Source of the DNA: Polyangia bacterium
GTDB taxonomy: Bacteria > Myxococcota_A > Polyangia > Fen-1088
Length of the DNA stretch: 64,000 nt
Direction: 5' to 3'
Assembly: GCA_036494575.1 (NCBI GenBank)
Contig: DASXOE010000020.1
Span: 4,638-68,637 of the forward strand
The notes beneath the pieces are model-generated. The model made no database searches. It was not told the origin of the DNA and saw only the letters and a list, made by a program, of their open reading frames with translations. The position numbers were made by a program, and so were the translations under genes. How positions within the stretch are numbered: the stretch's first letter is position 1; each line of letters opens with the position of its first letter. Positions 1 to 64,000 of this stretch are shown here, one piece after another.

Positions 1-2
1 TC

Positions 3-173
3 GAGGGGATGACCGCCCGAGCGAAACGAGGCGAGCTCACCGGCGGGCTCGTCGAGGGCATCGCGAGCATCGGCGGCGCGCTCGCGACCGCCTGCCCCGC
101 CGAACCGAGCTCCGACGCGAACGAGCTGCCCGACACCGTCGCCGTCATTGGCCAGGAGCCGAAGCCGCACTAA
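3..173 (+). CDS. 3' end of an unidentified CDS (partial, starts upstream of the window)
   Basis: Frame 3 is open from the window edge to TAA at 171-173 with strong GC3 bias (...GGLVEGIASIGGALATACPAEPSSDANELPDTVAVIGQEPKPH*). It has no start in the window, so it is absent from the ORF track. No recognisable motif. Confidence 0.3.
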   Translation, partial: EGMTARAKRGELTGGLVEGIASIGGALATACPAEPSSDANELPDTVAVIGQEPKPH

Positions 174-246
174 GAGCGGCCAGCAACAACGTCGTCACGG
201 TCGAGAACGTGAAGGACAGCACGCGGGAAAACATGCGGACATCTGT

Positions 247-1671
247 CTACACGATCTGACGACCGCTGCGCACGACGTAGACGGGGCGGTGCGCGCGGTG
301 CACGACCTCTCCCGTCACGGAACCGAGCACCGTCCGGGCCAGTCCGCCGCGGCCGTGGGAGGCCATCGCGATCGCGTCGGCGTCGAGGCGCTCGGCCGCC
401 TGGACGATCGCCTCGGCCGCCTTGCCGCCGTCGACGATCGACACGTGCGTGGCGATGCCGAGGGATTTCGCCTCGGCCGGGACGAGATCGCGCAGCTCCT
501 TGAGCATGCGGGCCCTCTCGACGTCGGTGAGCCCGGGGCCGGCGGCGTCGTAGGCGTAGGACGGGCTCGGGAGGGCATGCTCGTGGACGTGGCAGAGCTC
601 GACGGTGCCGCCCGTGCCGCGCACGAGCGTGTAGGCGTGGGCCACGGCGGCGTTTCCGAGAGTCGAGAGGTCGGTGACCGCTAGGATCGTGCGCAGCGTG
701 GGGATCCCGGCGGGGCGTGCGAGCGTCGCGGGGGCTGCGGGGACGATCGCGATGGGCACGTAGCGCGAATGGCGGGCGAGGCGCTGCGCGATCGAGCCCG
801 TCAGAAAACGCGTCACTCCGTGACGCTCGTGCGCCCCGACGACGAGCAGGTCGGCTTCCGAGTCCTCGACGGCCACGAGCAGATTGGCGGCCGGATCACC
901 CCAGGCGGCGCGGATGTCGAGCTTCACGGCGCCCTCCCCCGGCAAGCCGTCGATCCTCACGCGGAGCGCCGGCTCGAGGTTCTTGACGACGTCGGGGTCC
1001 ACCTCGAAGAGATCGCGCGCGCCCTGCAGCCCCAAGCGCGCGTATTCCTCGATAGGCCAGTAGAGGTGCAGGAACGTGACGTCGCACGGGACCTCGCGAC
1101 GGAGGCCGGCCACGAAGCCCAGAATCGAACCATCGCCCGAACGATCGTCCGAACCGTCGTGGTCTCCGAGCGCCGCGAGCACCCGCGGCGCCCGCCGCGC
1201 CTCTCCCGCGCGGCCCGCCAACCAGACGGCGGGATCGGGCCGGCGCGGCACGAGCACGACGGGGCGATCGGCTGAGCGCATCGTCCGCGCGGCGACGCTG
1301 CCCAACATCCAGCGTTCGACCGCTCCCGACTCGCCCGTCCCGAGGACGATCATGCGCGCTTCCTCTCGCCGCGCGTGTCCGAGGATGCTTTCGTGAGGCT
1401 CACCCCGGAGCAGCTGGGGACGAATCGAGACGTCGAGCTCTTGCGCCGCCGCGCGTGCCGCTTCGCGCAGCCGCTCCGTGGCGACGCGGAGCCCTTCGGC
1501 GTCGAACTGCGCCGTGTCGAAGACGAGCATGCGCGTGTCCTCTCGGACTGCCGGCGCGACGTGGATGAGGTCGACGGGGCTCCCGTCGCGGCGGGCGACG
1601 GCCGTCGCCCAGGCGAGCGCGCTGTCAGATTGAGGAGAGAAATCGGTGGCGCAGACGATGAGCTGATTCAT
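247..1671 (-). CDS. Universal stress protein family protein with tandem Usp domains
   Basis: 474 aa with ATG at 1669-1671. Repeated Usp-type modules, each ending in a G-x2-G-x9-GSV-type ATP motif (..LGTGESGAVERWMLGSVAARTMRSADRPVVLVP.., ..MASHGRGGLARTVLGSVTGEVVHRAHRPVYVV). Confidence 0.85.
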   Translation of the reverse strand: MNQLIVCATDFSPQSDSALAWATAVARRDGSPVDLIHVAPAVREDTRMLVFDTAQFDAEGLRVATERLREAARAAAQELDVSIRPQLLRGEPHESILGHARREEARMIVLGTGESGAVERWMLGSVAARTMRSADRPVVLVPRRPDPAVWLAGRAGEARRAPRVLAALGDHDGSDDRSGDGSILGFVAGLRREVPCDVTFLHLYWPIEEYARLGLQGARDLFEVDPDVVKNLEPALRVRIDGLPGEGAVKLDIRAAWGDPAANLLVAVEDSEADLLVVGAHERHGVTRFLTGSIAQRLARHSRYVPIAIVPAAPATLARPAGIPTLRTILAVTDLSTLGNAAVAHAYTLVRGTGGTVELCHVHEHALPSPSYAYDAAGPGLTDVERARMLKELRDLVPAEAKSLGIATHVSIVDGGKAAEAIVQAAERLDADAIAMASHGRGGLARTVLGSVTGEVVHRAHRPVYVVRSGRQIV

Positions 1672-1907
1672 GGCAGGGCCCTCATTTCGGGTCGCGCTTG
1701 GCGTAGGCGGCTAGCTCGCGGCTTCTCGTTCGGAGCTCCGCGCCTTGCGCGTCGCCACCAGGGTGGATCGCCACCCGGCGCGCGTCAAACCGCTCGGGCG
1801 CGGCTCCGCCCTCGCGAGCGCATTTTCTGCGCCGCGAGGCGCAGGCGCGCCGCGCGGGAATTCATGAAGGCCGAGCGGGCGAAGCGCTTGCGGTCGCGCG
1901 CGCGCCG

Positions 1908-4259
1908 CTAGTGCGGCGCGATGGCGCCGACGTCGTGCGAACCGGCCGCGCGCGCCGCGCCTGTGAAGTCGGTCGTCACGGCGCCGATGCCCACCTTGCC
2001 GCCGCCAAGCGCCGGTGACCCAGCCATGGGCATGACCTTCGACCAGTCGTACACGAGCTTCTGCGCGATGGTCTGGGTGAGGTCGCTCGTGTCTTGCAGG
2101 AGGGCGTTGCCCTGAACGCTGTGCGCGTCCCAGTTCGGGTGAGCGATCTTCCAGACGGCGAAGCTCATGGCGGTGTCTGGTGAGTTGACCCAGGTCGCCG
2201 GTCCCGAATAGACGTTGTAGTCGTTGTCGATGCCGCGGCCGTCGGCGTCGGCCGCGCGCACGAACCAATCCACCTGCGTCGCCGTCGCGAAGATGTTGTT
2301 CTGGAGGATGCTGTTCGTGCTCGGGTCGCCGCCCTCGGTGGGATCGATCTCGTGCTGCCAGATGAAGGAGTGCTGCCCCGGGACGGCCTCGGCGCCGAGC
2401 ACCCAGGTGTTGTTGGCGATCGCGCAGCTCTTGAGGCCGTGGCGGCTCGGCCCGGTGGTCCCGTCGTCGTAGTCGACGAAGCCGAACTTGCCCCCCATGA
2501 AGATGTTGTTCACGACCGTGATGTTGCCGAGGTGCGCCTGGTGATCGTACGAAGAGCCCGGCTCGTCACCCAGGTTGAGGTTGTTGGGGGTGATGCGCTT
2601 GCCCCAATCCTCGGAGTACCCCTTCGACGCCTCGAACAAACCGTCGAAGGTCTGGCTCTCGTCGCGCGGGTGCTGGAACACGAAGTTCTGTTCGAGCCGG
2701 ACGTTCTGGACGTTGTTGAGATACAAGTTGACCGAGAAGTTGTCGAAGATGACGTTGTGGCGCACCTCATCGTTCATGCTCGGCGCCCCCTGGATGTACG
2801 AGTCGCCCACGATGAGGCCCTCGCCGCCGTTCATGTAAATGACGTTCCCTTCCGCGAGCGCGTTGCTCTGCGTCGACCACTGGATGGCAGCCGGCCAGCC
2901 GCCCGTCGTGTTGGAGTTGTTGAAGCGCGGCCAGTTCTGGAGAACGTTCATCCACACCCGCGAGTTGGTGACCACGTTGCCGTCTCCCGGAGCGTTACCG
3001 GCCTGGCTGAAGAGGGCCGCCGTGCCGCCGTTGAACTTGAAGTCGCAGTGATCGAACGTCTGGCCGTTCGACTCGCTATAAACCCCCGACCACGAGCTGG
3101 CGCGGATGGTCAGGCCGACGAACTTGAAGTGGTCGTGGCCCTGCGCGAGGTAGATCAGCAGCCGGTGCCCCGCCGGGCCGTTGGCGCTGTTGAACAGCAT
3201 CGAGATGTCGAAGGTGTTCGGATCGCCCGCGCCGAGCGTTCCTCCGAAGTCCGCGTACACCATGCCGGCCGCGTCGTCGTAGTACCACTTGTTGCTGCCG
3301 TCCTTGATGTTGGCCTGGGTCTCGACGGGCGGCAGCGGCCCGTACGACGTGTAGAGCTGGCCGCCATCCGTGTTGCCCTGATTCGCCGTGTGGAAGACCT
3401 CCTTGAGGGCAGACTCGCCCTTGGGTCCGTTCACGTAGATGCCGAGCACGGGCTGGTTCGGCATGATCTGCGCGAGCCCGGCCGTGGGCGTCTGCCAAAC
3501 CGTCGTCTGGCCCTGGGCCGTGTAGCGCGTCCAGGTGTTGGGCTTCATGCCGCCGTCGAGAATCGGCGCCCCGGTGCCGCGCCCATAGGAGCCGATCGTG
3601 ATCGGCGCGCCGGCCTTGCCCGAGGGTCCGTTCGCCCAGGACACGTACTCGCGGTAGATGCCGCCGCCGAGCAAGATGGTGTCGCCGGCCTGGACGGCCG
3701 TCTTGAGGAAGGTCGCGGAGAGCGTCTTCTTCGCCGTCGCGAAGGTGGTGCCGTCGTTGCTGTCGTCGCCATGGACGGCGTCGGCGTACCAGGTCTTCGC
3801 GGGCGCCACGGCCTGGGCGACGTCTGGAATGGTTCCGTCGAACACCGGCCAGGGGAAGGTGACGCCGCCCGGCGGGAACGTGCTCGTGCCCACCGCTGGA
3901 GGCGAAGTGACGACGGTCATGCCGGGGCTTCCGCCCATCGCGGACGGTGGAGTGCTGCTGGCGCCGGCCATGCCCGCAGTGATGGCGCCGGTCGTGCCCG
4001 CAGTGAGGGAGCCGGTCGCGCCCGCAGTGAGGGAGCCAGTCGTGCCCGCAGTGAGCGGCGAGGATGATGATGTGGCGCCAGCGCCACCCGTGCCGGTCAT
4101 CGGGACCGAACGGTCGACCATGTTGGGGCCTTGGGAGGACATGCCGCCGCCCGTCGGGAGCGGCGAGCTGCTGACGCCGCCAGGTTCGGAGATCTGCCCC
4201 TTGGCGCAGGCGCCGACCGCGATTACAGAGAAGAGGAAGACCGTGGACAGTTTTCGCAT
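1908..4259 (-). CDS. Secreted lipoprotein with right-handed parallel beta-helix (pectate-lyase-fold) repeats; possible glycan hydrolase/lyase
   Basis: 783 aa. Lipoprotein-like signal MRKLSTVFLFSVIAVGAC, then a Thr/Gly/Ser-rich repeat linker. The body has beta-helix turn patterns (NVIYMNGGEGLIVGDS, NVIFDNFSVNLYLNNVQNVRLEQNFVF, ITVVNNIFMGG, SILQNNIFA). Confidence 0.7.
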   Translation of the reverse strand: MRKLSTVFLFSVIAVGACAKGQISEPGGVSSSPLPTGGGMSSQGPNMVDRSVPMTGTGGAGATSSSSPLTAGTTGSLTAGATGSLTAGTTGAITAGMAGASSTPPSAMGGSPGMTVVTSPPAVGTSTFPPGGVTFPWPVFDGTIPDVAQAVAPAKTWYADAVHGDDSNDGTTFATAKKTLSATFLKTAVQAGDTILLGGGIYREYVSWANGPSGKAGAPITIGSYGRGTGAPILDGGMKPNTWTRYTAQGQTTVWQTPTAGLAQIMPNQPVLGIYVNGPKGESALKEVFHTANQGNTDGGQLYTSYGPLPPVETQANIKDGSNKWYYDDAAGMVYADFGGTLGAGDPNTFDISMLFNSANGPAGHRLLIYLAQGHDHFKFVGLTIRASSWSGVYSESNGQTFDHCDFKFNGGTAALFSQAGNAPGDGNVVTNSRVWMNVLQNWPRFNNSNTTGGWPAAIQWSTQSNALAEGNVIYMNGGEGLIVGDSYIQGAPSMNDEVRHNVIFDNFSVNLYLNNVQNVRLEQNFVFQHPRDESQTFDGLFEASKGYSEDWGKRITPNNLNLGDEPGSSYDHQAHLGNITVVNNIFMGGKFGFVDYDDGTTGPSRHGLKSCAIANNTWVLGAEAVPGQHSFIWQHEIDPTEGGDPSTNSILQNNIFATATQVDWFVRAADADGRGIDNDYNVYSGPATWVNSPDTAMSFAVWKIAHPNWDAHSVQGNALLQDTSDLTQTIAQKLVYDWSKVMPMAGSPALGGGKVGIGAVTTDFTGAARAAGSHDVGAIAPH
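3971..4056 (-). repeat. In-frame 24-bp tandem repeat (about 3.5 copies) encoding the (T/A)G(S/A)(L/I)TAG(T/A) linker of the beta-helix lipoprotein
   Basis: Plus-strand units tgcccgcagtgatggcgccggtcg / tgcccgcagtgagggagccggtcg / cgcccgcagtgagggagccagtcg / tgcccgcagtgagc... The protein reads LTAGTTGSLTAGATGSLTAGTTGAITAG. Confidence 0.85.
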
Positions 4260-4319
4260 CGGGCTAGGGTAGCTTGCTGTGTCGCGGCGGGCACCAGTTA
4301 ACTGCTTGTCCTACATAGG

Positions 4320-4415
4320 GTTTTTCACAAATTCGCGTAATAATTGATGAAATTTTAAACGCAATGCGTCCTCCTGGGACCTGCCCATAATTCGCGAATA
4401 TTATTAATATATTAG
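4320..4415. promoter_or_regulatory. AT-rich island in the divergent intergenic region, with repeated AATTCGCG motifs and a 10-bp palindrome ATTCGCGAAT (4390-4399)
   Basis: tttttcacaaattcgcgtaataattgatgaaattttaaacgc ... cccataattcgcgaatattattaatatattagg lies in otherwise ~70% GC DNA. It sits between the start of the minus-strand lipoprotein gene (4259) and the plus-strand AT-hook protein gene (4719). Confidence 0.4.
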
Positions 4416-4443
4416 GCGGCACTCGCGCCTCGCATTTCGGGGA

Positions 4444-4467
4444 TGTTTCCGAGCCGATTCGGAAACA
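4444..4467. promoter_or_regulatory. Perfect 9-bp inverted repeat TGTTTCCGA-N6-TCGGAAACA (operator or hairpin candidate)
   Basis: The sequence tgtttccga gccgat tcggaaaca is read directly. It lies about 250 bp upstream of the 4719 start. Confidence 0.3.
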
Positions 4468-4718
4468 CTTGAGCTCGCCCTAGCGGCTAACGTCGGTGCC
4501 GCGAAGACCTCTTCGGACGCGCGCGAATTCGACGCGCGGGTGACCGAACGGGACCCGCTGGAAACGCTCGTAGAACAGGTAATGCGCTCGGCACGATCGC
4601 TCGAGCAGCGCGCGCTTCTGTCCACTCGTCTGCGGACGACGCCACCGCTTGCTCGTCACCGTTCGTCGTCGGAAATTCGTAGGAACGGACGCGCGTCGAT
4701 TGGCGTACTATCCCGTCG

Positions 4719-5327
4719 ATGTCCATCAAGGAAGCGGTCGAAGACTTCACTCAACGCCTGCGCGCGCTCCTCGAGGGCCAGGCCATGGAACGCGCCAAGG
4801 CAGCTGTTCTGGACGCGTTTGGTCTCGACGCGCCGAAGCGGAGAGGCCGCCCACCCAAGGCGCTGAGCGCATCCTCGGTTTCCACCAAGGACGTGGGCGC
4901 AAAAGCGAGCACCAAGCGCCGCAAACCGCGAAAGAAGCCGCCGCTCCAACTTTGCCCGGTCCCGGGCTGCAAGAACCCCGCGGCGCCGATCTTCGGCATG
5001 GTCTGCGCGACTCACAAGAACGTCGCGAAGAGTAAGATCCGGAAGTACCGCGAGGCCCGGAAGGCCAAGAAGATGGGTCTGCCGGTCGCGAAGGCGAAGC
5101 CGGCGAAGCGGAAAAAAGCGTCCAAGCGGAAGCTGGCCAAGGCGAGCGCGGCGAAGGCGGTCGCCGTCAAGACAAAGGCCAAGCGAACGAAGTCTGGTCC
5201 GAAGAGGATGGCGAAGCGCTCGCCCCCGAAGACCAGATCGAAGACCGTCTCGGCAGCCGTCGCCAAACCGGTTCCGATGGCGGCGCCCAGCGTCGCCGCT
5301 CCTGCGCCCACGCCGCTGCCCGCGTAG
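4719..5327 (+). CDS. Lys/Ala-rich histone H1-like basic protein with one AT-hook (RRGRPPK) and a C-X4-C-X11-C-X2-H knuckle
   Basis: 202 aa with ATG at 4719. Motifs: KRRGRPPK; LCPVPGCKNPAAPIFGMVCATHKN. The C-terminal half is AKPAKRKKASKRKLAKASAAKAVAVKTKAKRTKSGPKR.. (H1/HMGA-like). GC3-biased codons despite the Lys richness. Confidence 0.7.
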   Translation: MSIKEAVEDFTQRLRALLEGQAMERAKAAVLDAFGLDAPKRRGRPPKALSASSVSTKDVGAKASTKRRKPRKKPPLQLCPVPGCKNPAAPIFGMVCATHKNVAKSKIRKYREARKAKKMGLPVAKAKPAKRKKASKRKLAKASAAKAVAVKTKAKRTKSGPKRMAKRSPPKTRSKTVSAAVAKPVPMAAPSVAAPAPTPLPA

Positions 5328-5343
5328 CGCCTGGGACGTCGAC

Positions 5344-5559
5344 TCAGAACCGGCGGTCGGTCGCCCGCGCTGGCGGCGCGAGGTCGGTGCGCCCGCCTTT
5401 GGCCACAGCCAATGTCTTGCAAGCCGGACAAAGGTGCGACCCCCGCTTGCTGTCGTCGGGCAGCTTGCTGAAATAGAGGCCAGCCACCTTGGCCCCGCAT
5501 AGCCCGACGGGGGACGGCGCTGCCCGCCCGTGCCCCGTCGACATCACATGGAGCATCAT
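5344..5559 (-). CDS. Possible small Cys-containing protein (71 aa from the ATG; the track ORF starts at a TTG at 5583)
   Basis: GGAGG lies at 5565-5561 (minus strand) just upstream of tandem ATGs at 5559/5556, 43-70 nt downstream of the LuxR-type gene on the same strand. Contains ..LCGAK..X21..CPAC. Codon usage is mixed (several rare A/T-ending codons) and there is no family motif. Confidence 0.3.
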   Translation of the reverse strand: MMLHVMSTGHGRAAPSPVGLCGAKVAGLYFSKLPDDSKRGSHLCPACKTLAVAKGGRTDLAPPARATDRRF

Positions 5560-5626
5560 GCCTCCGACTATGACCGGGCCCAAGTCGGGGTCGTGTAACG
5601 ACTTCGTGGATTCTTGGGAACGCAGG

Positions 5627-5971
5627 TCAGGCCGTCGACGCGCCGAGCGAGGACCGAACGCCGGCCCGACGGCCCGCCGGCCGCCAATGGCCTCCGAGCT
5701 TCTTCATCGCGCGCGAATAGATGACCCGAACGGTGGAGTCCGCGATTTCGAGATCGAACGCGACCTCCTTTCGCGTCTTGCCGTCGATGATCATCGAGAG
5801 GATCTGTCGCTCGCGCGGGCTGAGCGGCCTTCCGACCCGGCGCGCTGCTGAGCACGACCACCCCCGGGACGCGACGAATTCGTCCACCGGCGCGAGGGCC
5901 TCCTGCGCCTCGCTCGTGCGAACCTGATTGAAGGAGTCGAAACCACCGCTCTCGAATGCGTGAGTCGCCAT
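5627..5971 (-). CDS. LuxR/FixJ-type helix-turn-helix transcriptional regulator (stand-alone HTH, no receiver domain)
   Basis: 114 aa. C-terminal LSPRERQILSMIIDGKTRKEVAFDLEIADSTVRVIYSRAMKKLG is a typical GerE/LuxR HTH. Confidence 0.8.
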   Translation of the reverse strand: MATHAFESGGFDSFNQVRTSEAQEALAPVDEFVASRGWSCSAARRVGRPLSPRERQILSMIIDGKTRKEVAFDLEIADSTVRVIYSRAMKKLGGHWRPAGRRAGVRSSLGASTA

Positions 5972-5972
5972 T

Positions 5973-5989
5973 GTTCCCCCCTGGGGAAC
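5973..5989 (-). promoter_or_regulatory. 7-bp stem / 3-nt loop hairpin covering the Shine-Dalgarno region of the LuxR-type gene
   Basis: The minus strand reads GTTCCCC-AGG-GGGGAAC-A-ATG. The purine-rich SD candidate (AGGGGGG) is inside the stem-loop, 1 nt from the ATG at 5971. Confidence 0.3.
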
Positions 5990-6231
5990 GCTTCAGCAAG
6001 AGGCGGGCCGAATGGAAACGCCGGAGTTTCTGGCGGAGCGCGGCGCCCTCATCGGACAGATTGTGCAAGTCGGCCGGACAGACTGTTCACCCAAGGGTGC
6101 GAGGATTCGAAACGACGATCCCGCCTGCGGCGCGGCCGCGGAGCCCCCGTGGCATGGGACTCGCGATCGTCGACGTCGGCGGGGGCGATTGATGTAACAT
6201 TCGGCCTCGCGCGCCTCACCAGCGGCGAGAG

Positions 6232-6981
6232 ATGAAACTTTCCGGCAAGTCGGTTCTCGTGACGGGCGGCGCCTCGGGCATTGGCCAGGCCATCGCGCTG
6301 GCTTGCGCTTCCGAGGGCGCCGACGTGGCGATCACCTACGCGACGAGCGATCCCGCGGAGACCACCCGGCGCATCCAGGCGGCGGGCGGCAAGGCGCTCG
6401 CGCTCGAGGCCGATCTTCGCCGCGAGGGGGACTGCGAGAGCGTCGTCAAGAAGACTCTGTCCACCTTCGGGGATCTCGACGTCCTCGTCGCGAACGCGGG
6501 CGGGCTGGTCAAGCGCAGCCGCGCCGTCGAGACGTCGCTCGAGGTCTGGAACGAGGCCCTCGCGCTCAACGTCACGAGCACCTTCCTGTGCTGCCGCGCC
6601 GCCCTCCGCCACATGGAGCCACATCGGAAGGGCAACCTCATCCTCGTGAGCTCGCTCGCCGCTCACGACGGCGGCGGCTTCGGCGCGAGCCACTACGCCG
6701 CGGCGAAGGGAGCCATCCTGACCTACACCCGCGCGCTCGCCAAGGAGGTCGGCCCCCTCGGCATCCGCGTCAACGGCCTCGCGCCCGGTCTCATCGCGAC
6801 GCGCTTCCACGACACCTTCACGCCCGCCGAGGCCCGCAAGGCCACCGTCGAGCGCACGCCCTTGCGTCGCGAGGGAACGCCCTGGGACGTGGCCGCCGCC
6901 GCGCTCTTCCTCGCGAGCGACGCGTCGTCGTTCCTCACAGGTGAGACCATCGAAGTGAACGGTGGCCTCGGCCTTTATTGA
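6232..6981 (+). CDS. Short-chain dehydrogenase/reductase (FabG-like 3-oxoacyl reductase family)
   Basis: 249 aa. Contains VLVTGGASGIGQAIA (TGxxxGxG), NAGG and SSLAAHDGG..HYAAAKGA (YxxxK). Confidence 0.9.
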   Translation: MKLSGKSVLVTGGASGIGQAIALACASEGADVAITYATSDPAETTRRIQAAGGKALALEADLRREGDCESVVKKTLSTFGDLDVLVANAGGLVKRSRAVETSLEVWNEALALNVTSTFLCCRAALRHMEPHRKGNLILVSSLAAHDGGGFGASHYAAAKGAILTYTRALAKEVGPLGIRVNGLAPGLIATRFHDTFTPAEARKATVERTPLRREGTPWDVAAAALFLASDASSFLTGETIEVNGGLGLY

Positions 6982-7035
6982 TCGGGGGGGACCGCCCGGC
7001 GGCCGACCGCCTCTGCGTACCCCCCCGCCTCCGCT

Positions 7036-7062
7036 GGTCGCCGCGGCGAAGCCGCGTCGACC
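7036..7062. terminator. GC-rich hairpin (11 of 12 bp paired, GAA loop) between convergent genes; candidate bidirectional terminator
   Basis: The sequence is ggtcgccgcggc-gaa-gccgcgtcgacc. It lies between the SDR stop (6981) and the SLT/M23 stop (7078). There is no U-tract, as is usual in high-GC genomes. Confidence 0.4.
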
Positions 7063-7077
7063 AGCCCCAACCTCTCG

Positions 7078-8421
7078 CTAGCCGAGGTGGCGGTGGACCT
7101 CGAGGCGGGCGTGGCGGCGGACGCGGCGCGCGCGCGCGAGGCGCTGGTGCCGCTCGGCCATCGCGAGCTCGTGCGTGATGGTCCGGTCGGGCGGCAGCAC
7201 GAAGGCCGCGAGGAAGCGCACAGGATCCTCGAGCTCGCCGTCGCGGTGCACCTCGAAGTGCAGGTGACTTCCCGAGACCTTGATCCCAGTGCGGCCGACC
7301 GTGCCGATGACGTCGCCGGCCTTGACGGTCTGACCGGCGACGACGCGGAAGCCCGTGAGGTGGAAGTAGCCGCTGCGAATGCCGTCCGCGTGCATGATGC
7401 GCACGAAGAAGCCGCCCGGACCCATCGTGCGAGCGCGGAAGCGGCGCAATTGCCGCGGCAGGAGCGGCCGCGCCGGAATCTGCCCCGGCAGGTCCAGGCC
7501 CGCGAACTGCACGACGCCGTCGGCGACGGCGCGCACCGGCTCGCCAACGGTGGCGTCGATGTCGAGCCCGCGGTGCGCGCGCTCACCACCGTCGCGGTCG
7601 GCGCCCGGCCCGCTCGTGCCGAGGCGCGTGCCGCCCTCGAGCGGCGACACGATGTCGAGCCCGAGCGACGAGGGCCGCACGACGAGCGGCGCGCCCGCGT
7701 AGAGATCGAGGAGGCGCCGGCGCGCCACGAGCGTGCGGTCCTCGGCGGTCGCGCTCCAGACGCGATCGCCCCACACGAAGTGCGCGACGGCCGTGCGGTG
7801 AGGTGTGCTGCCCGAGGCCGCGTCCATGGCGCCGTGCTCGGCGGCCCACATCTCGAGCAGCTGCGCGCCGGCGCGCAGATTGGCGGCCGGCTCGAGCAGG
7901 CGGTCCTCGTCGAGCGCCTCGCGCGCGAACGGCAGGTGCGCGTCGCGCGCGAACATCCGGGGTTGGATCTGGAGCAGACCGACCCCCGTCGGCGTCACGA
8001 GGCCCGGGCGGCAGCGGCTCTCGCGGTAGACCAGCGCCGCGAGCAGGAACGCGTCGACGTGCGTCTCGGCAGAGGCTGAGCGCACGAGGCGGGCGACCTC
8101 GGGCAGCCCCGCGCTGGGCGCGACCTCGCCGCAGAGCGCGACGACGGCCGCCTCGAAGCGCGCCGCATCGACGGGCCCCGTGACGGCTGGCGGCTCCGCG
8201 GGCCAACCCGCCGGATCGCGCAGCTCGTGGATGCCGCGCTTGAGCGGTCCCGCCGTGTGCCGCTGGCGCTGTCCGTCGACGAAGGCCGGCGCCGACGCCG
8301 GCAGCGGCGGGCGCGCCGCGGCGCCTTGATCGCTCTGAGCTGCCGGCTGGTCGCCGTCGATTGCGGGGCCGCCGACGAGCTCGGCGGCGAGGAGGGCCAT
8401 GGGCAGGAGCGCGAACGTCAC
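7078..8421 (-). CDS. Fusion murein hydrolase: lytic transglycosylase (SLT) domain + M23 (LytM) metallopeptidase domain
   Basis: SLT motifs: LLAALVYRESRCRP ... GVGLLQIQPRMF. M23 motifs: HRGLDIDA (HxxxD) and GSHLHFEVH (HxH). The N-terminal 180 aa of the 627-aa track ORF are Ser/Arg-rich junk. The likely start is GTG 8421 or ATG 8400, giving the signal-like MTFALLPMALLAAELVGG. Confidence 0.8.
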   Translation of the reverse strand: MTFALLPMALLAAELVGGPAIDGDQPAAQSDQGAAARPPLPASAPAFVDGQRQRHTAGPLKRGIHELRDPAGWPAEPPAVTGPVDAARFEAAVVALCGEVAPSAGLPEVARLVRSASAETHVDAFLLAALVYRESRCRPGLVTPTGVGLLQIQPRMFARDAHLPFAREALDEDRLLEPAANLRAGAQLLEMWAAEHGAMDAASGSTPHRTAVAHFVWGDRVWSATAEDRTLVARRRLLDLYAGAPLVVRPSSLGLDIVSPLEGGTRLGTSGPGADRDGGERAHRGLDIDATVGEPVRAVADGVVQFAGLDLPGQIPARPLLPRQLRRFRARTMGPGGFFVRIMHADGIRSGYFHLTGFRVVAGQTVKAGDVIGTVGRTGIKVSGSHLHFEVHRDGELEDPVRFLAAFVLPPDRTITHELAMAERHQRLARARRVRRHARLEVHRHLG

Positions 8422-8548
8422 GGGTCGGCTCCCACTCCCATCGGAGCCTCGCCGCGGATCTGTAGAAAATCGGCGGCTTAGCCGGGTGACCGCTTTACGA
8501 ATGGCGCGGAGGGCTCGCCTTCCGTAACCTACCGCGCCACACAACCAC

Positions 8549-9886
8549 ATGACCGAAACCACAGATCCCGAGACCCAACCAGACCCTCCGGCCGGTCCCC
8601 ATCCGGGCATCGAGCAGCTCCGCCGGGCGCTGCGCGAGGTGGAGAGCCGCGACCTCGACCCGCTCACGGCGCCGTGGAGCGAGATCGAGCCTGGCGTCGC
8701 CAAGTTGCTGGGAGGCCCGTTCTCGCCCGAGCGGCAAGAGCACGCCGCCCTCGCCTTCCTCGTGGCGGCGGCCTTCGGCGAGCGCATCTGTCGCGACCTC
8801 GGAGGCTTCTGGTTCCCGAACCGCGCGACGCCCGACGGCGCCGCCGTGGGGTTCGCCGAGGCCTCGGTGATGCTGTCTCCGCTCGAGGTCGTCCTGCAGG
8901 CGCTCGCGCGCTCGCGGCTGACGCTGCTCGACGACGTCGCGACGGATCTGCGCGCGACCATCGAGAGGGCGCGCGCCGCGGCGGCGCTCGACCTCGGCGC
9001 CCCGCGGCTCGGCCCGGAAGACTACCGGCGCATGTTCGACCCTGGCTTCGTCCAGCTCGCGTGCCTCGACCTCGGCAAGGTGCGCGCCGCGCTCGCGCGC
9101 ACGCCGCCCGAGGCCGCGCGTGAGGTCGAGGAGGCCCTCGGCCGCCTCCCGCCCGCCGTGCCCGCCAACGTGCGGGCGTCGATCCGCGATCAGATCGCGG
9201 GCTCGTTGCGCCAGCTCCCCGCCGACGGTTCGCTCTCGTCGCGCGCGCGCGTGGCCTCGCCGCTGGTCGAGCTGCTTGCGCTGCTCGAGGGCGCCACCGA
9301 GACGACGCGCTTCGCGCCCGCCGAGCTTTGGCAGCACGTGCTCTTGCCGCTCTTGCACATCGGGCCCGCCGAGACGTTCCCGCCGCTCGACGAGGACGAA
9401 CGAGCGGCGCTGCGCGAAGGCGCCGATCCCCTCGTGATCTATGTCGACACGGTCCCGTTCCGCACGCCCTCCGAGGACGAGGACGGCCTGCTGGGCGTCT
9501 TCCCACCCGAGGCGCTGGGGGTCATCGATCCGTGCTTCGCGGGCCTGCCGACGATTCGCACGCTCGTCGCGCCCGCGGCCCCGCTCGCAGCCCTCACGGC
9601 CGGGTTCGATCGGGCTGCGCTGCGCGCCTCGGTCGAAAGGTTCACGCAGAAGGCCCTCGGCGAGGCGCAGGCGGGCGAGGCCGCGCCGAGCGGCGAATCG
9701 GCGCTGCTGCCGATCGCCCTCGAGCTGCTCGACGAGCTCTCGCGCGTCCTGGGAGCCGTCGCCGAGGCGCCCGCGGGCGAGCGCGTGCTGTGCATCCGGC
9801 GCGCGCCTGAGGCCGAGGCCGCCTCGGATGGAGCGCTCCAGGAGCTGCGGCGCGCCATGCAGGGCTCGCGCATCATCCTCGCCTGA
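8549..9886 (+). CDS. Hypothetical protein (Ala/Leu/Glu/Arg-rich, no motif recognised)
   Basis: 445 aa with ATG at 8549. Consistent GC3 bias. Ends 22 nt before prfC on the same strand. Confidence 0.6.
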   Translation: MTETTDPETQPDPPAGPHPGIEQLRRALREVESRDLDPLTAPWSEIEPGVAKLLGGPFSPERQEHAALAFLVAAAFGERICRDLGGFWFPNRATPDGAAVGFAEASVMLSPLEVVLQALARSRLTLLDDVATDLRATIERARAAAALDLGAPRLGPEDYRRMFDPGFVQLACLDLGKVRAALARTPPEAAREVEEALGRLPPAVPANVRASIRDQIAGSLRQLPADGSLSSRARVASPLVELLALLEGATETTRFAPAELWQHVLLPLLHIGPAETFPPLDEDERAALREGADPLVIYVDTVPFRTPSEDEDGLLGVFPPEALGVIDPCFAGLPTIRTLVAPAAPLAALTAGFDRAALRASVERFTQKALGEAQAGEAAPSGESALLPIALELLDELSRVLGAVAEAPAGERVLCIRRAPEAEAASDGALQELRRAMQGSRIILA

Positions 9887-9908
9887 CGCATCATCGGACG
9901 GATCGGCA

Positions 9909-11540
9909 ATGGCGTCGCCCCAAGACAAGGCAACCATCAAGACGAACGTCGCCAAGCGGCGTACCTTCGCGATCATCTCGCACCCCGACGCCGGCAAGAC
10001 GACGCTCACGGAGAAGCTGCTGCTCTACGGAGGCGCGCTTCACCTCGCGGGCCAGGTCAAGGGCAAGAAGGGCGCGCGCGCCGTCACGAGCGACTGGATG
10101 GAGATCGAGCGGCAGCGCGGCATCTCGGTGACGAGCAGCGTGCTGCAGTTCGAGTACGCCGGCCGGCACATGAACCTCCTCGACACGCCTGGCCACAACG
10201 ACTTCAGCGAGGACACCTACCGCACGCTCGCGGCGGCCGACACGGCCGTCATGCTCATCGACAGCGTCAAGGGCGTCGAGCCGCAGACCATCAAGCTGTT
10301 CGCGGTCTGTCGGATGCGCGGCATTCCCATCGTGACCTTCGTCAACAAGCTCGACCGCGCCGGCCGGCCGCCCCTCGAGCTGCTCGACGAGATCGAGCGC
10401 ATCCTGGGCATCCCGTGCACGCCCATGAACTGGCCCGTGGGCTCGGGCTCGACCTTCGTGGGCGTCTACGATCGCGAGCGCGCGGCCGTGCTGCGCTTCG
10501 AGCGCGCCGAGGCCGGGTCGACGCGCGCGCCCATGTCGACGGCCGCCCCAGACGATCCCGAGCTCCGCGCGGCGCTCGGCGAGCGCGGCTACGCCGAGTT
10601 CCACGAGGAGCTGGCGCTGCTCGAGGGCGCGGGGCACGGCTTCGACCACGACCGGTTTCTCGCGGGGCAGCTGTCGCCGGTCTTCTTCGGCAGCGCCATG
10701 ACCAACTTCGGCATCGAGCCGTTCCTCGACAAGTTCGTCGAGCTCGCGCCGCCGCCGCGCGCGCGGCCCACGTCCACCGGCACAATCGAGCCGGACGCCG
10801 ATTCGTTCTCGGCCTTCGTTTTCAAGATCCAGGCGAACATGGATCCGCGCCACCGCGACCGCATCGCCTTCGTGCGCGTGTGCTCGGGGCGCTTCGCGCG
10901 GGGCATGGAGGTCGAGCACGTGCGCACGGGCAAGCCGCTCACGATGGCGCGCACGGTGACCTTCCTGGGCCAGGAGCGCACGACCGTCGAGGAGGGCTTC
11001 GCGGGCGACATCCTCGGCGTATGGGACGGCGGCACGCTGCGCATCGGCGACACGCTCGTCACCGGCGCTCGCTTCGAGTTCGAGGGCGTGCCGCGCTTCT
11101 CGCCCGAGCACTTCGTGCAAGCCGTCCTCAAGGATCCGCTCAAGCGCAAGCAGCTCAAGACGGGGCTCGACCAGCTCTCCGAAGAAGGCGCCGTGCAGCT
11201 CTTCTTCGACCGGCACCGCCTGCAGCGCGATCCGATCCTGGGCGCCGTGGGCGTGCTGCAGTTCGAGATCATCCAGCACCGGCTGCTCACGGAGTACGGC
11301 GTCACCGTGGCGCTGTCTCCCCTGCCCTACCGTTACGCGCGCTGGGTCGAGGGCGAGCCCTTCGAGCCCAACAAGTTCGAACGCTCGGGCCACACGACGT
11401 GCGTGCTCGACGTCGAGAACCGCCCCCTCATTCTGTTCGACAGCGACTGGGCGCTGCGCCAGGCCCTCACCGACAATGCGCACTTGAAGTTCGTGGCGGC
11501 CGTGCAGCCGGGCCGCGGCAACCCGCGCGTGGCCGCCTGA
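9909..11540 (+). CDS. prfC: Peptide chain release factor 3 (translational GTPase)
   Basis: Starts MASPQDKATIKTNVAKRRTFAIISHPDAGKTTLTEKLLLYGG, with DTPGHNDF and NKLD GTPase motifs. 543 aa from the ATG at 9909; the track ORF from 9441 is an upstream read-through in the same frame. Confidence 0.92.
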   Translation: MASPQDKATIKTNVAKRRTFAIISHPDAGKTTLTEKLLLYGGALHLAGQVKGKKGARAVTSDWMEIERQRGISVTSSVLQFEYAGRHMNLLDTPGHNDFSEDTYRTLAAADTAVMLIDSVKGVEPQTIKLFAVCRMRGIPIVTFVNKLDRAGRPPLELLDEIERILGIPCTPMNWPVGSGSTFVGVYDRERAAVLRFERAEAGSTRAPMSTAAPDDPELRAALGERGYAEFHEELALLEGAGHGFDHDRFLAGQLSPVFFGSAMTNFGIEPFLDKFVELAPPPRARPTSTGTIEPDADSFSAFVFKIQANMDPRHRDRIAFVRVCSGRFARGMEVEHVRTGKPLTMARTVTFLGQERTTVEEGFAGDILGVWDGGTLRIGDTLVTGARFEFEGVPRFSPEHFVQAVLKDPLKRKQLKTGLDQLSEEGAVQLFFDRHRLQRDPILGAVGVLQFEIIQHRLLTEYGVTVALSPLPYRYARWVEGEPFEPNKFERSGHTTCVLDVENRPLILFDSDWALRQALTDNAHLKFVAAVQPGRGNPRVAA

Positions 11541-13304
11541 TCAGGGCGTTTCGCCGCGGCGGAAGCGGAAGGGATCGCTGACGACGATGTTCTTCAGCAG
11601 CGCCTTCAGCCCCCATCCCTGCCCGCCCCAGCTCGTGCGGATCTGGGTCAGGTAGGGGTCGTCAGCGGCCGTGAGCGAGCGCGACAGCGCGTAGGTCATC
11701 ATCTTCCTGCTGGCGCAGTCCGTGAGCTGCTGGGCGCGCGGCCCCGTCGAGAGGATCGCCGCCAGCTGGCCGAGCGACGAGAAGGCCTCGCCGGTGGGCA
11801 GCATGCCCGACGCGTCGATGGGCGTGGCGCTCGTGGACGCGTAACTCGTGCGGTAGGCGCCCACGGCGTCGAAGTTCTCGAGGCCGAGGCCGATGGGATC
11901 GAGGAGCGCGTGACACGAGGAGCACTCCGCCGCCGCGCGGTGCTGTGTCAGCCGCATGCGGACGTCCTCCTGCTGCGCGGTCGCGTCCGTGGGCTGGGCC
12001 GTGGCGTCGAGCTTGGGCACCGTCGCGGGCGGGTTCGGGATCGTCTGACAGAGCAGGTTGAGGAGCACCCACTTCCCGCGCAGCGTGGGCGCCGTGCGAT
12101 ACGAGAAGGAGGTGAAGGTCAGGAAGCTCCCGAGGCCCAGGAACCCGACGCGGGTCGGCGAGCCGTTCATGACCTTCTGGAAGCCGGCCGTTGCGCCCAC
12201 AGCCGGGAAGCCGTAGTGCTGCGCGAGGCGCGCGTTCACGAAATTCTCCTTCGTCGTGAAGAACGTCGTCATCGGCAGCGGGCCCGTGAGGAACTCGTTG
12301 AAGTACAGGAGCTCCTCTTGGACGAGGGCGGCGCGCAGGCTCTCGTCGAACATCGGGAACGCCGAAGGCTCGACCTGGTGCGCCTGCATGTCGCGCACGC
12401 CCAGCCACTGACCGGCGAAGCTGTTCGTGAAGTTGGCACCCTTCGGATCGGCCAACATGCGGTCGATCTGCGCCGTGAGGCTCGCGTCGGTGTTGAGCTG
12501 CCCCGCCGCCGCCAGATCGAAGAGCGTCTTGTCGGGCATCGTGCTCCAGCTGAGGTACGCGAGGCGGGTCGCGAGCTCATACGGGTCGAGCGTGTGCGCC
12601 GTGAGCGAAGCCGGGTTGGCGTCGTACTCGATGCGATACAGGAACTGGGGCGACGCCAGCAGCGTCGAGACGACCTGCTTGATCGAGTCGTCGGCCGTTT
12701 CGCCGAGCGCGAGCGCGTCCGTGGCGAGCTTGACGAGCCCCGAGACCTCGGCCGACGTCGGCGGCCGGCGCCAGGCCTTTTGCGCGAAGGCCGCGATGAT
12801 CTTCTGCGAGCATGCGGTGTCCGTCGCCGACGGCGCGCAAGGCGGCGACACGAGGCCGTAGACGTAAGTTTGACGCAGGCCCGCCGCGGCCGTGTCCATG
12901 AACACCGTCTCGCCGATGGCGTTCGCCGAGTTGAAGTACTGCTCGTAGCGCGCGTCGTTCATCGTGAAGGCGTCCGCGTCGTTGTCGAACTCACCCTCCT
13001 CGTCGGGCTGGAAGGTCTTCTGCGCCATGCCGTCGACGCCCAGGAGGTCGCGCATGGTGTTGTCGTACTCGAGGTTGTTGAGGCGATGGATCGAGACGCG
13101 GCCCACGTCGCCATTCACGCGCGGGACCCCGGCCGGCCCGCCACCGGCGGCGGCGCCGCCCGTCGGCCCCGCACTCGGGGACCTGCCCTGATCGCCGATG
13201 ACGCCCGTGCAAGCCACCGCGACGAGCGCGCTCGCGACGCCAAAGAGCAGCGCCCACGGGGAGAGAGTCGGAGCGGGGACGTGGCCCTCGTTTCGAGCTT
13301 TCAT
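11541..13304 (-). CDS. DUF1592/DUF1588/DUF1585-family lipoprotein with a CxxCH heme-binding motif
   Basis: AAAECSSCHALLDPIGLGLENFDAVGAYR is a family hallmark. Lipoprotein-like N-terminus MKARNEGHVPAPTLSPWALLFGVASALVAVAC from the ATG at 13304. Its stop codon abuts the prfC stop. Confidence 0.8.
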   Translation of the reverse strand: MKARNEGHVPAPTLSPWALLFGVASALVAVACTGVIGDQGRSPSAGPTGGAAAGGGPAGVPRVNGDVGRVSIHRLNNLEYDNTMRDLLGVDGMAQKTFQPDEEGEFDNDADAFTMNDARYEQYFNSANAIGETVFMDTAAAGLRQTYVYGLVSPPCAPSATDTACSQKIIAAFAQKAWRRPPTSAEVSGLVKLATDALALGETADDSIKQVVSTLLASPQFLYRIEYDANPASLTAHTLDPYELATRLAYLSWSTMPDKTLFDLAAAGQLNTDASLTAQIDRMLADPKGANFTNSFAGQWLGVRDMQAHQVEPSAFPMFDESLRAALVQEELLYFNEFLTGPLPMTTFFTTKENFVNARLAQHYGFPAVGATAGFQKVMNGSPTRVGFLGLGSFLTFTSFSYRTAPTLRGKWVLLNLLCQTIPNPPATVPKLDATAQPTDATAQQEDVRMRLTQHRAAAECSSCHALLDPIGLGLENFDAVGAYRTSYASTSATPIDASGMLPTGEAFSSLGQLAAILSTGPRAQQLTDCASRKMMTYALSRSLTAADDPYLTQIRTSWGGQGWGLKALLKNIVVSDPFRFRRGETP

Positions 13305-13444
13305 GTCTGACTCCTCGAGAAGCTCTGTGGGAGCGCCGAGCGCCCTGGGCCGGCGGATGGACCACGCCGGGCTCACGCTGCGACCTCGTGCCGGAATATA
13401 TGTCGTTTAGGGGCGGATCGGAACAGGATCCGATGAGACGCGCA

Positions 13445-15064
13445 TTAGTGTAGTCCGGGCGCCTCGTGGCCGCTACGCGCCACGTACTCGAGGTAGCCGC
13501 CGCCATAGGGCGTGGGCCCCTCGGGACCGAGCTCGAGGACGCGGTTCGAGAGCTGGGCGAGGAACTGACGGTCGTGCGACACGAAAAGCATCGTCCCTTC
13601 GTAGTCGCGCAGCGAACGGACGATCATGTCCTTCGTGGCCAGATCGAGGTGGTTGGTGGGCTCGTCGAGCACGAGGAAGTTGGGCCGCTCGTAGAGGATG
13701 CGCGCGAGCACGAGGCGCGCCTTCTCGCCGCCCGAGAGCACGCGACAGACCTTGTCGATGTCGTCGCCCGAGAAACCGAAGCAACCGGCGAGCGTGCGCA
13801 GCGAGCCCGGGTTCGCGAGGGGGAAGGCCTCCTCGAGGACTTCATAGACTGACTTGTCGGCCTCGAGGATCTCCATGGCGTGCTGCGCGAAGTAGCCGAG
13901 CTTGACGCTCGCGCCCACGGTGACGGCGCCGGCGTCGGGCGCGGCCTCGCCCGAGACGAGCTTGAGGAGCGTCGACTTTCCCGCGCCGTTGACGCCCATG
14001 ACGGCCCAACGGTCCTTGCGACGGATCGAGAGATCGAGGCCGTCGTAGATGACCTTGTCGCCGAAGCGCTTGCCGAGGCGCTCGATCTTCACGACGTCCT
14101 CGCCGGAGCGCGCGCACGGCGGGAACTCGAACTCCAGCGTCTTGCGCCGCTTGGGCGGCTCGACCTTTTCTATCTTGTCGAGCTTCTTGACGCGCGACTG
14201 CACTTGCGACGCCTTGGCGGCTTGGGCCTTGAAGCGCTCGATGAAGCGCATCTCCTTGGCGAGCATCGCCTGCTGGCGGTCGTAGGCGGCCTCGGCCTGC
14301 ACCTCGTTGAGGGCGCGCTGGCACTCGTAGAAGTCATGGTTGCCCGAGAAGCTCGTGAGGACGCCGCCGTCGATCTCGATGATGCGCCCCACGATGCGGT
14401 TCATGAGCTCTCGATCGTGCGAGGTCATGAACAGCGCGCCCTCGTAGGCCTTGAGGAAGTTCTCCAGCCAGATGAGCGACTCGAGGTCGAGGTGGTTGGA
14501 CGGCTCGTCGAGGAGCATGGCGTCGGGCCGCATGAGCAAGATGCGCGCGAGGGCGACGCGCATCTTCCAGCCGCCCGAGAGGAGAGCGACGTCGCCGTCC
14601 TGGCTGTCTTGCGAGAAACCCAGGCCCGCGAGGATCTCTCTCGCGCGCGCCTCGAGCGCGTAGCCGCCGAGCTCGTCGAAGCGCGCCTGCGCCTCGCCGA
14701 AGCGCTCGAGCAGCTTGTCGAGCTCATGCGCGCGCGAAGGCTCGCCGAGCGCCTGCTCGAGGTGCGCGAGCTCAGCGGCGGCCGCGGCGACGGGGCCCGC
14801 GCCCGCCATGACCTCGGCCACGACGGGGCGGCCCGCCATGTCGCCCACGTCCTGGCTGAAGTAGCCGATCGTGACGTTCCGGTCGATCGAGACCTGGCCC
14901 TCGTCTGGCGTCTCTTCGCGCATGATCATGCGGAAGATCGTCGACTTGCCGGCGCCGTTCGGGCCGACGAGACCCACCTTCTCGCCACGGTGGATGGCGG
15001 CCGAGGCCTCGACGAAGAGGATCTGCGGGCCGTGCTGCTTGCTGACTTGATCGAGGCGAATCAC
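13445..15064 (-). CDS. ABC-F family ATPase (two ABC cassettes, no TM domain)
   Basis: 539 aa. Two Walker A motifs (GPNGAGKST, GVNGAGKST), two LSGG signatures (LSGGWKMRV, LSGGEKARL) and a Walker B LLDEP(S/T)NHLD in each half. GTG start. Confidence 0.9.
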   Translation of the reverse strand: MIRLDQVSKQHGPQILFVEASAAIHRGEKVGLVGPNGAGKSTIFRMIMREETPDEGQVSIDRNVTIGYFSQDVGDMAGRPVVAEVMAGAGPVAAAAAELAHLEQALGEPSRAHELDKLLERFGEAQARFDELGGYALEARAREILAGLGFSQDSQDGDVALLSGGWKMRVALARILLMRPDAMLLDEPSNHLDLESLIWLENFLKAYEGALFMTSHDRELMNRIVGRIIEIDGGVLTSFSGNHDFYECQRALNEVQAEAAYDRQQAMLAKEMRFIERFKAQAAKASQVQSRVKKLDKIEKVEPPKRRKTLEFEFPPCARSGEDVVKIERLGKRFGDKVIYDGLDLSIRRKDRWAVMGVNGAGKSTLLKLVSGEAAPDAGAVTVGASVKLGYFAQHAMEILEADKSVYEVLEEAFPLANPGSLRTLAGCFGFSGDDIDKVCRVLSGGEKARLVLARILYERPNFLVLDEPTNHLDLATKDMIVRSLRDYEGTMLFVSHDRQFLAQLSNRVLELGPEGPTPYGGGYLEYVARSGHEAPGLH

Positions 15065-15091
15065 GGGAAGGCGAGGGTCCTACCGCGGAAA

Positions 15092-16939
15092 TCAGGCCGA
15101 GAGCAACGTCTCGAGCTCGGCCCAGCGCGCGTAGAGGCGATCCACCTCGGCGCGCGCCGTGGCCGACTGCTCCGCGATCGCCACGAGCCGCGCGGCGTCA
15201 CTCACGACCGCGGGGCTCGTGGCCTCGGCCTCGAGCGCCGAGAGCTTCCCCTCGGCGTCGGCGATGCGCGCCTCGATGCCGTCCCACTCGCGCTGCAGGT
15301 TGAAGCTGAGCTTCTTGCGCGGCGCGGGCGCGGGCGCCGCCTCGGCCGCCGCCGCCGCGAGCGCGGCGGCACGCGACGCGCGCGTCGCGGGACCCTGCGC
15401 GGCGTGCCACTCCTCCCACTGCGACAAACCAGCGAATGCCGACACGCGCCCCTCCTCCCCCGGCTTGACGTGAAACGCGAGGATCTGAGTCGCGACCTGA
15501 TCGAGGAAGTACCGATCGTGCGTCACGATGAGTACGGCGCCCTCGAAGCTCGTGAGGGCCTCCTCGAGCACCCCCAGCGTGTGCAGATCGAGGTCGTTCG
15601 TCGGCTCGTCGAGCACCAGCACGCTCGCGGGCCGCAGCATGAGCTGCGCGACGAGCAGCCGGCTCTGCTCGCCGCCCGAGAGGCGTCCCACGGGCTGCGC
15701 CATCTGCTCCGAACGGAAGAGGAAGCGCTCGAGGTAGCCGTGGCGGTGAACGCGCGCGCCGCGGAACTGCACGAAGTCGCCGTCGGGACAGACGGTGTCG
15801 GCTACGGAGCGCGCCGGGTCGAGGGCGGCCCGATCCTGCTCGAAGAAAGCGATCTCGAGGGCGTCGGCGCGCGCGACTTCGCCGGCCGTCGGCGCCTGCG
15901 CGCCCGTGAGCACGCGCAGCAGCGTCGACTTGCCGCAGCCGTTCGGGCCGAGCAGGCCGAGACGCGTGCCCGGGCCCACGAGGACGTCGACGCCCTCGAA
16001 GACGGCGCGCGCGCCGTAGCGAACCGAAACGCCGCGCGCCTCGATGAGCCGCTTGGTCTTGCGGCCGCTGCCCTGGAAGTCCAGCGCCACGGCGCGCGCG
16101 CGGTTGCGTGTCGCGAGCTCGCCGACCTCGTCCGCGAGCGCGCCCGCACGCTGGATGCGCGCCTCCTGCTTCGTCGAGCGCGCCTTCGGGCCGCGGCGCA
16201 GCCACTCGGTCTCGCGCCGCAAGGTGTTGCGCAGGACGTCCTCGCGACGCTCTTGGGCCGACATGGCCTCGGCCTTGCGATCGACGTACGTCGCGTAGTC
16301 ACCGGCGACGTCGAGCAGCCCGCCCGCGTTGCGGCGGTCGAGCTCGAGGATCCGGTTGGCGGCGCGTTGCAGGAACAATCGGTCGTGGGTCACCGTGACG
16401 GTCGCGAAGCGCGCGCCGGCCAGGAACCGCTCGAGCCAGAGGATGCTCTCGATGTCCAGGTGGTTGGTGGGCTCGTCGAGCAGCACGAGCTCGGGGTCGC
16501 CCACGAGAGCGCGCGCGAGCGCGACCCGCTTGCTCCAGCCGCCCGAGAGCTTCGCGACCGCCTGGTCGGCGCCGGCCTCGGGGCCCGCGAGCCCCAGCTT
16601 CGCGATGAGCTCCTCGACGCGCGCCTCGTCCTCCCAAGAGCCGGCCGCCCTGGCCGCCTCCGGCAAACCGGAAGCGATGGCCGCTCGCACCGTGGCGCCC
16701 GGCGCGAAGGTGGGCATCTGCGGCAGAGATGCCACGCGCAGCCCGCCCCGCCTGGCGACGCTCCCGCGATCGGGGCCGAGCTCGCCCGCGAGGATGCGCA
16801 GCAACGTCGACTTGCCGGCGCCGTTGGGCCCGATCAGCCCCACGCGATTTCCGTCGGCCAGCGTGAAGCTGACGTCGTCGAAGAGCGCCCGAGCGCCGAA
16901 CGCATGCCCGAGCCCCTGCGCGGAAAGAAGAATCGCCAC
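15092..16939 (-). CDS. ABC-F family ATPase, Uup-like (C-terminal coiled-coil extension)
   Basis: 615 aa. Contains GPNGAGKST, GPNGCGKST, LSGGWSKRV and LSGGEQSRL. The C-terminal tail is Ala/Glu/Arg-rich and helical. GTG start. Confidence 0.9.
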   Translation of the reverse strand: MAILLSAQGLGHAFGARALFDDVSFTLADGNRVGLIGPNGAGKSTLLRILAGELGPDRGSVARRGGLRVASLPQMPTFAPGATVRAAIASGLPEAARAAGSWEDEARVEELIAKLGLAGPEAGADQAVAKLSGGWSKRVALARALVGDPELVLLDEPTNHLDIESILWLERFLAGARFATVTVTHDRLFLQRAANRILELDRRNAGGLLDVAGDYATYVDRKAEAMSAQERREDVLRNTLRRETEWLRRGPKARSTKQEARIQRAGALADEVGELATRNRARAVALDFQGSGRKTKRLIEARGVSVRYGARAVFEGVDVLVGPGTRLGLLGPNGCGKSTLLRVLTGAQAPTAGEVARADALEIAFFEQDRAALDPARSVADTVCPDGDFVQFRGARVHRHGYLERFLFRSEQMAQPVGRLSGGEQSRLLVAQLMLRPASVLVLDEPTNDLDLHTLGVLEEALTSFEGAVLIVTHDRYFLDQVATQILAFHVKPGEEGRVSAFAGLSQWEEWHAAQGPATRASRAAALAAAAAEAAPAPAPRKKLSFNLQREWDGIEARIADAEGKLSALEAEATSPAVVSDAARLVAIAEQSATARAEVDRLYARWAELETLLSA

Positions 16940-16982
16940 GCGCGCAGTCTAGTCTACGCGGGCCCCCCACCCTACCCTCTCT

Positions 16983-17051
16983 CCCGCTTCGCGGGGCGAG
17001 GGGATCAAAAGCGGGCTATCCCTGCTTCGCGGCAAGAGGGGATCGGAAGCG
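16983..17051. repeat. Two tandem imperfect ~32-bp units (period ~37 bp), each a small imperfect palindrome, in a divergent promoter region
   Basis: Units: cccgcttcgcggggcgaggggatcaaaagcg and ccctgcttcgcggcaagaggggatcggaagcg. The core CCCGC-TTC-GCGGG can fold as a hairpin. Resembles REP-type intergenic elements. Confidence 0.5.
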
Positions 17052-17066
17052 AGGTAAGCTGGGCGC

Positions 17067-18197
17067 GTGTCCGAGCCGGAGCGGGACCTCGACGCCGTCG
17101 TAATCGGCGCCGGCGTCATCGGGCTCGCCGTGGCGCGCGCGCTCGCGCGCGCGGGGCGAGACGTCGTCGTGCTCGAGGCCGCCGAGGCCGCGGGCACCGG
17201 GACGAGCGCGCGCAACTCGGAGGTGATCCACGCCGGGACCTATTACCCGCCGGGCTCGCTCAAGGCCCGTCTCTGCGTCGAGGGCCGCCGCGCCCTCACG
17301 GCGTACTCGGCCGCGCGCGGCGTCGCCCAGCGCCCTGTGGGCAAGCTCATCGTCGCGACGAGCGCCGCCGAGCTCGCGACGCTCGACGACTACGCGCGTC
17401 GCGGCGCCGCCAACGGCGTCTCGGATCTGCGCACGCTCGACGTGGCGGAGGCGCGCGCGCTCGAGCCCGACCTCCGCTGCACGGGCGCGCTGCTCTCGCC
17501 CTCGACGGGCATCGTCGACGCCCACGGGCTCATGCGCGCGCTCGAGGGCGACGCGCGCGACGCCGGAGCCGCCTTCGCCTTCCGCGCGCCCGTCCTCGGC
17601 GGCACGCTCGCACCCGACGGCCTGCACCTGCGCGTGGGCGGCGAGGCGCCCGCGACCGTGCGCTGCTCGACCGTCGTCAACGCCGCGGGCTTGTCCGCGC
17701 AGGCGGTCGCGCGGCGGCTCGAGGGACTCGCGCCCGCGACGATCCCACCTCTCTTCTACGCCAAGGGTCATTACTTCGCCCTCGCCGGCCCGTCGCCTTT
17801 CCGGCGGCTCGTCTATCCGCTCGCGACGCGAGAGCACCTCGGCGTCCACCTGACGCTCGACCTGGCCGGTCAAGCCCGCTTCGGCCCCGACGTCTCCTGG
17901 ACGAGCGCCGTCGACTACACCTTCGACGAGGGCCGGGCGCCCGCGTTCTACGCAGCCATCCGTCGCTACTGGCCGGCGCTGCCCGACGGCGCGCTGCGCC
18001 CGGGCACCACGGGCATTCGCCCCAAGCTCGCGCCCGCGGGCGCCTCCCCGGCAGACTTCGTCATTCAGGGCCCCGAAGCTCACGGCGTCGCCGGGCTCGT
18101 CAATCTCTACGGCATCGAGTCGCCAGGCCTGACCGCCTGCCTCGCCATCGCCGATGACGTCCTCGAGCACCTGGGTGGAGGCCCGTTGGCGAGTTGA
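17067..18197 (+). CDS. FAD-dependent oxidoreductase (L-2-hydroxyglutarate / glycerol-3-phosphate oxidase-like DAO family)
   Basis: 376 aa. N-terminal dinucleotide fold [30 protein letters not shown]; ..[12 protein letters not shown]. Confidence 0.85.
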
Positions 18198-18263
18198 GCT
18201 GAGCCCGCGATTCGCACGCCCGGACCTTCACAACCCGCCGCCCCGGAGTTACGCTGACGATCC

Positions 18264-19217
18264 ATGTCGTCTACGTGCCTCGTCACGGGTGGAGCCGGTT
18301 TCATCGGGTCGTCGATCGTGCGCGCCCTCCTGGCGCGCGGCGACAAGGTGCGTGTGCTCGACAACTTCTTCTCGGGCAAGCGCGAGAACCTCGCCGAGGT
18401 CGCCTCGGACGTCGACCTCCAGGAGGGCGACGTGCGGGACGACGCGGCGCTCGAGCGCGCGCTTCCGGGCGTCGAGCTCGTCTTCCACGAGGCCGCCATT
18501 CCATCGGTGCCGCGCTCGCTCGTCGATCCCCTCGGCAGCAACGAAGCGAACGCGACCGCCACGCTCAAGGTGCTGCACCACGCCAAGAAGGCCGGCGTCC
18601 GCCGCGTCGTGTACGCCGCGTCGTCGTCCGCCTACGGCGACACGCCCACGCTGCCCAAGATCGAGACGATGCGGCCCGCCCCGCTGTCTCCCTACGCCGT
18701 CGCGAAGCTCGCGGGCGAGCACTACTGTCAGGTCTATGCGAGCGCCTACGGTCTCGAGACGGTCAGCCTGCGCTACTTCAACGTCTTCGGGCCGCGCCAG
18801 GATCCCGCCTCCGAATACGCGGCCGTCATCCCGCGCTTCGTGACGGCGGCGCTCGCCGGCGCCGGCGTCACGATCTACGGCGACGGCACGCAGTCGCGCG
18901 ACTTCTGCTTCATCGACAACACCGTCGAGGCGAACCTGCAGGCCGGCGCCGCGCCCGCTGACAAGGCCTCGGGGCGCGTGTTCAACGTCGCGTGCGGCGA
19001 GGCCACGACCTTGAATCAGGTCGTCGACGTGCTGGGCTCGATCGTCGGCAAGAAGGTTGCCGTGACCTACGCGCCCGGCCGCGTGGGCGACGTCAAGCAC
19101 TCGCTGGCCGACATCACGGAGGCGCGCACCCGCCTCGGCTACAAAGGCGCCGTGTCCTTCATCGACGGTCTGCGCCGCTCCGTGGCCTGGTACGCCGAGC
19201 GCGCCAACAAGCGTTAG
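18264..19217 (+). CDS. NAD-dependent nucleotide-sugar epimerase/dehydratase (extended SDR, WbpP/UDP-sugar 4-epimerase-like)
   Basis: 317 aa. Contains CLVTGGAGFIGSSIV, ASSSAYG, SPYAVAKLAGE (YxxxK) and RYFNVFGPRQ. Confidence 0.9.
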   Translation: MSSTCLVTGGAGFIGSSIVRALLARGDKVRVLDNFFSGKRENLAEVASDVDLQEGDVRDDAALERALPGVELVFHEAAIPSVPRSLVDPLGSNEANATATLKVLHHAKKAGVRRVVYAASSSAYGDTPTLPKIETMRPAPLSPYAVAKLAGEHYCQVYASAYGLETVSLRYFNVFGPRQDPASEYAAVIPRFVTAALAGAGVTIYGDGTQSRDFCFIDNTVEANLQAGAAPADKASGRVFNVACGEATTLNQVVDVLGSIVGKKVAVTYAPGRVGDVKHSLADITEARTRLGYKGAVSFIDGLRRSVAWYAERANKR

Positions 19218-19235
19218 ACGAAGATCTCGCCGAGC

Positions 19236-20513
19236 CTAGCCGGGCAGCTCGAGGCCGAGCAGCGCGACGTCGTCGCGGCCGTGCGCCGAGTGTTCGACGG
19301 CGGTCAGGATGCGCCGGTGAATCTCCGCGAGATCGTGCGACGAGTTCTGCACGACGTCCGCGAGCCGGCATTGTCCCATGGTCGAGCAGGGCCGGCGGTG
19401 GCCCGCGAAAAGCTCGAAGACGCCGTCGGTGGCGAGGAGCAGGATGTCGCCGGGCTCGGCCGGGAACACCTCCTCGTCGAAGTCAGCGGAAGGCATCATC
19501 CCGATGGGCGGGCCAGAGGCATAGGCGAGCCCGATGACGGAGCCCGAGCGCCTCCGCAGCAGCGGGACGACGTGCCCCGCGTTCGCCACGACCCAGCGGC
19601 CCTTGGGCAGGTCGAGCAGCACGCAGACGACGGTCACGAACCGGTCGTCCTGCATGCGACCCGGCAGCGAGCCGTTGAGGCGGGCCAAGATCTCGCCGGG
19701 CCCGGTCGTCTCGGCCGCCAGACGACGGAGCTCCGAGCTGATGCGCGACATCATGAGAGCGGCCGTCACGCCCTTGCCCGAGACGTCTCCGATGGCCGCC
19801 AGCAGGCGCCCGTCGCCGAGGTCGATGAAGTCGTAGAAGTCGCCGCCCACGGCGAAGGCCGGCAGATACTCGGCGAGGACGCGGACGCCCGCCGAGTTGC
19901 TCTCGAGCGGGCGCGGCAAGAACATCCTCTGCATCTCGCGCGCAGAAGCCATGTCGCGCTGAAACCACAGGGCCGTCGACTGGCCGCCCCGCGCCTGCAC
20001 GCGCGTGAGGATGGCGGCCACGCCGCGCGCGAGCGTCGTCAAGCCCTCGAGATCGCGCGGCGCGAACTCCGGCGCCGACGTGCGTCGCTGCACGATGATG
20101 AAGCCGGACCAGGTCTCGGCGCCGTCGACGGGGACGCACAAGGCCGGACCGAACCCGAGCCCGGCGTCCCCCGCTGCGAGATGCGGCGTCGCGGGAATGA
20201 CCCGCACCGCTTGGCTGCCCTCCTGGACGCCGGCGACGGCGCTCATGAGCGCGTGGCCCGCGACCGGATCGCAGACCGCGCGCAGCTCGCTCGCGGGGCC
20301 GGAAGGCAGGAACAGGTCGGAGGCGGCGACGTCCGACCACAGCATCGAGATCGTCGTGACGAGCCGCTGCCCGAGCTCGAGGAGGTTCTCCGGCTCGCCG
20401 ATGGCGCCGAGCGCCTGCTGAACGGGGAGGGGCGACGCGTCCCCACCGAGCATGGCCGCGTCGATCAACGCGGCTGCGTCCGAGACGAATTCCCGTGTCT
20501 TCGTTACCGGCAC
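19236..20513 (-). CDS. GAF-domain PP2C-type serine phosphatase (RsbU/SpoIIE family)
   Basis: 425 aa. The C-terminal PPM domain has ..REMQRMFLP.., ..AFAVGGDFYDFIDLGDGRLLAAIGDVSGKGVTAALMM.. and ..LLLATDGVFE... The N-terminal ~170 aa is GAF-like. GTG start. Confidence 0.85.
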   Translation of the reverse strand: MPVTKTREFVSDAAALIDAAMLGGDASPLPVQQALGAIGEPENLLELGQRLVTTISMLWSDVAASDLFLPSGPASELRAVCDPVAGHALMSAVAGVQEGSQAVRVIPATPHLAAGDAGLGFGPALCVPVDGAETWSGFIIVQRRTSAPEFAPRDLEGLTTLARGVAAILTRVQARGGQSTALWFQRDMASAREMQRMFLPRPLESNSAGVRVLAEYLPAFAVGGDFYDFIDLGDGRLLAAIGDVSGKGVTAALMMSRISSELRRLAAETTGPGEILARLNGSLPGRMQDDRFVTVVCVLLDLPKGRWVVANAGHVVPLLRRRSGSVIGLAYASGPPIGMMPSADFDEEVFPAEPGDILLLATDGVFELFAGHRRPCSTMGQCRLADVVQNSSHDLAEIHRRILTAVEHSAHGRDDVALLGLELPG

Positions 20514-20741
20514 TGCCCCACCTTCGTGCTACAAGGTACTACATTGGCGACTCGTGGCGCTACACCTAGTAGCGACTAGAAACCCGTGTTACGCAACACA
20601 GGTCCTGCAGACCGTAAGCCCTGACAGCGGCTAACGTTTGTGTGTGACGCGTTGCGCGCACCGCCATCTTCGGTCCCCTCAGATGCATCGAGGCACACCG
20701 AAGTGCATCGAACGGAGCCGGGCGCGGCTTGAGCGCCGATC

Positions 20742-21095
20742 TCAGTGTTTGGACGTCGAGGTGCTGCCGGCCGGCGCGGGCGCGGCGATCTCGGCGCCCA
20801 CCATGACTCGGTCCAGACGAAGCAGCCGAAAGATTGCGAGCGGCTGATCGCGCAGGCCCGTGAGCACGACGCTGCCGCCCTGGGCGCGCGCGCGTTTGTA
20901 AAGAGAAACGAGCGCGCCGACGCCGGAGCTGTCCACCATGCGCAGGCGCGAGAGATCGACGTCGACGCGCGCAGGCTGGCGCGCCAGCAGCTTCTCGAGG
21001 TCGGTGCGAAGGTCGGAGACGCTCACGGCGTCGAGCTCGCCTTCGATGGCCAAGCGCTCGGAACCGTCTTCAGCGGTGGAGATCGTGAACGTCAT
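20742..21095 (-). CDS. STAS-domain anti-sigma-factor antagonist (RsbV/SpoIIAA-like)
   Basis: 117 aa. The phosphorylatable-serine motif is present: RMVDSSGVGALVSLY. Its ATG overlaps the upstream kinase stop (ATGA at 21092-21095). Confidence 0.85.
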   Translation of the reverse strand: MTFTISTAEDGSERLAIEGELDAVSVSDLRTDLEKLLARQPARVDVDLSRLRMVDSSGVGALVSLYKRARAQGGSVVLTGLRDQPLAIFRLLRLDRVMVGAEIAAPAPAGSTSTSKH

Positions 21096-21544
21096 CGAGG
21101 TGTCCCTTCGGCTTTGGGCGCCTCGTCCGCGGGTTCGGAGGGGAGAGTCTTCGATAGGGTAAGCACGTTGGGGCGGCCGGGCGTGTAGCTGATATCCATG
21201 AACGCTTTAATGATGAAAAGTCCCCACCCCGATTCCGGCAGGCTGTCGAAATCGGGCGGCGGGACGGTGGTGGGATCGAAGCTGGAGCCGTAGTCCCTCA
21301 TGGCGATCGTGATGCGATCGAGCGTGGCGCGGATCTCGATCTCGATCTCGCCGTCGCCGCGGCCCTCGTAACCGTGCAGCACGATGTTGTTGAAGGCCTC
21401 ACCGACGGCGGACACGACCTGCATGCGGAACTCGTTCCACGTCGGGCCTTGTGGCCGGCGCGTGACGAGCTTGCATGCGGCTGAAACCGCACGAAGCGTG
21501 ACGTCGCGGTGATCCAAGGTTCCGGTCATGAGGATCCGTATCAA
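21092..21544 (-). CDS. Anti-sigma regulatory Ser/Thr kinase (RsbW/SpoIIAB-like, HATPase_c)
   Basis: 150 aa. N-box EAFNNIVLHGY, G1 RDYGSSFDP, G2 SGWGLFIIKAF. The track start is a TTG at 21544; the alternative ATG at 21529 gives 145 aa. Confidence 0.8.
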   Translation of the reverse strand: MIRILMTGTLDHRDVTLRAVSAACKLVTRRPQGPTWNEFRMQVVSAVGEAFNNIVLHGYEGRGDGEIEIEIRATLDRITIAMRDYGSSFDPTTVPPPDFDSLPESGWGLFIIKAFMDISYTPGRPNVLTLSKTLPSEPADEAPKAEGTPR

Positions 21545-21617
21545 GGCGCCCCACTAACTCATACCATCACCACCGCTCAGGTGGTTCGGATTCGTCAATT
21601 CGTTGTAGGGTACGCCC

Positions 21618-22355
21618 GTGGATCGGTCCGTCCGCATTGCGAAGAGGTTGACAGACATCGTCGGATCGTCCTTGGGCCTCGCCCTCACGCTGCCCCTGTA
21701 TCCCCTCATCGCCGCGGCCATCTATATCGAGTCCCCAGGGCCGGTTTTTATCCGGCAGAAGCGCGCGGGTCAACTGCGGGAGCCAGACCCAGCCGCCACC
21801 GAAGGCGTGCCTCGGCCCCAGTTCCGCGTCTTCATGATGCTGAAGTTCCGCTCGATGAGGCCCGACGCGGAGAAGCTCACGGGCATCGTGCTCGCGACCG
21901 ACGACGACCCGCGCATCACGCGGGTGGGCCGGTTTCTGCGCAAGACGCGGCTCGACGAGATTCCGCAGTTCATCAACGTGCTGCTCGGACAGATGAGCCT
22001 CGTCGGCCCGCGCCCCGAGCGACCGGAGCTCGCCGAGCAGCTCGCCATGGCCATCCCCTACTTCGAGGAGCGCATGCGCGACCTCAAGCCGGGCATCACG
22101 GGTCTGGCCCAGATCTCGCTCGGGTACTCCGGGAAGCCCCTGCCCCACAGCGTGCTCGCGAAGTTCGAGGCCGACCTCACGAACCCGTTCAAGGTCGAAG
22201 GCGCGGAGGACGCGCTCGCCGATCACATGCGCATGAAGCTGCTCTACGACCTCGCGTACAGCGCCGCCACCGAGGACTTCAAGGCGTTCTTTGCCATGGA
22301 GATGCGGATCATCCTCCAGACGCCGCTCGTCATGCTGGGCGCGAAGGGAACCTGA
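21618..22355 (+). CDS. Priming polyprenyl-phosphate sugar-1-phosphate transferase (bacterial sugar transferase family, EpsB/WbaP C-terminal type)
   Basis: 245 aa. Contains [48 protein letters not shown] and [29 protein letters not shown] start. Confidence 0.9.
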
Positions 22356-22388
22356 GGCGGCGGCCTCGGCCGTGCGGCGCTTCCAACC

Positions 22389-23525
22389 ATGACCCTCTGC
22401 GCGCTGTGGACGCTCGCGCTGCTGGCCTACACCTATTTCGGGTATCCCATCGTCATCGGCCTGCTGGCGCGGCTTCGGCCCGGCGGGTCAGCGGCGCGGA
22501 CGGCGCGAGCTGAGGACGGCGCGTCCCAGCGCGACGTCACCGTGAGCGTGCTCTTGCCGGTCTTCAACGGCGCGACGCTCCTCCGCGCCAAGCTGACCAG
22601 CTTGCTCGAGCAAGACTACCCGCCCGCGCTCCTCGACGTGCTCGTCTACTGCGACGGCTGCACCGACGAGACGGAGGCGACGGCGCGTGCGCTGGCCGCC
22701 GAGGCGCGCGCGGCGGGCCGGATCCGCGTCGTGGCGTCGGCGGAGCGCCGCGGAAAGCCGGCGGCGCTGAACGCCCTGCGCGCGCTGGCCGGCGGGGAAT
22801 TGCTCCTGCTCAACGACCTGCGACAGCCGCTGTCGCGCGGGAGCGTGCGCGCCCTGGCGCGCGCCCTCGAGGACCCGCGGGTGGGCTGTGCCACGGGCAA
22901 CCTCGTGCTCGCGGGCGGCGCGCCGAGCGGCGTGTACTGGAAGTACGAGCATTGGATTCGCCGGCAGGAGTCGCGCTTCCGCGGCGTCGTCGGCATGACG
23001 GGCGCGATCGCCATGATGAGGCGCGCAGAGCTCGACCCGCTGCCCGAAGACTTGATCCTCGACGACGTCTGGATCCCAGCGCGCCTCGGCCTGCGCGGCG
23101 AGCGCGTCACGCTCGTGGCCGACGCCGAGGCCTACGACACGGCCTTCGAGGACGAGCAGGAGTTTCGGCGCAAGGTCCGCACGCTCGCCGGGAACTATCA
23201 GCTCTTCGCGCTCGTCCCCGCGCTGCTCTCGCCCTTCGCGAATCCGTTCTGGTTCGAGCTCGTCTCGCACAAGGTCCTGCGCCTGGTCGCGCCGTGGCTC
23301 ATGCTCGTCCTCGCGGCGACGTCGACGGCCGCCGTCACGGGCGGTGGCTTCCGAGGCCTGCCGGCCGCGCTCGTCGTCGCGCAGGCCGCGTTCTACGGCG
23401 CGGCGGCCGCCGGGCGGCGCGCCGGGCGCCTCGCGGGCGTCGCGCGCACGTTCGTCGTGCTGAACCTCGCGGCCGTCGTGGGCCTCGTCAAGTACGTCAG
23501 CGGGCGCCAGCGCGTGACCTGGTAA
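22389..23525 (+). CDS. Family 2 glycosyltransferase with C-terminal transmembrane segments
   Basis: 378 aa. Contains VSVLLPVFNG, VYCDGCTDET (DxD-type), GKPAALN and C-terminal hydrophobic helices. Confidence 0.85.
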   Translation: MTLCALWTLALLAYTYFGYPIVIGLLARLRPGGSAARTARAEDGASQRDVTVSVLLPVFNGATLLRAKLTSLLEQDYPPALLDVLVYCDGCTDETEATARALAAEARAAGRIRVVASAERRGKPAALNALRALAGGELLLLNDLRQPLSRGSVRALARALEDPRVGCATGNLVLAGGAPSGVYWKYEHWIRRQESRFRGVVGMTGAIAMMRRAELDPLPEDLILDDVWIPARLGLRGERVTLVADAEAYDTAFEDEQEFRRKVRTLAGNYQLFALVPALLSPFANPFWFELVSHKVLRLVAPWLMLVLAATSTAAVTGGGFRGLPAALVVAQAAFYGAAAAGRRAGRLAGVARTFVVLNLAAVVGLVKYVSGRQRVTW

Positions 23526-23581
23526 GGGGGGCTCCCGACGTCTCCGAAGTGCGGGCACGGGCGGCGAGGCTGTGATATCTC

Positions 23582-24184
23582 ATGGCCGTGAACCGTCGGA
23601 CGATTTGGCTGCTGGCGCTGGCCTGGCCCCTGGTCTCGGGCTGCCCGCACCCCTACCGCCCCTACAACTACGCCGCCGAGCCTGATCCGCGGCAGCAGGA
23701 GTTCGTCATCGGACCCTCGGACGTCCTGCGCATCACCGTGTGGCGCAACCCCGATCTTTCGGGCGAGGCGGTCGTGCGGCCCGACGGCACCATCACGGTT
23801 CCGCTCGTGGGCGATCTGCACGCGGCAGGCCGCACCCCGGCCGAGATCCGGGCCGAGCTGACCCAGCGGCTCGCGACGTACATCAAGGACGACTCTGCCG
23901 TCGTCACCGTGGCCGTCACGGCCATCAATAGCTACCGCATCACCGTGAGCGGGAACGTCGAGCACCCTGGGACGTTCAACGCGAGCCACTACATCACGAT
24001 CTCGGAGGCCATGGCTCTCTCGGGCGGGCCCAACCGCTTCAGCGAGCCCGAGGAGGCCGTTGTCATCCGCACCGATCAACGCGGCACGCGGCGCATTCCC
24101 GTGAACTATCCGGCGATGCTGGCTGGCATTCACCCCGAGCAGAACGTCGTTCTGCTACCGGGGGACGTTCTTTACGTTCCCTGA
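23582..24184 (+). CDS. Short outer-membrane polysaccharide export (OPX/Wza-family) lipoprotein lacking the OM-spanning C-terminal part
   Basis: 200 aa. Lipobox LVSGC. The Poly_export motif is PSDVLRITVWRNPDLSGEAVVRPDGTITVPLVGDLHAAGRTPAEI, followed by an SLBB-like C-terminus. Confidence 0.85.
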   Translation: MAVNRRTIWLLALAWPLVSGCPHPYRPYNYAAEPDPRQQEFVIGPSDVLRITVWRNPDLSGEAVVRPDGTITVPLVGDLHAAGRTPAEIRAELTQRLATYIKDDSAVVTVAVTAINSYRITVSGNVEHPGTFNASHYITISEAMALSGGPNRFSEPEEAVVIRTDQRGTRRIPVNYPAMLAGIHPEQNVVLLPGDVLYVP

Positions 24185-25675
24185 GCCTGGGCCTCCGGGC
24201 CCTGAGCCTCCGGCAGCCGGCGAACCCGAGGCTCCCGTCCCAGAGTCCAGCGTCCCCTGCGGCGCGGACAGATCCTCGGGCGATCTGCCGGCGTCCTCGG
24301 GCCTGCTCTCGCCGATTGGAACCACGCCCGGCAGGACGCCGTGGAACAGCGCCGGCGCAGCCGCGCCGTGCGTGAAGGCGCCGCCGACGGTGAGCAGCAC
24401 GGTCTGGCGCTCGAGGTCCGGGATGTTGTCCGGGGGAAGGTACTGGTTGCCGAACTGGTGACTGTACGTGTAGTCGAGGCTGACCCAGAGCGGGAGCCGC
24501 TCGCTGCGCGCCGTGAACGAGGCGCCCGCCAAGCGGAGCACGTAGCCGCGGCGCGTGCCCATGTCGTCGACGAGACGCGCGTACGTGTAGCCGCCATAGC
24601 CCGCGAGGAGATAGCGCTCGCTGCGCGCCAGGGGCAGGGCCAGGCGCAGCGTCGCCTGGTCGCTGATCGTGGCGGCGCCGATGAGGAGGTTCGCCGTCGC
24701 CGTCTGTGACCCGCTCAGCGTCGCGAACCAGTAAATCTGCCGGTAGTTCAGCGAGGCCACCGCCGCCGGTTCGGCGATTTCGGTCCCGTGGAAGTCCAGG
24801 ACGCCGAGGGCGCCTGCCTTGAGCTCGACCCACCAGGCCAGCCCCAGATCGCGGCGCCAGCCGGCGAGGCTCTGCAGGATCAGGACCTGATCGGAGACGC
24901 CAGGATTGCCGGGGACGATGTTGTCCGAGACGTCGAGCTCCAAGCTGAAGAGGTTCTGCCCGACCTCGTGCTCGCCGCGCCCGAACGCGCCGACGACGAA
25001 GGTGCCGTCGAAGGCGCCCGGCGCGTTCAGGTAGTGCACGCCGGCGAAGCGCAGGTTTTGCAGGATGCGCGAGCGCCTCCCGATGATATGGACGAGCTCC
25101 TCCGTGGCGCTCAGCGAGATGATGCTGCTGCTGATTGCGGACTGCGCGACCTGGCTGCTGGCACCGCCGATGTCGAGGCCCGTCGGGTTCGACGCGCGCC
25201 CGTAAGCCACGCTCGCGCCGAGCCGGAGCTGCGTCGGCGGCGACAGATTCAGATCTGACAGCCAGGCGAGCTCCTGCGCCAAGGACGACGGCCCCCGGCT
25301 GTGGAAGTAGAACGTTTCAGCCAGGCGATAGCCGAGCGAATGGTCCGCGTGCGCCTTGCGCAGCCGCGCGCGCGCGATCCCGGCGACGATACCGAACTCG
25401 TCGCTCCTGGGGGGCTGCATGCCGGGAACGGCGGGAGGGACCAGGGCGGCGTTGTCGGTGTAACCCACGCTCACCGTCGGCAAACCCTCGAGGACGACGT
25501 CCCCGCGCGCCACGCCGGCTCCGCCGACGGTCACGGCTCCCACGACGACGGCCAGAAGGGTCGCCGCGCCGCCCGTTCTCCCGCCCGGCGCGGCCCCTCG
25601 ATTCATCGCCGAGCGCGGCGCGCGGCGCACACCCTCGCAGCAACGATCGTGCATGACCGGCCTGCCGCTCTTCAT
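24155..25675 (-). CDS. Putative outer-membrane beta-barrel protein of the EPS export apparatus
   Basis: Signal-like AATLLAVVVGAVTVGGAGVARG. Alternating aromatic/Gly-rich strands (LLAGYGGYTYARL, SLDYTYSHQFGNQY). Pro/Gly/Ser-rich C-terminal tail. The start is uncertain (25675, or ATG 25606 giving MNRGAAPGG..). The 3' end overlaps the OPX gene by 30 nt on the opposite strand. Confidence 0.55.
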   Translation of the reverse strand: MKSGRPVMHDRCCEGVRRAPRSAMNRGAAPGGRTGGAATLLAVVVGAVTVGGAGVARGDVVLEGLPTVSVGYTDNAALVPPAVPGMQPPRSDEFGIVAGIARARLRKAHADHSLGYRLAETFYFHSRGPSSLAQELAWLSDLNLSPPTQLRLGASVAYGRASNPTGLDIGGASSQVAQSAISSSIISLSATEELVHIIGRRSRILQNLRFAGVHYLNAPGAFDGTFVVGAFGRGEHEVGQNLFSLELDVSDNIVPGNPGVSDQVLILQSLAGWRRDLGLAWWVELKAGALGVLDFHGTEIAEPAAVASLNYRQIYWFATLSGSQTATANLLIGAATISDQATLRLALPLARSERYLLAGYGGYTYARLVDDMGTRRGYVLRLAGASFTARSERLPLWVSLDYTYSHQFGNQYLPPDNIPDLERQTVLLTVGGAFTHGAAAPALFHGVLPGVVPIGESRPEDAGRSPEDLSAPQGTLDSGTGASGSPAAGGSGPGGPGSGNVKNVPR

Positions 25676-25785
25676 CGGCGGAAACCGTAACCCATCCCGG
25701 TCGAGGCGGCGAGGGGTTGACGGAGCGGATTCTGAATCCGAACCACGACCTTGCGTAGGTCGCTTCGCGATGTTGGAATGCGTCC

Positions 25786-27384
25786 GTGCTTGCCGGAGGT
25801 CCCGTGGCGAAGGGTGGCTCGAGGCGAATCGGTGGTCGAGAGACGGCGCTGTGGACGCTCGGGGCGCTCTCGCTGTTCTTCGTGTGGGGGCTCTTCGTCC
25901 ATCAGCGCCTCGCCAATGACGCCTATCAGTACCTGAGCGTCGCCGAGAACATCGCGGCCGGGCGGGGCATCGTCACGAGCCTCGTGCACTTCGACGTCGA
26001 GCGTGCCCATGGGACGGTTCCCGCGCCGCTCACGACCTTCGGGCCGGGCTTCCCCGTCGCCGTCGCCGCGTTTTGCAAGTTGGGGATGGCGCCCGAAACG
26101 GCCGCGCTCGCGATCTCGACCCTCGCGCTCGCGCTCACGATGGGTGTGCTCGCGGGCGCGTGCAACGCGTTGGCGCTCAATCCGGTGGTCTCGAGGGCCG
26201 TGATGCTGCTGTTTGCCTGCAACGCCTACACGCTGCTGTACGCGGGAGCGGTCGCCAGCGATGCGCTCTTCACGCTGCTGCTCGTCACGGCGGTGACGTC
26301 GGCGTTGCTGGCGGAGCGGGCAGAAGATCGGTCCGATGCGCGGCACCAGACGCTTCTCTTTTCTGCCGTCGCCGGCGTCGCCATCGGCCTCTCCTACTGG
26401 GTACGTTACGCGGGCCTCCTCGCGATCGCCGGTCTCGGCACGGCGCTCGGCGTGCTCTGGCTCGTGCGTCGCACGCGGCGCGCGCTCGAAATATTGGTCC
26501 TCACGCTCGCGCCCGCGGTGGTGCTGGTGGCGGCGGTGTTCGCGCGCAACATCCGGCTCACGGGGAGCTGGCAGGGCGGCAACACCAAAGTCGTCCACCA
26601 CGCCCTGATTGCGATGGTCAAGAACACGGTGATCGCGTTCTCACACCTTCTCCTCGGCGAAGGGACGTCGCTGCCGGCAAGGGCGTGCCAGGGCCTCTTC
26701 CTGCTGGCGCTGGGATTCGCGCTCGTCCGCTGGCGGCGCTGGCCGAGAGGTGAAGCCGCGGCACGCGCGTTCATCGTCGCCACCGTGGGAGGTCTTTATT
26801 CGGCCTCCATGTTCTACGTGGGGAGTCGCTCGGTGATCTCCTACAGCGCGCGGATGTTTCTGCCCATCTTGCCGCTCTTGCTGCTCCTCCTTGGGACCAT
26901 CGTGGCGCCAGTGAAGGACGCGCCCGGGGCGCGCGTGGTCGCGCTCGTCGGCTGCGCCGCCTACGCGCTGTGCGCGCTGCTCGACACGCCGCCGTCGCGC
27001 TCCGGCCACCTGGAGCTCGCGTCTCGCCTTGCCCGTCCGATGTCGGATGGCACCCCGATGCGCGCGTGGATCGACGCGCACGTCGGGCCGCAGGAGCCGC
27101 TGATGGCCGCCGACGGACAGGCGACGGGCCACCTCCTGCGCCGGCCCGTCGTGAGCTTGGTCGGAAACGACTACAGCGACGAGATCTGGAGCGAAGGCGA
27201 AATCGAGCGGACGATGGAGCGCTTCGCGATCCGGTACCTCATCCTCTATGACCCGGCGACGGGCGTGGAGACCGAGTCCCCCTTCCTCTCGGCGTTGATC
27301 GAGGGACGTCCCGACCGCCATCTGCGGCTCGCCGCGCGCAACGACGCGAGCCTCGTCTTCGAGCGCGCCTCGACGGGCCCGTAG
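25786..27384 (+). CDS. Polytopic membrane protein, GT-C fold (ArnT/PMT_2-like polyprenyl-phosphate-sugar-dependent glycosyltransferase)
   Basis: 532 aa with about 10 predicted hydrophobic helices. The first-loop motif NDAYQYLSVAENIAAGRG resembles the D(D/E)xxY...A.N..G signature of GT39/GT83 enzymes. Soluble C-terminal domain. GTG start. Confidence 0.55.
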   Translation: MLAGGPVAKGGSRRIGGRETALWTLGALSLFFVWGLFVHQRLANDAYQYLSVAENIAAGRGIVTSLVHFDVERAHGTVPAPLTTFGPGFPVAVAAFCKLGMAPETAALAISTLALALTMGVLAGACNALALNPVVSRAVMLLFACNAYTLLYAGAVASDALFTLLLVTAVTSALLAERAEDRSDARHQTLLFSAVAGVAIGLSYWVRYAGLLAIAGLGTALGVLWLVRRTRRALEILVLTLAPAVVLVAAVFARNIRLTGSWQGGNTKVVHHALIAMVKNTVIAFSHLLLGEGTSLPARACQGLFLLALGFALVRWRRWPRGEAAARAFIVATVGGLYSASMFYVGSRSVISYSARMFLPILPLLLLLLGTIVAPVKDAPGARVVALVGCAAYALCALLDTPPSRSGHLELASRLARPMSDGTPMRAWIDAHVGPQEPLMAADGQATGHLLRRPVVSLVGNDYSDEIWSEGEIERTMERFAIRYLILYDPATGVETESPFLSALIEGRPDRHLRLAARNDASLVFERASTGP

Positions 27385-27484
27385 AGGTCGCGCCCGAAGG
27401 CCGCGATGCGAGGAGCGGGCGTCGCATCGTCGACCGAACCGACGCCGCTTGCGGGGCCGCGGGCCCGCGGCTAAGTTTTCGCCG

Positions 27485-29782
27485 ATGAACTCGCGCGGTC
27501 TCGTGGCGTTCGCGGTGCTCGGGGTGACGGTGACGGTGCCCGCGGCTGCGAAGCCCGCGTCCGCGATCGCGATCCGGGACGGCGCCGGCACGATCGAGAT
27601 CGCCGCGGGTCGGGCCTCATGGACGCTGTCGACGAAAGCGTTCGACGTGATTCACGCGGCGTCCGTCGACGGCAAGCCGCGCATCGGCCCGGGCCGCGCC
27701 GGCGTGCGCGCGCTCGGCAAGGATCTGACGTTCGGGCCACCCACCGAGGTCACGCGCGGCGCCGACTGGGTCGAGCTGCGCGGTTGGGCCGACGCCGCGA
27801 GCCACCTCTGGTACGTCGCGCGCTATCAATTTTACGCCGAGCAGCCGTTCGCTCGCCTCGTGCTGACGCTCACGGATCGTCACGACAAGTCACCCGCGGA
27901 GGAGCCGTTCGACGCGCACTGGATGCACCGCCTGATCTCGAAGCTGCGGCTCGAGCTCGGCGCCGCCAGCGCCTCCCCGACGAGCATCACGCAGCACAAC
28001 AGCTACAGCGCCTCTTCGCAGGGCGATCCGTGGGTCGACGTCGTGAGCGCCACGGGCGCGGCCTACCAGTGGTCGGTGCCGGAGCCCCCCACGACGACGG
28101 AGCGCCTCGAGGTCGCGCACTCGGCCAAGGACGCCGCGAACCAGATCGTGTGGCACCCGGCGTTCGAGGGCCGGGCCCGCATCGCGGCGCTCTTGACGCC
28201 GTATACGGGCGGCAGCGGCTATCACGCCGCCAAGGCGGTCACCTACGAGGTCGTCGACGCCTCCGGCAAGGCGCACGCGGCCGCGGGCGATCAACGGAAC
28301 AGCCGCATCGATCTCGGGACGTGGACGCTCGGAAAGAGCTCGATCGTGCGTCTCGAGGCCACGGGCGGGGGCGAGGAGATCGCCCTCGCGGGGCCGCTCG
28401 AGATCTCGCCGCTGTCGGGGGCGGCCTTCCAGATCCCGCTCGGCGTCCGCGACGCGGGCGCGCTCGCCGCGGGGCCGGTGACGCTGCTCGTGAAGGATTT
28501 CTGGCAGCACCACCCGATCTCGCTGTGGCGCACGACGAGCGCGCTCGGGTGGCAGGCGATCGAACGCGAGGAAGAGTACACGGGCGGAATGGGCGTCACG
28601 ATCGAGTCGCTCATCGCCCTCGACGGTCCGGCGGCGAAGGCCTCGGCGGTCCTCTACGCGCCGCCGCCGCGCGTGCTGCCCGCCAAGGTGCACCCCGTCG
28701 ACGCCTCGCTCGCGCACGGTCCCGTGGGGGATCGCTTCGACGCGCTCATCAAGAAGTTCGTCCCGGATTACTGGGAGGAGCAGGAGCGCACGGACGGCTT
28801 CGGCTGGCGCAACTGGGGCGACTATCAGATCGGCACGAGCTACACCGACGCGAAGGGCGTGCCCATCGAGGAGTGGGGCAATCTGCAGTACGATCTGCCG
28901 AGCGCCCTGCTGCTCGCCTGGCTGCGCACGGGCGAGCCCAGGCTGTGGCGCTGGGGCCAGGCCAGCGTGCGGCACCTCATGGACCTGGATCTGGTGAAGT
29001 TCAGCCCTTTCAAGGACAAGATGAACGGCCTCGTCTATCGGAAGGGCGAGATGGTGCGGGCCCGCTCGCACATCGACGCCGAGCCGATCGTCGACCAGTG
29101 CTTCGCCTGGCGATCGTTGCTGCTGTACCACGCGCTCACGGGCGAGCAGTGGGCCAAGGATCTGGCGAAACAAAACATCGATCGCCTCGTCTATTACGCG
29201 TCGACGCGTCCCAACTACGTGCTCGAAGGCGGCCGCCCCACGGGGTGGATGCTGCGCGGCGCGCTCGCGGGCGCCGAGTGGTTCCCCGGTGACCACGAAC
29301 ACGCCTATCAGGCGACCGCCGACGAGATCGTCCGTCTGCTCCTCGGGTACTACAAGGATCACGGACGCCTGCCGGGGAAGCAGCCGGTCTGGAATGGCCA
29401 GATCGTGGAGGGGCTCGCCGAGTATCACCGGCGCACGCACCGCGCCGACGTCGCCGCCGTGATCGTCGGCGAGATGCGCCACCTACTGACGGATGCGATC
29501 CGGCGCCGCCCCGACGGGGGCTGGGACTTTCGCTACTGCTACGATGGACGACCCGACTGTCCGATGTGGGCGGACGACGACAACTACCTGTTCCTCTGGC
29601 TGGGCTCGATCGCTTACGCGGGCGAGCTGTCGCACGATCCGTTCTTCGCGAAGTGGGCGGATACCCTGTTCACTTACGGCGAGGCCAAGCAAAAGGACCG
29701 CAGGGACATCCGCAGCTGGACGAGCGTCCTGGCGTTTCCGCACCTCTTCATCGAGCTGTCGGCCTCTCGACCGCGACCCTAA
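27485..29782 (+). CDS. Secreted hypothetical protein (~765 aa), possibly glycan-active
   Basis: Signal-like MNSRGLVAFAVLGVTVTVPAAAKPASA from the ATG at 27485 (the track ORF starts at a TTG at 27449). Consistent GC3 bias. Trp-rich central region (WRNWGDYQIG..NLQYDLPSALLLAWLRTG) suggests an alpha/alpha-toroid-like enzyme, but no family was identified. Confidence 0.6.
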   Translation: MNSRGLVAFAVLGVTVTVPAAAKPASAIAIRDGAGTIEIAAGRASWTLSTKAFDVIHAASVDGKPRIGPGRAGVRALGKDLTFGPPTEVTRGADWVELRGWADAASHLWYVARYQFYAEQPFARLVLTLTDRHDKSPAEEPFDAHWMHRLISKLRLELGAASASPTSITQHNSYSASSQGDPWVDVVSATGAAYQWSVPEPPTTTERLEVAHSAKDAANQIVWHPAFEGRARIAALLTPYTGGSGYHAAKAVTYEVVDASGKAHAAAGDQRNSRIDLGTWTLGKSSIVRLEATGGGEEIALAGPLEISPLSGAAFQIPLGVRDAGALAAGPVTLLVKDFWQHHPISLWRTTSALGWQAIEREEEYTGGMGVTIESLIALDGPAAKASAVLYAPPPRVLPAKVHPVDASLAHGPVGDRFDALIKKFVPDYWEEQERTDGFGWRNWGDYQIGTSYTDAKGVPIEEWGNLQYDLPSALLLAWLRTGEPRLWRWGQASVRHLMDLDLVKFSPFKDKMNGLVYRKGEMVRARSHIDAEPIVDQCFAWRSLLLYHALTGEQWAKDLAKQNIDRLVYYASTRPNYVLEGGRPTGWMLRGALAGAEWFPGDHEHAYQATADEIVRLLLGYYKDHGRLPGKQPVWNGQIVEGLAEYHRRTHRADVAAVIVGEMRHLLTDAIRRRPDGGWDFRYCYDGRPDCPMWADDDNYLFLWLGSIAYAGELSHDPFFAKWADTLFTYGEAKQKDRRDIRSWTSVLAFPHLFIELSASRPRP

Positions 29783-29783
29783 T

Positions 29784-31052
29784 CTAGCGGGGGCTCGTGT
29801 CGCGCCAGCTCAGCTTCAGGTTGATCCAGAAGTTCCAGCCGGTGACGATCGCGATCGACGCGAGGTTGGCGGCGTAGCGGTTCATGTGCAGGAAGTTGAA
29901 CATGACGTTGAGCAGCGCCACGTTGAGCACGACGCCGAGCCCGCAAACGGCCGCGAACTTCATGAGGCGCCGCAGGCGATGGCGCAGGCCGGGCTGGCGC
30001 GCGGCGAGATCGCGGAACGTCCAGAGGTCGTTCCACAGGAAGTTGTTCACGATGGCGGCCGTCGCCGCGACGAGCTTGCTGCGCGTGAGGCCCCATCCCA
30101 GCGTCGACGGATCGCTCAGCAGATAGAGCACCGCCATGTCGACGACGACGCCGCTGCCGCCCACGATGGCGAAGCGCGCGAAGCGCGCGATGGGGAGCGT
30201 GTCGAGCCGCAGCCGCAGGAGGTGGCGGAGGTACTCGACGTAGACGCGCGCCGTTACCTTGCTCTCGCCGTGGGCGCGCTCGCGGAAGACGTAGCCGACC
30301 TCGGCGACGCGGTTCATGCGGCCGCGTCCCAGGACCTCGATGAGGATCTTGTAGCCGACCGGGTTCAGCTCGACGCCCGCGATCGAGGCGCGGCGGAACA
30401 TGAAGTACCCGCTCATCGGATCCGAGACGTTCCCCACGACGCGCGGCAGGATCATGAGCCCCAGGAGCTGGGCGCCGCGCGAGAGCGCGCGGCGATGCAG
30501 GGCCCAGTTCGAGACCCCGCCCCCGTCGACGTTGCGGCTGGCGACGGCCAGATCGGCGCCTCGGCCGATCTCTTCGTAGAGCCCGGCCACGACCTCGGGC
30601 GGATGTTGCAGGTCGGCGTCGATGACCGCCAGGATGTCGCCGCGCGCGACCTGCCAACCCCTGATAACGGCGGTGGACAGCCCGCGCTCGCCGACCCGGC
30701 GGATGACGCGCAGGCTCGGGTACTGCGCCACGAGCCCGAGAGCGGCCTCCCAGGTGCGGTCCTTGCTGTCGTCGTCGACGATGATGAGCTCGTAGGCGCC
30801 TGGGAGCGGACCGTCGAGGACCTGCGTGAGCCGCGCCACCAGCTCGCCGATGTTCTTGCTCTCGTTGTACGTCGGAATGACGAGCGACAGGCGCACGGGC
30901 GAAGCACCCGCCGTCTGGAGGTCCGGCAACACCAGCGACCCCGAGGGGGTTGGCACGAGCGCGGCGCCGTTGAGCTCGGTGTCGACCGCTGTCATGAGCG
31001 CGACGGATACTAACAGTTCGCCTTCATTCAAGCCAAGAAGCGCGGCCCACAC
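29784..31052 (-). CDS. Polyprenyl-phosphate sugar synthase (GT2, DPM1/GtrB/ArnC-like) fused to a C-terminal GtrA-like membrane domain
   Basis: GT2 part: LSLVIPTYNESKNIGELV..YELIIVDDDSKDRT..ILAVIDADLQHPPE. The C-terminal ~130 aa has 4 helices with the GtrA-type pattern (RFARFAIVGGSGVVVDMAVLYLL..). Start is GTG 31052 or ATG 30995. Confidence 0.85.
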   Translation of the reverse strand: MWAALLGLNEGELLVSVALMTAVDTELNGAALVPTPSGSLVLPDLQTAGASPVRLSLVIPTYNESKNIGELVARLTQVLDGPLPGAYELIIVDDDSKDRTWEAALGLVAQYPSLRVIRRVGERGLSTAVIRGWQVARGDILAVIDADLQHPPEVVAGLYEEIGRGADLAVASRNVDGGGVSNWALHRRALSRGAQLLGLMILPRVVGNVSDPMSGYFMFRRASIAGVELNPVGYKILIEVLGRGRMNRVAEVGYVFRERAHGESKVTARVYVEYLRHLLRLRLDTLPIARFARFAIVGGSGVVVDMAVLYLLSDPSTLGWGLTRSKLVAATAAIVNNFLWNDLWTFRDLAARQPGLRHRLRRLMKFAAVCGLGVVLNVALLNVMFNFLHMNRYAANLASIAIVTGWNFWINLKLSWRDTSPR

Positions 31053-31173
31053 GGCGCGAGGAGCGTGCTAGTTTGATTCCAAGATTGGACCAGGCAGCGA
31101 CGGGGATGTTCACTTCAGAGTTCACGTACGCGTCGCACATCGGCACGAGCCGGACCGCCTAGGCGGGCTGACG

Positions 31174-32691
31174 ATGGCGGCGCCTTCGGCTCTCAAGACC
31201 CTGGTCGTCCAGGCTTCCCACTACTCGGTGGCGAGCCTCTTTTCCGTGATAGCTGGGCTCGTGACGTTCCCGCTGCTGACGCGCGTGTTCTCGGTCGCCG
31301 ACTACGGCGTCATGAACCTCGTGGCGGCGACGCTCACGGTGTCCGTCGCGCTGGGCAAGGTCGGCGTCCAGCACTCGATCCTCCGCTACGAGAGTGAGAT
31401 CCGCGCCGGCAAGGGCCTCTACACGTTGAAGGAGCTCTACTCGACGACCGAGATCGGCATGCTCGGCTCGGCCCTCCTCGTGATGCTCGTGGTCATCGTC
31501 GGGGCACGCGTCGTCCCCGTGCGCTGGCTCGGCGATCCGAGGCTGCGGAAACTTTTCACGATCGCGTCGTTACTGATCGTGGTGCAGGTCCTCGAGAGCG
31601 CGCTCGTCAACTTCCTACGCGCGGAGCTGCAGACGACCGTGCTCATGAAGTACCAGGTCGCGAAGAAGTACCTGGGGCTCGGGCTCATCCTGTTCGCCGT
31701 CTTCGTGCTCTCGGGCACGCTCACTGCCTTCTACAGCGCCTCCGTCGTCTCCGAGACGTGCGCCGTGGGGATCCTGGCAGCCTTCCTCTTTCGAAACGGC
31801 CGCCGACCGCCGCCCTCGGTCGCCGCGTTCTCGCGCCCGCTCTACCGGGAGCTGCTGGCGTTCGGCATCCCCATGATGATCGGGTACGAGCTGTCGGGGA
31901 TCGTCCTCGCCGTCGGCGATCGTTACGTCATCGCCGGGACGATCGGCGAGACGCCGCTCGGGCTCTACGGAGCGGCGTACAACCTCTGCCAGTACGTCCA
32001 GGCCGTGCTCATCACGTCGGTCGGCCAGGCGATCATGCCGATCTACATGAAGATGTGGGACGAAAAAGGCGTCGACGAAACGTCCGCGTTCATCACGCGC
32101 TCGCTGCGGACGTACGCGCTGCTGGCCGCGCCCGTGATCGCCGGCTTCGCCGCGGTGGGCCCCGAGCTCCTCGTGGCGCTCGCGTCGGTGAAGTATGCCA
32201 GCGCCGCGCCGATCCTGCCCTGGGTCATCGCCGGCATGGTCGTCGACGGCACGAACTCGATGCTCGGGGCGGGCCTCTTCATCCACCGCAAGACGCGCGT
32301 CATCATGGCGATCGTCGTGTGCGGCGCCGCCTTCAACATCGGCCTCAACCTCATCCTCGTCCCGCGCATCGGCATCATCGGCGCCGCGATCGCGACGCTC
32401 GTGAGCTACTCGGGGACGGCGCTGGCGCTCCGCATCGCGGGCCGGCGGCTCCTGCCCGTGCCGCTGCCGTGGCTCACTTTCTTGCGGGCGGGCATCGCCG
32501 CCGGCATCATGTACCTGGTCCTGCGGCACGTCCTGCCTAGCCACCGGCTCTTGACTGTGGCTGTCCGCATCCTCGTGGGGGCGCCCATCTACGTCCTGGT
32601 CATGGTCCTCATCGATGCCGACGCCCGGACCATGATGCAAAGACCCATCGCGCTGTTGAGGCGGTTGGTCCATCCCGAAAGAACTCCGTGA
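31174..32691 (+). CDS. Wzx-type oligosaccharide flippase (MOP superfamily polysaccharide biosynthesis protein)
   Basis: 505 aa with about 12-14 hydrophobic helices. N-terminal pattern ..SHYSVASLFSVIAGLVTFPLLTRVFSVADYGVMNLV.. is typical of Wzx/RfbX. Confidence 0.85.
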   Translation: MAAPSALKTLVVQASHYSVASLFSVIAGLVTFPLLTRVFSVADYGVMNLVAATLTVSVALGKVGVQHSILRYESEIRAGKGLYTLKELYSTTEIGMLGSALLVMLVVIVGARVVPVRWLGDPRLRKLFTIASLLIVVQVLESALVNFLRAELQTTVLMKYQVAKKYLGLGLILFAVFVLSGTLTAFYSASVVSETCAVGILAAFLFRNGRRPPPSVAAFSRPLYRELLAFGIPMMIGYELSGIVLAVGDRYVIAGTIGETPLGLYGAAYNLCQYVQAVLITSVGQAIMPIYMKMWDEKGVDETSAFITRSLRTYALLAAPVIAGFAAVGPELLVALASVKYASAAPILPWVIAGMVVDGTNSMLGAGLFIHRKTRVIMAIVVCGAAFNIGLNLILVPRIGIIGAAIATLVSYSGTALALRIAGRRLLPVPLPWLTFLRAGIAAGIMYLVLRHVLPSHRLLTVAVRILVGAPIYVLVMVLIDADARTMMQRPIALLRRLVHPERTP

Positions 32692-33671
32692 ACGTCAAGA
32701 CCAAGACGCTCAAACACGGCATCAAGAGCGTCTTGGCGTCCCCCGTGGGCTGGCGCACCGTCGGCCCGATCGTGCGTCAGCGCGGGGTGATTGTCCTGAC
32801 CTATCATCGCATCGTGGGCGACGGGCCGAGCCTCTCGGGCGTGTCGGTGGCCCGGTTCAACGAACAGATGCGCTGGATCCGCGACAACTGCGATCCGATC
32901 GGGCCCGACGCCCTCAAGGCGCGGGCGCGCGCGCCGCGCAGCGGGCGGCCCGCGGTGCTCGTGACCTTCGACGACGGCTACCGCAGCTACCACGACCTCG
33001 CCTATCCGGTGCTCAAGCAGTATGGCATCCCCGCGGGGGTCTTCCTCGTGACCGGCCTCGTCGACGAGCCGGGCGTGCTCTGGACCGACCGCGTGCAGTG
33101 GGCCGCCTTCACGACGGCGCGCACGAGCGTGACGCTCCCGTGGCTCGAGGGCGGGACGCCGTTCGAGCTCACGGACGCCCGCGCGCGCAAGGTCCTGAGC
33201 GGGGCGGCGCGCGCGTTCCTCAAGACGATCCCCGACGCCCTCCGCGTCGAGCGCGTCGAGGAGCTCCTGGGGATTCTGGGCGGCTCCCCGCCGCGCGAGC
33301 GTCAGATGGTCACCTGGGACGAGGTGCGGCGAACGATGGACCTGACGACCTACGGCGGTCACACGCACACCCACTGCATCCTCGCGCAGGTGGACCGCGC
33401 CGGAGCCGCGCGGGAGATCGGGCTGTGCCGCGATCGCATCGCCGCCGAGACGGGCAAGACTCCGACCACCTTCGCCTACCCGAACGGCAACACCGCCGAC
33501 TTCACGCAGGAGACGCGCGAGGTCCTGCAAGCTCACGGCTTCGAGATCGCGTTCTCGAGCTGCGAGGGAATCGCGGGAGCCGACAGCGACTGGTTCGCGG
33601 TGAAGCGCATCCCCGAAATCGACGACGACATCCCGAGCTTCGTCTGGCTGGCCGCCGGGCTGGCCTCCTAG
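32688..33671 (+). CDS. Polysaccharide deacetylase (NodB-homology, CE4)
   Basis: 327 aa. Contains VLVTFDDGYRSYHDLAYPVLKQYGIPAGVFLVTG and GGHTHTH. The GTG start overlaps the wzx stop (GTGA at 32688-32691). Confidence 0.85.
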   Translation: MNVKTKTLKHGIKSVLASPVGWRTVGPIVRQRGVIVLTYHRIVGDGPSLSGVSVARFNEQMRWIRDNCDPIGPDALKARARAPRSGRPAVLVTFDDGYRSYHDLAYPVLKQYGIPAGVFLVTGLVDEPGVLWTDRVQWAAFTTARTSVTLPWLEGGTPFELTDARARKVLSGAARAFLKTIPDALRVERVEELLGILGGSPPRERQMVTWDEVRRTMDLTTYGGHTHTHCILAQVDRAGAAREIGLCRDRIAAETGKTPTTFAYPNGNTADFTQETREVLQAHGFEIAFSSCEGIAGADSDWFAVKRIPEIDDDIPSFVWLAAGLAS

Positions 33672-33672
33672 C

Positions 33673-35007
33673 TTAGACGCGTCGGGCCTTGCGGCCGGGC
33701 AGGATGTGCGCCGCGAGCGGAAATCGCTCCGCCATCGGCGGCTCGTACGTGACGGGCTCGCCGTCCGTCGCTCGGCCGCTGTTTTGCGTCTTGAGGTGAA
33801 CGTAGCGCTCGAGGAGACCGCACAGGGCCCAGTAAGGCGTCATGACGGACCCTTCGAGCGTCGGCGTTCCGTAGATTCCCCCCATGGCCATGCACAACGT
33901 GGCGATCGTGAAACCGAGCGTGAGCGCGCGCGTCTCGTGGTCGCCGGGCGGGGCGTTGTGCCGGAGGTAGCTCGTGAGGCGGAACAGCGTGTAGATCAAG
34001 AGCAGGAACGTGAACAGCCCCTGGGGCCCGCTCTCGGCGAGCGTCAGCACGTAGAAGTTGTGGGCGTCGAAGCCTTTGTACGCGGGCGCGTAGTTTCCGA
34101 TCTCGAACGAGAACTTGTGGAAGCCGACTCCGATGGGATGCTCGCGCAGCATTCCCATGGCGCCCGCCCAGATCTCCCAGCGGCTGGCCGTGCTCGTGTC
34201 GACCTCTCCGTGGGCCTTGTTGTCTTGCTGTTGGGTCTCCTCGACGCGCTGGAACACGCTGTCGGGGAGGTATCCCGCGAGCGACACGAGCGAGATGCCC
34301 ACGATCGCGGCGATGATGATGTTCTTGCGCAGCAGCAGCAACGCGAAGGACAGCAGGACGAGGAAGTACGACTGGCGCGAGTAGGTCGCCAGCGTGCCGC
34401 CCGCGAGCAGGACGCAGCCGCCCACGGCGGCCACGCGCCACTTGAGACTGCCCCGGCCGCGCAGGAACAGCGCCAGCGCGAGGAACATCGGCATGAACAT
34501 CGCGTAGAAGACGCCGGCGCGATTGGCGTTCTTCCAGTCGGACCCGAAGGGCCCGGAGGCGCGGCGGAAAGGGTTGTACTTTCCGAAGCCGTAGTCGAGC
34601 CCCTCGCGCAGGCCCTCGAGCCCCGCGACGGCCGCGATCACCATGATCCAGATTATGAGCTGGCGCGTCGTCTTCTCGTCCTGCCGGCACCGCAGATAGA
34701 GGAAGTAGAACAGCGGGTAGAAGAGGCCGTTCTTGAAGAACGTGAGATCCTCCATGAAGCGATCGGTCGAGCGGAGCTCGCTGAGCAAGAACGAAAAGGT
34801 CAGCGCCGCGTAAAAGTAAATCAGCGGCTCGCGCAGCATTCCACGGACGGACGCCGCGTCGAGCGTCTCGGATTTCCCGCGCATCGCGAGCACAACCAGC
34901 ACGAACAGGATGTTGGCGGGCGCGACGGCCGGAATGCCGGTTTGCACCGGGAGGTGAAGCTCGTTGACGACGTAGAACACCGTGAAGAACAGGAGCGCCT
35001 TCAGCAT
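33673..35007 (-). CDS. Wzy-type polymerase / O-antigen-ligase-like membrane protein
   Basis: 444 aa, polytopic. Wzy_C-type loop ..TYSRQSYFLVLL..RWEIWAGAMGMLREHPIGVGFHKF...FDAHNFYVLTLAESGPQGLF. Confidence 0.8.
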   Translation of the reverse strand: MLKALLFFTVFYVVNELHLPVQTGIPAVAPANILFVLVVLAMRGKSETLDAASVRGMLREPLIYFYAALTFSFLLSELRSTDRFMEDLTFFKNGLFYPLFYFLYLRCRQDEKTTRQLIIWIMVIAAVAGLEGLREGLDYGFGKYNPFRRASGPFGSDWKNANRAGVFYAMFMPMFLALALFLRGRGSLKWRVAAVGGCVLLAGGTLATYSRQSYFLVLLSFALLLLRKNIIIAAIVGISLVSLAGYLPDSVFQRVEETQQQDNKAHGEVDTSTASRWEIWAGAMGMLREHPIGVGFHKFSFEIGNYAPAYKGFDAHNFYVLTLAESGPQGLFTFLLLIYTLFRLTSYLRHNAPPGDHETRALTLGFTIATLCMAMGGIYGTPTLEGSVMTPYWALCGLLERYVHLKTQNSGRATDGEPVTYEPPMAERFPLAAHILPGRKARRV

Positions 35008-35016
35008 TTTGGTTCC

Positions 35017-36906
35017 CTACGCACGCGCGGCGTCCAGATAGCGCCGCGCCCAAAGCTCGAGTGACAAGACGAGCCACAGTAGCTCGCCGTGGTCGGCCTG
35101 GCCATCGAGGTGGTCCTTGAGGTAGCGCTGGGCGGCCGCCGGGCGAATGAGGCCGCGCTCGCGGAAGGCCCGGCTGCCGAGCACGTCGGCCGCCAACCCG
35201 GCGAGCGGCCCCCGGAACCACTTCGCGAGCGGGATGCCGAACCCCTGCTTCGGCTTGTCGAGCACGTCGGCGGGGAGCCAGCGCGCCGCCACCTTGCGCA
35301 GCAGGTACTTGCCGCGATGTCCGCGCACCCTGAGGTCGCGCGGCAGCCGCACGCCGAACTCGACGACGCGATGATCGAGGAAGGGGGCGCGGCCCTCGAG
35401 CGAGCTCGCCATGGCCATGCGATCGACCTTCACGAGGACGTCGTCGGGCAGGTAGCTCGCGAAGTCGATCGCGACGCACTGGTCGAGGGCCTCGAGGCCC
35501 TTCGCGCCGCGCGCGACCGCCGCGAGCCCGCCGTAGTGATCGGCCGCCGAGGACCGCACGGCATCCCCGAGGAGCTCGTCGGCGACGCTGGCGCGCGTGA
35601 GAGCGACGCCGCTCAGGTAACTGTCGGGGAAGGGCTGGCGCAGGCGCTCGGCGATGGCGCGAAGGCGGTAGCCGCGCTCGGCGGGCACGAGGCGGCCGGC
35701 CGCGGCCGCCGTCGCCGCCGCGGCGGGCTTGAGCGCGCCCAGCCGCTGGAGGTCGAGGTAGCGCAGGTACCGATCGTACCCCGCGAACGTCTCGTCGCCG
35801 GCGTCGCCGGTGAGCACCATCTTGACGTGCTCGCGCGCCAGCTTCGCGACGAGGTAGGTCGGGACGGCCGAGGAATCGGCGAAGGGCTCGTCGAGGTACC
35901 AGACGAGGTGCTGCAAGAGCTCGACCGCATCGGGCTCGACGACGAGCTCGCGGTGCTCCGTCCCGAGGTGCTGCGAGACGCGGCGCGCGTCGGACAGCTC
36001 GTTGTATTCCGCCTCGCGGAAGCCGATCGAGAACGTGCGCACGGGCTGGCTGAGGTGGCGCGACATGAGCGCGACGACGACGCTCGAGTCGAGCCCGCCG
36101 CTCAAGAACGCGCCGAAGGGGACGTCCGCGACGAGCCGGCTCGCGACGGCCTGGTCGAGCAGGCGCGCCAGCTCGCGCTCGGCGTCCGCCTCGCTGAGCT
36201 GGTGCTTGGGCTCGAGCTCGAGCTGGTAGTACCGGCGAAGGCTCACCTGGCCGTCGACGAAGCGCAGCGTATGGCCCGGCGGGAGCTTGTGCACGCCCTC
36301 GAAGATGCTCCCGGGCGACGGCACGTATCCGAAGCAAACGTAGGCCCGCACGGCCTCGGGCGCGGGATCGAGGCGAACCCCCGGGACGCGCAGCAACGAC
36401 TTGAGCTCGCTCGCGAAGATCAAACGTCCGCCCTCGGGCGACGAGTCGGATGAGTGTGAATAAAACAGGGGCTTCTCGCCGAACCGATCCCGCGCGAGCA
36501 CGAGCGTGCGCGTGCGCGTGTCCCACAGCGCGATCCCGAACATGCCGTCGAGGCGCGCGAAGCAGTCCTCGCCCCACTCCTCGTACCCGTGGAGGATCAC
36601 CTCGGTGTCGGACTGGGTGTAGAACCGGTGCCCACGGGCCTCGAGCTCGGCGCGCAGCTCGCGGAAGTTGTAGATCTCGCCGTTGAACACGGCCTGGATC
36701 GTGCCGTCCTCGTTGTGCACGGGCTGGCGGCCGCCCGAAAGGTCGATGATCGAGAGCCGGCGCATGCCGATCATGGCCTGGCCATCGCAATAGAGGCCTT
36801 CGTCGTCGGGGCCGCGGTGGGTGATCGCGGCGTTCATGGCGTGGCCGACCGCCTCCTCGGGAGCAGCTCCGCCGGGCGCGGCGACGATGCCGACGATCCC
36901 GCACAT
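35017..36906 (-). CDS. asnB: Asparagine synthase (glutamine-hydrolysing) family amidotransferase
   Basis: 629 aa. The N-terminal nucleophile MCGIVG is intact. PP-loop FLSGGLDSSVV. Confidence 0.9.
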   Translation of the reverse strand: MCGIVGIVAAPGGAAPEEAVGHAMNAAITHRGPDDEGLYCDGQAMIGMRRLSIIDLSGGRQPVHNEDGTIQAVFNGEIYNFRELRAELEARGHRFYTQSDTEVILHGYEEWGEDCFARLDGMFGIALWDTRTRTLVLARDRFGEKPLFYSHSSDSSPEGGRLIFASELKSLLRVPGVRLDPAPEAVRAYVCFGYVPSPGSIFEGVHKLPPGHTLRFVDGQVSLRRYYQLELEPKHQLSEADAERELARLLDQAVASRLVADVPFGAFLSGGLDSSVVVALMSRHLSQPVRTFSIGFREAEYNELSDARRVSQHLGTEHRELVVEPDAVELLQHLVWYLDEPFADSSAVPTYLVAKLAREHVKMVLTGDAGDETFAGYDRYLRYLDLQRLGALKPAAAATAAAAGRLVPAERGYRLRAIAERLRQPFPDSYLSGVALTRASVADELLGDAVRSSAADHYGGLAAVARGAKGLEALDQCVAIDFASYLPDDVLVKVDRMAMASSLEGRAPFLDHRVVEFGVRLPRDLRVRGHRGKYLLRKVAARWLPADVLDKPKQGFGIPLAKWFRGPLAGLAADVLGSRAFRERGLIRPAAAQRYLKDHLDGQADHGELLWLVLSLELWARRYLDAARA

Positions 36907-36909
36907 GGC

Positions 36910-38148
36910 CTAGGCTGCTCTCGCGAAGTCGCGGGGCGCCGTGCCCCCGTAGAGCCGCAGCAAGCGGCCCACGACGGTCTCGAGCGCCGAAGCCTTCTCG
37001 ACGTCCGCGCGCGCTTGCCGCCCCATCTCTTGGAGCTCGACCGCCGACAAGGCCGCCGCCGTGCGCAAGTGGGCCGCGAGCGCCGCGGCGTCGCCCACGG
37101 GGAAGAGCCACCCGTTGCGGCCCGTGACGACGAAGTCCTCACTGCCGCTCACTTGGCTCGCGAGCGCGGGCAGCCCCGAGGCCATGAACTCGAGCAGCGT
37201 GTTCGAGAGCCCCTCGATCGTCGAGGGCAGGACGCCGACGTCCGCCTGGGCGAGGATCTCCTCGACGCGATCCTGGTGGCCGAGGAACTCCATCTCGGCC
37301 GAGATGCCCAGGGCGCGCGCCTGCGCCCGTAGCGCCTCCTCGAGCGGACCGCCGCCCACGAGCCACAGGCGCACGTCGGAGCGGCCGGCGAACGCGCTCG
37401 CCCACGCCTCGAACAACGTCGACAGCCCCTTCTCGGGTACGAGCCGCCCGACGAAGACCGCCGTGAAGGGTGTGCCTGCCGCCCGCGGCGCGCGGCGCGC
37501 GGCGAACCGCGAGGTGTCCACGGCGTTCGGGAGGACGACGATGCGCTCGGCGGGGAAGCCCTGCCGCTCGAGCTCGGCGGCGATGCGGGTGCTGATGGCC
37601 TGGAACGCGGAGCCGCGCCTCAAGAAGCGATGCGCGAGGGCGTCGAGCGGTCCCCGATCGGGCGCCATGACCCCCTTCTCGAGCTCCCACCAGCCGGAGA
37701 TCTTGACGATCACCGGCTTGCCCACGAGCGCGCCGATGAGACACGCCACGGCCCCCATGTGATGGGCGATGTGCACGTGCCACGCATCGTAACGCCGCCC
37801 GCGCCCGAGAAGAAATGCGGCCAGCCGCAGGCACATGAGAGCCCCGCCGAGGAGGGGCCAGCGCGGGTAAGACAGGCGGCCCACGGGGATGCCGGAGCAG
37901 CGCTCCGCCGTGACCTGAGGGCCGAAGGAGAAGAGGGGCGTCATGACGGCCACCTGCTGTCCGCGGCGGATCAGCTCGCGGCAGAGCGTGCGCACCTGAG
38001 ACTCGGCCCCGCCCCCGCCCCGCTTCGTGAAGTCGCTCTCGAGCACCATGAGGACGCGAACGGGCCGCGCGTCGCCCGAAGGCCGTGTCGAAACAGGTAC
38101 CGTCGAAGCAGGCGCCGCCTTGGCCGACGCCCCGCCTTCAGGCGCCAT
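36910..38148 (-). CDS. Family 4 (GT-B) glycosyltransferase
   Basis: Contains VRVLMVLESDFTKRGGGGAESQV and the E-x7-E region PSTIEGLSNTLLEFMASGLPALAS. The true start is possibly the GTG at about 38061 (VRVLMV), not the ATG at 38148. Confidence 0.85.
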   Translation of the reverse strand: MAPEGGASAKAAPASTVPVSTRPSGDARPVRVLMVLESDFTKRGGGGAESQVRTLCRELIRRGQQVAVMTPLFSFGPQVTAERCSGIPVGRLSYPRWPLLGGALMCLRLAAFLLGRGRRYDAWHVHIAHHMGAVACLIGALVGKPVIVKISGWWELEKGVMAPDRGPLDALAHRFLRRGSAFQAISTRIAAELERQGFPAERIVVLPNAVDTSRFAARRAPRAAGTPFTAVFVGRLVPEKGLSTLFEAWASAFAGRSDVRLWLVGGGPLEEALRAQARALGISAEMEFLGHQDRVEEILAQADVGVLPSTIEGLSNTLLEFMASGLPALASQVSGSEDFVVTGRNGWLFPVGDAAALAAHLRTAAALSAVELQEMGRQARADVEKASALETVVGRLLRLYGGTAPRDFARAA

Positions 38149-40018
38149 CCACGTACCTCCGAAGCCACAGCTCGAGCACGAAGAGGCGATAGAGGGAGTC
38201 GGCGTAGTCCCAGGTGCCGCGCTCGTGCTGGGCCAGCAATCCCTCGACGAAGGTCGGCTCCCACCAGCCGCGCGCGCGCGCGCGCGCGTCGAAGAGCGTC
38301 TGCCGCACCATGCTCTTGAAGGCCCCGTCCGTGCGCAGCCAGACGGCCACGGGAAGGCCGAAGCCCTGCTTCTTCTTGCGCAGGATCGCCTCGGGGAGAA
38401 TGCCCTTCATCGCGCGCTTGAACAGGTAGCGCTTCTTCAGCCCACGCACGATCTGACGCTCGGGCAGGTGGCTCGTGTGGTCGACGAGCGCGGGATCGAG
38501 GTAGGGGAAGCGCACGCTCACGCCGACGGACCGCGCCGCTCCGTCGACCTTGCGCAGATCGTTCTGCGCGATCGCCATCATGAGATCGAGGCGCATGATC
38601 CGATGCAGGGGGCCGCCGCTCGCGCCCAGCCCGTAGACGTCCCGCATGAGCTCGAGAGAGGCGTCGCGGCCCACGGCGCGCCGGAAGTCCGGCGTGAGCA
38701 TCTCGTGATAGTGGTCCGACGCGAAGGAGTCGTCGGTGTAAAAGCGGTCGGGGTTGGGCAGCGACGCGCGGTCGAAGAAGTTCTCGACGCGGTTGAGGAG
38801 GTGATGGTCGGCGCGGCCGGCCAAGCCGCCGACCCGGCGCCCCAACGCCTTGAGCGGCTCGGGCATGCCGTACCAGGTCTCCATGACCTGATCCTTGGCA
38901 TAGCGCTCGTTGCCGCCGAAGATCTCGTCGCCGCCGTCGCCCGCGAGCATGAGGTGCGCGGCCTTGGTACCGGCCAGCTCGACGCAAGCGAGCGTCGGGA
39001 TCGCCGAAGCGTTGCCAAACGGTTGGTCGTAGGCCTCGATGACGCGCGCCACGAGCGCCTGGGCGCGCTCGTCCGAGACGGTCTCGAAGGTGGGGTCGGC
39101 GCCGCAGGCCTCGGCCGCCGTGCGCGCGAAGCCGAGCTCGTCGTAGCTCTCCTCGGCGAAGCCGATCGAGAAGCTGCGCACGCGTCCCTTGCCCGGTTGG
39201 CGCGCGAGGATCGACACGATGCTCGAGCTGTCCGTGCCGCCCGAGAGGAAGCACCCCCAGCCCTGCTCGGCGCGGGGACGGTAGTCGTGCACCGTCGCGA
39301 CGATGCGCTCTGTGAGGGCGCGCGCGAGCACGTCGTCGGCGTCGCGCCGGTCTTCGGGGTACTCGGGCACGTAGTAACGATCGAGCTTGGGCGGCGTGCC
39401 GGGCCGCCAGCTCCAGCGCGTGGCGGGCTCGAGACGCCGGATGTCGCGGAAGATGGTGCCGGGCGCCGGGATCTGCGCGAAGTTGAGGTAGTGATAGACG
39501 GAGGGAAGGTCGATCGCGCGCTCGCACCACGGCGAAGCCGCCAGCAGCCGCAGGTCGTTCGCCACCAGCACGACGTCGCCTCGGACGAGCGTGTAGAGCG
39601 ACAGCGTCGAGAAGTGATCGGTGACGGCGCAGATCTGGCGCTCGCCGGGATGCCAGACCACCTGCGCGAAGCGGCCGCGCCAGTCGTTCTGGGGCGGCGC
39701 GCCCGGCCCGAGGGCGCGAGCGCCTCCCGCGACGTCTCCCGCGACGAGATCGGCGAGGGCGATCCAGCGCGCGCCCGCCGCGTCCGCGCCGCGCTGGACG
39801 GCGCCGCGCGCCGCCACCTGCGCCGGCTCGGACGCCTCCGAGAGCGTCGTGAACCCGTCCTTGCCGAGGCCGCTCACCCAGGCGTGAGTCCCCGGGCCCC
39901 ACGCAAAGACGAAATTGCCGAGGACGCTAGGCTGCTGAGAGGGGTCGGGCGAGCTCATCGGCGGTGCGGGCGATTCGCGAGGTGCTGAAAGAGTGCCTTC
40001 GAGGTGCATGTACGTCAA
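38138..40018 (-). CDS. Asparagine-synthase-family protein lacking the N-terminal Cys nucleophile (EPS-associated amidotransferase-like)
   Basis: PP-loop FLSGGTDSSSIV and the AsnB C-terminal domain are present. The N-terminus is MTYMHLEG.. or MHLEG.. (ATG 40009) with no Cys2. Overlaps the GT4 ORF by 11 nt. Confidence 0.8.
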   Translation of the reverse strand: MTYMHLEGTLSAPRESPAPPMSSPDPSQQPSVLGNFVFAWGPGTHAWVSGLGKDGFTTLSEASEPAQVAARGAVQRGADAAGARWIALADLVAGDVAGGARALGPGAPPQNDWRGRFAQVVWHPGERQICAVTDHFSTLSLYTLVRGDVVLVANDLRLLAASPWCERAIDLPSVYHYLNFAQIPAPGTIFRDIRRLEPATRWSWRPGTPPKLDRYYVPEYPEDRRDADDVLARALTERIVATVHDYRPRAEQGWGCFLSGGTDSSSIVSILARQPGKGRVRSFSIGFAEESYDELGFARTAAEACGADPTFETVSDERAQALVARVIEAYDQPFGNASAIPTLACVELAGTKAAHLMLAGDGGDEIFGGNERYAKDQVMETWYGMPEPLKALGRRVGGLAGRADHHLLNRVENFFDRASLPNPDRFYTDDSFASDHYHEMLTPDFRRAVGRDASLELMRDVYGLGASGGPLHRIMRLDLMMAIAQNDLRKVDGAARSVGVSVRFPYLDPALVDHTSHLPERQIVRGLKKRYLFKRAMKGILPEAILRKKKQGFGLPVAVWLRTDGAFKSMVRQTLFDARARARGWWEPTFVEGLLAQHERGTWDYADSLYRLFVLELWLRRYVDGA

Positions 40019-40042
40019 ACCCTTGGGCCCGTGGCACCGCCG

Positions 40043-40819
40043 TCAAGCCCCGAGCAACCGGCGACGCACCGAGCGGTAGGTGTCGTCGCCGAGCGCGCGC
40101 TTCGCGAGATCGAGGGCCGCGTACCGCACCTGCGCCGCGTAGAGCGCGCGACCGCCGCGCAGCCACGACTCGAGCGTCGCGTCGCCGAGCTTCGCGGTCA
40201 CGGCCAGCCTGCCGAGCGTGGGCCCGTCGCCGGGGCGCACGCGGCCGGGCTTGGAGTTGAGCACGTGCGTGTAGCCGACCTCCCGCGCGACGTCGGCCAA
40301 GGCGGCCGGCTCGCGTCCGCCCGCGGGCGCGAGCAGGGTCACGGGCCGGCCCACGTGCTCCTCGATCTCGAGGCGCGCGCGCCGGAGATCCTCGCGCAGG
40401 CGCGCGGGCGCGAGCTCGGTGAGGAAGACGCGGTGATCGAGACCGTGCGATTGGATGGACATGCCACCGTCGGACATCTCGCGCAGCTCCGCCCACGTCG
40501 CAAAGCCGGGCGTGCCCACCTGCGCGGGGTTGACGAAGAAGTCGGCCGTGGCCGCCGCGCCCGCGAGCAAGGGGAATCCCACGCGGTGGTTGCTCTCGTC
40601 TCCGTCGTCGAAGGTCACGATGACGCCGCGGCTCCCGGCCAGCCAGTCGCGCGCGCTCACGACCGCGCCCCCCTCGCGCGCGCAAAGCGCGAGCTGCGCC
40701 GCGAACGCCTCGCGCCCTACCGTGTAATGCGGATCGGCGCCCGCGCCCGCCGCCTCGCCGAGCGCGTGATACATGAGCGCGATCGTGGCGCCGCGAGGCT
40801 GGGTGGCGGACGTCGACAT
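40043..40819 (-). CDS. Polysaccharide deacetylase (NodB-homology) family protein
   Basis: 258 aa from the ATG at 40819. Contains VIVTFDDGDESNHRVGFPLL and MSIQSHGLDH. The 50 upstream residues in the track ORF are Ser/Arg junk. Confidence 0.8.
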   Translation of the reverse strand: MSTSATQPRGATIALMYHALGEAAGAGADPHYTVGREAFAAQLALCAREGGAVVSARDWLAGSRGVIVTFDDGDESNHRVGFPLLAGAAATADFFVNPAQVGTPGFATWAELREMSDGGMSIQSHGLDHRVFLTELAPARLREDLRRARLEIEEHVGRPVTLLAPAGGREPAALADVAREVGYTHVLNSKPGRVRPGDGPTLGRLAVTAKLGDATLESWLRGGRALYAAQVRYAALDLAKRALGDDTYRSVRRRLLGA

Positions 40820-40826
40820 CCGGGCC

Positions 40827-41645
40827 TCAATTGCGCTCGTTGAAGACCACGCCGGCGAACTTCGTGGGCTCGAACAGGTTGGCCGCCTGGGAGATGGCCT
40901 CGGGCGTGTCGCGACCGTAACCCGCGACGAGAATGACGAAGTCGACGAGGCCCGACAGGATGCGCGCATCCGGCGAGCCTTTGATGGGCGGACCGTCGAG
41001 GAAGGGAAAGCACGGGGCCTGGCGCAGCGCCGCCATGACCATCTTCATCGGCTGAGAAGAAAAGTACTCGCGCGGCATCACGGCCGGGCGGCCCGCCGGG
41101 ATGAGGTGCAGCCCCGGGATCGTGGTCGAGCGAATCAGGCGCTGAATGGGCGCGCGCGGCTGCTCGATGTAGTCGAACAAGCCGCCCTCGTCGATGCGCG
41201 TGCCCAGCGCCGCGTCCTGGGTGGGGTGCCGCGGGTTGCAGTCGACGAGGATCGCCACCCGCTGCTCCTGGAGCGTGAACGCGACGGCCAGGTTTCGCGC
41301 CACGAAGCTCGCGCCCGAGCCGGAGCTCACGGGCACGACGAGGGTCGCGAAGTGGGTCAACCCCACGCCCTCGGCCATCGTCAGCAAGCGCGTGCGCAGC
41401 TCGCGAAAGGAGTCGACCTGATCGGGCGTCGCGAGGCCGCGGGGCGCGCGCGGGACCGCGGCCGAGCCCCGGCCGTCCTGGCGCGTGAGGCGACCGGCCG
41501 GGGCGAGCGCGACGACCTGGGCCTGGGGCGAGCTGTCTCTTTCAGGCCGGTCCTCGGCATCCACGTCCTTCGCGGCGGTCTCGGCGCGCGCCGGGTCCAC
41601 CTTCGCGCGGTCGGCCCCGCCACCGTCGCGCCGTCCTCCGCTCAT
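40827..41645 (-). CDS. BY-kinase-like P-loop ATPase with a degenerate Walker A and no Tyr-rich tail
   Basis: 272 aa. VVPVSSGSGASFVARNLAVAFTLQEQRVAILVDCNPRHP aligns to (S/T)xxPGEGKS..NLA..LLIDxDLRxP. Walker B-like FPFLDGPPI. The C-terminus ..GVVFNERN has no Tyr cluster. Its ATG overlaps the PCP stop (ATGA). Confidence 0.7.
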   Translation of the reverse strand: MSGGRRDGGGADRAKVDPARAETAAKDVDAEDRPERDSSPQAQVVALAPAGRLTRQDGRGSAAVPRAPRGLATPDQVDSFRELRTRLLTMAEGVGLTHFATLVVPVSSGSGASFVARNLAVAFTLQEQRVAILVDCNPRHPTQDAALGTRIDEGGLFDYIEQPRAPIQRLIRSTTIPGLHLIPAGRPAVMPREYFSSQPMKMVMAALRQAPCFPFLDGPPIKGSPDARILSGLVDFVILVAGYGRDTPEAISQAANLFEPTKFAGVVFNERN

Positions 41646-43216
41646 GACGACATCATCTTGATGACGAAGGTCGCGCCATAGACGAGGAACACGCCGCAGA
41701 CGAGCAGCACGACCTGGACGTCACGCCGGCGCGTGAGCGACCGGTGGCGGCTTCCCTCGTACGGAATGCTCACGAGCAAGGGCACGTTCGCGAGGCGCTC
41801 GATCTGCTGCGGACTGCGCACGCGCCGATCGAAGCGCACGATCGCGAAGAGCAAGCCGAGCGGGATCGCGAGCGCGAGCAAAAGACCGATGAGCGACAGG
41901 TGCACCAGGCGCAAGCTGCTCGCCGTCGCGGGCACCTCCGCCTCTTCCTGGATCCGCATCGTGAGCCCGCGGTGCTCGGCGTCGAGATCCATCGAGACGC
42001 GCGCGTTCTCGCGGCGCTTGAGGAGATCCTCGTAGACCTCACGCGTCGAGTCGTAGATCCGAAAGAGCGCCGACTGCGTGGTGTCTTGCCCGACGCCCTT
42101 CATCTCGGGATCCTTGTCCGTCTCGTCGACGGCCGCGCGGGCCGCCACGAAGGCCCGCGGGCGCCTGCCCGTCGCGGCGGCGATCTTCTGCTGAACCTGC
42201 TCGAGCCGCGCCCGGGCGGCCTGCGCCACCTCGTCGTCGAGCGCGGCGGCGGCGGCGCGCGCCTTGTCGAGGTCCGCGCGCGCCTGCTCCGAGCGGCGCA
42301 GGTCGTCCTTCGCGCTCGCGAGCTCCCGCCGCGCGCGCCGCACGTCCGGGTGCTCGTCGGTGAACGTGCCAACGAGCTTGTCGAGGTCCGCTTGCGCCTG
42401 GGTGACGCGGGCGCGGGCCTGTTCCTCGTTCCGGTTGTCCTGGGCGATGGCCGCCTGCGACTTGCGCCCGAGCTGGGCCTCCAGCGTGGCGGCCTCGATG
42501 CGCAGCGAGGCCAACTGGTCCGGCGTCAAGCGCCCAGCGGCCGGGACCGCGGCCGGCGTCTCGGCCGCGGCCGCAGCCGCCCCCGCCGCGCCGGCGACGC
42601 GCGCGCCAGGCGCGGGGCGGGTCGATACGCCGCGATAGTAGTCGAGCAACTTCTGATGCGCCTCGGTGAGCTTCTGACCGTACTCCTTGACGCGCTTGTC
42701 GATGAACTCGAACGCCTCTCGGCTCTCGGCCGCCTTGAGGGTGTTGCTCTCGTCGATGAAGGTCTTGCCGATGAGGTTCGTGATGCGCGCGGCCCGCTTG
42801 GGATCCGTGTCGCTGTACGCGATGCGGATGATCTCGTCGCTCTTGTTGTCGATCTTGATGCGAGACCGGAAATGGTTGAGCAGCTGCTCCTGGTCCTGCG
42901 GGCTGATGCGCGTGGGCATGATGCCCGCCTCGACCGCCAGCTTGCGCAGGACCTTGTGGCCGAGGACCACTTGGCCGACGAGCGCCGTCTGCGCCGTGAC
43001 CGGTGACGAGACGGCGCGGCCCTCCATGAGCGGCTTGATGACGTTGTCGACCTCGACGATGATCAACGTGGCGGCGTCCCAGCGCTTGGGCGTCAAGAGC
43101 CCGATCGCCAGGCTGAGCAGGGCGACGACGGTGAATAGGATCGTGAGAGGAAGGAGCCTTCGCTTCCCCTCTTTGATCAGCAGCTCGAAAAAGTCCCGCA
43201 AGCCGTCGTCAGCCAT
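41642..43216 (-). CDS. Polysaccharide co-polymerase / chain-length determinant (Wzz/GumC-like PCP, kinase domain not fused)
   Basis: 524 aa. N-terminal TM plus Wzz motif (LTPKRWDAATLIIVE), a long central coiled coil (Ala/Glu/Arg/Gln-rich) and a C-terminal TM (LIGLLLALAIPLGLLFAIV). Confidence 0.8.
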   Translation of the reverse strand: MADDGLRDFFELLIKEGKRRLLPLTILFTVVALLSLAIGLLTPKRWDAATLIIVEVDNVIKPLMEGRAVSSPVTAQTALVGQVVLGHKVLRKLAVEAGIMPTRISPQDQEQLLNHFRSRIKIDNKSDEIIRIAYSDTDPKRAARITNLIGKTFIDESNTLKAAESREAFEFIDKRVKEYGQKLTEAHQKLLDYYRGVSTRPAPGARVAGAAGAAAAAAETPAAVPAAGRLTPDQLASLRIEAATLEAQLGRKSQAAIAQDNRNEEQARARVTQAQADLDKLVGTFTDEHPDVRRARRELASAKDDLRRSEQARADLDKARAAAAALDDEVAQAARARLEQVQQKIAAATGRRPRAFVAARAAVDETDKDPEMKGVGQDTTQSALFRIYDSTREVYEDLLKRRENARVSMDLDAEHRGLTMRIQEEAEVPATASSLRLVHLSLIGLLLALAIPLGLLFAIVRFDRRVRSPQQIERLANVPLLVSIPYEGSRHRSLTRRRDVQVVLLVCGVFLVYGATFVIKMMSS

Positions 43217-43274
43217 TGGAATCTAGGGAAACCGGACGGTTAGGAGCCTCTGCACGGCGGTCGGAAGATATCAT

Positions 43275-44087
43275 ATGCACGGATCATCGCCACAGCGAGC
43301 CCGGGAGGGGGACAAAGCAATGCGAAGCGGCGAATCGTCCGTGACTGCGCTCGGCAGCGCGGACGTCCATGTGTGGCTCCTGGAGGCGCCCGAGGCCGCC
43401 AGCGACGCGCGCGCCGAGCTCTGCGCCGCGCTGCTCTCGGCCGACGAGCGCGCGCGGATGGGCCGCTTTCATTTCGCCGGTGACCGGCGGCGGTATCTGT
43501 TCGCCCACGCGCTCGTGCGCACGACCCTGTCCCGGTACGCGCCGGGCACGCCGCCCGCGCGCTGGCGATTTCGCACGAACGCCCACGGGCGTCCGGAGCT
43601 GCCGCCGGAAGACGGGGGACCGCCGTTGCGATTCAACCTCTCCCACACCGACGGGCTGGTGGCCTGCGCCGTGGCGCTCGACCGGGACGTGGGCGTCGAC
43701 GTCGAGCACCTCTGGCCAGCGACGTTCGACCTCGGCCTCGCCCGGCATCACTTCGCGCCCGCGGAGGTGGCCGGCCTGGAGGCGCTGCCGCCGGAGGCCC
43801 GGCGGGCCCGCTTCTTTGCGCTGTGGACGTTGAAAGAGGCGTACATCAAGGCCAGGGGGCTGGGGCTCGCGCTGCCGCTCGAGCGGTTCGCCTTCGACCT
43901 CGAGGGCCCCGCCATCTGCGTCCGCTTCGATCCCGAGCTGGGGGATGAGCCCGAGCGCTGGCACTTCGCGCGCCTGCAGCCCACCGCCGTTCACGCGCTG
44001 GCGTTGGCCGCCCGCCGCGTGCCCGGAGAAACCCTGAGGGTGCGCCACTGGCCGCCGCCCTCGGATTTTCCTGGGATCGACTCGTGA
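43275..44087 (+). CDS. Sfp-type 4'-phosphopantetheinyl transferase
   Basis: 270 aa. Contains LSADERARMGRFHFAGDRRRYLFAHALVR, FNLSHTDGLVACAV, GVDVE and FALWTLKEAYIKARG. Confidence 0.85.
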   Translation: MHGSSPQRAREGDKAMRSGESSVTALGSADVHVWLLEAPEAASDARAELCAALLSADERARMGRFHFAGDRRRYLFAHALVRTTLSRYAPGTPPARWRFRTNAHGRPELPPEDGGPPLRFNLSHTDGLVACAVALDRDVGVDVEHLWPATFDLGLARHHFAPAEVAGLEALPPEARRARFFALWTLKEAYIKARGLGLALPLERFAFDLEGPAICVRFDPELGDEPERWHFARLQPTAVHALALAARRVPGETLRVRHWPPPSDFPGIDS

Positions 44088-44190
44088 GATTTGCCGGCGG
44101 CGGTCGGAATACCTTGCACGGCGCCCTGGCCAAACGCACATCAGCGGGAGAGACTGAGCGCGGGCGCTCGGAAGGGCGCCGGGGGATCAC

Positions 44191-47100
44191 GTGATGAGCG
44201 TCGATCAACATAGGGTCCAGCAGGGTGCGACCGACGGACGGGCCGATGGGCCCGACGACGACGGCGACGATGCGCTGGTCGCCATCATCGGCATGGCGGG
44301 GCGCTTCCCGGGCGCGCCCGATCTCGAGCGGTTCTGGCGCAACCTCGCCGCCGGCGCCGAATCGATGCGGCACTTCACCGACGAGGAGCTCCTCGCGGCC
44401 GGCGAATCGCCGGCCGCGCTGCGTGATCCCGGGTACGTGCGCGTCTGTCCCGTGCTCGACGACATCGACAAGTTCGACGCCGGCTTCTTCGGCTTTTCGC
44501 CCAAGGAGGCGGCCATCAGCGATCCGCAGCACCGGCTCTTCCTCGAGATCGCGTGGGAGGCCTTCGAGAACGCCGGGTACGACCCGGGCCGCGCGCCGGG
44601 CGTCGTGGGCGTGTGGGCCGCCTGCGGCCTCAACGCCTATCTCATGCACCACCTCGTCACGAACCCGGACCTCATGGAGTCGGTGGGCGAGTGGCTGCTG
44701 CGTCACACGGCGAACGACATGAACTTCCTCGCGACGCGCGTCTCCTATGAGCTCGACCTGCGCGGCCCCAGCATGAACGTCCAGACCGCCTGCTCCTCGA
44801 CGCTCGTGACGCTGCACCTGGCCGTGCAGAGCCTGCTCGGGCGCGAGTGCGACCTAGCGCTCGCGGGCGGCTCGACGATCTCGCTGCCCCAGCGCGGCTA
44901 CATCTACAAGGAGGGCGAGATCCTCTCGGCCGACGGGCACTGCCGGCCGTTCGACGCGCGCTCGAAGGGCACGCTTTTCGGGAGCGGGGCCGGGGCCGTC
45001 GTTCTCAAGCGGCTCGCCGACGCGCGGCGCGACCGCGACAACGTCCTCGCGCTCGTGCGCGGCTCGGCCATCAACAACGACGGCTCGCAGAAGGTCGGCT
45101 ACCTGGCGCCCAGCGTCGAGGGTCAAGCGCGCGCCATCGCCGAGGCGCTCTCGGTCTCTGGCGTCGACGCCGGCACGATCTCGTACGTCGAGGCGCACGG
45201 CACGGGAACGCTCATCGGCGATCCGATCGAGGTGAGCGCCCTGACGCAGGCCTTTCGCGCGCACACGGATCGGCGCGGCTTCTGCGGCCTCGGCTCGCTC
45301 AAGTCGAACATCGGGCACCTCGGCGAGGCGGCCGGCGTCGGCGGGATCATCAAGACCGTCCTCGCGCTCGGACACGGCCAGATCCCGCCCAGCGCCGGCT
45401 ACGAGATCCCGAACCCCAACATCGACTTCGCGGCGAGCCCCTTCTACGTCTCGGATCGCCTGCGCGACTGGCCGCGCGGAGTGGGACCACGCCGCGCGGG
45501 CATCACGGCGCTGGGCGCCGGCGGCACGAACGCGCACGTCGTCCTCGAGGAGGCGCCCGCCGCGCCGCCTGGCGCGCCGGCGCGCGCATGGCAAGTGCTG
45601 CCGCTCTCGGCGCGGTCGCCGGCGGCGCTCGAGGCCGCGACCAAGCGGCTCGCCGCGCACCTCCGGGCGACGCCGGCGCTGCCGCTCGCCGACGCCGCGT
45701 TCACGCTGCAGGTCGGACGGCGCGCCTTCGAGCACCGCCGCGTCGCCGTGTGCCGCGACGGCGCCGACGCCATCGCCGTCCTCGAGGGGGCGGATCCGCG
45801 CCGGCTGCTCACGCAGGCGACGACGCGCAAGCAAGAAGCCGTCGAGGTGGTCTTCTCGTTCCCGGGCGCGGGCGCGCAGCACGCGGGCATGGGTCAGGAG
45901 CTGTACGAGACCGAGCCGCTCTTTCGCGCGGCGGTCGACGAGTGCCTCGAGCACGTGCGGCCCGAGCTCGGGATCGATCTGCGTCCCCTGCTCTACCCGG
46001 CCCGTGAACCCGGCGCGCGCGAAGCCGCGGACGCGCGCCTCGAGTCGCCGTCGCTCGCGCTGCCGGCGCTCTTCGCCACCGAGTACGCCCTCGTGAAGCT
46101 GCTGCGGTCGTGGGGGATCGCGCCCGCGGCCATGATCGGCCACAGCTTGGGCGAGTACGTCGCCGCCTGCGTGGCCGGCGTGTTCTCGAGCCGCGACGGC
46201 ATGCGCCTCGTCGCCAAGCGCGGGCTCCTCATCGAGACCCTCCCGCCTGGCGGCATGCTCGTCGTCCCTCTGCCGGCCGGGGAGCTCGCTCCGCTCTTGC
46301 CCGAGCTCGGGCTTTCGATCGCGGCCGTGAACACCCCCGAGCTGTGCGTGGCGTCGGGGCCCGTCGACGCCATCGCCGCGCTCGAGGCGACGCTCGCCGC
46401 GCGCGAGATCGACGCCCGCCGCCTGCACATCATCATGCCGGCGCACTCGACCATGCTCGACCCGATCCTCCCCGAGTTCGAGCGCTTCTGCCGGACGATC
46501 GCCTTCAGCGCGCCCACGCTGCCCTACCTGTCGAACCTGAGCGGCACGTGGATCACGGCGCGCGAGGCCTCCGATCCGCAGTACTGGGTGCGCCACCTGC
46601 GCCACACGGTGAGGTTCGCGGACGGCCTCGCGACGCTCATCGGACAGAAGAAATCGTGCTTGCTGCTCGAGGTCGGGCCGGGCCGGACGCTGACGAGCCT
46701 GGCGACGATGCAGCCCGCCAAGCCGGCGGGCGCCCTGCCAACGATGATTCATCCGAAGGAGACCGGCTCGGGCGTCGCGTTCCTGCTGGGGACGCTCGGC
46801 CAGCTCTGGCTCGCGGGCGCCGAGCTCGACTGGGAGAGGGGGCACGGGACGGCGGCGCGGCCGCGGCGCGTGCCGCTGCCCACGTACCCGTTCGAGCGGC
46901 AGCGCTACTGGATCGAGCGCGGGCAGGCGACGGCCGCCCGCGCGACCGCGCCGGGCGCGCTCAAGAAGGTCCCGGACCTCGCCGACTGGTTCTGGCTGCC
47001 GTCGTGGACGCGCACGGCGTCGCCGCCGGCGGCTGCTCCCCAGGGCGCGACCACGCTGCTCTTCGTCGAAGAGAGGGAGGAGAGCGCGGACGATGCCCGC

Positions 47101-49845
47101 GCGGACGAGCCCGGGTTGGGCGCGGCGCTCGCGGCGCGGATGCCGGGCTCTGTGACGGTGCGCGCCGGCGCGGGATTCGCGCGCACGCCCGACGGTGGCT
47201 TCACGGTGGCGCCGGGCCGACGCGCCGACTACGAGCAGCTCCTCGCCGCGCTGCGCGGCGACGGGAAGCTGCCCGACGAGGTGGTTCACCTCTGGTCGGT
47301 CGCGGGGCCGCGCCGCGCGACCGGCGACGCGCTCAGTGGCTACGAGCGCGCCTTCGAGCTCGGCTTTGCGAGCCTGCTCTGCCTCGCCCAGGCCCTCGCC
47401 CTCGAAGATCGGCCGGCGCGCTTGACGATCGTGTCGAGCGGGCTTCATCGCATCGGCGCCGAGACCGAGCGCGATCCCTTGAAGGCGCTGCTGCTCGGAC
47501 CGGCGCGCGTCATCGGCGCCGAGCTGCCCGCGATCGCGAGCCGCAGCGTCGACGTGTCGTGGCCCGTGGAGGCGCCCTGGCAGCGGCGGCGCGTCGTCGA
47601 GCAGGTGCTCGCCGAGCTCGGCGCGCCGCGCGCGGAGGATCCGGCGCGCGCGGAGAAGGTGATCGCGTACCGGGGCGCGGAGCGCCTCGTGCAGTCCTTC
47701 GAACGCGCGCCGCTGCCGGAGCGCGCCGAGGGGGCGCGCGGGTTTCGCGAAGGGGGCGTTTACCTCGTCACGGGCGGGCTGGGCGGCATCGGCGCCACGC
47801 TCGCGGAGCACCTGGCCCGCACGGCGCGCGCGAAGCTCGTGCTCGTGGGCCGGTCGGCGCGTCCCGAGCGCGAGCGCGCGCTGACGGATCTCGGCGCCGA
47901 CTTGCTCGTCGTGCAGGCGGACGTCACCGATCTCGGGCAGATGCGCGCCGCGATGAGCGCGGCGCGCGCGCGCTTCGGCCCCGTGACGGGCATCATTCAC
48001 GCCGCCGGCGTGCTCGAGGACGAGCTCATCCTGCTCAAGACCGTCGAGTCGGCGGCGCGCGTGATGGCGCCCAAGGTCAAGGGCGCGCTCGTGCTCGACG
48101 AGCTCGCGCGCGAGAGTGAAGTGCCGCCGGAGCTCTTCCTGCTGTTCTCGTCGGTGAGCGCCGTCCTCGGATTGCAGGGCCAGGTCGACTACACGGCGGC
48201 GAACGCCTTCCTCGACGCGCTCGCGCTCGAGCGCGCGGGCCGAACGCCCGAGACGAGCCTGGCCATCGACTGGGGCGCCTGGCGCGACGTCGGCATGGCC
48301 GCGACGATGGCCGCGCGCGGCCAGACGCGCGCGGGCACCGCGCCGGCCGCGAGCGGCGACTGGCTGGGCACGCGCCGGGCCGACGGCGCGTTCGAGCGCG
48401 CGCTCGGGGTCGACGACTGGTGGCTGCTCTCCGAGCACGTCGTCAAGGGGGGCGACGCTCTCATCCCCGGCACGGGCTTCCTCGAGCTCGCCCGCGAGGC
48501 GGCGACGCGCGCCCTGCCCGGCGCTGGGGCCCTCGAGCTCGATGACGTCGTCTTCCTGGCGCCCTTCGCGCTCGCGGGCGGGCAGCGCCGCCACCTGCGC
48601 GTCGCCGTGGGCGCCGACGGAGAGCTCGCCATCGACAGCGTCGCGGCGGACGGCGCGAGCGGGGAGGTTCGCCATGTTGCGGGGCACGCCGCGCGCGTCA
48701 CGGTGGCAGCGCCGGCGCCCGTGGATGTCGCGGCTCTGCGCGCCCGCTGCGCCGAGGCGCGCCCCGTGGGCGCGGGCGGCTTCCTGCCCCAGCGCTTCAT
48801 GAGCTTCGGCCCGCGCTGGGGCAACATCGTGGCCATCGGAGCGGGCGGCGGCGAGGCGCTCGTCGACCTCGAGCTCCCGGCCTCCTTCGCGGGCGATCTC
48901 ACGACGCACCTCCTGCACCCCGCGCTGCTCGACATGGCGACTGGCGCCGCGCAGGCGCTCATCCCCGGCTTCGACGCCGAGCGCGATTTCCACGTGCCGT
49001 TCTCTTACGGGCGCGTCCGCCTGCACGCGCCGCTGTCGCGGCGGCTCACGAGCCACGTGCGCTACCGCAAGGACAGCGCCAAGGACCTCCCCGCCTTCGA
49101 TGTCGTGCTCTTCGACGAGGGCGGCCGCGTGCTCGTCGAGATAGCGGGCTTCGTCATGAAGCGCGTCTCCGACCGGGGCGCGCTCGCAGGCGCCGCGGCG
49201 GGCGGGGCGGCGGAGCGCGCGGCGCCCGCCGGCGGCGCCGAGGCGTTGGCCACCGAGCTGCGCGAGGCCGCGTTTCGGGAGGGCATGCTGCCGGCCGAGG
49301 GCCTCGAGGCGCTCGAGCGCATCGTGTCCGCGCGGCTCGGCCCGGAGGTCATCGCGAGCTCGCTCGATCTGAACGAGTGGCTCGCCGCCACGGCGCGCGC
49401 CAACCACCCCACGGCGACGGCCGCCACCGACGCTTCAGCGAGCGCCGTGGCGCCGGCGGCGCGCCCGTCGGTCAGCACGACCTTCGAGGCGCCGCGCGGC
49501 GAGGAAGAGGAGCGCGTCGCCGGCCTGTGGCGCTCCATGCTGGGCGTCGAGCAGGTCGGGGTGCACGACAACTTCTTCGAGCTCGGCGGTCATTCGCTGC
49601 TGCTCACGCAGACGATCACGCGGCTGCGCAAGCTCGCGGGCGTCGACATCCCGCTCGGCGCCCTGCTGTCGAAGCTCACGATCGCCGAGATGGCCGCCGA
49701 GGTGGCGCGCGTGAAGGCCGCCGGCAAGAGCGCTGCGCCGCCGCCCATGCGCGCCGTTTCGCGCGACGCCTACCGGGCCAAGAGATCGGCCGTCGGCGAC
49801 GGTGGGCCTCGCCCCTCCCCGCCCGACGAATCGCAAGACGAGTGA
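44191..49845 (+). CDS. Type I polyketide synthase, single module KS-AT-(psiKR)-KR-DH-T
   Basis: 1884 aa. KS: TACSS (Cys codon 44791-44793), EAHGTGT, NIGHLGEAAG; roughly 44269-45555. AT: GHSLGE (Ser codon 44144+2000, i.e. 46144-46146); roughly 45847-46835; the specificity motif reads MPAHS, which is non-canonical. KR: TGGLGGIG (from 47770) and YTAAN (Tyr codon 48190-48192). DH after the KR: LSEHVVKGGDALIPGTG (His codon 48436-48438) and LHPALLDMATGAAQ. Carrier: FFELGGHSLL (Ser codon 49594-49596). Confidence 0.95.
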   Translation: MMSVDQHRVQQGATDGRADGPDDDGDDALVAIIGMAGRFPGAPDLERFWRNLAAGAESMRHFTDEELLAAGESPAALRDPGYVRVCPVLDDIDKFDAGFFGFSPKEAAISDPQHRLFLEIAWEAFENAGYDPGRAPGVVGVWAACGLNAYLMHHLVTNPDLMESVGEWLLRHTANDMNFLATRVSYELDLRGPSMNVQTACSSTLVTLHLAVQSLLGRECDLALAGGSTISLPQRGYIYKEGEILSADGHCRPFDARSKGTLFGSGAGAVVLKRLADARRDRDNVLALVRGSAINNDGSQKVGYLAPSVEGQARAIAEALSVSGVDAGTISYVEAHGTGTLIGDPIEVSALTQAFRAHTDRRGFCGLGSLKSNIGHLGEAAGVGGIIKTVLALGHGQIPPSAGYEIPNPNIDFAASPFYVSDRLRDWPRGVGPRRAGITALGAGGTNAHVVLEEAPAAPPGAPARAWQVLPLSARSPAALEAATKRLAAHLRATPALPLADAAFTLQVGRRAFEHRRVAVCRDGADAIAVLEGADPRRLLTQATTRKQEAVEVVFSFPGAGAQHAGMGQELYETEPLFRAAVDECLEHVRPELGIDLRPLLYPAREPGAREAADARLESPSLALPALFATEYALVKLLRSWGIAPAAMIGHSLGEYVAACVAGVFSSRDGMRLVAKRGLLIETLPPGGMLVVPLPAGELAPLLPELGLSIAAVNTPELCVASGPVDAIAALEATLAAREIDARRLHIIMPAHSTMLDPILPEFERFCRTIAFSAPTLPYLSNLSGTWITAREASDPQYWVRHLRHTVRFADGLATLIGQKKSCLLLEVGPGRTLTSLATMQPAKPAGALPTMIHPKETGSGVAFLLGTLGQLWLAGAELDWERGHGTAARPRRVPLPTYPFERQRYWIERGQATAARATAPGALKKVPDLADWFWLPSWTRTASPPAAAPQGATTLLFVEEREESADDARADEPGLGAALAARMPGSVTVRAGAGFARTPDGGFTVAPGRRADYEQLLAALRGDGKLPDEVVHLWSVAGPRRATGDALSGYERAFELGFASLLCLAQALALEDRPARLTIVSSGLHRIGAETERDPLKALLLGPARVIGAELPAIASRSVDVSWPVEAPWQRRRVVEQVLAELGAPRAEDPARAEKVIAYRGAERLVQSFERAPLPERAEGARGFREGGVYLVTGGLGGIGATLAEHLARTARAKLVLVGRSARPERERALTDLGADLLVVQADVTDLGQMRAAMSAARARFGPVTGIIHAAGVLEDELILLKTVESAARVMAPKVKGALVLDELARESEVPPELFLLFSSVSAVLGLQGQVDYTAANAFLDALALERAGRTPETSLAIDWGAWRDVGMAATMAARGQTRAGTAPAASGDWLGTRRADGAFERALGVDDWWLLSEHVVKGGDALIPGTGFLELAREAATRALPGAGALELDDVVFLAPFALAGGQRRHLRVAVGADGELAIDSVAADGASGEVRHVAGHAARVTVAAPAPVDVAALRARCAEARPVGAGGFLPQRFMSFGPRWGNIVAIGAGGGEALVDLELPASFAGDLTTHLLHPALLDMATGAAQALIPGFDAERDFHVPFSYGRVRLHAPLSRRLTSHVRYRKDSAKDLPAFDVVLFDEGGRVLVEIAGFVMKRVSDRGALAGAAAGGAAERAAPAGGAEALATELREAAFREGMLPAEGLEALERIVSARLGPEVIASSLDLNEWLAATARANHPTATAATDASASAVAPAARPSVSTTFEAPRGEEEERVAGLWRSMLGVEQVGVHDNFFELGGHSLLLTQTITRLRKLAGVDIPLGALLSKLTIAEMAAEVARVKAAGKSAAPPPMRAVSRDAYRAKRSAVGDGGPRPSPPDESQDE

Positions 49846-49864
49846 GACGAACGAGACGAATGAC

Positions 49865-52800
49865 ATGACGTCAGATCGCGACGAAAGATATCCCCTCTCG
49901 CCGGTGCAGGCCGGGATGCTGTTCAATCGGCTGAGCGCGCCGGCGAGCGGCGTCGACATCGAGCAGATGATCGCGGGCCTGCCCGAGGAGGTGGACGCCG
50001 CCGCGCTCGAGCAGGCGTGGCGTCTGGTCGTCGAACGCCATGCCGTGCTGCGCACGTCCTTCTCCTGGGGCGGCCCCGGCGCGCCCGAGCAGCGGGTGGC
50101 GGCCGCCGTCGAGGTGCCCTTCGCCCTTCACGACTGGCGCGGCGTGCCGAGCGCCGAGCAGGACGAGCGGCTCGAGGCCTTCCTCGTCGACGATCGCCGC
50201 CGGGGCTTCGACCTCGCGCGCGCGCCCCTGCTGCGGTTCGCGCTGTTCCGACGCGGCGCCGACGACGCCCAACTCGTTTGGACGTTCTTCCACGGCGTCC
50301 TCGACGGCGGCTCGTTCGTCGCCATAGTCAACGAGGCCTTCGACGTCTACGAGGCGCTCCGGCGCGGCGAGAAGCCGAGCGCGCCCGCGCCCCTGCCCTA
50401 CCGCGCCCACATCGAGTGGCTCGAGGGCGAGCTCCGCGCCAAGGCGGAGGCGGCGCGCGCCTTTTGGCACGCGCGGCTCGAGGGCTTCGCGGCGCCCAAC
50501 GTGCTGACGGCGGCGGGCTCCGACGGGGCGGCGCCGCGCGGCCACGGCGAACGCGCGTTCCGGCTGTCGCACGGCGAGACCGCCCGCCTGAGGGCGTTCG
50601 GCGAGGCCGCCGGCCTCACGCTCAACACGTTCGTCCAGGGGGCGTGGGCGCTCGTCATCGCGGCGTCGACGGGCGAGGACGACGTGGTCTTCGGCGCGAC
50701 GCGCGCGTGCCGGCGCTCTTCGGTGCCGGGCGCCGAGGGTATGGCGGGCGTCTTCATCAACACGCTGCCGCTCCGCCTGGCCGTCGACGCGGCCGCCTCG
50801 GCCGGCGACTGGCTGCGCGTCGTCCGCGAGCGGCACCGCGAGGTGCGCGCCTTCGAGCACACGCCGCTCGCCGACGTGCTGGCCGCGAGCGACGTGCCGG
50901 GCGACCAGAGCCTGTTCGAGAGCATCATCGTCTTCAACGAGCGGCTCATGGAGGCCGTCATGCAGGCGCAGGGGGGTGCCTGGGCGCGCCGGACCTTCCG
51001 CTGGATCGAGCAGACGAACTTCCCCATCACGCTGTTCGGTTACGCGGAGGACGAGCTCTTGCTCAAGCTCTCGTACGATCGCGCGCGCCTCGACGACGAA
51101 GCAGCGACGCGCTTGACCGAGCGCCTCCGCGCCGTGCTCGCGGCGCTCGCGGCGAACCCCGAGGCGCGCATCGGCGACCTGCCGACGGTCGCGCCCGAAG
51201 AGCGCGCGCTCGTCGTCGAGCGCTGGAACGACACCCGGGTCGACGTACCGCGCGACCGGTGCGTGCACGAGCTCATCGAGGCGCAAGCAGCGGCGACACC
51301 CGACGCCGTGGCCGTCGTCTACCGCGACGCCCGCCTGACGTACCGCGAGCTCGACCAGCGCGCCGACGCCCTCGCGCGGACCTTGCAGGCGCGCGGCGTG
51401 GGACCCGACACGCTCGTGGGCTTGTTCGTCGACCGCTCGCTCGAGATGGTGGTCGGTCTCCTCGGCATCCTCAAGGCCGGCGGCGCCTACGTGCCGCTCG
51501 ATCCCGAGTACCCGACGGAGCGGCTCGCCATGATGCTCGAGGACTCGCAGGCGCGCGTCATCGTGACGAGGACCGCGCTGCGCTCGGCCCTGCCGCCGCG
51601 CGCGGACGCCGAGATCGTGACGGTCGAGCTCGCAGAAGCGTCCGCGCCCGCGGCCGGAGCCCCGACGCTCCACCGCGCCGTCGCGCCGCACAACCTCGCG
51701 TACGTGATCTTCACGTCGGGCTCAACGGGCAGGCCGAAGGGCGTGATGATCGAGCACCGCAACGTCATCAACTTCTTCGCGGGCATGGACGCGCGCATCG
51801 GCGCGGACCGCGGCGTGTGGCTCGCCGTCACGAGCATCTCCTTCGACATCTCGGTGCTCGAGCTCCTGTGGACGCTCGCGCGCGGCTTCGAGGTCGTCGT
51901 GCATGGCGACGGCGATCGCCGCGCCGCCGCCGAAGGGAGCGCGCGCTCCGAGCCGGGTGACGGGCGCGGGCGCATGGACTTCAGCCTCTTTTACTTCGCG
52001 AGCGCCGCTGGCGCCGCGGTCGGGCAGCGCTACCGGCTGCTGCTAGAGGGCACGAAGTTCGCCGACGCGCACGGCTTCTCGGCCGTGTGGACGCCCGAGC
52101 GACACTTCCACGAATTCGGCGGCATCTATCCCAACCCGTCGGTCACGGGCGCCGCGCTCGCCGTGCTGACACGCAACGTGCAGATCCGCGCGGGCTCGGT
52201 CGTGCTGCCGCTGCACAACCCCATCCGCGTCGCCGAGGAGTGGTCGGTCGTCGACAACCTGTCGGGCGGACGCGTGGGCCTGTCGTTCGCGTCGGGCTGG
52301 CACGCCAACGACTTCGCGCTCATGCCCGAGAGCTATGCCGACCGCAAGAACGTCATGATCCGCGGCATCGAGACCGTGCGGCGCCTGTGGCGCGGCGAAT
52401 CCGTCCCGGCGCGCAGCGGCACGGGCGCCGAGATCCAGGTGCGCGTCCTGCCGCGCGCCGTGCAGGCCGAGCCGCCGCTGTGGGTCACGGCCGCCGGCAG
52501 CCCCGACACGTTCAGGTTCGCGGGCGAGCTCGGCGCCAACGTCCTCACCAACATGCTGGGCCAGAGCGTGGCGGATCTCACCGCGAAGATCGCCGTCTAT
52601 CGCGAGGCGCGCCGAGCGCACGGCCACGCCGGCCCCGGGCAGGTCAGCCTCATGCTGCACACGTTCGTGGGCGTCGATCGCGACGAGGTGCGCGCCAAGG
52701 TGCGCGACCCCTTCATGGCCTACCTCGAGACCTCCACCGACCTCATCAAGAAGGCCAAGTGGGAGTTCCCCGCCTTCGCGCAGCCCGGGAAGGATCGGGC

Positions 52801-55594
52801 GGGCGCGCCCGCGGCCCCCGCCGCGCCGGGCGAGGTCGTCCTCACGCCCGAGGAGACGCAGGTCATGATGGCGCACGCCTTCGAGCGCTACTTCACGACG
52901 AGCGGCCTCTTCGGCACGCCGCAAAGCTGCCTCGCCATGGTCGACCGCCTGCGCGAGGCGGGCGTCGACGAGATCGCCTGCCTCATCGACTTCGGCGTGG
53001 CCGACGACGACGTCCTCGCGAGCCTCGTGCACCTCGACGATCTGCGCGCGCGGTGCAACAAGGAGAGCGCCGGGGCGATCGACGCGCCGGCCCCCGAGCA
53101 CGGCATCGCCGCCGAGCTGCGCCGGCATCGGGTCACGCACCTGCAGTGCACGCCCTCGATGGCGCGCATGCTGCTGAGCGAGCCCGAGACGCGCGCCGCC
53201 CTGCCCTCGCTGCGCAAGGTCCTGCTGGGCGGCGAGGCCTTGCCGGAGGCGCTCGCGGCCGAGCTCCTGACCGTGCTCGCGCCCGACGCCGAGCTGCACA
53301 ACATGTACGGCCCGACGGAGACGACGGTTTGGTCGACGACGGCGCGCGTGCGCGCGGGCGCGCCGCTCACGATCGGCCGCCCCATCGCCAACACGCGCGT
53401 CCTCATCCTCGATCGTGACGGCCGGCCCGCGCCCATCGGCGTCGCGGGCGAGCTCCACATCGGCGGCGCGGGCGTCGTGCGCGGCTACCTCGGCCGTGAG
53501 GACCTGACGCGCGAGCGCTTCGTCCCCGACGCGTACGCGCGTGACGCGGACGCGCGCCTCTACAAAACCGGGGATCTCGCGCGCTGGCGCGCCGACGGGG
53601 AGATCGAGTTCCTGGGCCGGCTAGACCACCAGGTGAAGCTCAGCGGGTACCGCATCGAGCTCGGCGAGATCGAGGCGGCGCTCGGGCGCCATCCGGCGGT
53701 CAAGAACAGCGTCGTCGTCGCGCGCGAGGACACGCCAGGCGACAAGCGCCTCGTCGCCTACGTCGTCCCGCGCGACACCGCGAGCTCGCCCGAGGCCGCA
53801 GGCGGGAACGACGCCGTCACGGGCTGGCAAGCCATTTGGAACGAGACCTACGCCGGCGGCGGCGCGCAAGCGCTCACGGCCGACGGAGACGGCCGGGCCG
53901 ACCTCGAAGCCAAGCTCGAAGACGACATCGTCGGCTGGCGCAGCAGCTACACGGGCGAGCTCATCCCGGTCGCCGAGATGCGGGAGTGGCTCGAGCACAC
54001 GGTGGCGCGCATCATGGCGCTGTCGCCGCGGCACGTGCTCGAGATCGGGTGCGGCACGGGCATGATCTTGTCGCGCGTCGCGCCCTCGTGCGCGCGCTAC
54101 GTGGGGCTCGACTTCTCGCCCGCCGTGCTGACGCGCCTGCGCGCGCGCTTGGAGCGGCGCCCCCTGCCCCAGGTCGAGCTGCGCCAGGCGGCGGCACACG
54201 AGCTCGCCGCCATCCAGCCGGCGGGCTTCGACGTCGTCGTGCTGAACTCCGTCGCGCAGTACTTCCCCGACGTTCGCTACCTCATGAACGTGCTGCGGCT
54301 GGCGCTGGACGCACTCGCCCCGGGAGGCGCCGTGTTCGTGGGCGACGTGCGCAGCCTGCCGCTCTTCGAGGCGTTCGCGACGTCCGTCGAGCTCGCGCAG
54401 GCGCCCGACGCGCTCGACGTGGGCGAGCTCGCGACGCGCATCGAACGGCGGCGCCGCCACGACGGCGAGCTCGTGATCGATCCGGAGCTCTTCCACGCGC
54501 TCCGCTCCGAGCTACCCGACCTCGCCGCCGTCGACGTCCAGCTCAAGCGCGGGCTCCACGCCAACGAGATGAGCCGCTTCCGCTACGACGTCGTGCTGCG
54601 CAAGCGCGGCGCCGTCGCCGTGCGCGACGAGGCCGCGGCGGCGGCCGCCTCTCGCGCCTCCGACGTCGCGGCGCCCGTGTCCGCGCAGACCTTCGCCGAG
54701 CTCGAGCGGCTCCTGGCCCAGGCCCCGGCCAACCTCGAGGTGCGCGACGTGCCGAACGCGCGCGTCGCGCGCGAGCTCGACGCGCTGGCGCGGCTCGCGC
54801 AGAAGCCCCGTCCCGCCACCGTCGCCGACCTGCGCGCGCGCCTCGACGGGGGCGGAGCCGCCGGCGTAGAGCCCGAGGCGCTGTGGACGCTGGCGCCGGA
54901 CTACGACGTCGCCATCACCTGGTCGGCCAGCGGACCGCGGGCCTTCGACGCGCGCTTCCGGCGGCGCGACGCCGGCCCGCTGGCTCCGGTGGCGCCCGCC
55001 GACGGCGCGCCCCGCGCCCTGGCCAGGCCCTGGGAGAGCTACGCGCGCGGCCCCGAGCGGCGCGCGAGCGGCGGCGGCGAGCTCGTGTCGGACCTGCGCG
55101 CGCGGCTCAAGCAGACCTTGCCCCCCTACATGATTCCGAGCGCGTTCGTCGTACTCGACGCGCTGCCGCTCACGGCCAATGGGAAGGTCAACCGCAAGGC
55201 GCTCCCCGCGCCCGATCGCGATCGTCACGAGGCTGCCGCCGCCTACGTCGCGCCCGCGAGCGAGCTCGAGCGCATCATCACGGAGGTCTGGCAGGCGCTG
55301 CTCGGGCTCGGCCAGGTGAGCACGCAGGACAATCTTTTCGATCTGGGCGCGAACTCGCTCCTCATGGTGCAGGCCAACGGCCGCCTCAAGACGGCGCTCG
55401 GGCGCGATCTCTCGCTCGTCGAGATGTTCCGCTTCCCCAGCATCGCCACGCTCGCGGCCCACCTGGCCGCCGCGGGGACGGGCGACGGCGCCAAGGCCGA
55501 CGGGCGCTCGGAGGCGGCCGATCGCGGGCAAGACCGCGGCCAGCAGCGCCGCGATGCCTTGTTGCGCCGTCGCCCGCCGCGCGAGCGCTCCTGA
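49865..55594 (+). CDS. NRPS module C-A-T with a doubly interrupted, glycine-type adenylation domain (A[LLM/MOx][MT])
   Basis: 1909 aa from the ATG at 49865, 19 nt after the PKS stop. C: YPLSPVQAGMLF, FFHGVLDGGS (His codon 50291-50293). A: LAYVIFTSGSTGRPKG, SFDISVLE, NMYGPTETT, YKTGDLARW, GRLDHQVKLSGYRIELGEIE, LPPYMIPS, NGKVNRK. T: LFDLGANSLLM (Ser codon 55355-55357). No TE or R domain. Confidence 0.95.
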   Translation: MTSDRDERYPLSPVQAGMLFNRLSAPASGVDIEQMIAGLPEEVDAAALEQAWRLVVERHAVLRTSFSWGGPGAPEQRVAAAVEVPFALHDWRGVPSAEQDERLEAFLVDDRRRGFDLARAPLLRFALFRRGADDAQLVWTFFHGVLDGGSFVAIVNEAFDVYEALRRGEKPSAPAPLPYRAHIEWLEGELRAKAEAARAFWHARLEGFAAPNVLTAAGSDGAAPRGHGERAFRLSHGETARLRAFGEAAGLTLNTFVQGAWALVIAASTGEDDVVFGATRACRRSSVPGAEGMAGVFINTLPLRLAVDAAASAGDWLRVVRERHREVRAFEHTPLADVLAASDVPGDQSLFESIIVFNERLMEAVMQAQGGAWARRTFRWIEQTNFPITLFGYAEDELLLKLSYDRARLDDEAATRLTERLRAVLAALAANPEARIGDLPTVAPEERALVVERWNDTRVDVPRDRCVHELIEAQAAATPDAVAVVYRDARLTYRELDQRADALARTLQARGVGPDTLVGLFVDRSLEMVVGLLGILKAGGAYVPLDPEYPTERLAMMLEDSQARVIVTRTALRSALPPRADAEIVTVELAEASAPAAGAPTLHRAVAPHNLAYVIFTSGSTGRPKGVMIEHRNVINFFAGMDARIGADRGVWLAVTSISFDISVLELLWTLARGFEVVVHGDGDRRAAAEGSARSEPGDGRGRMDFSLFYFASAAGAAVGQRYRLLLEGTKFADAHGFSAVWTPERHFHEFGGIYPNPSVTGAALAVLTRNVQIRAGSVVLPLHNPIRVAEEWSVVDNLSGGRVGLSFASGWHANDFALMPESYADRKNVMIRGIETVRRLWRGESVPARSGTGAEIQVRVLPRAVQAEPPLWVTAAGSPDTFRFAGELGANVLTNMLGQSVADLTAKIAVYREARRAHGHAGPGQVSLMLHTFVGVDRDEVRAKVRDPFMAYLETSTDLIKKAKWEFPAFAQPGKDRAGAPAAPAAPGEVVLTPEETQVMMAHAFERYFTTSGLFGTPQSCLAMVDRLREAGVDEIACLIDFGVADDDVLASLVHLDDLRARCNKESAGAIDAPAPEHGIAAELRRHRVTHLQCTPSMARMLLSEPETRAALPSLRKVLLGGEALPEALAAELLTVLAPDAELHNMYGPTETTVWSTTARVRAGAPLTIGRPIANTRVLILDRDGRPAPIGVAGELHIGGAGVVRGYLGREDLTRERFVPDAYARDADARLYKTGDLARWRADGEIEFLGRLDHQVKLSGYRIELGEIEAALGRHPAVKNSVVVAREDTPGDKRLVAYVVPRDTASSPEAAGGNDAVTGWQAIWNETYAGGGAQALTADGDGRADLEAKLEDDIVGWRSSYTGELIPVAEMREWLEHTVARIMALSPRHVLEIGCGTGMILSRVAPSCARYVGLDFSPAVLTRLRARLERRPLPQVELRQAAAHELAAIQPAGFDVVVLNSVAQYFPDVRYLMNVLRLALDALAPGGAVFVGDVRSLPLFEAFATSVELAQAPDALDVGELATRIERRRRHDGELVIDPELFHALRSELPDLAAVDVQLKRGLHANEMSRFRYDVVLRKRGAVAVRDEAAAAAASRASDVAAPVSAQTFAELERLLAQAPANLEVRDVPNARVARELDALARLAQKPRPATVADLRARLDGGGAAGVEPEALWTLAPDYDVAITWSASGPRAFDARFRRRDAGPLAPVAPADGAPRALARPWESYARGPERRASGGGELVSDLRARLKQTLPPYMIPSAFVVLDALPLTANGKVNRKALPAPDRDRHEAAAAYVAPASELERIITEVWQALLGLGQVSTQDNLFDLGANSLLMVQANGRLKTALGRDLSLVEMFRFPSIATLAAHLAAAGTGDGAKADGRSEAADRGQDRGQQRRDALLRRRPPRERS
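51917..53128 (+). other. Luciferase-like monooxygenase (MOx) domain inserted between A-domain cores A4 and A5
   Basis: The insert contains MDFSLFYFAS.., ..FSAVWTPERHFHEFGGIYPNPSV.., ..LPLHNPIRVAEEWSVVDNLSGGRVGLSFASGWH.. and ..PPLWVTAAGSPDTFRFAGELGANVLT.. Borders were set by alignment with the uninterrupted paralogous A domain at 58202-61537 and are accurate to about +/-30 nt. Confidence 0.8.
53777..55093 (+). other. SAM-dependent methyltransferase domain inserted between A-domain cores A8 and A9
   Basis: SAM motif I HVLEIGCGTGMIL; post-I GLDFS; motif II/III region FDVVVLNSVAQYFPD..LAPGGAVFVGD. Flanked by ..KRLVAYVVPRD and LRARLKQTLPPYMIPS. Borders were set by the paralogue alignment. Confidence 0.75.
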
Positions 55595-55625
55595 TGCCCG
55601 CCGCGCGAGCGCCGCGGGGATGCCG

Positions 55626-56525
55626 TCAGGGCGCGCCTGGCCCGAGGCCCGTCAGCTTCTCGCTGACATCCCACAGCCGCGCCGCGACAGCGGCGTCGAG
55701 CGAGCGCGGCGACGAGCGCGCCTCGGCTGAATCGCGGAAGTAGCGGCCGCTCACGCCCTCGAGCGTCGGCGAGGCCGCGACGAACAGGCTCGTCGCGGCG
55801 CCCTCCTTCGGCCCGGGCCTCCCCCGGCGCGTCAGGAAGCGCAGCGGGGCGGGCCGGCCCTCGAAGGCCACGAGCAGGTTCGTGCCGATGACGCCCGGGT
55901 GCAGGCAGTTCGCCGTCACGCCAGTGCCCGCGAGACGCCGCGCGAGCTCGAACGTGAACAGCATGTTGGCGTGCTTCGATTGATAGTAGGCGTCGAGGCG
56001 CTCGTAGGGCCTTTTCTCCCTCCCGAGATCGTCGAAGTCGAGGACGGCCATGCCCTCGACCTGCGAGGCGACGTTGACGATCCGCGCAGGCGCGCTCGCC
56101 TTCAAGGCGTCGAGCAAGAGGTTCGTCAGCAAGAACGGGGCGAGGTGATTGACGGCGAGCTGAGTCTCGAGTCCGTCGACGGTCGTCGAGCGCTTCGGCG
56201 TGATCACGGCCGCGTTGTTGACGAGCACGTGCAGGTGGTCGTGGCGGGCGCGGACCTCGGCGGCGAGCCGGCGCACCTCCGCCTGCGACGACAGGTCGGC
56301 CACGAGGAGCTCGACGTCGCGGCGCCCCGTGCGCCGCCCGATCTCCGAGACGGCGTCGCGGCCGCGCGCCGCATCGCGCCCGGCCACGATCACCGTGGCG
56401 CCACGCTCGGCGAGGCCGAGCGCCGTCTCGCGCCCGATGCCGCTCGTGGCGCCCGTGACGAGGCAGATCCGTCCCGCCATCGAGGGCGCGGAAGCCGGGG
56501 CGCCCCCGGGAGAAGCGCCGCTCAT
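55626..56525 (-). CDS. Short-chain dehydrogenase/reductase (retinol-dehydrogenase/WWOX-like classical SDR)
   Basis: 300 aa from the ATG at 56525, which overlaps the upstream stop (ATGA). Contains ICLVTGATSGIGRETA, NNAAV, NVASQ and YYQSKHAN (YxxxK). Confidence 0.85.
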   Translation of the reverse strand: MSGASPGGAPASAPSMAGRICLVTGATSGIGRETALGLAERGATVIVAGRDAARGRDAVSEIGRRTGRRDVELLVADLSSQAEVRRLAAEVRARHDHLHVLVNNAAVITPKRSTTVDGLETQLAVNHLAPFLLTNLLLDALKASAPARIVNVASQVEGMAVLDFDDLGREKRPYERLDAYYQSKHANMLFTFELARRLAGTGVTANCLHPGVIGTNLLVAFEGRPAPLRFLTRRGRPGPKEGAATSLFVAASPTLEGVSGRYFRDSAEARSSPRSLDAAVAARLWDVSEKLTGLGPGAP

Positions 56526-57403
56526 GGCGCCGCCCGCGCGACGCGCGCCCCGCCAGCGACCAGCGTCGCGCGCGCCCAGGCGTCGATGGACGCGAAAAGC
56601 GCGTCTTGCTGGCTCCGCAGCGTGAGGGTGTGATCCGCGATGTTCATGAACTCGACTCGAACGCGCGGATGACCGCGCAGCGCCGGGAAGGTGTCGCCGA
56701 ACTGTCCCGCGTAATTGTAGAACTCCGTCATACCGCCTCCCGTGAACACGAAGAAGAGCTCGGCGTCGCGCGCCAAGATTGCTTTCAGCTCCGCGAGGCA
56801 GATTTCCCGCGGCGGGAACTCGCGCACGAAGCCCACGCCTCCGGGGTTGTCGCCCGCAGGCGCCCCGCCAGCCTGCGCGCCGGCACGGGCCTTCCACCAG
56901 GAGAGCGGGCTCGCGGCGACGCGGCGCCAGCTGCGCGCGCTCAGCAGGTGGCGTCCGTACTGGCGGACGTAGTAGCCGTTCGTGCGATAGGCGGCGCCGT
57001 CGATGAGCACGGCGCCCACGACGCGCGCGTCCTCGTGCGCGAGACGCTGCGCGTTCTCCGCGCCCGCGCACAGGCCCATGGGAACGAACCGGTCGGCGAT
57101 CCCAGACGCCGCGAGAAAGTCCATGGCCTCGATCCCCTCGGCGAGCATGCTCTGCTCGAGGCTCAGCTCGTCGCGGCGCGGCTCGCTCTCGCCAAGCCCC
57201 GAGTAATCGAAGCGCAACACGGGCAGGCCGGCCGCCGCCAGCTGGCGCGCGAGCGTCACGTAGAAACGGTTGGGACCGACGCGGTGAAGCAGCCCCGCGT
57301 TGAGCAGAAGGACGGCGGGCCGCCCCGCGGCGCCGCCCGCTGGCTCGGTGAGAATGCCCGACAGCGACTTGGCGGCGCCGAAGGTGACGGGACGCTCCTT
57401 CAC
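56522..57403 (-). CDS. Alpha/beta-fold hydrolase with Cys at the nucleophile elbow (G-L-C-A-G); resembles exosortase-A-system hydrolase 1
   Basis: 293 aa from the GTG at 57403 (GTGA overlap with the upstream stop). Contains PVLRFDYSGLGESE, FVPMGLCAGAENA and a His candidate in NIADHTL. Confidence 0.75.
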   Translation of the reverse strand: MKERPVTFGAAKSLSGILTEPAGGAAGRPAVLLLNAGLLHRVGPNRFYVTLARQLAAAGLPVLRFDYSGLGESEPRRDELSLEQSMLAEGIEAMDFLAASGIADRFVPMGLCAGAENAQRLAHEDARVVGAVLIDGAAYRTNGYYVRQYGRHLLSARSWRRVAASPLSWWKARAGAQAGGAPAGDNPGGVGFVREFPPREICLAELKAILARDAELFFVFTGGGMTEFYNYAGQFGDTFPALRGHPRVRVEFMNIADHTLTLRSQQDALFASIDAWARATLVAGGARVARAAP

Positions 57404-58197
57404 GACTCGCTCCTCGACAGCCACGCGGCGATGAGGTCCTGCGTCTGGCGCGCGCCCGCCGTGCCCTCGACGCGGTGTTGCTTCCACACCTCGGCCTCGG
57501 CGAGCACCTCGTGATCGACGCGCGCGCCCCGCGCCGCGAGCCTGGCGTCCAGGCGGTCCGCTCCTTCGAGCGCGGCGCGCTCGATGATGAGGGCCCGCGG
57601 CGCCGTGCGCGGCAGGTGGGCGAGGTCGACGGCGGCGATCGAGCGCCGCATCGCCTCGGTCACGCGGAACCCCAGGATCTCGTCGCCGCCGTCGGAGACC
57701 TGCGCGGGCGGAAGGCGGCGCCAGGTGGCGTAGGAGTCCCGCCAGGCGCGTTGAGCCGCGAAGCCCGCCTCGAGGTACTTCGCCCCCTCTGCGACCGGTT
57801 CCCAGAGCACGAGGCGGCCGACGTCCTCGCGCCGCGCGGCCGCGAGCGCGGCGAGCGTCGCGCCGAAACGAAGCCCGAGCAGCGTGACGTGCGCGACGCC
57901 CTTGCCGCGCTTGGCCTCCTCGACGGCCGCGGCGACGTCACCGAGCCACACGTCGACGTCGCCGTGCTCGGTGGCGCCGGCCGAGTCGCCCGCCCCCGAG
58001 TAGTCGAACCTCAGCACGGAGAAGCCGTCCTTGGCGAGACGCACGGCCAGCTGGCGCAACACCCGGTGCGCGCGGATGGCCTCTTGCCACAGCGGCGCGC
58101 ACACGACGAGCGCGCGCGACGTGGCCGCGGCCCGCGGCGGCTCGTGCCAGACCCCGAACAGCGAGCGCGCTGGTTCGCCGAAGTAGAAAGCCGGCAC
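57400..58197 (-). CDS. Alpha/beta-fold hydrolase-like protein with Arg at the nucleophile position (G-L-R-F-G); resembles exosortase-A-system hydrolase 2
   Basis: 265 aa. The GTG start lies 4 nt after the NRPS stop. Contains SVLRFDYSGAGDSAG and HVTLLGLRFGATLAALAA. Confidence 0.7.
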   Translation of the reverse strand: MPAFYFGEPARSLFGVWHEPPRAAATSRALVVCAPLWQEAIRAHRVLRQLAVRLAKDGFSVLRFDYSGAGDSAGATEHGDVDVWLGDVAAAVEEAKRGKGVAHVTLLGLRFGATLAALAAARREDVGRLVLWEPVAEGAKYLEAGFAAQRAWRDSYATWRRLPPAQVSDGGDEILGFRVTEAMRRSIAAVDLAHLPRTAPRALIIERAALEGADRLDARLAARGARVDHEVLAEAEVWKQHRVEGTAGARQTQDLIAAWLSRSES

Positions 58198-58201
58198 GAC
58201 C

Positions 58202-61200
58202 TCACTCCTTCGAGATCATGCGCTTGAGCGCTCCGAAGACCCCGCGCGCCTTGGGCGCATCGAGGCCGCGCGCCTGATCGCACTTGGCGGCGACCTGGGC
58301 GAGGTTCTGGAGAATGAGCTCGGCGACGCTGAGGCGCTTTTTCAACCGCTGCTCGATGTGGTGCACGACCTGCGTCGACAGCAGCGAGTGCCCGCCCAAA
58401 TCGAAGAAGTTGTCGTAGATCGACACGCGCGGCACCCCCAGCACCTGCTGCCAGATCTCGGCGATGGCCTGCTCGGTCGGCGTGCGCGGGGCCACGAAGC
58501 TGTCGACGACGCCGTCGACCGCGCCGGCTCCGGCGCCGCCTTGGACGGCGGCGGCCTGCGGCGCCGGCAGCGCCTTGCGATCGACCTTGCCGTTCGGCGT
58601 CAGCGGCAGCCGCTCGAGCGTGACGAAGGCGCTCGGGACCATCGGCTCCGGGAGCCGCTCGCGCAACATCCGGCGCAGGTCGGCGGCCGCGGGCACGGCG
58701 CCCGCGAGGTACGCGACGAGGCGCTGGTCGCCCGCCTGGCCTGATTCACCGGGCCGCGCGACGACGACCGCCTCCCGAGCGCCCGACACCTCGCGCAAGA
58801 CGAGCTCGACCTCGCCGAGCTCGACGCGGTGGCCGCGGATCTTGACCTGGTGATCGAGGCGCCCGAGGAACTCGACGCGGCCGTCGCCGAGATAGCGGCA
58901 GAGATCGCCCGTGCGGTAGAGCCGGCCCGCTCCGAACGGGTTCTCCACGAACCGCTCGGCCGTGAGCTCCGGACGCCCCAGGTATCCGCGCGCGACGCCC
59001 GCGCCCCCGATGTACAGCTCCCCCGGGACCCCGATGGGCACCGGCTCGCGGTGGGCGTCGAGAATGTAGAGCGACGTGTTGGCGAGGGGCCGGCCGATCG
59101 GGATGGGTTGCGAGACGCCGCGCGACAGCGCGTCTCGATCGACCCGGAACGTCGTCGAATAGATCGTCGTCTCCGTCGGGCCGTACCCGTTGAAGAGGTC
59201 GCCCCCGAACGCTGCCAGCAGGTCGCGCGCGAGCGCGGGCGGCAGCGCCTCGCCGCCCAGAATCATGACCTCGAGCCCGCCGAGCGCCGCGCGGGCGGTG
59301 GCGTCGGCGACGAGCAGGCCCGCCATCGACGGCGTGCACTGAAAATGCGTCACGCCGTGGGCCGACACGGCGGCCGCGAAGGCGCGGGCCTTGTCGTCCT
59401 CCTCCGCCTGCACGATCACGGTGAAGCCGCGCGTGACCGTCCACAAGAGCTCGAGCACCGAGATGTCGAACGAGAGGCTCGTCACAGCGAGCCAGACGCC
59501 GGGCTTCTTGTGATCTGGCTTCGCGTGATCTGGCTTCGCGTGATCTGGCTTCGCGCCGAGCGCGGCGTCCATGCCGGCGAACAGGTTCGAGGCCTGGCGG
59601 TGCTCGAGCATCACGCCCTTGGGAGTGCCCGTCGAGCCGGACGTGTAGATGACGTAGGCGAGATTGTCGGGCCGCGCGCTCGCCTTCGCGTCGCCGTCGT
59701 CGTCCAACCGGCCATCGTCGCGGTGGCGCGCGATGGCGCTCGCCTCGGCGTCGAGGCAGAGGGCGCGCGCCGCGCCGAGCGGCAGCTCGGCCCCGATCGA
59801 GGAGACCGTCACGACGACGCCGACGCGCGAGTCGCCGATCATCTGCGCGAGCCGCGCCTTGGGGTAGGCGGGATCGAGCGGGAGGTACGCGCCGCCCGCC
59901 TTGAGGACCGCGAGGACGGCGACGACGATGTCCGGGCCGCGCGGCAGGCACACCCCGACGAGCCCGTCCGGCCCGACGCCGAGCTCGCGCAAGTGCCGCG
60001 CGAGGCGATTGGCGCGACGCTCGAGCTCGTCGTAGGTCAGCGCGTCTTCTCCCGTGCGCACGGCGACTTGCCCCGGCGTGCGCGCGGCCTGCCGCTCGAA
60101 TTCGGCGTGAATGCAGCTCGGCGTCGTGGCCGTCGCCGTCTCGTTCCACTCCGTGAGCACCCGCCGGCGCTCCGCGTCCGTGATCACGGGGAGCCGCGAG
60201 AGCCGCTCGTCGGGATGCGCGACCCCGGCCGCGATGACGTGGGCGAAGTTGGCGATGAAGCGCGAGATCGTCTCCCCGTCGTAGAGGTCGGAGCTGTACG
60301 TGAAGTAGCCCACGAGACCGTCGCGGGCCTCCTCGAGCTGCGCGAGGAGGTCGAACATCGAGTCGCCGTGGGGCGCGTCGACGGACGTCACCGTCACGCC
60401 AGGCAGCGTGAGCGCCGTGTCCGGCGCCACGAGGTAGCCGATCATGATCTGGAAGAACGGGTTGTGGCTGGCGTCGCGCGCGGGGCGCAGCACCTCGACG
60501 ATCTTCTCGAACGGCACGTCTTCGTGGGCCGCCGCGCCCGCGATGACCTCGCGCGCGCGCCCGAGCAGCTCGCGAAACGTGGGATCGCCCGCCAGGCTCA
60601 CGCGCAGCACGACCGTCGCGGCGTAAAAACCGACCGACTCCTCGATCTCGGTGCGTCCGCGGTTGCCGAAGGGCGACCCGACGAGAACGTCGTCCTGTCC
60701 GGTGTAGCGCTGGAGGAGCAGCGCGAACGCCGCGAGCAACCCGGAGAACGAGGTGGTCTTCTCCTGGCGGCACAGCGCCGCGAGCGCCGCGGCGCCCTCG
60801 CGCGTCGCGAGGTGCGCGCGCAGCCGGTGGCCGCGTCCGCTCGGCGTCGCCGGCCGCGGCCGATCGGACGGCAGCTCGGCCGATGGCAGCTCGCCGCTCA
60901 GCCGCTCGCGCCAATAGCTCACGAGGCGCTCGAGCTCCGGGCCCTGCAGCAATTCCTTTTGCCACAGCGCATAGTCGGCGTACTGGATCGCGACATTGGG
61001 CAGCGGCGAAGGCCGGCCGGCCGCGAAGGCCGCGTAGAGAGCCGACAGCTCGTTGAAGATGATCGAGATCGCGATGCCGTCGACGACGATGTGGCTCGCG
61101 TTGACGAGGAACACGTGGTCGTCCGCGCCGAGGCGCACGAGCCGGGCCCGCACGAGCGGACCCACCTTGAGATCGAACGGCGCCGACGCCGCCTCGGCGA

Positions 61201-61537
61201 GGATGCGCCCGAGCTCCGCCTGGCGCGCCGGGGCCGACAGCGGCGACAGATCCTCGACGGGCAGCGGGATCGAGAGCGCGGGCGCGACGACCTGGACGGG
61301 CACGCCGGCCTCGGAGGCGAAGGTCGTGCGCAGCGACTCGTGGCGCGCGACGACCTCATTGAGGGCGCGCTCGAGCACGGCCGCGTCGATCGGACCTTTC
61401 AGGCGCGCCGCCGTGGGAACGTTGTACGCGCCGCTCCCCGGCTGGAGTTGGTCCAAGAACCAGAGCCTCTGCTGCGAATACGACGTCGGGAAGACGAAGA
61501 CCTCGTCGTCACCACCGCTGGGAGCATCCGCGTTCAT
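58202..61537 (-). CDS. NRPS module C-A-T (uninterrupted glycine-type A domain, paralogue of the 49865-55594 module)
   Basis: 1111 aa. C: FPTSYSQQRLWFLDQL, NASHIVVDGIA. A: LAYVIYTSGSTGTPKG, SFDISVLE, NGYGPTETT, YRTGDLCRY, GRLDHQVKIRGHRVELGEVE, LPEPMVPS, NGKVDRK. T: FFDLGGHSLLS. No TE or R domain. Confidence 0.95.
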   Translation of the reverse strand: MNADAPSGGDDEVFVFPTSYSQQRLWFLDQLQPGSGAYNVPTAARLKGPIDAAVLERALNEVVARHESLRTTFASEAGVPVQVVAPALSIPLPVEDLSPLSAPARQAELGRILAEAASAPFDLKVGPLVRARLVRLGADDHVFLVNASHIVVDGIAISIIFNELSALYAAFAAGRPSPLPNVAIQYADYALWQKELLQGPELERLVSYWRERLSGELPSAELPSDRPRPATPSGRGHRLRAHLATREGAAALAALCRQEKTTSFSGLLAAFALLLQRYTGQDDVLVGSPFGNRGRTEIEESVGFYAATVVLRVSLAGDPTFRELLGRAREVIAGAAAHEDVPFEKIVEVLRPARDASHNPFFQIMIGYLVAPDTALTLPGVTVTSVDAPHGDSMFDLLAQLEEARDGLVGYFTYSSDLYDGETISRFIANFAHVIAAGVAHPDERLSRLPVITDAERRRVLTEWNETATATTPSCIHAEFERQAARTPGQVAVRTGEDALTYDELERRANRLARHLRELGVGPDGLVGVCLPRGPDIVVAVLAVLKAGGAYLPLDPAYPKARLAQMIGDSRVGVVVTVSSIGAELPLGAARALCLDAEASAIARHRDDGRLDDDGDAKASARPDNLAYVIYTSGSTGTPKGVMLEHRQASNLFAGMDAALGAKPDHAKPDHAKPDHKKPGVWLAVTSLSFDISVLELLWTVTRGFTVIVQAEEDDKARAFAAAVSAHGVTHFQCTPSMAGLLVADATARAALGGLEVMILGGEALPPALARDLLAAFGGDLFNGYGPTETTIYSTTFRVDRDALSRGVSQPIPIGRPLANTSLYILDAHREPVPIGVPGELYIGGAGVARGYLGRPELTAERFVENPFGAGRLYRTGDLCRYLGDGRVEFLGRLDHQVKIRGHRVELGEVELVLREVSGAREAVVVARPGESGQAGDQRLVAYLAGAVPAAADLRRMLRERLPEPMVPSAFVTLERLPLTPNGKVDRKALPAPQAAAVQGGAGAGAVDGVVDSFVAPRTPTEQAIAEIWQQVLGVPRVSIYDNFFDLGGHSLLSTQVVHHIEQRLKKRLSVAELILQNLAQVAAKCDQARGLDAPKARGVFGALKRMISKE
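59510..59555 (-). repeat. Perfect 15-bp x3 in-frame tandem repeat encoding (AKPDH)3 in the A3-A4 loop of the NRPS
   Basis: The plus strand reads gtgatctggcttcgc three times in a row. The protein reads GAKPDHAKPDHAKPDHKKPG, where the paralogue has only GADRG. Confidence 0.95.
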
Positions 61538-61585
61538 GGGCGCCCTAGTTTACTTCGTTCGCTCGCCCCGTCGAACTGCCTTCAT

Positions 61586-62674
61586 CTATCCCCTATCGCC
61601 CACCTCGAGCTCCGCGACCACCGGGTAATGGGTCGAGACGTGCACCTCGAGGCGAGAGAACGACAGGAAGCGGAAATGCCCGTCGGCGAACACCCGATCG
61701 AGGCGCAGCCAGGTCACCTTCTTGCGCGCGGGGAAGGTGTAGCCGAAGCCGCTCCCAACCTCGGCGAAGCCGTCCTGGTAGGCGCCGAGGTAGCGCCCGA
61801 GCTCCCAGCTCGACGAAGGCAGGTTGGTGTCGCCCGCGATGAGGACCGGGTAAGTCGAGGCAGCCGCGTGCTCGGCGACAGCGCTCACCTGGAGCTTACG
61901 TAAGGTGGCGTTGCGTTCGAGCTTGTGGAAGGCCTCGTGGTTGACGAAGAACCTTCCGCTCGCGAGCTCGTGAAGCAGGCCGCCGGCAATCAGTCGATCG
62001 AAGGCGCCGTGGGGCGAGACCGGGTGGATGTTGTAGAGATCGAGGGGCCCGCCCGGCGCGGCGATGCGATAACGAACGAAGTTCGGGTCGTGCTTCTCGC
62101 CGGCGTGCGGGAGCCACGGCGGCGCGTAGACGTCGGTGATGGCGTACTTGCTCGCGACGATGAACTGACCGTCGCGCCGGACGGTGTAGCCGGGCAGGGC
62201 CTCGGCGAGCGGTCGCACCTCCTCGCTGCGCGCCTCCTGCATACAGACGACGTCGGGATCGACCGAGCGGATCGCCGCCACGAGCTCGGGGGCGCTCGAC
62301 GAGCCGAGATCGATGTTGCAGCTCATGACGCGCAGGTGGACCGAGCCGGGCTTGGGCGCGCGCGGGCCCGACACCTTCAACCCCATGAGGGGGAAGAGCA
62401 GCAGGAGCAACGCCGCCGCCTGGGTGAGCAGCCAGCGACGCGGCCGCACCAAGGTCAAAGCCAGCGTGAGGAATGGCAGCGGCAGGCCGAAGCCGGCGCG
62501 CGGCAGATAGAGCGTCACCGCCGTCAACCACCAGCGGTCGCCGATGCCGCGCAGGGCGAGCGCGACGAGCAGGAGCGTCACCGGATAGGCGACGGCGAGC
62601 GCGAGGACGGCGAGACGCAGCCGCGTCCACACGGTTCGGCGCGCGCTCGGACGCCCTTCGACGGAATCAGCCAC
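61586..62674 (-). CDS. Membrane-anchored endonuclease/exonuclease/phosphatase (EEP) family protein
   Basis: 362 aa. The N-terminal ~100 aa has about 3 hydrophobic helices. EEP motifs: VMSCNI, VVCMQEA, IAGDTNLP, and a C-terminal ..HVSTHYPVVAE. GTG start. Confidence 0.75.
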   Translation of the reverse strand: MADSVEGRPSARRTVWTRLRLAVLALAVAYPVTLLLVALALRGIGDRWWLTAVTLYLPRAGFGLPLPFLTLALTLVRPRRWLLTQAAALLLLLFPLMGLKVSGPRAPKPGSVHLRVMSCNIDLGSSSAPELVAAIRSVDPDVVCMQEARSEEVRPLAEALPGYTVRRDGQFIVASKYAITDVYAPPWLPHAGEKHDPNFVRYRIAAPGGPLDLYNIHPVSPHGAFDRLIAGGLLHELASGRFFVNHEAFHKLERNATLRKLQVSAVAEHAAASTYPVLIAGDTNLPSSSWELGRYLGAYQDGFAEVGSGFGYTFPARKKVTWLRLDRVFADGHFRFLSFSRLEVHVSTHYPVVAELEVGDRG

Positions 62675-62713
62675 GGGTGCGTGGCGAAACGATGGGTGAG
62701 AGGCCGGCGGGCG

Positions 62714-64000
62714 TCAAGAGCGTCGTCGGCGGGCGCGCCCCGCGAGAGCGGCCGCGAGCACCACGAGCGCGACGGGGACGCCCACGAGATACCGCCGGCG
62801 GCGAAGGCGCGCGGGCCCGCGGACGGGGTTGTCCGCCGTGCGCGAGCCCGCCGGTCGCGCGCTTGCGAGCGCGGGTCTTGGCGCGACGCCCTCCAAGATG
62901 AGCCCCGCGAGCGCGCGGCGCGCCTCGTAGAACCGCGCTCCGCGCTCGCTCCAGACCGGCGGCGACCCTGGGGCCGCCTCGGCGAGGACGCGCGGGAGCA
63001 ACGCCCGCGCCACGGCGTCCGCCTCCGCGGCATGCGCGCCACGCGCGAGCTGCAAATAGCCCGCGTCCTCGATGCCCCGGCGCAGGTTCTTGAGGCGAAT
63101 CGACGGCAGTACGCCCACGATCCCCGTCGAGTGCTCCCCGAAGAGATCGACCTGCCGCCCCGGGTAGAGCAGCACGCCGTCGCCCACGAGGGCGTCGCCG
63201 TCGCGGTTGTGGTAGGTCTCGGCCGTGACGAACGGATCGAACGGTCCGTGCCCGCCGCGGTTGCCGTCGTACCAGGCCGTCGTCTGCCACAGGAACCAGC
63301 GCGTCACGCCCGCCATGTCCGCGATCCACCCCCAGGTCCGCAGGGACACGGCCTCGGTGTCCGTCATCATCACGCCCGTCGACGGACGGAAGCCGTTGTA
63401 GATCCACGTCTCCTTGCCGGCGGCCCGCGCGGCGGCGGCGCGCGCCGGGTCATAGGCGTCGGCCCCCACGATGGGCACGTCGACGGGCTGCCCGACGGGA
63501 TCCTCGTTGCACGTCCAGGCCACGCGCACGCGGCGCGCGTTCGCGTCGCGCGCGCCCGCGATTGCCGCGCGCCAGGCGGCGCCGAGCGGCGAGCGGCAGT
63601 TTTCGTCCTCCGCGTAGAGCACGACGTCGGCCTTCTCGAAGAGGCCGTGCGCCGCGAGCTCGTCGGCGATCTCGTCGACGGTCGCGCGCGCCGCGGGCGT
63701 CGGCGCCCCGAGGGAGCCGTACATTCCGATGACGACGATGCCGTCGCCCAGGCCCTCGGCTGGACCCACGTAGCCCGCGGCCGGCGTATAGAGCGAGCCG
63801 TCGAGGGCCGGCAGGTGGGCGCGCACGTCGGCCGCCGACGCGACGGCGTGCAGCGCCGCGAGGCGGTGCCTGTGGAGCAGCGTCCACAGCTGGCGCTCGG
63901 CTGCGTCGCCGTCGCCCACGCGGCGCTCGAGATCGCCGCGCCAGTAGTAGAGCATCGTCGCCACGGGGCGTGCCGGCAACGTCGCGGGCCGCACCTCGAG
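62714..64000 (-). CDS. DUF4091-like (GH123-like glycoside-hydrolase-like) protein with a C-terminal membrane anchor; 5' end outside the window
   Basis: The frame is open to the window edge. Contains ..ETWIYNGFRPSTGVMMTDTEAVSLRTWGWIADMAGVTRWFLWQTTAWYDGN.. C-terminal anchor RRRYLVGVPVALVVLAAALAGRARRRR. Confidence 0.55.
   Translation of the reverse strand, partial: LEVRPATLPARPVATMLYYWRGDLERRVGDGDAAERQLWTLLHRHRLAALHAVASAADVRAHLPALDGSLYTPAAGYVGPAEGLGDGIVVIGMYGSLGAPTPAARATVDEIADELAAHGLFEKADVVLYAEDENCRSPLGAAWRAAIAGARDANARRVRVAWTCNEDPVGQPVDVPIVGADAYDPARAAAARAAGKETWIYNGFRPSTGVMMTDTEAVSLRTWGWIADMAGVTRWFLWQTTAWYDGNRGGHGPFDPFVTAETYHNRDGDALVGDGVLLYPGRQVDLFGEHSTGIVGVLPSIRLKNLRRGIEDAGYLQLARGAHAAEADAVARALLPRVLAEAAPGSPPVWSERGARFYEARRALAGLILEGVAPRPALASARPAGSRTADNPVRGPARLRRRRYLVGVPVALVVLAAALAGRARRRRS

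Follow-up and report, generated by a model that had tools for sequence, protein, structure and literature searches.

The curated families nearest to the two α/β-hydrolase-fold proteins considered here (hyd1 and hyd2), TIGR03100 and TIGR03101, are associated with exopolysaccharide (EPS) systems, and the synthases encoded beside the two proteins have, as judged from sequence comparison, relatives in a cross-phylum orphan family that includes a conserved NRPS/PKS+GT+PPTase cluster of Roseobacter. The locus studied here lies in a 64-kb stretch of Polyangia DNA (the window), for which the original prediction proposed an EPS-linked thiotemplate line served by an exosortase-type hydrolase pair and knew of no characterised example of the arrangement; we found none either.

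Organization of the thiotemplate block and its EPS neighbourhood

The predicted gene order and domain content of the block were both recovered by reading of the sequence and by profile searches (Table 1). The same holds for its junctions: the convergent gap of 31 bp, the 4 nt (GGTC) that separate the NRPS2 stop codon from the GTG start codon of hyd2, the GTGA overlap of hyd2 with hyd1 and the ATGA overlap of hyd1 with the SDR gene. The 58 bp given for the divergent Wzz/PPTase gap are correct for the longest PPTase reading frame; however, since PPTase orthologues comprise 235-258 amino acids and the intergenic regions upstream of them measure 91-157 bp, translation probably starts at Met16 (position 43320), which widens the gap to about 103 bp.

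Table 1. Features of the thiotemplate block and of the EPS island (window positions; the variable EPS part, 18264-33671, was assigned with NCBIfam/Pfam)
Feature	Position	Strand	Remarks
TviC-like epimerase	18264-19217	+	variable EPS part
Partner-switching regulator set	19236-21544		variable EPS part
Priming polyprenyl glycosylphosphotransferase (PGT)	21618-22355	+	variable EPS part
GT2	22389-23525	+	variable EPS part
Wza-like exporter	23582-24184	+	variable EPS part
Three ORFs	24155-29782		variable EPS part; no family match
Second GT2	29784-31052	-	variable EPS part
Wzx flippase	31174-32691	+	variable EPS part
Polysaccharide deacetylase	32688-33671	+	closes variable EPS part
Wzy-type polymerase	33673-35007	-	PF04932 (Wzy_C), E 1.2e-16; first gene of conserved EPS sub-block
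AsnB-type glutamine amidotransferase	35017-36906	-	TIGR01536, 505 bits (cutoff 267); kept in relatives
GT4 glycosyltransferase	36910-38148	-	TIGR03088, 123 bits (below cutoff, 409); kept in relatives
AsnB-like protein without glutaminase domain	38138-40018	-	TIGR03108/TIGR01536 match only from profile position ~118
Polysaccharide deacetylase	40043-40969	-	PF01522, E 3e-20; kept in relatives
Tyrosine autokinase of polysaccharide co-polymerase	40827-41645	-	TIGR03018, 117 bits (below cutoff, 231); true start probably downstream of 41645
Wzz/PCP	41642-43216	-	best match TIGR03007, 248 bits (below cutoff, 279); divergent from PPTase
Divergent Wzz/PPTase intergenic region	43217-43319		to likely Met16 start
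PPTase (Sfp-type 4'-phosphopantetheinyl transferase)	43275-44087	+	PF01648 (ACPS), PF22624 (AASDHPPT_N); best NCBIfam HetI
PKS	44191-49845	+	KS-AT-KR-DH-T (Pfam), type I module
NRPS1	49802-55594	+	C-A(Gly)-T, two insertions in A domain (Pfam, TIGR04020)
Convergent NRPS1/SDR gap	55595-55625		31 bp
SDR	55626-56525	-	adh_short; PRK06197-like, 225 bits; final gene of minus-strand operon
hyd1	56522-57403	-	α/β-hydrolase fold; TIGR03100, 79.5 bits (trusted cutoff 168.45)
hyd2	57400-58197	-	α/β-hydrolase fold; TIGR03101, 100.1 bits (trusted cutoff 202.75)
NRPS2	58202-61537	-	C-A(Gly-type)-T (Pfam)
Endonuclease/exonuclease/phosphatase-family protein	61586-62674	-	PF03372, E 1.4e-19; 48 bp upstream of NRPS2
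GH123-like glycoside hydrolase	62714-63994	-	PF13320, E 6.7e-07; at window edge

The whole block recurs on at least eight independent Polyangia contigs, and its gene order is therefore not a chance arrangement. Co-inherited with it are the Wzy, AsnB, GT4, AsnB-like, deacetylase, tyrosine kinase and Wzz genes: the Wzy position is shared with L096, two JGI contigs and L100, relatives carry an Asn_synthase-only protein at the position of the AsnB-like protein, and the tyrosine autokinase is 97% identical in L007. The predicted synteny with EPS genes is evident in these five relatives (59-92% PPTase identity), which keep the divergent Wzz-PPTase junction, but it is absent in L002 (61% PPTase identity), where an ECF-sigma-like gene replaces Wzz upstream of the PPTase gene and the EPS neighbour is missing. 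On one 192-kb contig, glycan genes lie on both sides of the block. L082 has glycan genes on the far flank and encodes counterparts of the membrane-anchored endonuclease/exonuclease/phosphatase-family protein with its hydrophobic N-terminus (62% identity) and, at the same position, of the GH123-like protein (78%), followed by GT4, deacetylase and Pel9A-like genes. The SDR gene is kept after hyd1 in L002, L004, L012 and L082, and a 49% identical counterpart is present near the cluster of Gemmatimonadota L045.

The assembly line comprises two glycine-type modules and a PKS module

Motif reading showed a KS with an intact TACSS cysteine, HGTGT and NIGH, an AT with GHSLG, the DH histidine and a carrier domain with GGHSL in the PKS. 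The A domain of NRPS1 is interrupted twice: between A4 and A5 by a Bac_luciferase/TIGR04020 domain (495 bits; cutoff 244), an FMN-type luciferase-like monooxygenase (MOx), and between A8 and A9 by a domain whose motifs VLEIGCGTG, NEMSRFRYDVVL and VPNARV are of the N-methyltransferase type. The C domains of NRPS1 and NRPS2 carry FHGVLDG and SHIVVDG, respectively. Both specificity codes (DILQLGMVWK in NRPS1, DILQIGGIYK in NRPS2) are glycine-type, and the NRPS2 orthologues of L002, L012 and L082 possess the canonical Gly-type codes DILQLG[MV]IWK, in keeping with the two glycine modules and the N-methylation originally proposed. Pfam searches of all three synthases were negative for Thioesterase, NAD_binding_4 and additional Condensation domains, and no loading domain was found in the assembly line; the absence of a loading module, a thioesterase (TE), an R domain and a terminal C domain was thus correctly foreseen.

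The Gly(MOx) module and the KS-AT-KR-DH-T core are not unique to this locus. We found 54 loci combining a Gly(MOx) module with a PKS DH domain in Rhodobacterales, Planctomycetota, Burkholderiales, Anaerolineae, Gemmatimonadota and Acidobacteriota, with Gly-type A codes and MOx identities of 45-60%. The KS of the window is 52-65% identical to those of Gly(MOx) loci from other phyla, as against 40-49% for KSs outside this unit. Paracoccus and Novipirellula exemplify the family with F-A(LLM)-T plus KS-AT-KR-DH-T-TE (Pfam). Compared with the usual member, the Polyangia lineage has a condensation domain in place of the N-terminal formyltransferase domain, has gained the N-methyltransferase and a second glycine module (NRPS2), and has swapped the C-terminal thioesterase for two separately encoded α/β-hydrolase-fold proteins.

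These relatives also bear on the order in which the modules act. The original prediction followed the genes (PKS, NRPS1, NRPS2), but its first step is probably wrong: in the widespread unit the Gly(MOx) module feeds the KS, which would also explain why the PKS has no loading module. In Paracoccus the TE-bearing PKS gene stands before the F-A(MOx)-T gene, as in the window, so that gene order and functional order are not the same. The order NRPS1, PKS, NRPS2 is therefore likely. The PKS might instead act last, as the collinear Gemmatimonadota loci, in which it comes last, would suggest; in the window, however, the hydrolase pair is operonic with NRPS2.

The hydrolase pair lies outside the XrtA system

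TIGR03100 and TIGR03101 are, as predicted, the best curated matches of hyd1 and hyd2, but the scores reach about half of the trusted cutoffs (Table 1), and those of all 144 nearest hyd1 homologues and all 90 nearest hyd2 homologues are likewise below them. An exosortase, a PEP-CTERM protein, a TIGR03099 decarboxylase and a stand-alone ACP were all sought in the 64 kb by profile searches, without a match. With scores this low and neither an exosortase nor a PEP-CTERM protein in the window, the exosortase-type designation is not supported; by their profile matches, hyd1 and hyd2 are sister clades to TIGR03100/03101 and not members of the XrtA system. Among the EPS genes, the XrtA/PEP-CTERM-type families TIGR03027 and TIGR03013 rank as best or near-best matches in the variable part, with scores below their cutoffs, and the AsnB-type protein reaches 633 bits against the XrtA/PEP-CTERM system amidotransferase TIGR03108 (cutoff 817).

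Nor are the two hydrolases mutually unrelated, as had been thought. Both are Hydrolase_4-type, hyd2 additionally matches TIGR03100 at 57 bits, and the halves of P0274, the sole natural hyd2-hyd1 fusion, match each other at about 31-32% identity. This fusion and the GTGA overlap show that the pair is physically coupled, and the order hyd2-then-hyd1 is fixed. The hyd1 protein contains a Cys-His-Asp triad formed by the nucleophile of G-L-C112-A-G, His258 and Asp135; the triad is conserved across 144 representatives, with the cysteine at least 90% conserved and the histidine invariant, and in the AlphaFold model (pLDDT 91) Cys112 lies after strand 106-111 and before helix 113-124. At the nucleophile elbow of hyd2 (G-L-R-F-G; model pLDDT 94) stands Arg110, an arginine in 110 of 111 homologues; Cys33 is kept in all 111, and comparison of the homologues revealed no conserved histidine.

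A candidate release module in place of the thioesterase

Among the 54 family loci, of which those from Rhodobacterales are phylogenetically non-independent, 46 have a TE, seven have hyd2/hyd1, and none has both. The PKS of Gemmatimonas L019 has T as its last domain, and hyd2 starts there 4 nt ahead of the PKS stop codon. NRPS/PKS genes are the neighbours in every one of six further hyd2-family contexts outside the core family (37-75% identity), and likewise in the Gemmatimonadota loci; in most of these, hyd2 comes after the last carrier-protein gene or a PPTase gene. The GGHSL carrier motif is common to TE-type and pair-type loci and does not discriminate between them. Because TE and pair exclude each other and the sampled homologues adjoin NRPS/PKS genes, the pair is most likely a release module standing in for the TE, whose absence from the window would thereby be explained.

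Alongside the observed domain content, family relationship, TE/pair complementarity, active-site residues and synteny, we infer the following module order, chemistry and acceptor. The C domain of NRPS1 would N-acylate N-methyl-glycine, a residue that the monooxygenase may α-hydroxylate; the PKS would then add one malonate unit and reduce and dehydrate it to an enoyl group, and NRPS2 would add glycine. Acting through Cys112, hyd1 would accept the chain from the last carrier domain as a thioester and hand it to an acceptor; its probable partner in a complex is hyd2, non-nucleophilic and with arginine at the nucleophile position. The acceptor that we consider likeliest is a sugar in either the lipid-linked repeat unit or the polymer, since the EPS locus in which the block is embedded, and with which it is inherited together, is of the Wzx/Wzy type and has many deacetylases and amidotransferases.

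Across the family, PGT, GT4, GT2 or Wza genes adjoin 29 of the 54 loci, a figure that lacks a background rate for such adjacency, glycosyltransferase genes being common. In L098, a C-A-T module next to a hydrolase pair has a GT4 domain fused to it. Family members from Planctomycetota, Anaerolineae and Gemmatimonadota have no glycan genes within 10 kb. A product secreted as a free metabolite rather than bound to a glycan would fit KSB1, in which an ABC exporter comes after the hydrolase pair. Taken as a whole, a TE-less hybrid NRPS-PKS line with release by hyd1/hyd2 and a likely glycan acceptor has, in our estimate, about an even chance of being the right explanation.

This Polyangia lineage thus maintains, within a myxobacterial polysaccharide-export locus, a conserved orphan three-module line without the usual release domain, and its hyd1/hyd2 pair appears to represent an undescribed route for releasing assembly-line products, possibly onto a cell-surface sugar polymer.

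Domain Architecture of the Thiotemplate Gene Block

We called the genes of the window (G+C content approximately 70%) from third-position GC content in combination with an ORF listing, and genes called independently on a Logan contig were concordant. Pfam analysis bore out both the gene block that had been described from the sequence and its domain content (KS-AT-KR-DH-T, C-A-T, and C-A-T), and a search of the PKS, NRPS1, and NRPS2 proteins with Pfam and NCBIfam domain models found no thioesterase (TE), reductase (R), or extra condensation (C) domain. NRPS1 ends in a T domain followed by a 42-amino acid tail, without a TE.

Genes of the thiotemplate block and its immediate neighbors (window coordinates)
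Gene	Position	Strand	Domains detected
Wzz/PCP	41642-43216	-	
PPTase	43275-44087	+	
PKS	44191-49845	+	Pfam KS-AT-KR-DH-T
NRPS1	49802-55594	+	Pfam C-A-T; A domain split by a luciferase-like monooxygenase and by a methyltransferase
SDR	55626-56525	-	
hyd1	56522-57403	-	
hyd2	57400-58197	-	
NRPS2	58202-61537	-	Pfam C-A-T
EEP-family protein	61586-62674	-	
GH123-like protein	62714 to window end	-	

The junctions in this block (the 31-bp convergent gap, the 4-nt gap between NRPS2 and hyd2, one of the two genes for α/β-hydrolase-fold proteins encoded after NRPS2, and the GTGA and ATGA overlaps) are exactly as originally described. The divergent arrangement of the Wzz and PPTase genes stands as well, but not its spacing of 58 bp: translation of the PPTase probably starts at Met16, so that the gap would be about 103 bp; the corresponding intergenic regions of orthologues measure 91–157 bp.

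The synthases have the attributes of a hybrid NRPS–PKS thiotemplate line: the catalytic motifs of the KS, AT, C, A, and carrier domains are intact, and a PPTase is encoded with them. The TACSS cysteine and both histidines of the KS, the GHSLG motif of the AT, and the DH histidine are present in the PKS; the C domains of NRPS1 (FHGVLDG) and NRPS2 (SHIVVDG) keep the second histidine of their xHxxxDG motif, and all A4–A10 motifs and carrier-domain serine motifs could be located. Two enzymes are inserted into the A domain of NRPS1. Between A4 and A5 lies the monooxygenase (hereafter MOx), which matches TIGR04020 with 495 bits, above the 244-bit cutoff; between A8 and A9 lies a methyltransferase (MT) whose motifs (VLEIGCGTG, NEMSRFRYDVVL, and VPNARV) we take to be of the N-methyltransferase type.

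To read the specificity codes, we aligned the A domains to the phenylalanine-activating A domain of GrsA, a procedure whose control returned DAWTIAAICK at all ten specificity positions. The resulting codes are DILQLGMVWK for NRPS1 and DILQIGGIYK for NRPS2, and the NRPS2 orthologues of three related loci (L002, L012, and L082) have DILQLGMIWK or DILQLGVIWK. In terms of Stachelhaus codes, these are glycine codes; they therefore support the two glycine modules of the original prediction.

Two observations concern other genes of the window. The EEP-family protein, whose gene heads the NRPS2-hyd2-hyd1-SDR operon, begins with a hydrophobic stretch resembling a membrane anchor. L082 has a conserved counterpart, whereas none was detected in L002; the protein may serve as a phosphodiesterase for a lipid-linked substrate. 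Outside the exopolysaccharide (EPS) island, two tandem ABC-F family ATPases (EttA/Uup-like) are encoded on the minus strand at 13445-16939.

The Block is a Variant of an Orphan NRPS–PKS Family Found Across Phyla

A scan with NRPS1, restricted to one genome per species, yielded 80 loci, and tblastn searches with the domains of the window showed that the Gly(MOx)-T and KS-AT-KR-DH-T modules co-occur across loci. The two modules occur together, in a family of 54 core loci, in Rhodobacterales (Paracoccus, Rhodobacter, Cognatishimia, and others), Planctomycetota (Novipirellula and Rhodopirellula), Ramlibacter, Hyphomicrobium, Anaerolineae, Gemmatimonadota, and Acidobacteriota. By Pfam, representatives of the family read [formyltransferase-A(LLM)-T] + [KS-AT-KR-DH-T-TE]; the A codes of family loci are glycine-type, and in Paracoccus the genes for a PPTase, a GT4 transferase, a Bac_transf priming transferase, and a GT2 transferase come after the NRPS/PKS genes. 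The window shares with this family the glycine-type A domain with its MOx between A4 and A5 and the single KS-AT-KR-DH-T module. Its MOx is 45–60% identical to the MOx domains of the family, and its KS is 52–65% identical to the KSs of Gly(MOx) loci, as against 40–49% for KSs outside that unit. An N-terminal formyltransferase (F) domain is present on the glycine module in 49 of the 54 family loci, whereas the window and its close relatives have a C domain in that position. The block is a variant of a known hybrid NRPS–PKS family that is itself still an orphan; with respect to a characterized product of the F-A(MOx)-T/KS-AT-KR-DH-T-TE family, we found nothing relevant in the searchable literature. 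The order of KR before DH in the PKS is unusual and is kept across phyla in all family loci.

The family corresponds to a four-gene cluster (NRPS, PKS, glycosyltransferase, and PPTase) with an uncharacterized product that is conserved in 28 of 57 Roseobacter genomes (PMC4337385), and no later characterization of it was found in the searchable literature. Like the window, the Roseobacter cluster combines a glycine A domain bearing a luciferase-like monooxygenase and a T domain with a KS-AT-KR-DH-T module in which KR precedes DH; it likewise encodes an Sfp-type PPTase, places the PKS gene before the NRPS gene, and has glycosyltransferase and priming-transferase genes alongside. Roseobacter-type loci differ in that they have an N-terminal formyltransferase domain instead of the C domain, lack the N-MT and the second NRPS module, and end in a C-terminal TE where the window has hyd2/hyd1 and an SDR gene. 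The capsule cluster of Rhodobacter capsulatus for the RcGTA receptor (rcc01081-01086) was considered as an NRPS/PKS lead and dropped, there being no mention of this in the paper.

The glycine–monooxygenase terminal modules MtaG (myxothiazol) and MelG (melithiazol) carry a TE and probably release a terminal amide by way of glycine α-hydroxylation. They belong, like NRPS1, to myxobacterial hybrid lines, and their glycine-specific A domains are likewise interrupted between A4 and A5 by a luciferase-like monooxygenase. However, NRPS1 has an N-MT and neither the terminal position nor the TE after Gly-MOx-PCP that distinguish the MtaG/MelG type, and by homology it would pass its product to a KS.

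Precedent for a capped glycine on a malonate-extending KS is provided by the formyl-glycine starters of the oxazole polyketides oxazolomycin, conglobatin, and phthoxazolin, which are loaded by the F-A-PCP modules OzmO, CongA, and PtxE (PMC5764310). These systems resemble the wider family in that a glycine-loading NRPS module with capped amine hands on to such a KS; they differ in having no monooxygenase insertion, trans-AT PKSs, and a dedicated ATP-pyrophosphatase cyclodehydratase (the OzmP, CongE, and PtxD partners), and the window for its part has no F domain.

Order of the Modules

In Planctomycetota and Ramlibacter the glycine module stands immediately before the KS, while in Paracoccus the TE-bearing PKS gene stands before the NRPS gene, so that gene order in the family does not equal functional order. 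Taken together with the KS identities, these arrangements lead us to favor a transfer from NRPS1 to the PKS, in which the C domain at the N-terminus of NRPS1 would take the capping role that is held elsewhere by the formyltransferase. NRPS2 would come last, because it forms a tight operon with hyd2 and hyd1 and because a terminal Gly-type C-A-T module precedes the homologous pair in KSB1 as well. The line would then run NRPS1→PKS→NRPS2→release. In a rough weighting, NRPS1→PKS→NRPS2 is our tentative first choice. The order PKS→NRPS1→NRPS2, which had originally been proposed, is disfavored by the glycine module feeding this KS in the family and appears doubtful; NRPS2→NRPS1→PKS, which is collinear in the Gemmatimonadota locus L011, comes somewhat behind it, and any other order is unlikely. 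The PKS carrier motif GGHSL, considered as a further clue to module order, is identical in loci with a TE and in loci with the hydrolase pair and hence uninformative.

Two Gemmatimonadota loci show additional peculiarities. In a metagenome-assembled genome (L045:14164-17127), the A(MOx) domain stops at about 16275 and the rest of the A domain and the T domain lie on the opposite strand, which is either a real inversion or a misassembly. In Gemmatimonas (L019:31-1764), a fused homocysteine S-methyltransferase/methylenetetrahydrofolate reductase gene lies directly upstream of the F-A(MOx)-T gene, an arrangement consistent with a folate-dependent pathway that provides the F domain with formyl or one-carbon units.

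A Cys/Arg Hydrolase Pair as the Probable Substitute for the Thioesterase

The distribution of release functions over the 54 core loci is complementary: a TE is present in 46 and hyd2/hyd1 in seven, with no locus having both and a single one having neither. In the Gemmatimonas locus L019, the PKS terminates at its T domain and the start of hyd2 overlaps the PKS stop codon. We looked up six more contexts of hyd2 homologues (37–75% identity; the 75% relative, a JGI contig, KSB1, L097, L098, and L099). All six adjoin NRPS/PKS genes, and in most of them hyd2 comes after the gene for the last carrier protein or after that for the PPTase; an exosortase-family match was present in none of the looked-up contexts. 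This complementarity and these contexts account for the TE that had been noted as missing from the window, and the pair of Hyd2 and Hyd1 is, on the strength of these genomic patterns, a probable TE substitute.

Hyd1 belongs to a large family (790 representative clusters at E ≤ 1e-30). Among 144 representatives, the cysteine of its G-x-C-x-G elbow (GLCAG; Cys112) and Asp135 are each conserved to at least 90%, and His258 is invariant; in a structural model (pLDDT 91), Cys112 is predicted to occupy the canonical strand-elbow-helix position. Hyd2 (model pLDDT 94) has the elbow GLRFG, with arginine at this place in 110 of 111 homologues; among these homologues Cys33, at the end of strand β3, is invariant and no histidine is conserved. 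In NCBI, a protein from a 'Polyangia bacterium' metagenome-assembled genome is 100% identical to Hyd2, which makes the source of the window an uncultured myxobacterium. The two proteins had been thought to be unrelated, a view that can no longer be held: they are distant paralogues. A natural fusion protein (P0274) consists of a Hyd2 part (residues 1-236, GLRVG) and a Hyd1 part (residues 303-591, GLCTG).

Neither protein has the GxSxG serine nucleophile of type I and type II TEs, and neither matches PF00975; both match only Hydrolase_4 and Abhydrolase_1. Sequence and fold searches of the PDB with Hyd1 and Hyd2 recovered only generic Hydrolase_4 esterases, PETases, and feruloyl esterases; the best structural matches were generic Hydrolase_4 esterases with TM scores of 0.5–0.7, and a TE-like or PHA-synthase-like structural neighbor was not found in the PDB. 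Cysteine-nucleophile acyltransferases of the α/β-hydrolase fold are known, for example the PHA synthase PhaC and the Cys-type thioesterases, and an acyl-enzyme formed on cysteine would suggest transfer of the acyl group no less than its hydrolysis. Hyd1 has in common with them the GxCxG elbow, the Cys-His-Asp triad, the α/β fold, and, presumably, thioester substrates. However, it shows no detectable sequence or close structural relationship to them and, unlike them, appears to work with a paralogous Arg-elbow partner.

We tentatively propose that Hyd2 and Hyd1 form a two-subunit offloading transacylase that would join an acyl-(N-methyl)glycyl-enoyl-glycyl unit to an EPS sugar or lipid carrier. 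The Cys-His-Asp triad protein Hyd1 would be the catalytic subunit, the Arg-elbow paralogue Hyd2 may bind the phosphopantetheine arm or the acceptor, and the acceptor may be either a sugar of the EPS repeat unit that has been de-N-acetylated or the lipid carrier of that unit. If true, this kind of two-subunit offloading transacylase would be previously unrecognized. Very improbable, in our judgment, is an accessory role in which the pair acts as type II TE-like editing factors or as scaffolds while release takes another route (C-domain-mediated, non-enzymatic, or through a TE encoded elsewhere). Such a role would suit the lack of a nucleophile and of a conserved histidine in Hyd2, and the orphan hyd2/hyd1 copy that lies away from any NRPS on the same contig as a complete block. 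It is, however, difficult to reconcile with the strict mutual exclusion of TE and pair, with the position of the pair directly after the last carrier-protein gene (start and stop codons overlapping in several cases), and with the complete triad of Hyd1 across the 144 aligned of the 790 representative clusters.

This orphan copy (L085:10001-11660; ENA contig_106228_np1212, shared with L082 and L096) encodes a second Hyd2 (P0028, 69% identity), after which hyd1 appears in two overlapping tblastn pieces and looks frameshifted or decayed. It is far from NRPS/PKS genes and near genes for HTH regulators; some 9 kb beyond it in the locus lies a DDE_3 transposase. As it is an orphan with a decayed hyd1, we rejected it as the mark of a second cluster on this 192-kb contig. 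Another Hyd1 homologue (P0247, 659 amino acids) is fused to a C-terminal domain of about 350 amino acids.

Relationship to Exosortase-Associated Families

The original prediction had viewed the block as a variant of the XrtA/PEP-CTERM EPS systems in which the set of acyl-CoA ligase, ACP, and decarboxylase is replaced by a PKS and two NRPS modules acting in the order PKS→NRPS1→NRPS2, with bona fide exosortase-A-associated hydrolases 1 and 2. Several features speak for this interpretation. TIGR03100 and TIGR03101 are the top NCBIfam matches of Hyd1 and Hyd2, respectively, both over the full length; several EPS genes have their best matches in XrtA-system families (TIGR03007, TIGR03018, TIGR03108, TIGR03027, and TIGR03088); the genes are arranged collinearly with PKS→NRPS1 and NRPS2→Hyd2→Hyd1; and the terminal Gly-type module before the pair recurs in KSB1. 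The known hydrolases 1 and 2 adjoin an adenylating enzyme and an ACP in PEP-CTERM EPS loci, and the family descriptions involve a carrier protein and a decarboxylase. The window has in common with these loci a pair with an adenylating enzyme and an association with EPS genes, but the partner of its pair is a full PKS/NRPS line, whereas hydrolases 1 and 2 have a same-named companion acyl-CoA ligase family (TIGR03098). TIGR03098 was matched only by the A domains of NRPS1 (218 bits) and NRPS2 (180 bits), against a cutoff of 592 bits.

All matches to XrtA families remain below their cutoffs. Hyd1 scores 79.5 bits (trusted cutoff 168.45) and Hyd2 100.1 bits (trusted cutoff 202.75), in each case less than half of the required score, which, by the criterion set in the original prediction, refutes their membership in these families. 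TIGR03100 was matched by 141 of 144 sequences (Hyd1 and its nearest representatives; best E 4.5e-35) and TIGR03101 by all 90 (Hyd2 and 89 homologues; best E 2.1e-38), yet none of the 144 and none of the 90 reached the cutoff. Since Hyd1, Hyd2, and their homologues are all sub-cutoff, they represent sister clades tied to thiotemplate lines, outside the exosortase-A equivalogs; a mechanism shared with these equivalogs is not thereby refuted. The best or near-best matches of the EPS proteins follow the same pattern: TIGR03007 (248 versus 279 bits), TIGR03018 (117 versus 231), TIGR03108 (633 versus 817), TIGR03027 (133.5 versus 180), TIGR03088 (123 versus 409), and TIGR03013 (182 versus 393). Across the 64-kb window, none of the scanned ORFs matched an exosortase family, and neither a TIGR03099 decarboxylase nor a free ACP was found; a six-frame regex scan of the window gave no credible PEP-CTERM tail, its single match lying in a spurious antisense frame. 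The homologues of the pair accompany NRPS/PKS lines in every looked-up context, and if the KS came first there would be nothing to load it, whereas in the family it is the Gly(MOx) module that feeds this KS. We therefore consider an XrtA variant improbable. Nothing relevant on XrtA-associated hydrolases or on trans-acting release pairs of the Cys type emerged from literature searches, and the Haft 2006 paper does not mention the XrtA-associated hydrolases.

Linkage to Exopolysaccharide Genes

The transferases encoded in the EPS island (~18.2-43.2 kb) are a priming glycosylphosphotransferase and members of the GT2 and GT4 families. Wzx, Wzy, Wzz, and a Wza-like exporter are encoded there as well, together with an epimerase, a tyrosine kinase, two polysaccharide deacetylases, and two proteins of the AsnB type, one of them without a glutaminase domain. 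A partner-switching regulator set (19236-21544), directly upstream of the priming glycosyltransferase gene, combines a SpoIIE/PP2C phosphatase with an HATPase_c_2 anti-sigma-type kinase and includes a small ORF without a family match. Three large ORFs at 24155-29782 (506, 532, and 777 amino acids) match no Pfam family and at most one NCBIfam model weakly; two of them have signal-peptide-like or membrane-like N-termini. The AsnB-like protein without the glutaminase domain (38138-40018) adjoins the full AsnB-type amidotransferase and is kept at the same position in all relatives with the EPS junction, i.e., the divergent Wzz and PPTase genes.

In five relatives, the genes for Wzy, AsnB, GT4, AsnB-like protein, deacetylase, PTK, and Wzz are divergent from PPTase-PKS-NRPS1. 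Their PPTases are 92% (L007), 68% (L096), 72% and 66% (two JGI contigs), and 59% (L100) identical to that of the window; L100 comes from a different sample, and the five contigs represent at least four samples. On the far side of the block, the 192-kb contig carries EEP, GH123-like, GT4, deacetylase, and Pel9A-like genes. In L002 (61%), an ECF-sigma-like gene instead of an EPS gene is found upstream of the PPTase gene. In the wider family, at least one glycan gene was matched within 10 kb in 29 of the 54 loci, and a priming transferase in 11; the glycan-linked loci belong to Paracoccus-type Rhodobacterales, Hyphomicrobium, Ramlibacter, and an unclassified proteobacterium, while the Planctomycetota, Anaerolineae, and Gemmatimonadota loci have no glycan genes within this distance. 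The EPS linkage is real and, in these raw counts, recurrent but not universal. A metagenome scan with a PPTase alignment found only short contigs with unrelated PPTases and was uninformative with respect to the junction. In L098 (4742-9391), a GT4 domain is fused N-terminally to a C-A-T module, followed by a PPTase, hyd2, hyd1, and a gene for a CapK_C-like protein; here glycosyl transfer is directly and physically tied to a thiotemplate line with the hydrolase pair.

Attachment of the product to a polysaccharide is a reasonable though unproven hypothesis that we hold with less than even confidence. It has a strong rival, to which we likewise accord real but limited credence: the block may be an ordinary secondary-metabolite cluster for a free small lipopeptide- or polyketide-like product, in which the pair hydrolyzes or cyclizes the thioester and the EPS neighbors are an accident of lineage-specific synteny. 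The 46 TE-bearing orthologues imply that most family members release their product as a free acid or lactone, an ABC exporter gene follows the pair within a large PKS/NRPS cluster in KSB1 (L083), and both the missing EPS neighbor of L002 and the phyla without glycan genes beside the core agree with a free metabolite. A synteny accident is, however, at odds with the maintenance of the junction in five contigs (at least four samples) whose PPTases are 59–92% identical to that of the window, with the glycan genes on both sides of the block, and with the recurrence of PGT, GT4, GT2, and Wza genes next to the core in distant lineages such as Paracoccus, Hyphomicrobium, and Ramlibacter; moreover, a TE that simply hydrolyzes would not typically combine a cysteine nucleophile with a partner that is non-catalytic.

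Implications

The probable role of the Cys/Arg hydrolase pair as a TE substitute is the most interesting result of our analysis. Thiotemplate lines are known to release their products through TE, R, terminal-C, and PBP-type routes; if the pair is a release module, it would add a new mechanism to these. It is widespread, given the size of the Hyd1 family, and genome-mining tools that seek TE or R domains would now score the lines using it as incomplete. The finding bears on the Roseobacter-type NRPS/PKS and glycosyltransferase cluster, present in about half of the Roseobacter genomes without a known product, and on the hypothetical-equivalog hydrolases of PEP-CTERM/XrtA EPS loci: if the transacylase proposal is true, the same logic would explain the long-unassigned exosortase-A-associated hydrolases 1 and 2. 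Should a glycan be the acceptor of the product, the locus would be one of the rare instances in which an assembly line decorates a polysaccharide, and such a transfer, if true, would affect biofilm and EPS chemistry in soil myxobacteria.

Follow-up and report, generated by a model that had tools for sequence, protein, structure and literature searches.

In myxothiazol and melithiazol biosynthesis, an alpha-hydroxylated glycine amide at the MtaG and MelG modules collapses to leave a terminal amide (PMC11411415, PMC11342130). Compared by description, these C-A(MOx)-T-TE modules have in common with the nonribosomal peptide synthetase (NRPS) module analyzed here a glycine-type adenylation (A) domain whose specificity code is nearly the same, a luciferase-like monooxygenase (LLM, or MOx) of the TIGR04020 type between motifs A4 and A5, and an expected alpha-hydroxylation. 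In contrast, the present module carries an additional N-methyltransferase (nMT) insert, has no TE, begins with a C domain that resembles the starter/DCL type, and appears to belong in a context upstream of a polyketide synthase (PKS). The same nMT and MOx pair in a glycine A domain has been described, by bioinformatics only, for crz-like (corallorazine-type) clusters of Serratia and Pseudomonas (n=38), in which a MOx was added to the nMT-bearing glycine A2 domain (Dreckmann et al. 2024, PMC11342130). However, the crz-like system is a bimodular Ser-Gly NRPS that carries the pair in its second module, contains a C domain of the dehydrating kind and an A domain that is split, and ends in a thioreductase, whereas the protein described here is a stand-alone C-A-T with a KS-AT-KR-DH-ACP partner, and Pfam detected no TD domain.

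The catalogue of interrupted A domains holds methyltransferase inserts only, and its double interruptions are M+M only, with no MOx/M combination (PMC8341866). Family 7 A domains are broken at two sites, as here, but their two M domains lie at a2-a3 and a6-a7 (Lundy et al. 2020, PMC8341866), whereas the present domain harbors an LLM at a4-a5 and a methyltransferase (MT) at a8-a9. In palmerolide biosynthesis, glycine is followed by PKS extension and yields a glycine-derived enamide (PMC8739492); both this paper and the one on megapolipeptin (PMC11411415) deal with MOx/LLM domains in other contexts only. The loading of oxazolomycin, conglobatin and palmerolide follows the logic that we propose here, that is, capping, Gly-S-T and transfer to a KS; however, the modules involved lack an LLM and, in most cases, an nMT as well, and their products are oxazoles or enamides, whereas alpha-hydroxylation in the present case would lead to a more oxidised unit. 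Oxazolomycin and conglobatin are built from N-formylglycine oxazole starters.

The window (the whole stretch of DNA analyzed, 64,000 nucleotides from a Polyangia bacterium) contains one unbroken open reading frame (ORF) on the plus strand, from the ATG at 49865 to the stop codon at 55594, with the following layout:

49865..55594, plus strand, NRPS gene C-A(LLM)(nMT)-T, 1909 aa (ORF/translation, Pfam, NCBIfam, family-wide architecture)
49883..51208, plus strand, condensation domain, probably DCL/starter-like (Pfam Condensation, aa 7-448; best PDB matches; invariant columns)
51227..51922, plus strand, N-terminal part of the A-core, A1-A4, including A3 FTSGSTGRPKG and A4 SFDISVLE (Pfam AMP-binding, aa 472-686; paralogue alignment ends at 686)
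51923..53125, plus strand, insert 1 between A4 and A5, FMN-dependent luciferase-like monooxygenase (MOx) with linkers (TIGR04020; PuwE 6KET; conserved motif)
53126..53764, plus strand, C-terminal part of the A-core and start of A-sub (THLQCTPS, A5, A6, A7, A8; paralogue alignment, motif conservation)
53765..55078, plus strand, insert 2 between A8 and A9, type-I backbone N-methyltransferase (TioS 5WMM alignment; six type-I motifs)
55079..55591, plus strand, remainder of A-sub (A9 LPPYMIPS, A10 NGKVNRK), T domain (LGANSL) and basic C-terminal tail (QQRRDALLRRR) (Pfam PP-binding, aa 1805-1867)

Pfam recovers AMP-binding in this protein as two stretches and AMP-binding_C is likewise split. The borders of the inserts were set by BLASTP of the NRPS against the uninterrupted paralogue encoded at 58202-61537 on the minus strand. 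The alignment breaks at query residue 686 (paralogue 716) and restarts at 1088 (paralogue 727), placing insert 1 at about aa 687-1087; aa 1088-1300 are 55% identical to the paralogue, and a second break at 1300 (paralogue 944) with a restart near 1738 places insert 2 at about aa 1301-1738, flanked by GRLDHQVKLSGYRIELGEIE and LPPYMIPS and with junctions as in 5WMM. The initial annotation of this DNA had put the two inserts at 51917-53128 and 53777-55093, within a few codons of these borders, and its domain order and both insertion sites agree with the Pfam, NCBIfam and paralogue results. All motifs that it quoted were found in the translation in the order given, namely A3, SFDISVLE, THLQCTPS, NMYGPTETT, A8, VLEIGCGTG, LPPYMIPS and NGKVNRK, and, as it had remarked, Pfam finds no TE in this NRPS, whose ORF stops 42 residues past the T domain. 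The presence of two unrelated catalytic inserts in one glycine-type A domain is real, and the E-values given below, together with about 100 protein clusters that retain the architecture in full, show that it has not arisen by chance.

Insert 1 matches TIGR04020 (MupA/Atu3671 LLM, NCBIfam) at aa 706-1061 with 495-500 bits (cutoff 244.45; model positions 1-341 of 341) and Pfam Bac_luciferase at aa 704-1036 (E 3e-44), and its closest solved structure is the MOx domain of the puwainaphycin synthetase PuwE (6KET, E 7e-110), in keeping with its original assignment as a luciferase-like monooxygenase. The motif WTPERHFHxFGG is invariant among 37 homologues. The position of LuxA His44 is occupied by Arg, an Arg-His arrangement which is also present in PuwE 6KET and is likewise invariant across the 37 homologues. 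The PuwE LLM uses a carrier-bound thioester substrate and attacks its alpha carbon. The same substrate type and site of attack are described for the LLMs of OnnC, CalD and MndB (PMC8739492). In contrast to insert 1, all four of these LLMs, including the structurally closest one from PuwE, lie outside A domains, and they act on polyketide or fatty-acyl intermediates.

Insert 2 matches Methyltransf_12/25/11 at aa 1391-1491 (Pfam) and, along its entire length, aligns with 5WMM, the interrupted A domain of TioS (E 1e-65). Using the type-I N-MT motif set of Table 1 in PMC8341866, we found all six type-I motifs (GWRSSY, VLEIGCGTG, RYVGLDFS, DVVVLNSVAQYFPDVRYL, DGELVIDPELF and NEMSRFRY), each conserved in the 37 homologues. 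The SAM motif VLEIGCGTG, noted previously, is thus intact and kept among relatives, and the six motifs together with the TioS alignment point to the classical N-methylation type that had been suggested for an insert between A8 and A9. TioS A4-M4 (5WMM; Family 1, A8-Mb-A9) has the insertion site and the type-I motifs in common with insert 2; it differs from the present module, which holds, 600 residues upstream, one more catalytic insert of an unrelated kind and for which we predict a glycine substrate in a putative initiation module.

Re-derived from motif anchors rather than by prediction software, the A-domain code reads DILQLGMVWK, the same glycine-type code that had been extracted before, and is one position apart from the signature DILQLGMIWK of MOX-bearing glycine domains (n=4; PMC12283262). 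In an alignment with 37 homologues of 48-82% identity, the code DILQ(L/V)G(M/L)(V/I)WK is present in every sequence, in 10 of them exactly as DILQLGMIWK, and the A-core, SAM and LLM motifs, the catalytic His of the C domain and the Ser of the T domain are invariant or nearly so. Since the catalytic motifs are kept at such divergence, both inserts are under selection. The same architecture and length recur in 100 of the best 120 protein clusters and in at least ten phyla; the double-insert architecture is the standard of a large, widespread family and no one-off. The combination had initially been judged unusual, a view which these clusters and the published crz-like cases do not support. The accompanying statement that no characterised module carries both inserts stands insofar as we found none, although the pair itself had already been reported bioinformatically (PMC11342130). 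Beyond that paper, the literature searched yielded no characterised MOx+nMT module, no N-methyl terminal amide and no F-A(MOx)-PKS cassette (F, formyltransferase).

The catalytic pair His143 and Asp147 (xHxxxDG) in the C domain of the NRPS does not vary across the family. In the PDB, this domain is closest to McyB, to the C domain of PvdL at chain residues 559-1009, to the BacC/SrfA-C/TycB group and to 8F7F, a surfactin synthetase C domain of 461 aa (E 1e-79 to 1e-49), whereas the Txo1/Txo2/TycC group matches more weakly (1e-19 to 1e-25). These results suggest that the domain is likely of the DCL/starter type, the subtype being read from the best PDB matches rather than from a curated phylogeny. 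No acyl donor for a starter C domain (FAAL, ACP or CoA ligase) is encoded nearby in the window, which speaks against a role in initiation. At the other end of the protein, the basic tail motif is found in 35 of the 37 homologues, also where a KS follows directly, and the N-termini of the partner PKSs are acidic; the conserved tail is likely a docking-like element.

The neighbouring genes in the window are:

43275..44087, plus strand, Sfp-type 4'-phosphopantetheinyl transferase (Pfam ACPS, AASDHPPT_N; conserved in locus L003)
44191..49845, plus strand, partner PKS, KS-AT-KR-DH-carrier without TE (Pfam; homologues beside nearly every di-interrupted NRPS)
55626..56510, minus strand, SDR-family oxidoreductase (Pfam adh_short; NF004846, 227 bits)
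56522..57487, minus strand, second alpha/beta hydrolase, hydr1_PEP-like, start codon uncertain (TIGR03100, 79 bits, below cutoff; weak Pfam Hydrolase_4)
57400..58197, minus strand, alpha/beta hydrolase, hydr2_PEP-like, candidate release enzyme (Pfam Hydrolase_4; TIGR03101, 100 bits, below cutoff)
58202..61537, minus strand, uninterrupted C-A-T with LCL-type C domain and Gly-like code DILQLGGIYK, putative third module (Pfam)

Only 20 bp separate the PKS gene from the NRPS gene, which follows it directly. The KR-before-DH order of the PKS had prompted the idea of an iterative or enediyne-like enzyme, which was dropped since both domains resemble those of ordinary modular and trans-AT PKSs. The C domain of the C-A-T protein has its best match in Txo1/Txo2 and is thus LCL-like, and Gly-like codes (DILQ..MIW) were obtained for its orthologues in L003, L062 and L070 by a regex extraction that was partly successful. 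Homologues of the hydrolase at 57400-58197 come after the PKS in L023, L031 and L059, and in L003, L004 and L070 they occur together with the C-A-T.

In order to place the module within an assembly line, we surveyed the context of LLM-Gly modules in 84 loci. The T domain is followed directly by a KS in 25 loci and by a PKS that is adjacent or comes after a second T in about 15 more, while a C domain is next in 9 and an MtaG-like T-TE arrangement is found in only 2. Many LLM-Gly modules among the surveyed loci are devoid of any MT, and in a neighbour-joining tree the MT-bearing domains with an N-terminal formyltransferase (F-type) and those with a C domain (C-type) fall into one clade. We asked whether the serine motif of the T domain predicts which partner follows; across the family it did not discriminate. 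Full-length homologues of the PKS (44-80% identity) stand beside nearly every di-interrupted NRPS and bear a TE in 8 loci. Six loci (L001 from Bradyrhizobium, L002, L005, L006, L008 and L009) consist of just two genes, C-A(LLM)(MT)-T and KS-AT-(KR-DH)-ACP-TE; in these loci the NRPS must act first, its C domain necessarily being a starter. L001 lies at around 5.41-5.44 Mb of CP120697.1 from Bradyrhizobium sp. STM 3557. In the sister proteins of L014, L017 and L063, a formyltransferase takes the place of the C domain and a homologous PKS is encoded 130-180 bp downstream; with a formyltransferase at the N-terminus, such modules are unable to take over a chain from upstream. In L062 and L070, F-A(LLM)-T, PKS and C-A-T are encoded colinearly in this order; relative to the window, the PKS is 48-49% and the C-A-T 43-45% identical, and L070 has homologues of the hydrolase and the SDR as well. 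The TE-less PKS partners (window, L003 and L004) are exactly those accompanied by a C-A-T and a hydrolase. In these same three loci the PKS gene immediately precedes the NRPS gene, which runs against an order that begins with the NRPS, and the arrangement in L004 (C-A-T, hydrolase, PKS, NRPS) is anti-colinear with initiation by the NRPS and colinear with a terminal position.

On the basis of these comparisons, we lean, at slightly better than an even chance, towards the NRPS at 49865-55594 opening an NRPS-PKS-NRPS line of three modules as its initiation module, most likely in the order NRPS, PKS 44191-49845, C-A-T 58202-61537 and then hydrolases. The DCL/starter-like C domain of the NRPS, as opposed to the LCL-like one of the C-A-T, favors this order, and a position at the beginning rather than the end of the line would explain the absence of a TE. 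The A domain would activate glycine and load it onto its own T domain, whereupon the A8-A9 insert would convert glycyl-S-T to sarcosyl-S-T by type-I backbone N-methylation. The starter/DCL-type C domain would cap the nitrogen with an acyl group from outside the cluster, a task presumably performed by the formyltransferase domain in the sister enzymes, and the A4-A5 insert would carry out FMN-dependent hydroxylation at the alpha carbon of the tethered thioester. The resulting N-acyl-N-methyl-alpha-hydroxyglycyl thioester would pass to the KS of the PKS, which may add one malonate, with KR and DH giving a gamma-(N-acyl-N-methylamino)-gamma-hydroxy-enoyl thioester. The C-A-T would then condense this unit with a second small amino acid, and the paired alpha/beta hydrolases could release the product. 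The hemiaminal might be kept, serve as the nucleophile in a ring closure or collapse later to unmask an aldehyde. To our knowledge, no assembly line offers a precedent for the chemistry of an N-acyl-sarcosyl thioester hydroxylated at the alpha carbon. N-methyl carbinolamides are more labile rather than less, so the hydroxylated intermediate might collapse before transfer; for the same reason we withdrew the notion that N-methylation serves as a stabiliser of the hemiaminal.

The initial annotation had favored an MtaG-like reading that ends in a terminal (N-methyl) amide. As a terminal module, the NRPS would take the PKS product onto sarcosyl-S-T, the MOx would hydroxylate it and carbinolamide collapse would release an N-methyl amide, a trans-acting hydrolase clearing the remaining glyoxylyl-S-T. 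The mechanism is precedented by MtaG/MelG (PMC11411415, PMC11342130), requires no TE for product release, and is in line with the free-standing hydrolases, the near-identity of the code to that of MOX-Gly domains, the PKS-then-NRPS gene order with its 20-bp gap and the colinear arrangement in L004. We nevertheless regard it as unlikely and the earlier reading as poorly supported by the comparative data, given that homologous modules start with a formyltransferase or stand alone with a TE-ended PKS, that T-TE follows only 2 of 84 LLM-Gly modules, and that the orthologous C-A-T comes after the PKS in L062 and L070. Moreover, the C domain of the NRPS is starter/DCL-like, yet that of the C-A-T, which would have to begin such a line, is LCL-like, and the NRPS has retained a docking-like C-terminal tail.

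If the NRPS does open the line, the N-cap and the N-methyl group could still be temporary, a collapse of the carbinolamide following PKS extension or release and expelling N-methylformamide or an N-methyl acylamide and unmasking a 4-oxo-2-enoyl (fumaraldehydic) electrophile that may be processed by the SDR. Formyl and acyl caps replace each other among members of a single clade whose downstream PKS stays conserved, the SDR travels with loci of the C-A-T type, and collapse of an alpha-hydroxyglycine amide is accepted MtaG chemistry; however, SAM and formyl-THF would be a costly outlay for a leaving group, acyl variation is normal in genuine lipopeptide families too, and this purely conjectural outcome seems improbable to us. 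Methylation of the new alpha-hydroxyl instead of the nitrogen, which would yield an alpha-methoxyglycine N,O-acetal that is stable and pederin-like, has its chemical appeal in that the hemiaminal would be stabilised, and for the onnamide cluster a hydroxylase of the LLM kind, OnnC, has been put forward (cited in PMC8739492). The co-inheritance of MT and LLM in one clade would fit as well, but insert 2 has every type-I N-MT motif and none of the O-MT types II/III, can be aligned throughout with the TioS domain, which N-methylates, and is missing from many LLM-Gly modules, making O-methylation very unlikely. Finally, one or both inserts might be inactive relics in a module that simply adds glycine or sarcosine. 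Nothing specific favors this apart from the Arg in place of LuxA His44, and the presence of the Arg-His arrangement in PuwE 6KET, its invariance across 37 homologues and the conservation of SAM-binding and other MT motifs at 48-82% overall identity leave it hardly any probability.

Extending the preferred placement of the NRPS at the start of the line to the family as a whole, we tentatively propose, at somewhat less than an even chance, that the A-embedded MOx does not mainly serve chain release. Rather, in a family of at least ten phyla, it may act in minimal NRPS-PKS lines to build an N-capped alpha-hydroxy-(N-methyl)glycine starter for a dedicated KS-AT-KR-DH, the cassette being situated here in an XrtA/PEP-CTERM exopolysaccharide locus beside paired 'exosortase-associated' hydrolases. 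If so, the products would be small metabolites, N-acyl-hemiaminals or masked 4-oxo-enoates, of a class not yet known. Among the surveyed relatives, the 'MtaG device' mostly appears to feed a PKS rather than end a line, so that labelling each MOx-glycine module by default as a source of terminal amides is open to question. Interrupted A domains are models of how several activities can be packed into one NRPS domain, by nature as well as by engineers, and a conserved natural A domain that tolerates unrelated inserts at a4-a5 and a8-a9 extends the design rules for them. The cassette is compact, comprising two or three genes, and occurs in cultivable Bradyrhizobium and Streptomyces; its product could come within reach via heterologous expression.

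Two gene models downstream of the NRPS deserve a comment. Homologues of the SDR in L003, L070 and L059 cover its C-terminal ~285 aa only, and the mechanically listed SDR ORF of 481 aa is probably too long. The counterpart of the hydrolase at 56522-57487 is called in L003 as a separate gene of 305 aa.

The doubly interrupted glycine module is encoded by an unbroken ORF of 1909 aa (49865-55594, +; NRPS in the following) in a window of ~70% G+C, and its nearest named relatives among the matches listed are Polyangia MAG proteins (entries P0013, 75% identity, and P0014, 69%). Pfam resolves the protein as follows.

aa 7-448, Condensation (C)
two pieces, AMP-binding (A)
aa 704-1036, Bac_luciferase
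aa 1391-1491, class-I methyltransferase models
split, AMP-binding_C
aa 1805-1867, PP-binding (T)

When aligned by BLASTP with the uninterrupted paralogue encoded at 58202-61537 (-), the NRPS shows breaks at residues 686/1088 and 1300/~1738, which place insert 1 at ~aa 687-1087 (A4-A5) and insert 2 at ~aa 1301-1738 (A8-A9). The initial annotation had given the same insertion sites, with borders matching these within a few codons, and its domain assignments were borne out by Pfam, NCBIfam and BLASTP.

Insert 1 falls into TIGR04020, the MupA/Atu3671 'natural product' luciferase-like monooxygenase (LLM) family (495 bits versus a cutoff of 244, NCBIfam); among solved structures, the PuwE monooxygenase domain (6KET, E 7e-110) is nearest to it, and WTPERHFHxFGG as well as many further positions are invariant among 37 homologues. 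The full length of insert 2 and the A8 and A9/A10 segments on either side align with the A domain of TioS (5WMM), itself interrupted and N-methylating, and comparison with the motifs defined by Lundy et al. (PMC8341866) revealed 6/6 type-I backbone N-methyltransferase (MT) motifs and none of the O-methylating type II and III motifs. The ten specificity residues, read off from motif anchors, are DILQLGMVWK, in agreement with the glycine code proposed initially; the code is kept family-wide as DILQ(L/V)G(M/L)(V/I)WK (37 homologues) and is close to the DILQLGMIWK of four MOX-containing glycine domains (PMC12283262). Conservation in the NRPS family extends to motifs A3, A5, A7, A8 and A10, to the C-domain catalytic His and to the T-domain Ser, and no signs of decay were observed in the core motifs and catalytic residues checked across homologues.

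In a whole-protein search, 100 of the best 120 protein clusters inspected had the same Pfam content at 98-100% coverage, equal length (1821-1930 aa) and 48-80% identity, with named sources including Polyangia, Myxococcales, Acidobacteriota, Chloroflexota and Bradyrhizobium. Scanning one genome per species identified more than 593 LLM-interrupted A domains, the best 80 of which were compared along with four context loci. LLM and MT occur within one A domain in 23 of these 84 loci, belonging to Polyangiaceae, Pedosphaera, Hyphomicrobium, an actinomycete MAG, Gemmatimonadaceae, Poribacteria, Pyrinomonadaceae, Bradyrhizobium and two Streptomyces strains. Interrupted A domains as catalogued in PMC8341866 have M-domain inserts only, M(a2-a3)+M(a6-a7) being the sole di-interrupted family there; Dreckmann et al. 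(PMC11342130) describe an extra MOx within the nMT-bearing glycine A2 domain of 38 crz-like clusters from Serratia and Pseudomonas, which they read by analogy with MtaG. These clusters and the above counts contradict the view that the combination is singular, and literature searches gave no experimentally characterised MOx+nMT A domain. The doubly interrupted A domain is a pairing of two inserts, each already known individually, and an NRPS-PKS cassette that is widespread and uncharacterised has the double insert as its hallmark; this cassette represents the more interesting finding.

The genes surrounding the NRPS are listed below.

43275-44087 (+), PPTase (Pfam)
44191-49845 (+), PKS module KS-AT-KR-DH-carrier without TE (Pfam)
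55626-~56510 (-), SDR (Pfam)
56522-57487 (-), alpha/beta hydrolase, nearest 'exosortase A system-associated' hydrolase 1 (TIGR03100, 79 bits, under cutoff)
57400-58197 (-), alpha/beta hydrolase, nearest 'exosortase A system-associated' hydrolase 2 (TIGR03101, 100 bits, under cutoff)
58202-61537 (-), uninterrupted C-A-T module (Pfam)

Mapping of the window proteins, cut into domains, onto the 84 loci by tblastn showed that one unit recurs, namely [F / starter-like C / LCL C]-A(Gly, LLM, +/-MT)-T -> KS-AT-KR-DH-carrier -> [TE / hydrolase / C-A-T], where F is a formyltransferase domain (confirmed by Pfam at the N-terminus of the F-A(LLM)(MT)-T protein of L014). A KS comes straight after the T domain in 25 loci, about ten further loci have the homologous PKS in a divergent or adjacent position, the PKS comes after a second T domain in five, and a C domain is next in nine. 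Eight PKS partners of di-interrupted NRPSs contain a TE by tblastn, and Pfam places it at the end of those of L001 and L017. In several loci, e.g. L001 (Bradyrhizobium sp. STM 3557) and L002, the NRPS and a TE-terminated PKS are the sole assembly-line genes, so that the line there has to begin with the NRPS and its C domain has to be a starter. The PKS lacks a TE in the window, L003 and L004, and exactly these loci have an extra C-A-T and hydrolase. In L062 and L070, F-A(LLM)-T, PKS and C-A-T are colinear on one strand (48-49% identity to the window PKS, 43-45% to the C-A-T), and L070 also holds hydrolase and SDR homologues.

The best matches of the NRPS C domain are McyB, the PvdL C domain (chain residues 559-1009) and the 461-aa surfactin synthetase C domain 8F7F, the latter two of which we take to be acyl-accepting starter C domains; these matches suggest a DCL/starter type. 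The C domain of the C-A-T resembles LCL domains (e.g. Txo1, Txo2). A basic C-terminal tail of the NRPS (55466-55591, +), (Q/E)xRAQxR(R/K)DAMxRRR, is kept in 35/37 homologues, including those with a KS directly after, and PKS N-termini are short and acidic (DGPDDDGDD in the window, 44191-44310, +); the two may form a docking pair. Neighbour-joining of the LLM-plus-A-core region puts MT-bearing domains with F or C N-termini into essentially one clade, with L007, L022 and the Streptomyces pair outside, which indicates an established double-insert lineage in which the N-cap domain was swapped.

The initial annotation had considered terminal cleavage in the manner of MtaG and MelG, by which the module could give an N-methyl amide. 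The MtaG arrangement T-TE, found in only 2/84 loci (L044, L060), the far more frequent KS after T and the starter-like C domain leave such a function poorly supported. Terminal cleavage may yet apply in the window because the PKS gene immediately precedes the NRPS gene, and the gene order of L004 is colinear with it. It would, however, mean that one orthologous set of C domain, T domain and PKS had swapped functions inside one clade, and we regard it as unlikely.

The likeliest mechanism is instead an NRPS -> PKS -> C-A-T line. The A domain would activate glycine and tether it to T, and the type-I MT would then yield sarcosyl-S-T, methylation after aminoacyl loading being the established order for this class. 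The starter C domain would acylate the sarcosyl nitrogen, after which the LLM would hydroxylate the alpha-carbon, a reaction attributed to MtaG/MelG (PMC11411415, PMC11342130) and other assembly-line LLMs (PMC8739492). Hand-over to the PKS KS, malonate extension and KR and DH processing would ensue. As read from the translation, the Cys/His/His motifs of the KS are intact, the AT has GHSLGE and the KR has LED. B-type KRs have LDD at this position. In this organism, coupling to a second Gly-like residue and release by the hydrolases would complete the line, and the N-acyl-N-methyl hemiaminal could be kept, serve for lactonisation or break down to an aldehyde at a late stage.

The linear order of the window PKS is unusual; the best matches of its DH are GphF DH1 and further PKS DH domains, a PCP-like GGHSL motif is present in its carrier, and the translated AT reads MPAH where HAFH/YASH is usual. 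The hand-derived code of the C-A-T, DILQLGGIYK, is Gly-like and atypical (M322G, W331Y); orthologues in L003, L062 and L070 retain ..M/IW. A tandem peptide, KPDHA-KPDHA-KPDHK, lies between A3 and A4 of the window C-A-T.

In four Acidobacteriota MAG loci (L032, L038, L039, L041), long multi-module NRPSs have ...C-A(Gly, LLM)-T at their end, then KS-AT-KR-DH-T, so the LLM-Gly and PKS pair also serves as the terminal unit of large peptides. In the cultivable Streptomyces sp. NPDC012637 (L040) and S. aureus NRRL B-2808 (L049), A(LLM)(MT) is the second module of C-A-T-C-A(LLM)(MT)-T, on a separate tree branch.

The 481-aa ORF at 55626-57071 (-) is probably over-extended, the SDR being its C-terminal ~285 aa alone; its N-terminal part overlaps the hydrolase 1-like gene in another frame. 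In canonical XrtA loci, hydrolases 1 and 2 have an acyl-CoA ligase and an ACP as partners, a part which the C-A-T may fill here. An XrtA/PEP-CTERM-type exopolysaccharide locus at 25786-43216 (both strands) adjoins the NRPS/PKS genes, and L003 has a matching neighbourhood. The locus contains:

XrtA chain-length determinant (TIGR03007, 248 bits, slightly below cutoff)
XrtA-associated tyrosine autokinase
two TIGR03108-like amidotransferases
flippase, glycosyltransferases and PgaB-like deacetylase

What the first reader, a model, noticed from the sequence alone, without database searches (positions are those of the whole stretch)
56522..58197. Translationally coupled pair of alpha/beta-fold proteins with non-serine nucleophile elbows (Cys and Arg) where a thioesterase would be expected
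Seen in sequence: the protein at 56522-57403 has G-L-C-A-G (FVPMGLCAGAENA) at the nucleophile elbow and a candidate catalytic His in NIADHTL. The protein at 57400-58197 has G-L-R-F-G (LLGLRFGATLAAL), so Arg replaces the nucleophile. Both share the early motif (V/P)LRFDYSG(A/L)G(D/E)S, showing distant paralogy. They are coupled to each other by a GTGA overlap, and to NRPS2 upstream (4-nt gap) and the SDR downstream (ATGA overlap). Established knowledge: exosortase-A-associated hydrolase 1 and hydrolase 2 always occur as an adjacent pair of unknown function, and Cys-nucleophile alpha/beta hydrolases exist (dienelactone hydrolase type). Inference: the Cys enzyme could be an acyl- or peptidyl-transferase that takes the chain from the T domains via a thioester intermediate. 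The Arg variant could be a non-catalytic partner or scaffold. Together they would substitute for the missing TE and direct the product to a non-water acceptor.
Basis: partly seen in the sequence, partly recalled or inferred. Interest (0 to 1): 0.65.

Follow-up and report, generated by a model that had tools for sequence, protein, structure and literature searches.

The report
Paired Cys/Arg hydrolases replacing a thioesterase
Two adjacent alpha/beta-hydrolase genes sit where a polyketide/peptide assembly line normally carries its release enzyme: one has a catalytic cysteine, the other is catalytically dead with arginine in the same position. The same pair recurs next to carrier-protein systems in hundreds of bacterial genomes, which points to a widespread, uncharacterised product-release or transfer device.

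Summary
All four genes are on the minus strand: NRPS C-A-T (61537-58202), H2 (58197-57400, elbow G-L-R-F-G), H1 (57403-56522, elbow G-L-C-A-G, His258) and an SDR (56525-55626). They are linked by a 4-nt gap, a GTGA overlap and an ATGA overlap.

AlphaFold2 models and profile alignments to solved serine hydrolases place Cys112 and Arg110 exactly on the nucleophile elbow. The residues define their families:
- Cys is kept in 120/120, 82/82 and 141/142 homologues; His in all complete homologues.
- Arg is kept in about 117/120 and 86/87 homologues.
- H2 also lacks the catalytic His and the HG oxyanion motif.

The nearest families are TIGR03100 and TIGR03101, but both proteins score below their cut-offs.

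In 87 H2 copies from many phyla, H1 follows H2 in 75. In 57 the pair sits directly after a terminal T/ACP domain. T-H2 and H2-H1 fusions occur naturally. No TE domain is present in the window.

Best reading: a two-part, trans-acting off-loading module, with a dead adaptor (H2) and a Cys acyl-enzyme (H1). The final acceptor is unknown. The window and several relatives lie in exopolysaccharide loci, so transfer to a glycan is possible. No literature on the pair was found. There is no biochemical evidence.

The parts
57400..58197 (-). H2: 265-aa alpha/beta-fold protein with Arg110 (codon 57868-57870) at the nucleophile elbow (G-L-R-F-G). It has no catalytic His (Trp238 in that column) and no HG motif (C33-A-P instead). 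Predicted dead adaptor.
   Evidence: Translation. TIGR03101 100.1 bits against a cut-off of 202.75, and PF12146 43.8 bits. AF2 pLDDT 94. Conservation. PDB profile alignment. hhalign.
56522..57403 (-). H1: 293-aa alpha/beta-fold protein with Cys112 (codon 57068-57070) at the elbow (G-L-C-A-G), His258 (56630-56632) and Asp135 (56999-57001) after strand beta6. Predicted Cys acyl-enzyme.
   Evidence: Translation. TIGR03100 79.5 bits against a cut-off of 168.45. AF2 pLDDT 90.6. Cys and His invariant. Aligned on the Ser and His of 9pjb.
58202..61537 (-). NRPS2: a C-A-T module that ends with its T domain and has no TE. Its stop codon lies 4 nt before the H2 start.
   Evidence: Pfam Condensation, AMP-binding and PP-binding only. 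T domain at 58268-58492. Junction.
55626..56525 (-). Short-chain dehydrogenase, translationally coupled to H1 by an ATGA overlap. It is kept at this position in the 77%-identical relative L088.
49802..55594 (+). NRPS1: C-A-T, with a luciferase-like monooxygenase and a methyltransferase inserted in the A domain. No TE. Convergent with the SDR-H1-H2-NRPS2 operon.
44191..49845 (+). PKS module KS-AT-KR-DH-ACP, upstream of NRPS1.
43275..44087 (+). 4'-phosphopantetheinyl transferase.
61586..62674 (-). Endonuclease/exonuclease/phosphatase-family protein upstream of NRPS2. Syntenic in L088.
21618..43216 (.). Exopolysaccharide locus. Its best hits are XrtA/PEP-CTERM-system families, all below cut-off: priming transferase, export protein (23582-24184), GT2 and GT4 transferases, flippase, two deacetylases, a Wzy_C protein, two AsnB-type amidotransferases, a tyrosine autokinase and a chain-length determinant. 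No exosortase gene was found.

Best explanation
H2 and H1 form a two-part, trans-acting off-loading module for acyl or peptidyl thioesters held on carrier proteins. Here it serves a PKS-NRPS-NRPS line that has no thioesterase.

Proposed steps, all inferred:
1. H2 is a catalytically dead paralogue that occupies the TE position. It docks on the terminal T domain of NRPS2 and pairs with H1.
2. Cys112 of H1, activated by His258 (with Asp135 after strand beta6 as the likely acid), attacks the T-bound thioester and forms an S-acyl-enzyme.
3. A nucleophile resolves the acyl-enzyme. It could be water, an internal group of the chain, or an external hydroxyl or amine. Which one is not determined.

Shown directly: the fold, the elbow positions, conservation of the residues, loss of the catalytic residues in H2, conserved gene order, natural fusions, and absence of a TE.
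For: Fold and residue placement:
- Both AF2 models are confident alpha/beta hydrolase folds, with Cys112 and Arg110 on the nucleophile elbow. Foldseek finds only Hydrolase_4-type esterases.
- Profile alignments put Cys112 and His258 on the catalytic Ser and His of 9pjb, and Arg110 on the Ser of 9pic.

Conservation:
- Cys: 120/120, 82/82, 141/142. His: 76/76, 142/142. Position 135 is D/E in 140/142 cluster representatives but only D59/N16/E4 across the 83 genome loci.
- H2 Arg: 86/87. H2 has Trp where H1 has His, and C-A-P where serine hydrolases have C-H-G.

Genomic context:
- Of 87 H2 copies, 75 have H1 immediately downstream and 8 have it divergently adjacent.
- 57 copies lie within 1000 nt of a terminal T or PKS C-terminus (median 129 nt). 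50 lie within 450 nt, which is too short for a TE domain.
- Further Pfam-annotated examples show the same arrangement.

Fusions:
- C-A-T-H2 is a single protein in L002. One open frame (no stop codon) also joins the NRPS and H2 in L019, L047 and L067, and a T-H2 fragment exists (P0219).
- H2-H1 is a single protein, or one continuous reading frame, in L018, L027, L031, L042, L053, L055, L071, L072, L084, L085 and L087, and in P0244, P0288, P0317 and P0372.

Absence of a TE:
- The window's megasynthases carry no Thioesterase or reductase domain.
- A jackhmmer search seeded with the EntF TE found nothing in any fetched locus. This is a weak negative.

A third context also has a carrier-protein thioester donor: the operons ACP, acyl-CoA dehydrogenase, amino acid-[ACP] ligase, DUF1839, GH2-like protein, fused H2-H1.
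Against: - There is no biochemical or structural evidence for acylation of Cys112, for an H2-H1 complex or for T-domain docking. No multimer prediction or model coordinates were available.
- About 30 of 87 copies are not next to a detected carrier domain. In 8 of these the pair sits at the head of the cluster with H1 divergently transcribed.
- The Burkholderia cenocepacia and Cupriavidus metallidurans copies lie in EPS clusters where no carrier protein was detected.
- The acid residue is not invariant: D135 is D59/N16/E4 in one sample.
- H2 keeps a nearly invariant Cys33 (83/87) next to the active-site region, so H2 may not be inert.
- The Pfam support for H1 is marginal (27.7 bits against a cut-off of 27).
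Confidence: 0.62

Rival explanations
1. The pair is a carrier-protein-dependent acyltransferase whose acceptor is a sugar, a lipid-linked repeat unit or the exopolysaccharide itself. It would graft the PKS/NRPS product, or an aminoacyl group in the simpler systems, onto a glycan. This is a specific version of the best explanation that fixes the acceptor.
For: - The window carries an XrtA/PEP-CTERM-like EPS locus directly beside the assembly line.
- The syntenic relative L088 is flanked by GT4, a deacetylase and a Pel-like gene.
- L089 has A-T, H2 and H1 next to GH2, GT4, UDP-galactopyranose mutase and a sugar epimerase.
- In L001 a PKS, H2 and H1 are followed by glycosyltransferases.
- In L075 the pair lies among XrtA chain-length-determinant and PEP-CTERM outer-membrane genes.
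- The Burkholderia and Cupriavidus fused copies lie inside Wza/Wzc/GT4/flippase clusters.
- The amino acid-[ACP] ligase operons always include a GH2-like protein.
- Glycan genes were found near 28 of 80 genome loci.
Against: - Most NRPS-terminal loci showed no glycan gene within 10 kb, and no background control was run.
- Several loci are instead followed by peptide-export ABC transporters.
- Both proteins look cytoplasmic and soluble.
- No acceptor-binding feature was identified.
Confidence: 0.25
2. H1 is a SyrC/CmaE/CysB-type shuttle that moves an acyl or aminoacyl group from one T domain to another. It is not a release enzyme.
For: - Known shuttles are stand-alone enzymes that form covalent aminoacyl-enzyme intermediates between T domains (PMC8748450, PMC7966384). 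From my own knowledge, SyrC and CmaE use an active-site Cys.
- The window has two megasynthase operons that converge, and each ends in a T domain.
Against: - The pair follows the last module in most loci. It also occurs with single A-T proteins or single ACPs, where no second T domain is evident.
- Known shuttles act alone, without a dead partner.
- No sequence comparison with SyrC or CmaE could be made.
Confidence: 0.08
3. The two proteins are ordinary editing (type II) thioesterases or generic esterases, with no special role.
For: They have the alpha/beta hydrolase fold and lie next to an NRPS.
Against: - Neither matches the Thioesterase family in Pfam or any TE model in NCBIfam at E<=0.01.
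- The nucleophile is Cys in one and absent in the other.
- The assembly line has no cis-TE for which they could proof-read.
- Both the pairing and the residues are strictly conserved.
Confidence: 0.04
4. H2 is not inert. Its nearly invariant Cys33, which lies beside Arg110, is a second thiol. On this reading the two proteins form a relay (T to H2-Cys33 to H1-Cys112) or a composite active site.
For: - Cys33 is kept in 83/87 copies and Arg110 in 86/87, and Pro35, Glu39, Trp132 and Pro134 are also nearly invariant.
- A neighbouring Arg can lower a thiol's pKa (own knowledge).
Against: - A Cys occupies the same strand position in the unrelated serine hydrolase 9pic (C-H-G), so it may be a packing residue.
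- Four H2 copies lack it.
- No coordinates were available to test solvent exposure.
Confidence: 0.1

Closest known systems
TIGR03100 / TIGR03101 (hydrolase 1 and hydrolase 2, exosortase A system-associated; function unknown)
   Same: - They are the best-scoring families for H1 and H2 (full length for H1, profile positions 8-249 of 266 for H2).
- They occur as an obligatory adjacent pair of two divergent alpha/beta hydrolases.
- XrtA-type EPS genes lie nearby.
   Different: - Scores are less than half the curated cut-offs: 79.5 against 168.45, and 100.1 against 202.75.
- No protein sampled here reached the cut-offs, including the pair in an XrtA locus (L075).
- Here the partner system is a PKS-NRPS line rather than an acyl-CoA ligase plus ACP.
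- No exosortase gene was found in the window.
NRPS thioesterase domains with a Cys nucleophile (SulM, ObiF)
   Same: - Alpha/beta fold, with Cys on the elbow after strand beta5.
- They act on the thioester of the last T domain (PMC11298585).
   Different: - Those are cis domains of the Thioesterase family, with the acid after beta7.
- They form beta-lactam or beta-lactone rings and have no dead partner.
- H1 is a separate Hydrolase_4-like protein. Its probable acid lies after beta6, and it is always paired with H2.
SyrC / CmaE / CysB / LgnA aminoacyl shuttles
   Same: They are stand-alone enzymes that take an aminoacyl group from a T domain onto an active-site residue and pass it on.
   Different: - They act alone and move cargo between two T domains in mid-pathway.
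- Sequence relatedness to H1 was not tested.
Pks13 thioesterase domain (mycolate to trehalose) and the Dlt D-alanylation system (own knowledge, not tested here)
   Same: In both, a carrier-protein-bound acyl or aminoacyl group is handed to a sugar or glycopolymer rather than to water. This is the logic suggested by the EPS context.
   Different: - Pks13 TE is a cis Ser domain.
- Dlt uses an MBOAT (DltB) and DltD.
- Neither has a Cys enzyme plus an Arg pseudo-enzyme pair.
ABHD5/CGI-58-type alpha/beta-hydrolase pseudoenzymes (own knowledge)
   Same: The elbow nucleophile is replaced (Asn there, Arg here), and the protein acts as a partner or activator of a catalytic lipase.
   Different: They are eukaryotic, unrelated in sequence context, and have no carrier-protein link.

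Membership tests
TIGR03100 hydrolase 1, exosortase A system-associated | HMM score at or above the curated cut-off (168.45 bits) | tested here: not met
   79.5 bits, aligned over profile positions 2-271 of 274. The best score among 68 relatives was E 1e-31, also below the cut-off.
TIGR03100 hydrolase 1, exosortase A system-associated | Always adjacent to a TIGR03101-type second hydrolase | tested here: met
   GTGA overlap with H2. H1 is adjacent to H2 in 83 of 87 copies.
TIGR03100 / TIGR03101 | Found in an exosortase A (XrtA) / PEP-CTERM EPS system | tested here: inconclusive
   Six window genes have XrtA-system families as best hits (TIGR03007, 03018, 03108 twice, 03088, 03027), and the priming transferase also matches TIGR03013. 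All are below cut-off. No exosortase gene was detected among the scanned ORFs.
TIGR03101 hydrolase 2, exosortase A system-associated | HMM score at or above the curated cut-off (202.75 bits) | tested here: not met
   100.1 bits. The best among 77 relatives was E 2.1e-38, below the cut-off.
Thioesterase (type I / type II TE, Pfam Thioesterase family) | Match to the family model and a GxSxG serine nucleophile | tested here: not met
   No Thioesterase hit at E<=0.01 in Pfam or NCBIfam. The elbows read GLCAG and GLRFG. An EntF-TE jackhmmer search does not reach them.
Alpha/beta hydrolase fold (Hydrolase_4, PF12146) | Fold with a nucleophile elbow between strand beta5 and helix C; Pfam gathering score | tested here: met
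   H2 43.8 bits and H1 27.7 bits against a cut-off of 27. AF2 pLDDT 94 and 90.6. Foldseek TM 0.6-0.75 to Hydrolase_4 esterases.
Alpha/beta hydrolase catalytic triad | Nucleophile, His and acid all present | tested here: inconclusive
   H1 has Cys112 and His258 invariant, with Asp135 mostly D/E. H2 lacks both the nucleophile and the His. The geometry could not be measured because no coordinates were available.
Dienelactone hydrolase (Cys-type) | Match to the DLH family model | tested here: not met
   No DLH hit in Pfam at E<=0.01. 'Dienelactone hydrolase' appears only as an automatic JGI name on some homologues.
PHA synthase PhaC (GxCxG lipase box) | Match to PhaC family models | tested here: not met
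   No PhaC model among the Pfam or NCBIfam hits, and none among the PDB fold or sequence matches listed.
SyrC/CmaE aminoacyltransferases | Sequence homology, and T-to-T transfer through an active-site Cys | not tested
Only the literature description was read.

The most novel reading that the evidence does not exclude
The H2/H1 pair is an ancient, widespread device with two components. H2 is a dead alpha/beta-hydrolase adaptor with Arg in the nucleophile seat. H1 is a Cys acyl-enzyme. Together they take acyl, aminoacyl or lipopeptidyl groups from carrier proteins and graft them onto exopolysaccharide or its precursors. On this reading, the window encodes a lipopeptide-decorated EPS made by a PKS-NRPS line plugged into an XrtA-type polysaccharide pathway. 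This would also give the 'exosortase A-associated hydrolases 1 and 2' their first function.
Probability: 0.22. Interest if true: 0.85.

Novelty: new variant of a known kind. Interest (0 to 1): 0.66.

Why it matters
- **An unrecognised release route.** Release chemistry decides the final structure of polyketides and non-ribosomal peptides. The known routes are cis-TE, reductase, terminal C domains and a few trans enzymes. A strictly conserved two-protein module (Cys enzyme plus Arg pseudo-enzyme) found after terminal carrier domains in many phyla would be an additional route.
- **Scale.** At least 576 loci were found in one scan of species-representative genomes. The H1 profile matches 3,866 protein clusters (50% identity) at E<=1e-30.
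- **Product prediction.** Genome-mining tools would mispredict products for these 'TE-less' clusters.
- **A function for orphan families.** It would give a testable function to two families that have been annotated only as 'exosortase A system-associated hydrolases' since their definition.
- **Carrier proteins and polysaccharides.** It would link carrier-protein chemistry to exopolysaccharide loci, including a Burkholderia cenocepacia EPS cluster that probably corresponds to the biofilm cluster Bcam1330-Bcam1341 (correspondence not verified).

Tried and rejected
- **Locus search with the H1 alignment.** The search for related loci with the H1 alignment failed because no stretch was conserved enough. 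The H2 alignment worked.
- **Literature.** Two searches for the exosortase-associated hydrolases returned only one incidental mention, Bcam1334. A search for paired hydrolases in chain release returned nothing relevant except the Cys-TE paper. One query was rejected for its syntax.
- **Bona fide TIGR members.** I tried to sample true TIGR03100/03101 members to inspect their elbows. Every candidate scored below cut-off, including the XrtA-context pair L075 and the A-T-linked pairs L034 and L038.
- **Plasmid searches.** They gave no record annotated as an exosortase hydrolase. They did uncover the amino acid-[ACP] ligase operons and the Burkholderia and Cupriavidus EPS clusters.
- **Fold searches.** They gave only generic esterases. 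There was no TE-, DLH- or PhaC-specific match, so those readings were dropped.
- **Cys33 of H2 as a relocated nucleophile.** I considered it and down-weighted it, because a serine hydrolase (9pic) has Cys at the same position.
- **Exosortase gene in the window.** None was found.
- **EntF-TE jackhmmer.** It found no TE in any locus. It had no positive control, so it counts only as weak evidence.
- **Glycan-gene frequency.** It has no background control and was not used as proof.
Full report
**1. The observation**

The region holds four co-directional genes on the minus strand:
- an NRPS module C-A-T, 61537..58202;
- H2, 58197..57400 (265 aa);
- H1, 57403..56522 (293 aa);
- a short-chain dehydrogenase, 56525..55626.

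The junctions are as described:
- TGA-GGTC-GTG between NRPS2 and H2, with AAGGAG upstream;
- a GTGA overlap between H2 and H1, with GAGGAG upstream;
- an ATGA overlap between H1 and the SDR.

The ORF listing offers a longer H1 ORF from 57487. However, the family profile starts exactly at the 57403 codon.

**2. Is the elbow assignment right?**

Yes. The AlphaFold2 models are confident (H1 pLDDT 90.6, H2 94.0). They place Cys112 between strand 106-111 and helix 113-124, and Arg110 between strand 104-109 and helix 111-121.

Independent profile searches of the PDB agree:
- The H1 motifs GlCsG and aDHtf align on GLSMG and GDHTF of the serine hydrolase 9pjb.
- The H2 motif GLRlG aligns on GFSLG of 9pic.
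- C33-A-P of H2 aligns on the C-H-G oxyanion motif of 9pic.

A profile-profile comparison shows that H1 and H2 are homologous over their full length (99.3%, E 2.8e-20). Cys and Arg fall in the same column, and H2 has Trp where H1 has His258. H2 therefore lacks the nucleophile, the His and the HG motif.

Foldseek finds only generic Hydrolase_4-type esterases, at TM 0.6-0.75 and 14-22% identity. No TE, dienelactone hydrolase or PHA synthase appears among the top matches.

**3. The residues define the families**

| Sample | H1 Cys112 | H1 His258 | H1 position 135 | H2 Arg110 | H2 Cys33 |
|---|---|---|---|---|---|
| 120 database homologues each | 120/120 | – | – | about 117/120 | – |
| 80 genome loci plus other fetched loci | 82/82 | 76/76 complete sequences | D59/N16/E4 | 86/87 | 83/87 |
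| 142 further 50%-identity representatives | 141/142 | 142/142 | D/E 140/142 | – | – |

Asp135 lies just after strand beta6. That is the acid position typical of NRPS TE domains (PMC11298585).

The family is large. The H1 profile finds 3,866 cluster representatives at E<=1e-30. A single pattern scan of species-representative genomes found at least 576 H2-encoding loci across Myxococcota, Gemmatimonadota, Acidobacteriota, Proteobacteria, Bacteroidota, Planctomycetota, Chloroflexota and Actinomycetota.

**4. Family assignment**

TIGR03100 is the best NCBIfam hit for H1, matched over its full length, and TIGR03101 is the best hit for H2, matched over profile positions 8-249 of 266. Both score less than half the curated cut-offs: 79.5 against 168.45, and 100.1 against 202.75. 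None of the relatives tested reached the cut-offs, including a pair inside a genuine XrtA locus.

The proteins therefore belong to a broader clade around those two families, not to the families as curated. There is no hit to Thioesterase, DLH or PhaC models.

I found no publication on the pair. The only mention is a table entry for Bcam1334 of Burkholderia cenocepacia.

**5. Context elsewhere**

Pairing, in 87 H2 copies:
- H1 lies immediately downstream on the same strand in 75.
- H1 is divergently adjacent in 8.
- H1 is missing in 4. Two of these clearly, and one probably, are cut by a contig end; the fourth (L016) lacks H1.

Position relative to carrier domains:
- 57 copies lie within 1000 nt downstream of a terminal T domain or PKS C-terminus, with a median distance of 129 nt.
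- 50 copies lie within 450 nt. That leaves no room for a TE domain.
- Pfam-annotated contigs show the same picture: PKS-H2-H1 and C-A-T / H2 / H1.

Natural fusions:
- C-A-T-H2 is one protein in L002. A single open frame joins the NRPS and H2 in L019, L047 and L067 as well. A T-H2 fragment also exists (P0219).
- H2 and H1 form a single protein, or one continuous reading frame, in at least eleven loci and four cluster representatives.

These fusions support two inferences: H2 works at the T domain, and H2 works together with H1.

Three other contexts exist:
- An XrtA EPS locus in Luteibacter (L075).
- Operons of ACP, acyl-CoA dehydrogenase, amino acid-[ACP] ligase, DUF1839, a GH2-like protein and fused H2-H1. 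These occur in Gemmatimonadota, Azospirillum and Mycetohabitans.
- Wza/Wzc/GT4/flippase EPS clusters in Burkholderia cenocepacia and Cupriavidus metallidurans. Here no carrier protein was detected.

**6. Context in the window**

The assembly line consists of:
- a PPTase, 43275-44087;
- a PKS, KS-AT-KR-DH-ACP, 44191-49845;
- NRPS1, C-A-T with a luciferase-like monooxygenase and a methyltransferase inserted in the A domain, 49802-55594;
- on the opposite strand, NRPS2 (C-A-T), followed by H2, H1 and the SDR.

No TE or reductase domain is present in any scanned ORF. A few small ORFs were not scanned.

Directly upstream, at 21.6-43.2 kb, lies a polysaccharide locus. Its best hits are XrtA/PEP-CTERM-system families, all below cut-off:
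- chain-length determinant (TIGR03007, 248 bits against a cut-off of 279);
- tyrosine autokinase;
- two AsnB-type amidotransferases (TIGR03108, 633 bits against a cut-off of 817);
- GT4 glycosyltransferase;
- export protein;
- priming transferase.

The locus also has GT2 transferases, a flippase, deacetylases and a Wzy_C protein. No exosortase gene was found.

The 77%-identical relative L088 keeps the whole arrangement and is flanked by GT4, deacetylase and Pel-like genes. The 66%-identical relative L089 has only A-T + H2 + H1, next to GH2, GT4, UDP-galactopyranose mutase and a sugar epimerase.

**7. Mechanism**

- Shown: the fold, the elbow residues, their conservation, the loss of catalytic residues in H2, the gene order, the fusions, and the absence of a TE.
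- Inferred: H2 is a dead adaptor that docks the pair on the terminal T domain. Cys112 of H1 takes the chain as a thioester, with His258 as base and Asp135 as the probable acid. A nucleophile then resolves the acyl-enzyme.
- Acceptor: a Cys nucleophile keeps the energy of the thioester, as in the Cys-TEs SulM and ObiF and in carrier-to-carrier shuttles. That favours transfer or demanding ring closures over simple hydrolysis, but this is an argument by analogy. The acceptor is unknown.
  - For a glycan acceptor: the recurrent polysaccharide context here and in L001, L075, L086-L089. Glycan genes were found near 28 of 80 genome loci, with crude seeds and no control.
  - For free products: in other loci the pair is followed by peptide exporters.

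**8. Rivals**

- A SyrC/CmaE-like T-to-T shuttle is unlikely. The pair follows the last module, and it also occurs with a single A-T or ACP.
- An editing TE or generic esterase is contradicted by the HMM results, the residues and the strict pairing.
- A polysaccharide esterase that is adjacent only by coincidence is contradicted by the T-H2 fusions.
- A catalytic role for H2 through Cys33 cannot be excluded. It is weakened because a serine hydrolase has Cys at the same position.

**9. Verdict**

- Its chemistry remains unproven, and strict family membership fails.
- The feature is not unique to this window. It is a large, uncharacterised family.
- I rate it a new variant of a known kind (trans-acting alpha/beta-hydrolase off-loading enzymes). 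Interest is moderately high, because it is widespread, mechanistically odd and directly testable.

Noticed in passing
window 49802-55594 (+): The A domain of NRPS1 is interrupted by both a luciferase-like monooxygenase (residues 725-1057) and a methyltransferase (about residues 1390-1517), ahead of the T domain. The same architecture is kept in L088.
   Followed up: partly
window 59501-59554 (-): A perfect 15-nt tandem repeat, three copies of GCGAAGCCAGATCAC, encodes (AKPDH)x3 inside the A domain of NRPS2.
   Followed up: no
window 21618-43216: Polysaccharide locus whose components best match XrtA/PEP-CTERM-system families, all below cut-off. No exosortase gene was found among the scanned ORFs. 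Several large ORFs (24155-25675, 25786-27384, 27449-29782) have no significant Pfam or NCBIfam match (one has only a weak glycosyltransferase-like NCBIfam hit).
   Followed up: partly
window 19236-21095 (-): A SpoIIE-type phosphatase and a STAS-domain protein (a partner-switching pair) sit at the edge of the polysaccharide locus.
   Followed up: no
window 13445-16939 (-): Two ABC-F family ATPase genes lie in tandem.
   Followed up: no
window 9441-11540 (+): In the peptide chain release factor 3 gene, the family match begins only at residue 164. Either there is a long N-terminal extension or the ORF start is too early.
   Followed up: no
L014 9035-10000 (also L015, L022, L028, L063, L076): In Variovorax and Janthinobacterium loci (…C-A-T-C-T, then H2, H1), a stretch of about 270 aa lies between the last T domain and H2. 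The one copy scanned (L014) has no Pfam or NCBIfam match.
   Followed up: partly
L016 9995-10780: An H2 copy lies between a T domain and a KS. No H1 was detected within 10 kb.
   Followed up: no
L027 4322-11779; L084 5351-12939; L085 4983-12981: A conserved operon: ACP, acyl-CoA dehydrogenase, amino acid-[ACP] ligase, DUF1839, GH2-like protein, fused H2-H1. It occurs in Gemmatimonadota, Azospirillum and Mycetohabitans.
   Followed up: partly
L087 8938-10725; L086 about 9070-10794: H2-H1 genes (one fused 595-aa protein in L087, probably fused in L086) lie inside Wza/Wzc/GT4/flippase exopolysaccharide clusters of Burkholderia cenocepacia and Cupriavidus metallidurans. The Burkholderia gene is probably Bcam1334 of the biofilm EPS cluster described in PMC3584217.
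   Followed up: partly
L013, L023, L037, L040, L043, L059, L061, L073: A subgroup where H1 is divergently transcribed from H2. In seven of the eight loci H2 is the first gene ahead of an A domain or an A-KS…C-A assembly line, so the pair sits at the head of the cluster rather than at its end. L059 has the divergent pair but no NRPS/PKS domain was detected there.
   Followed up: no
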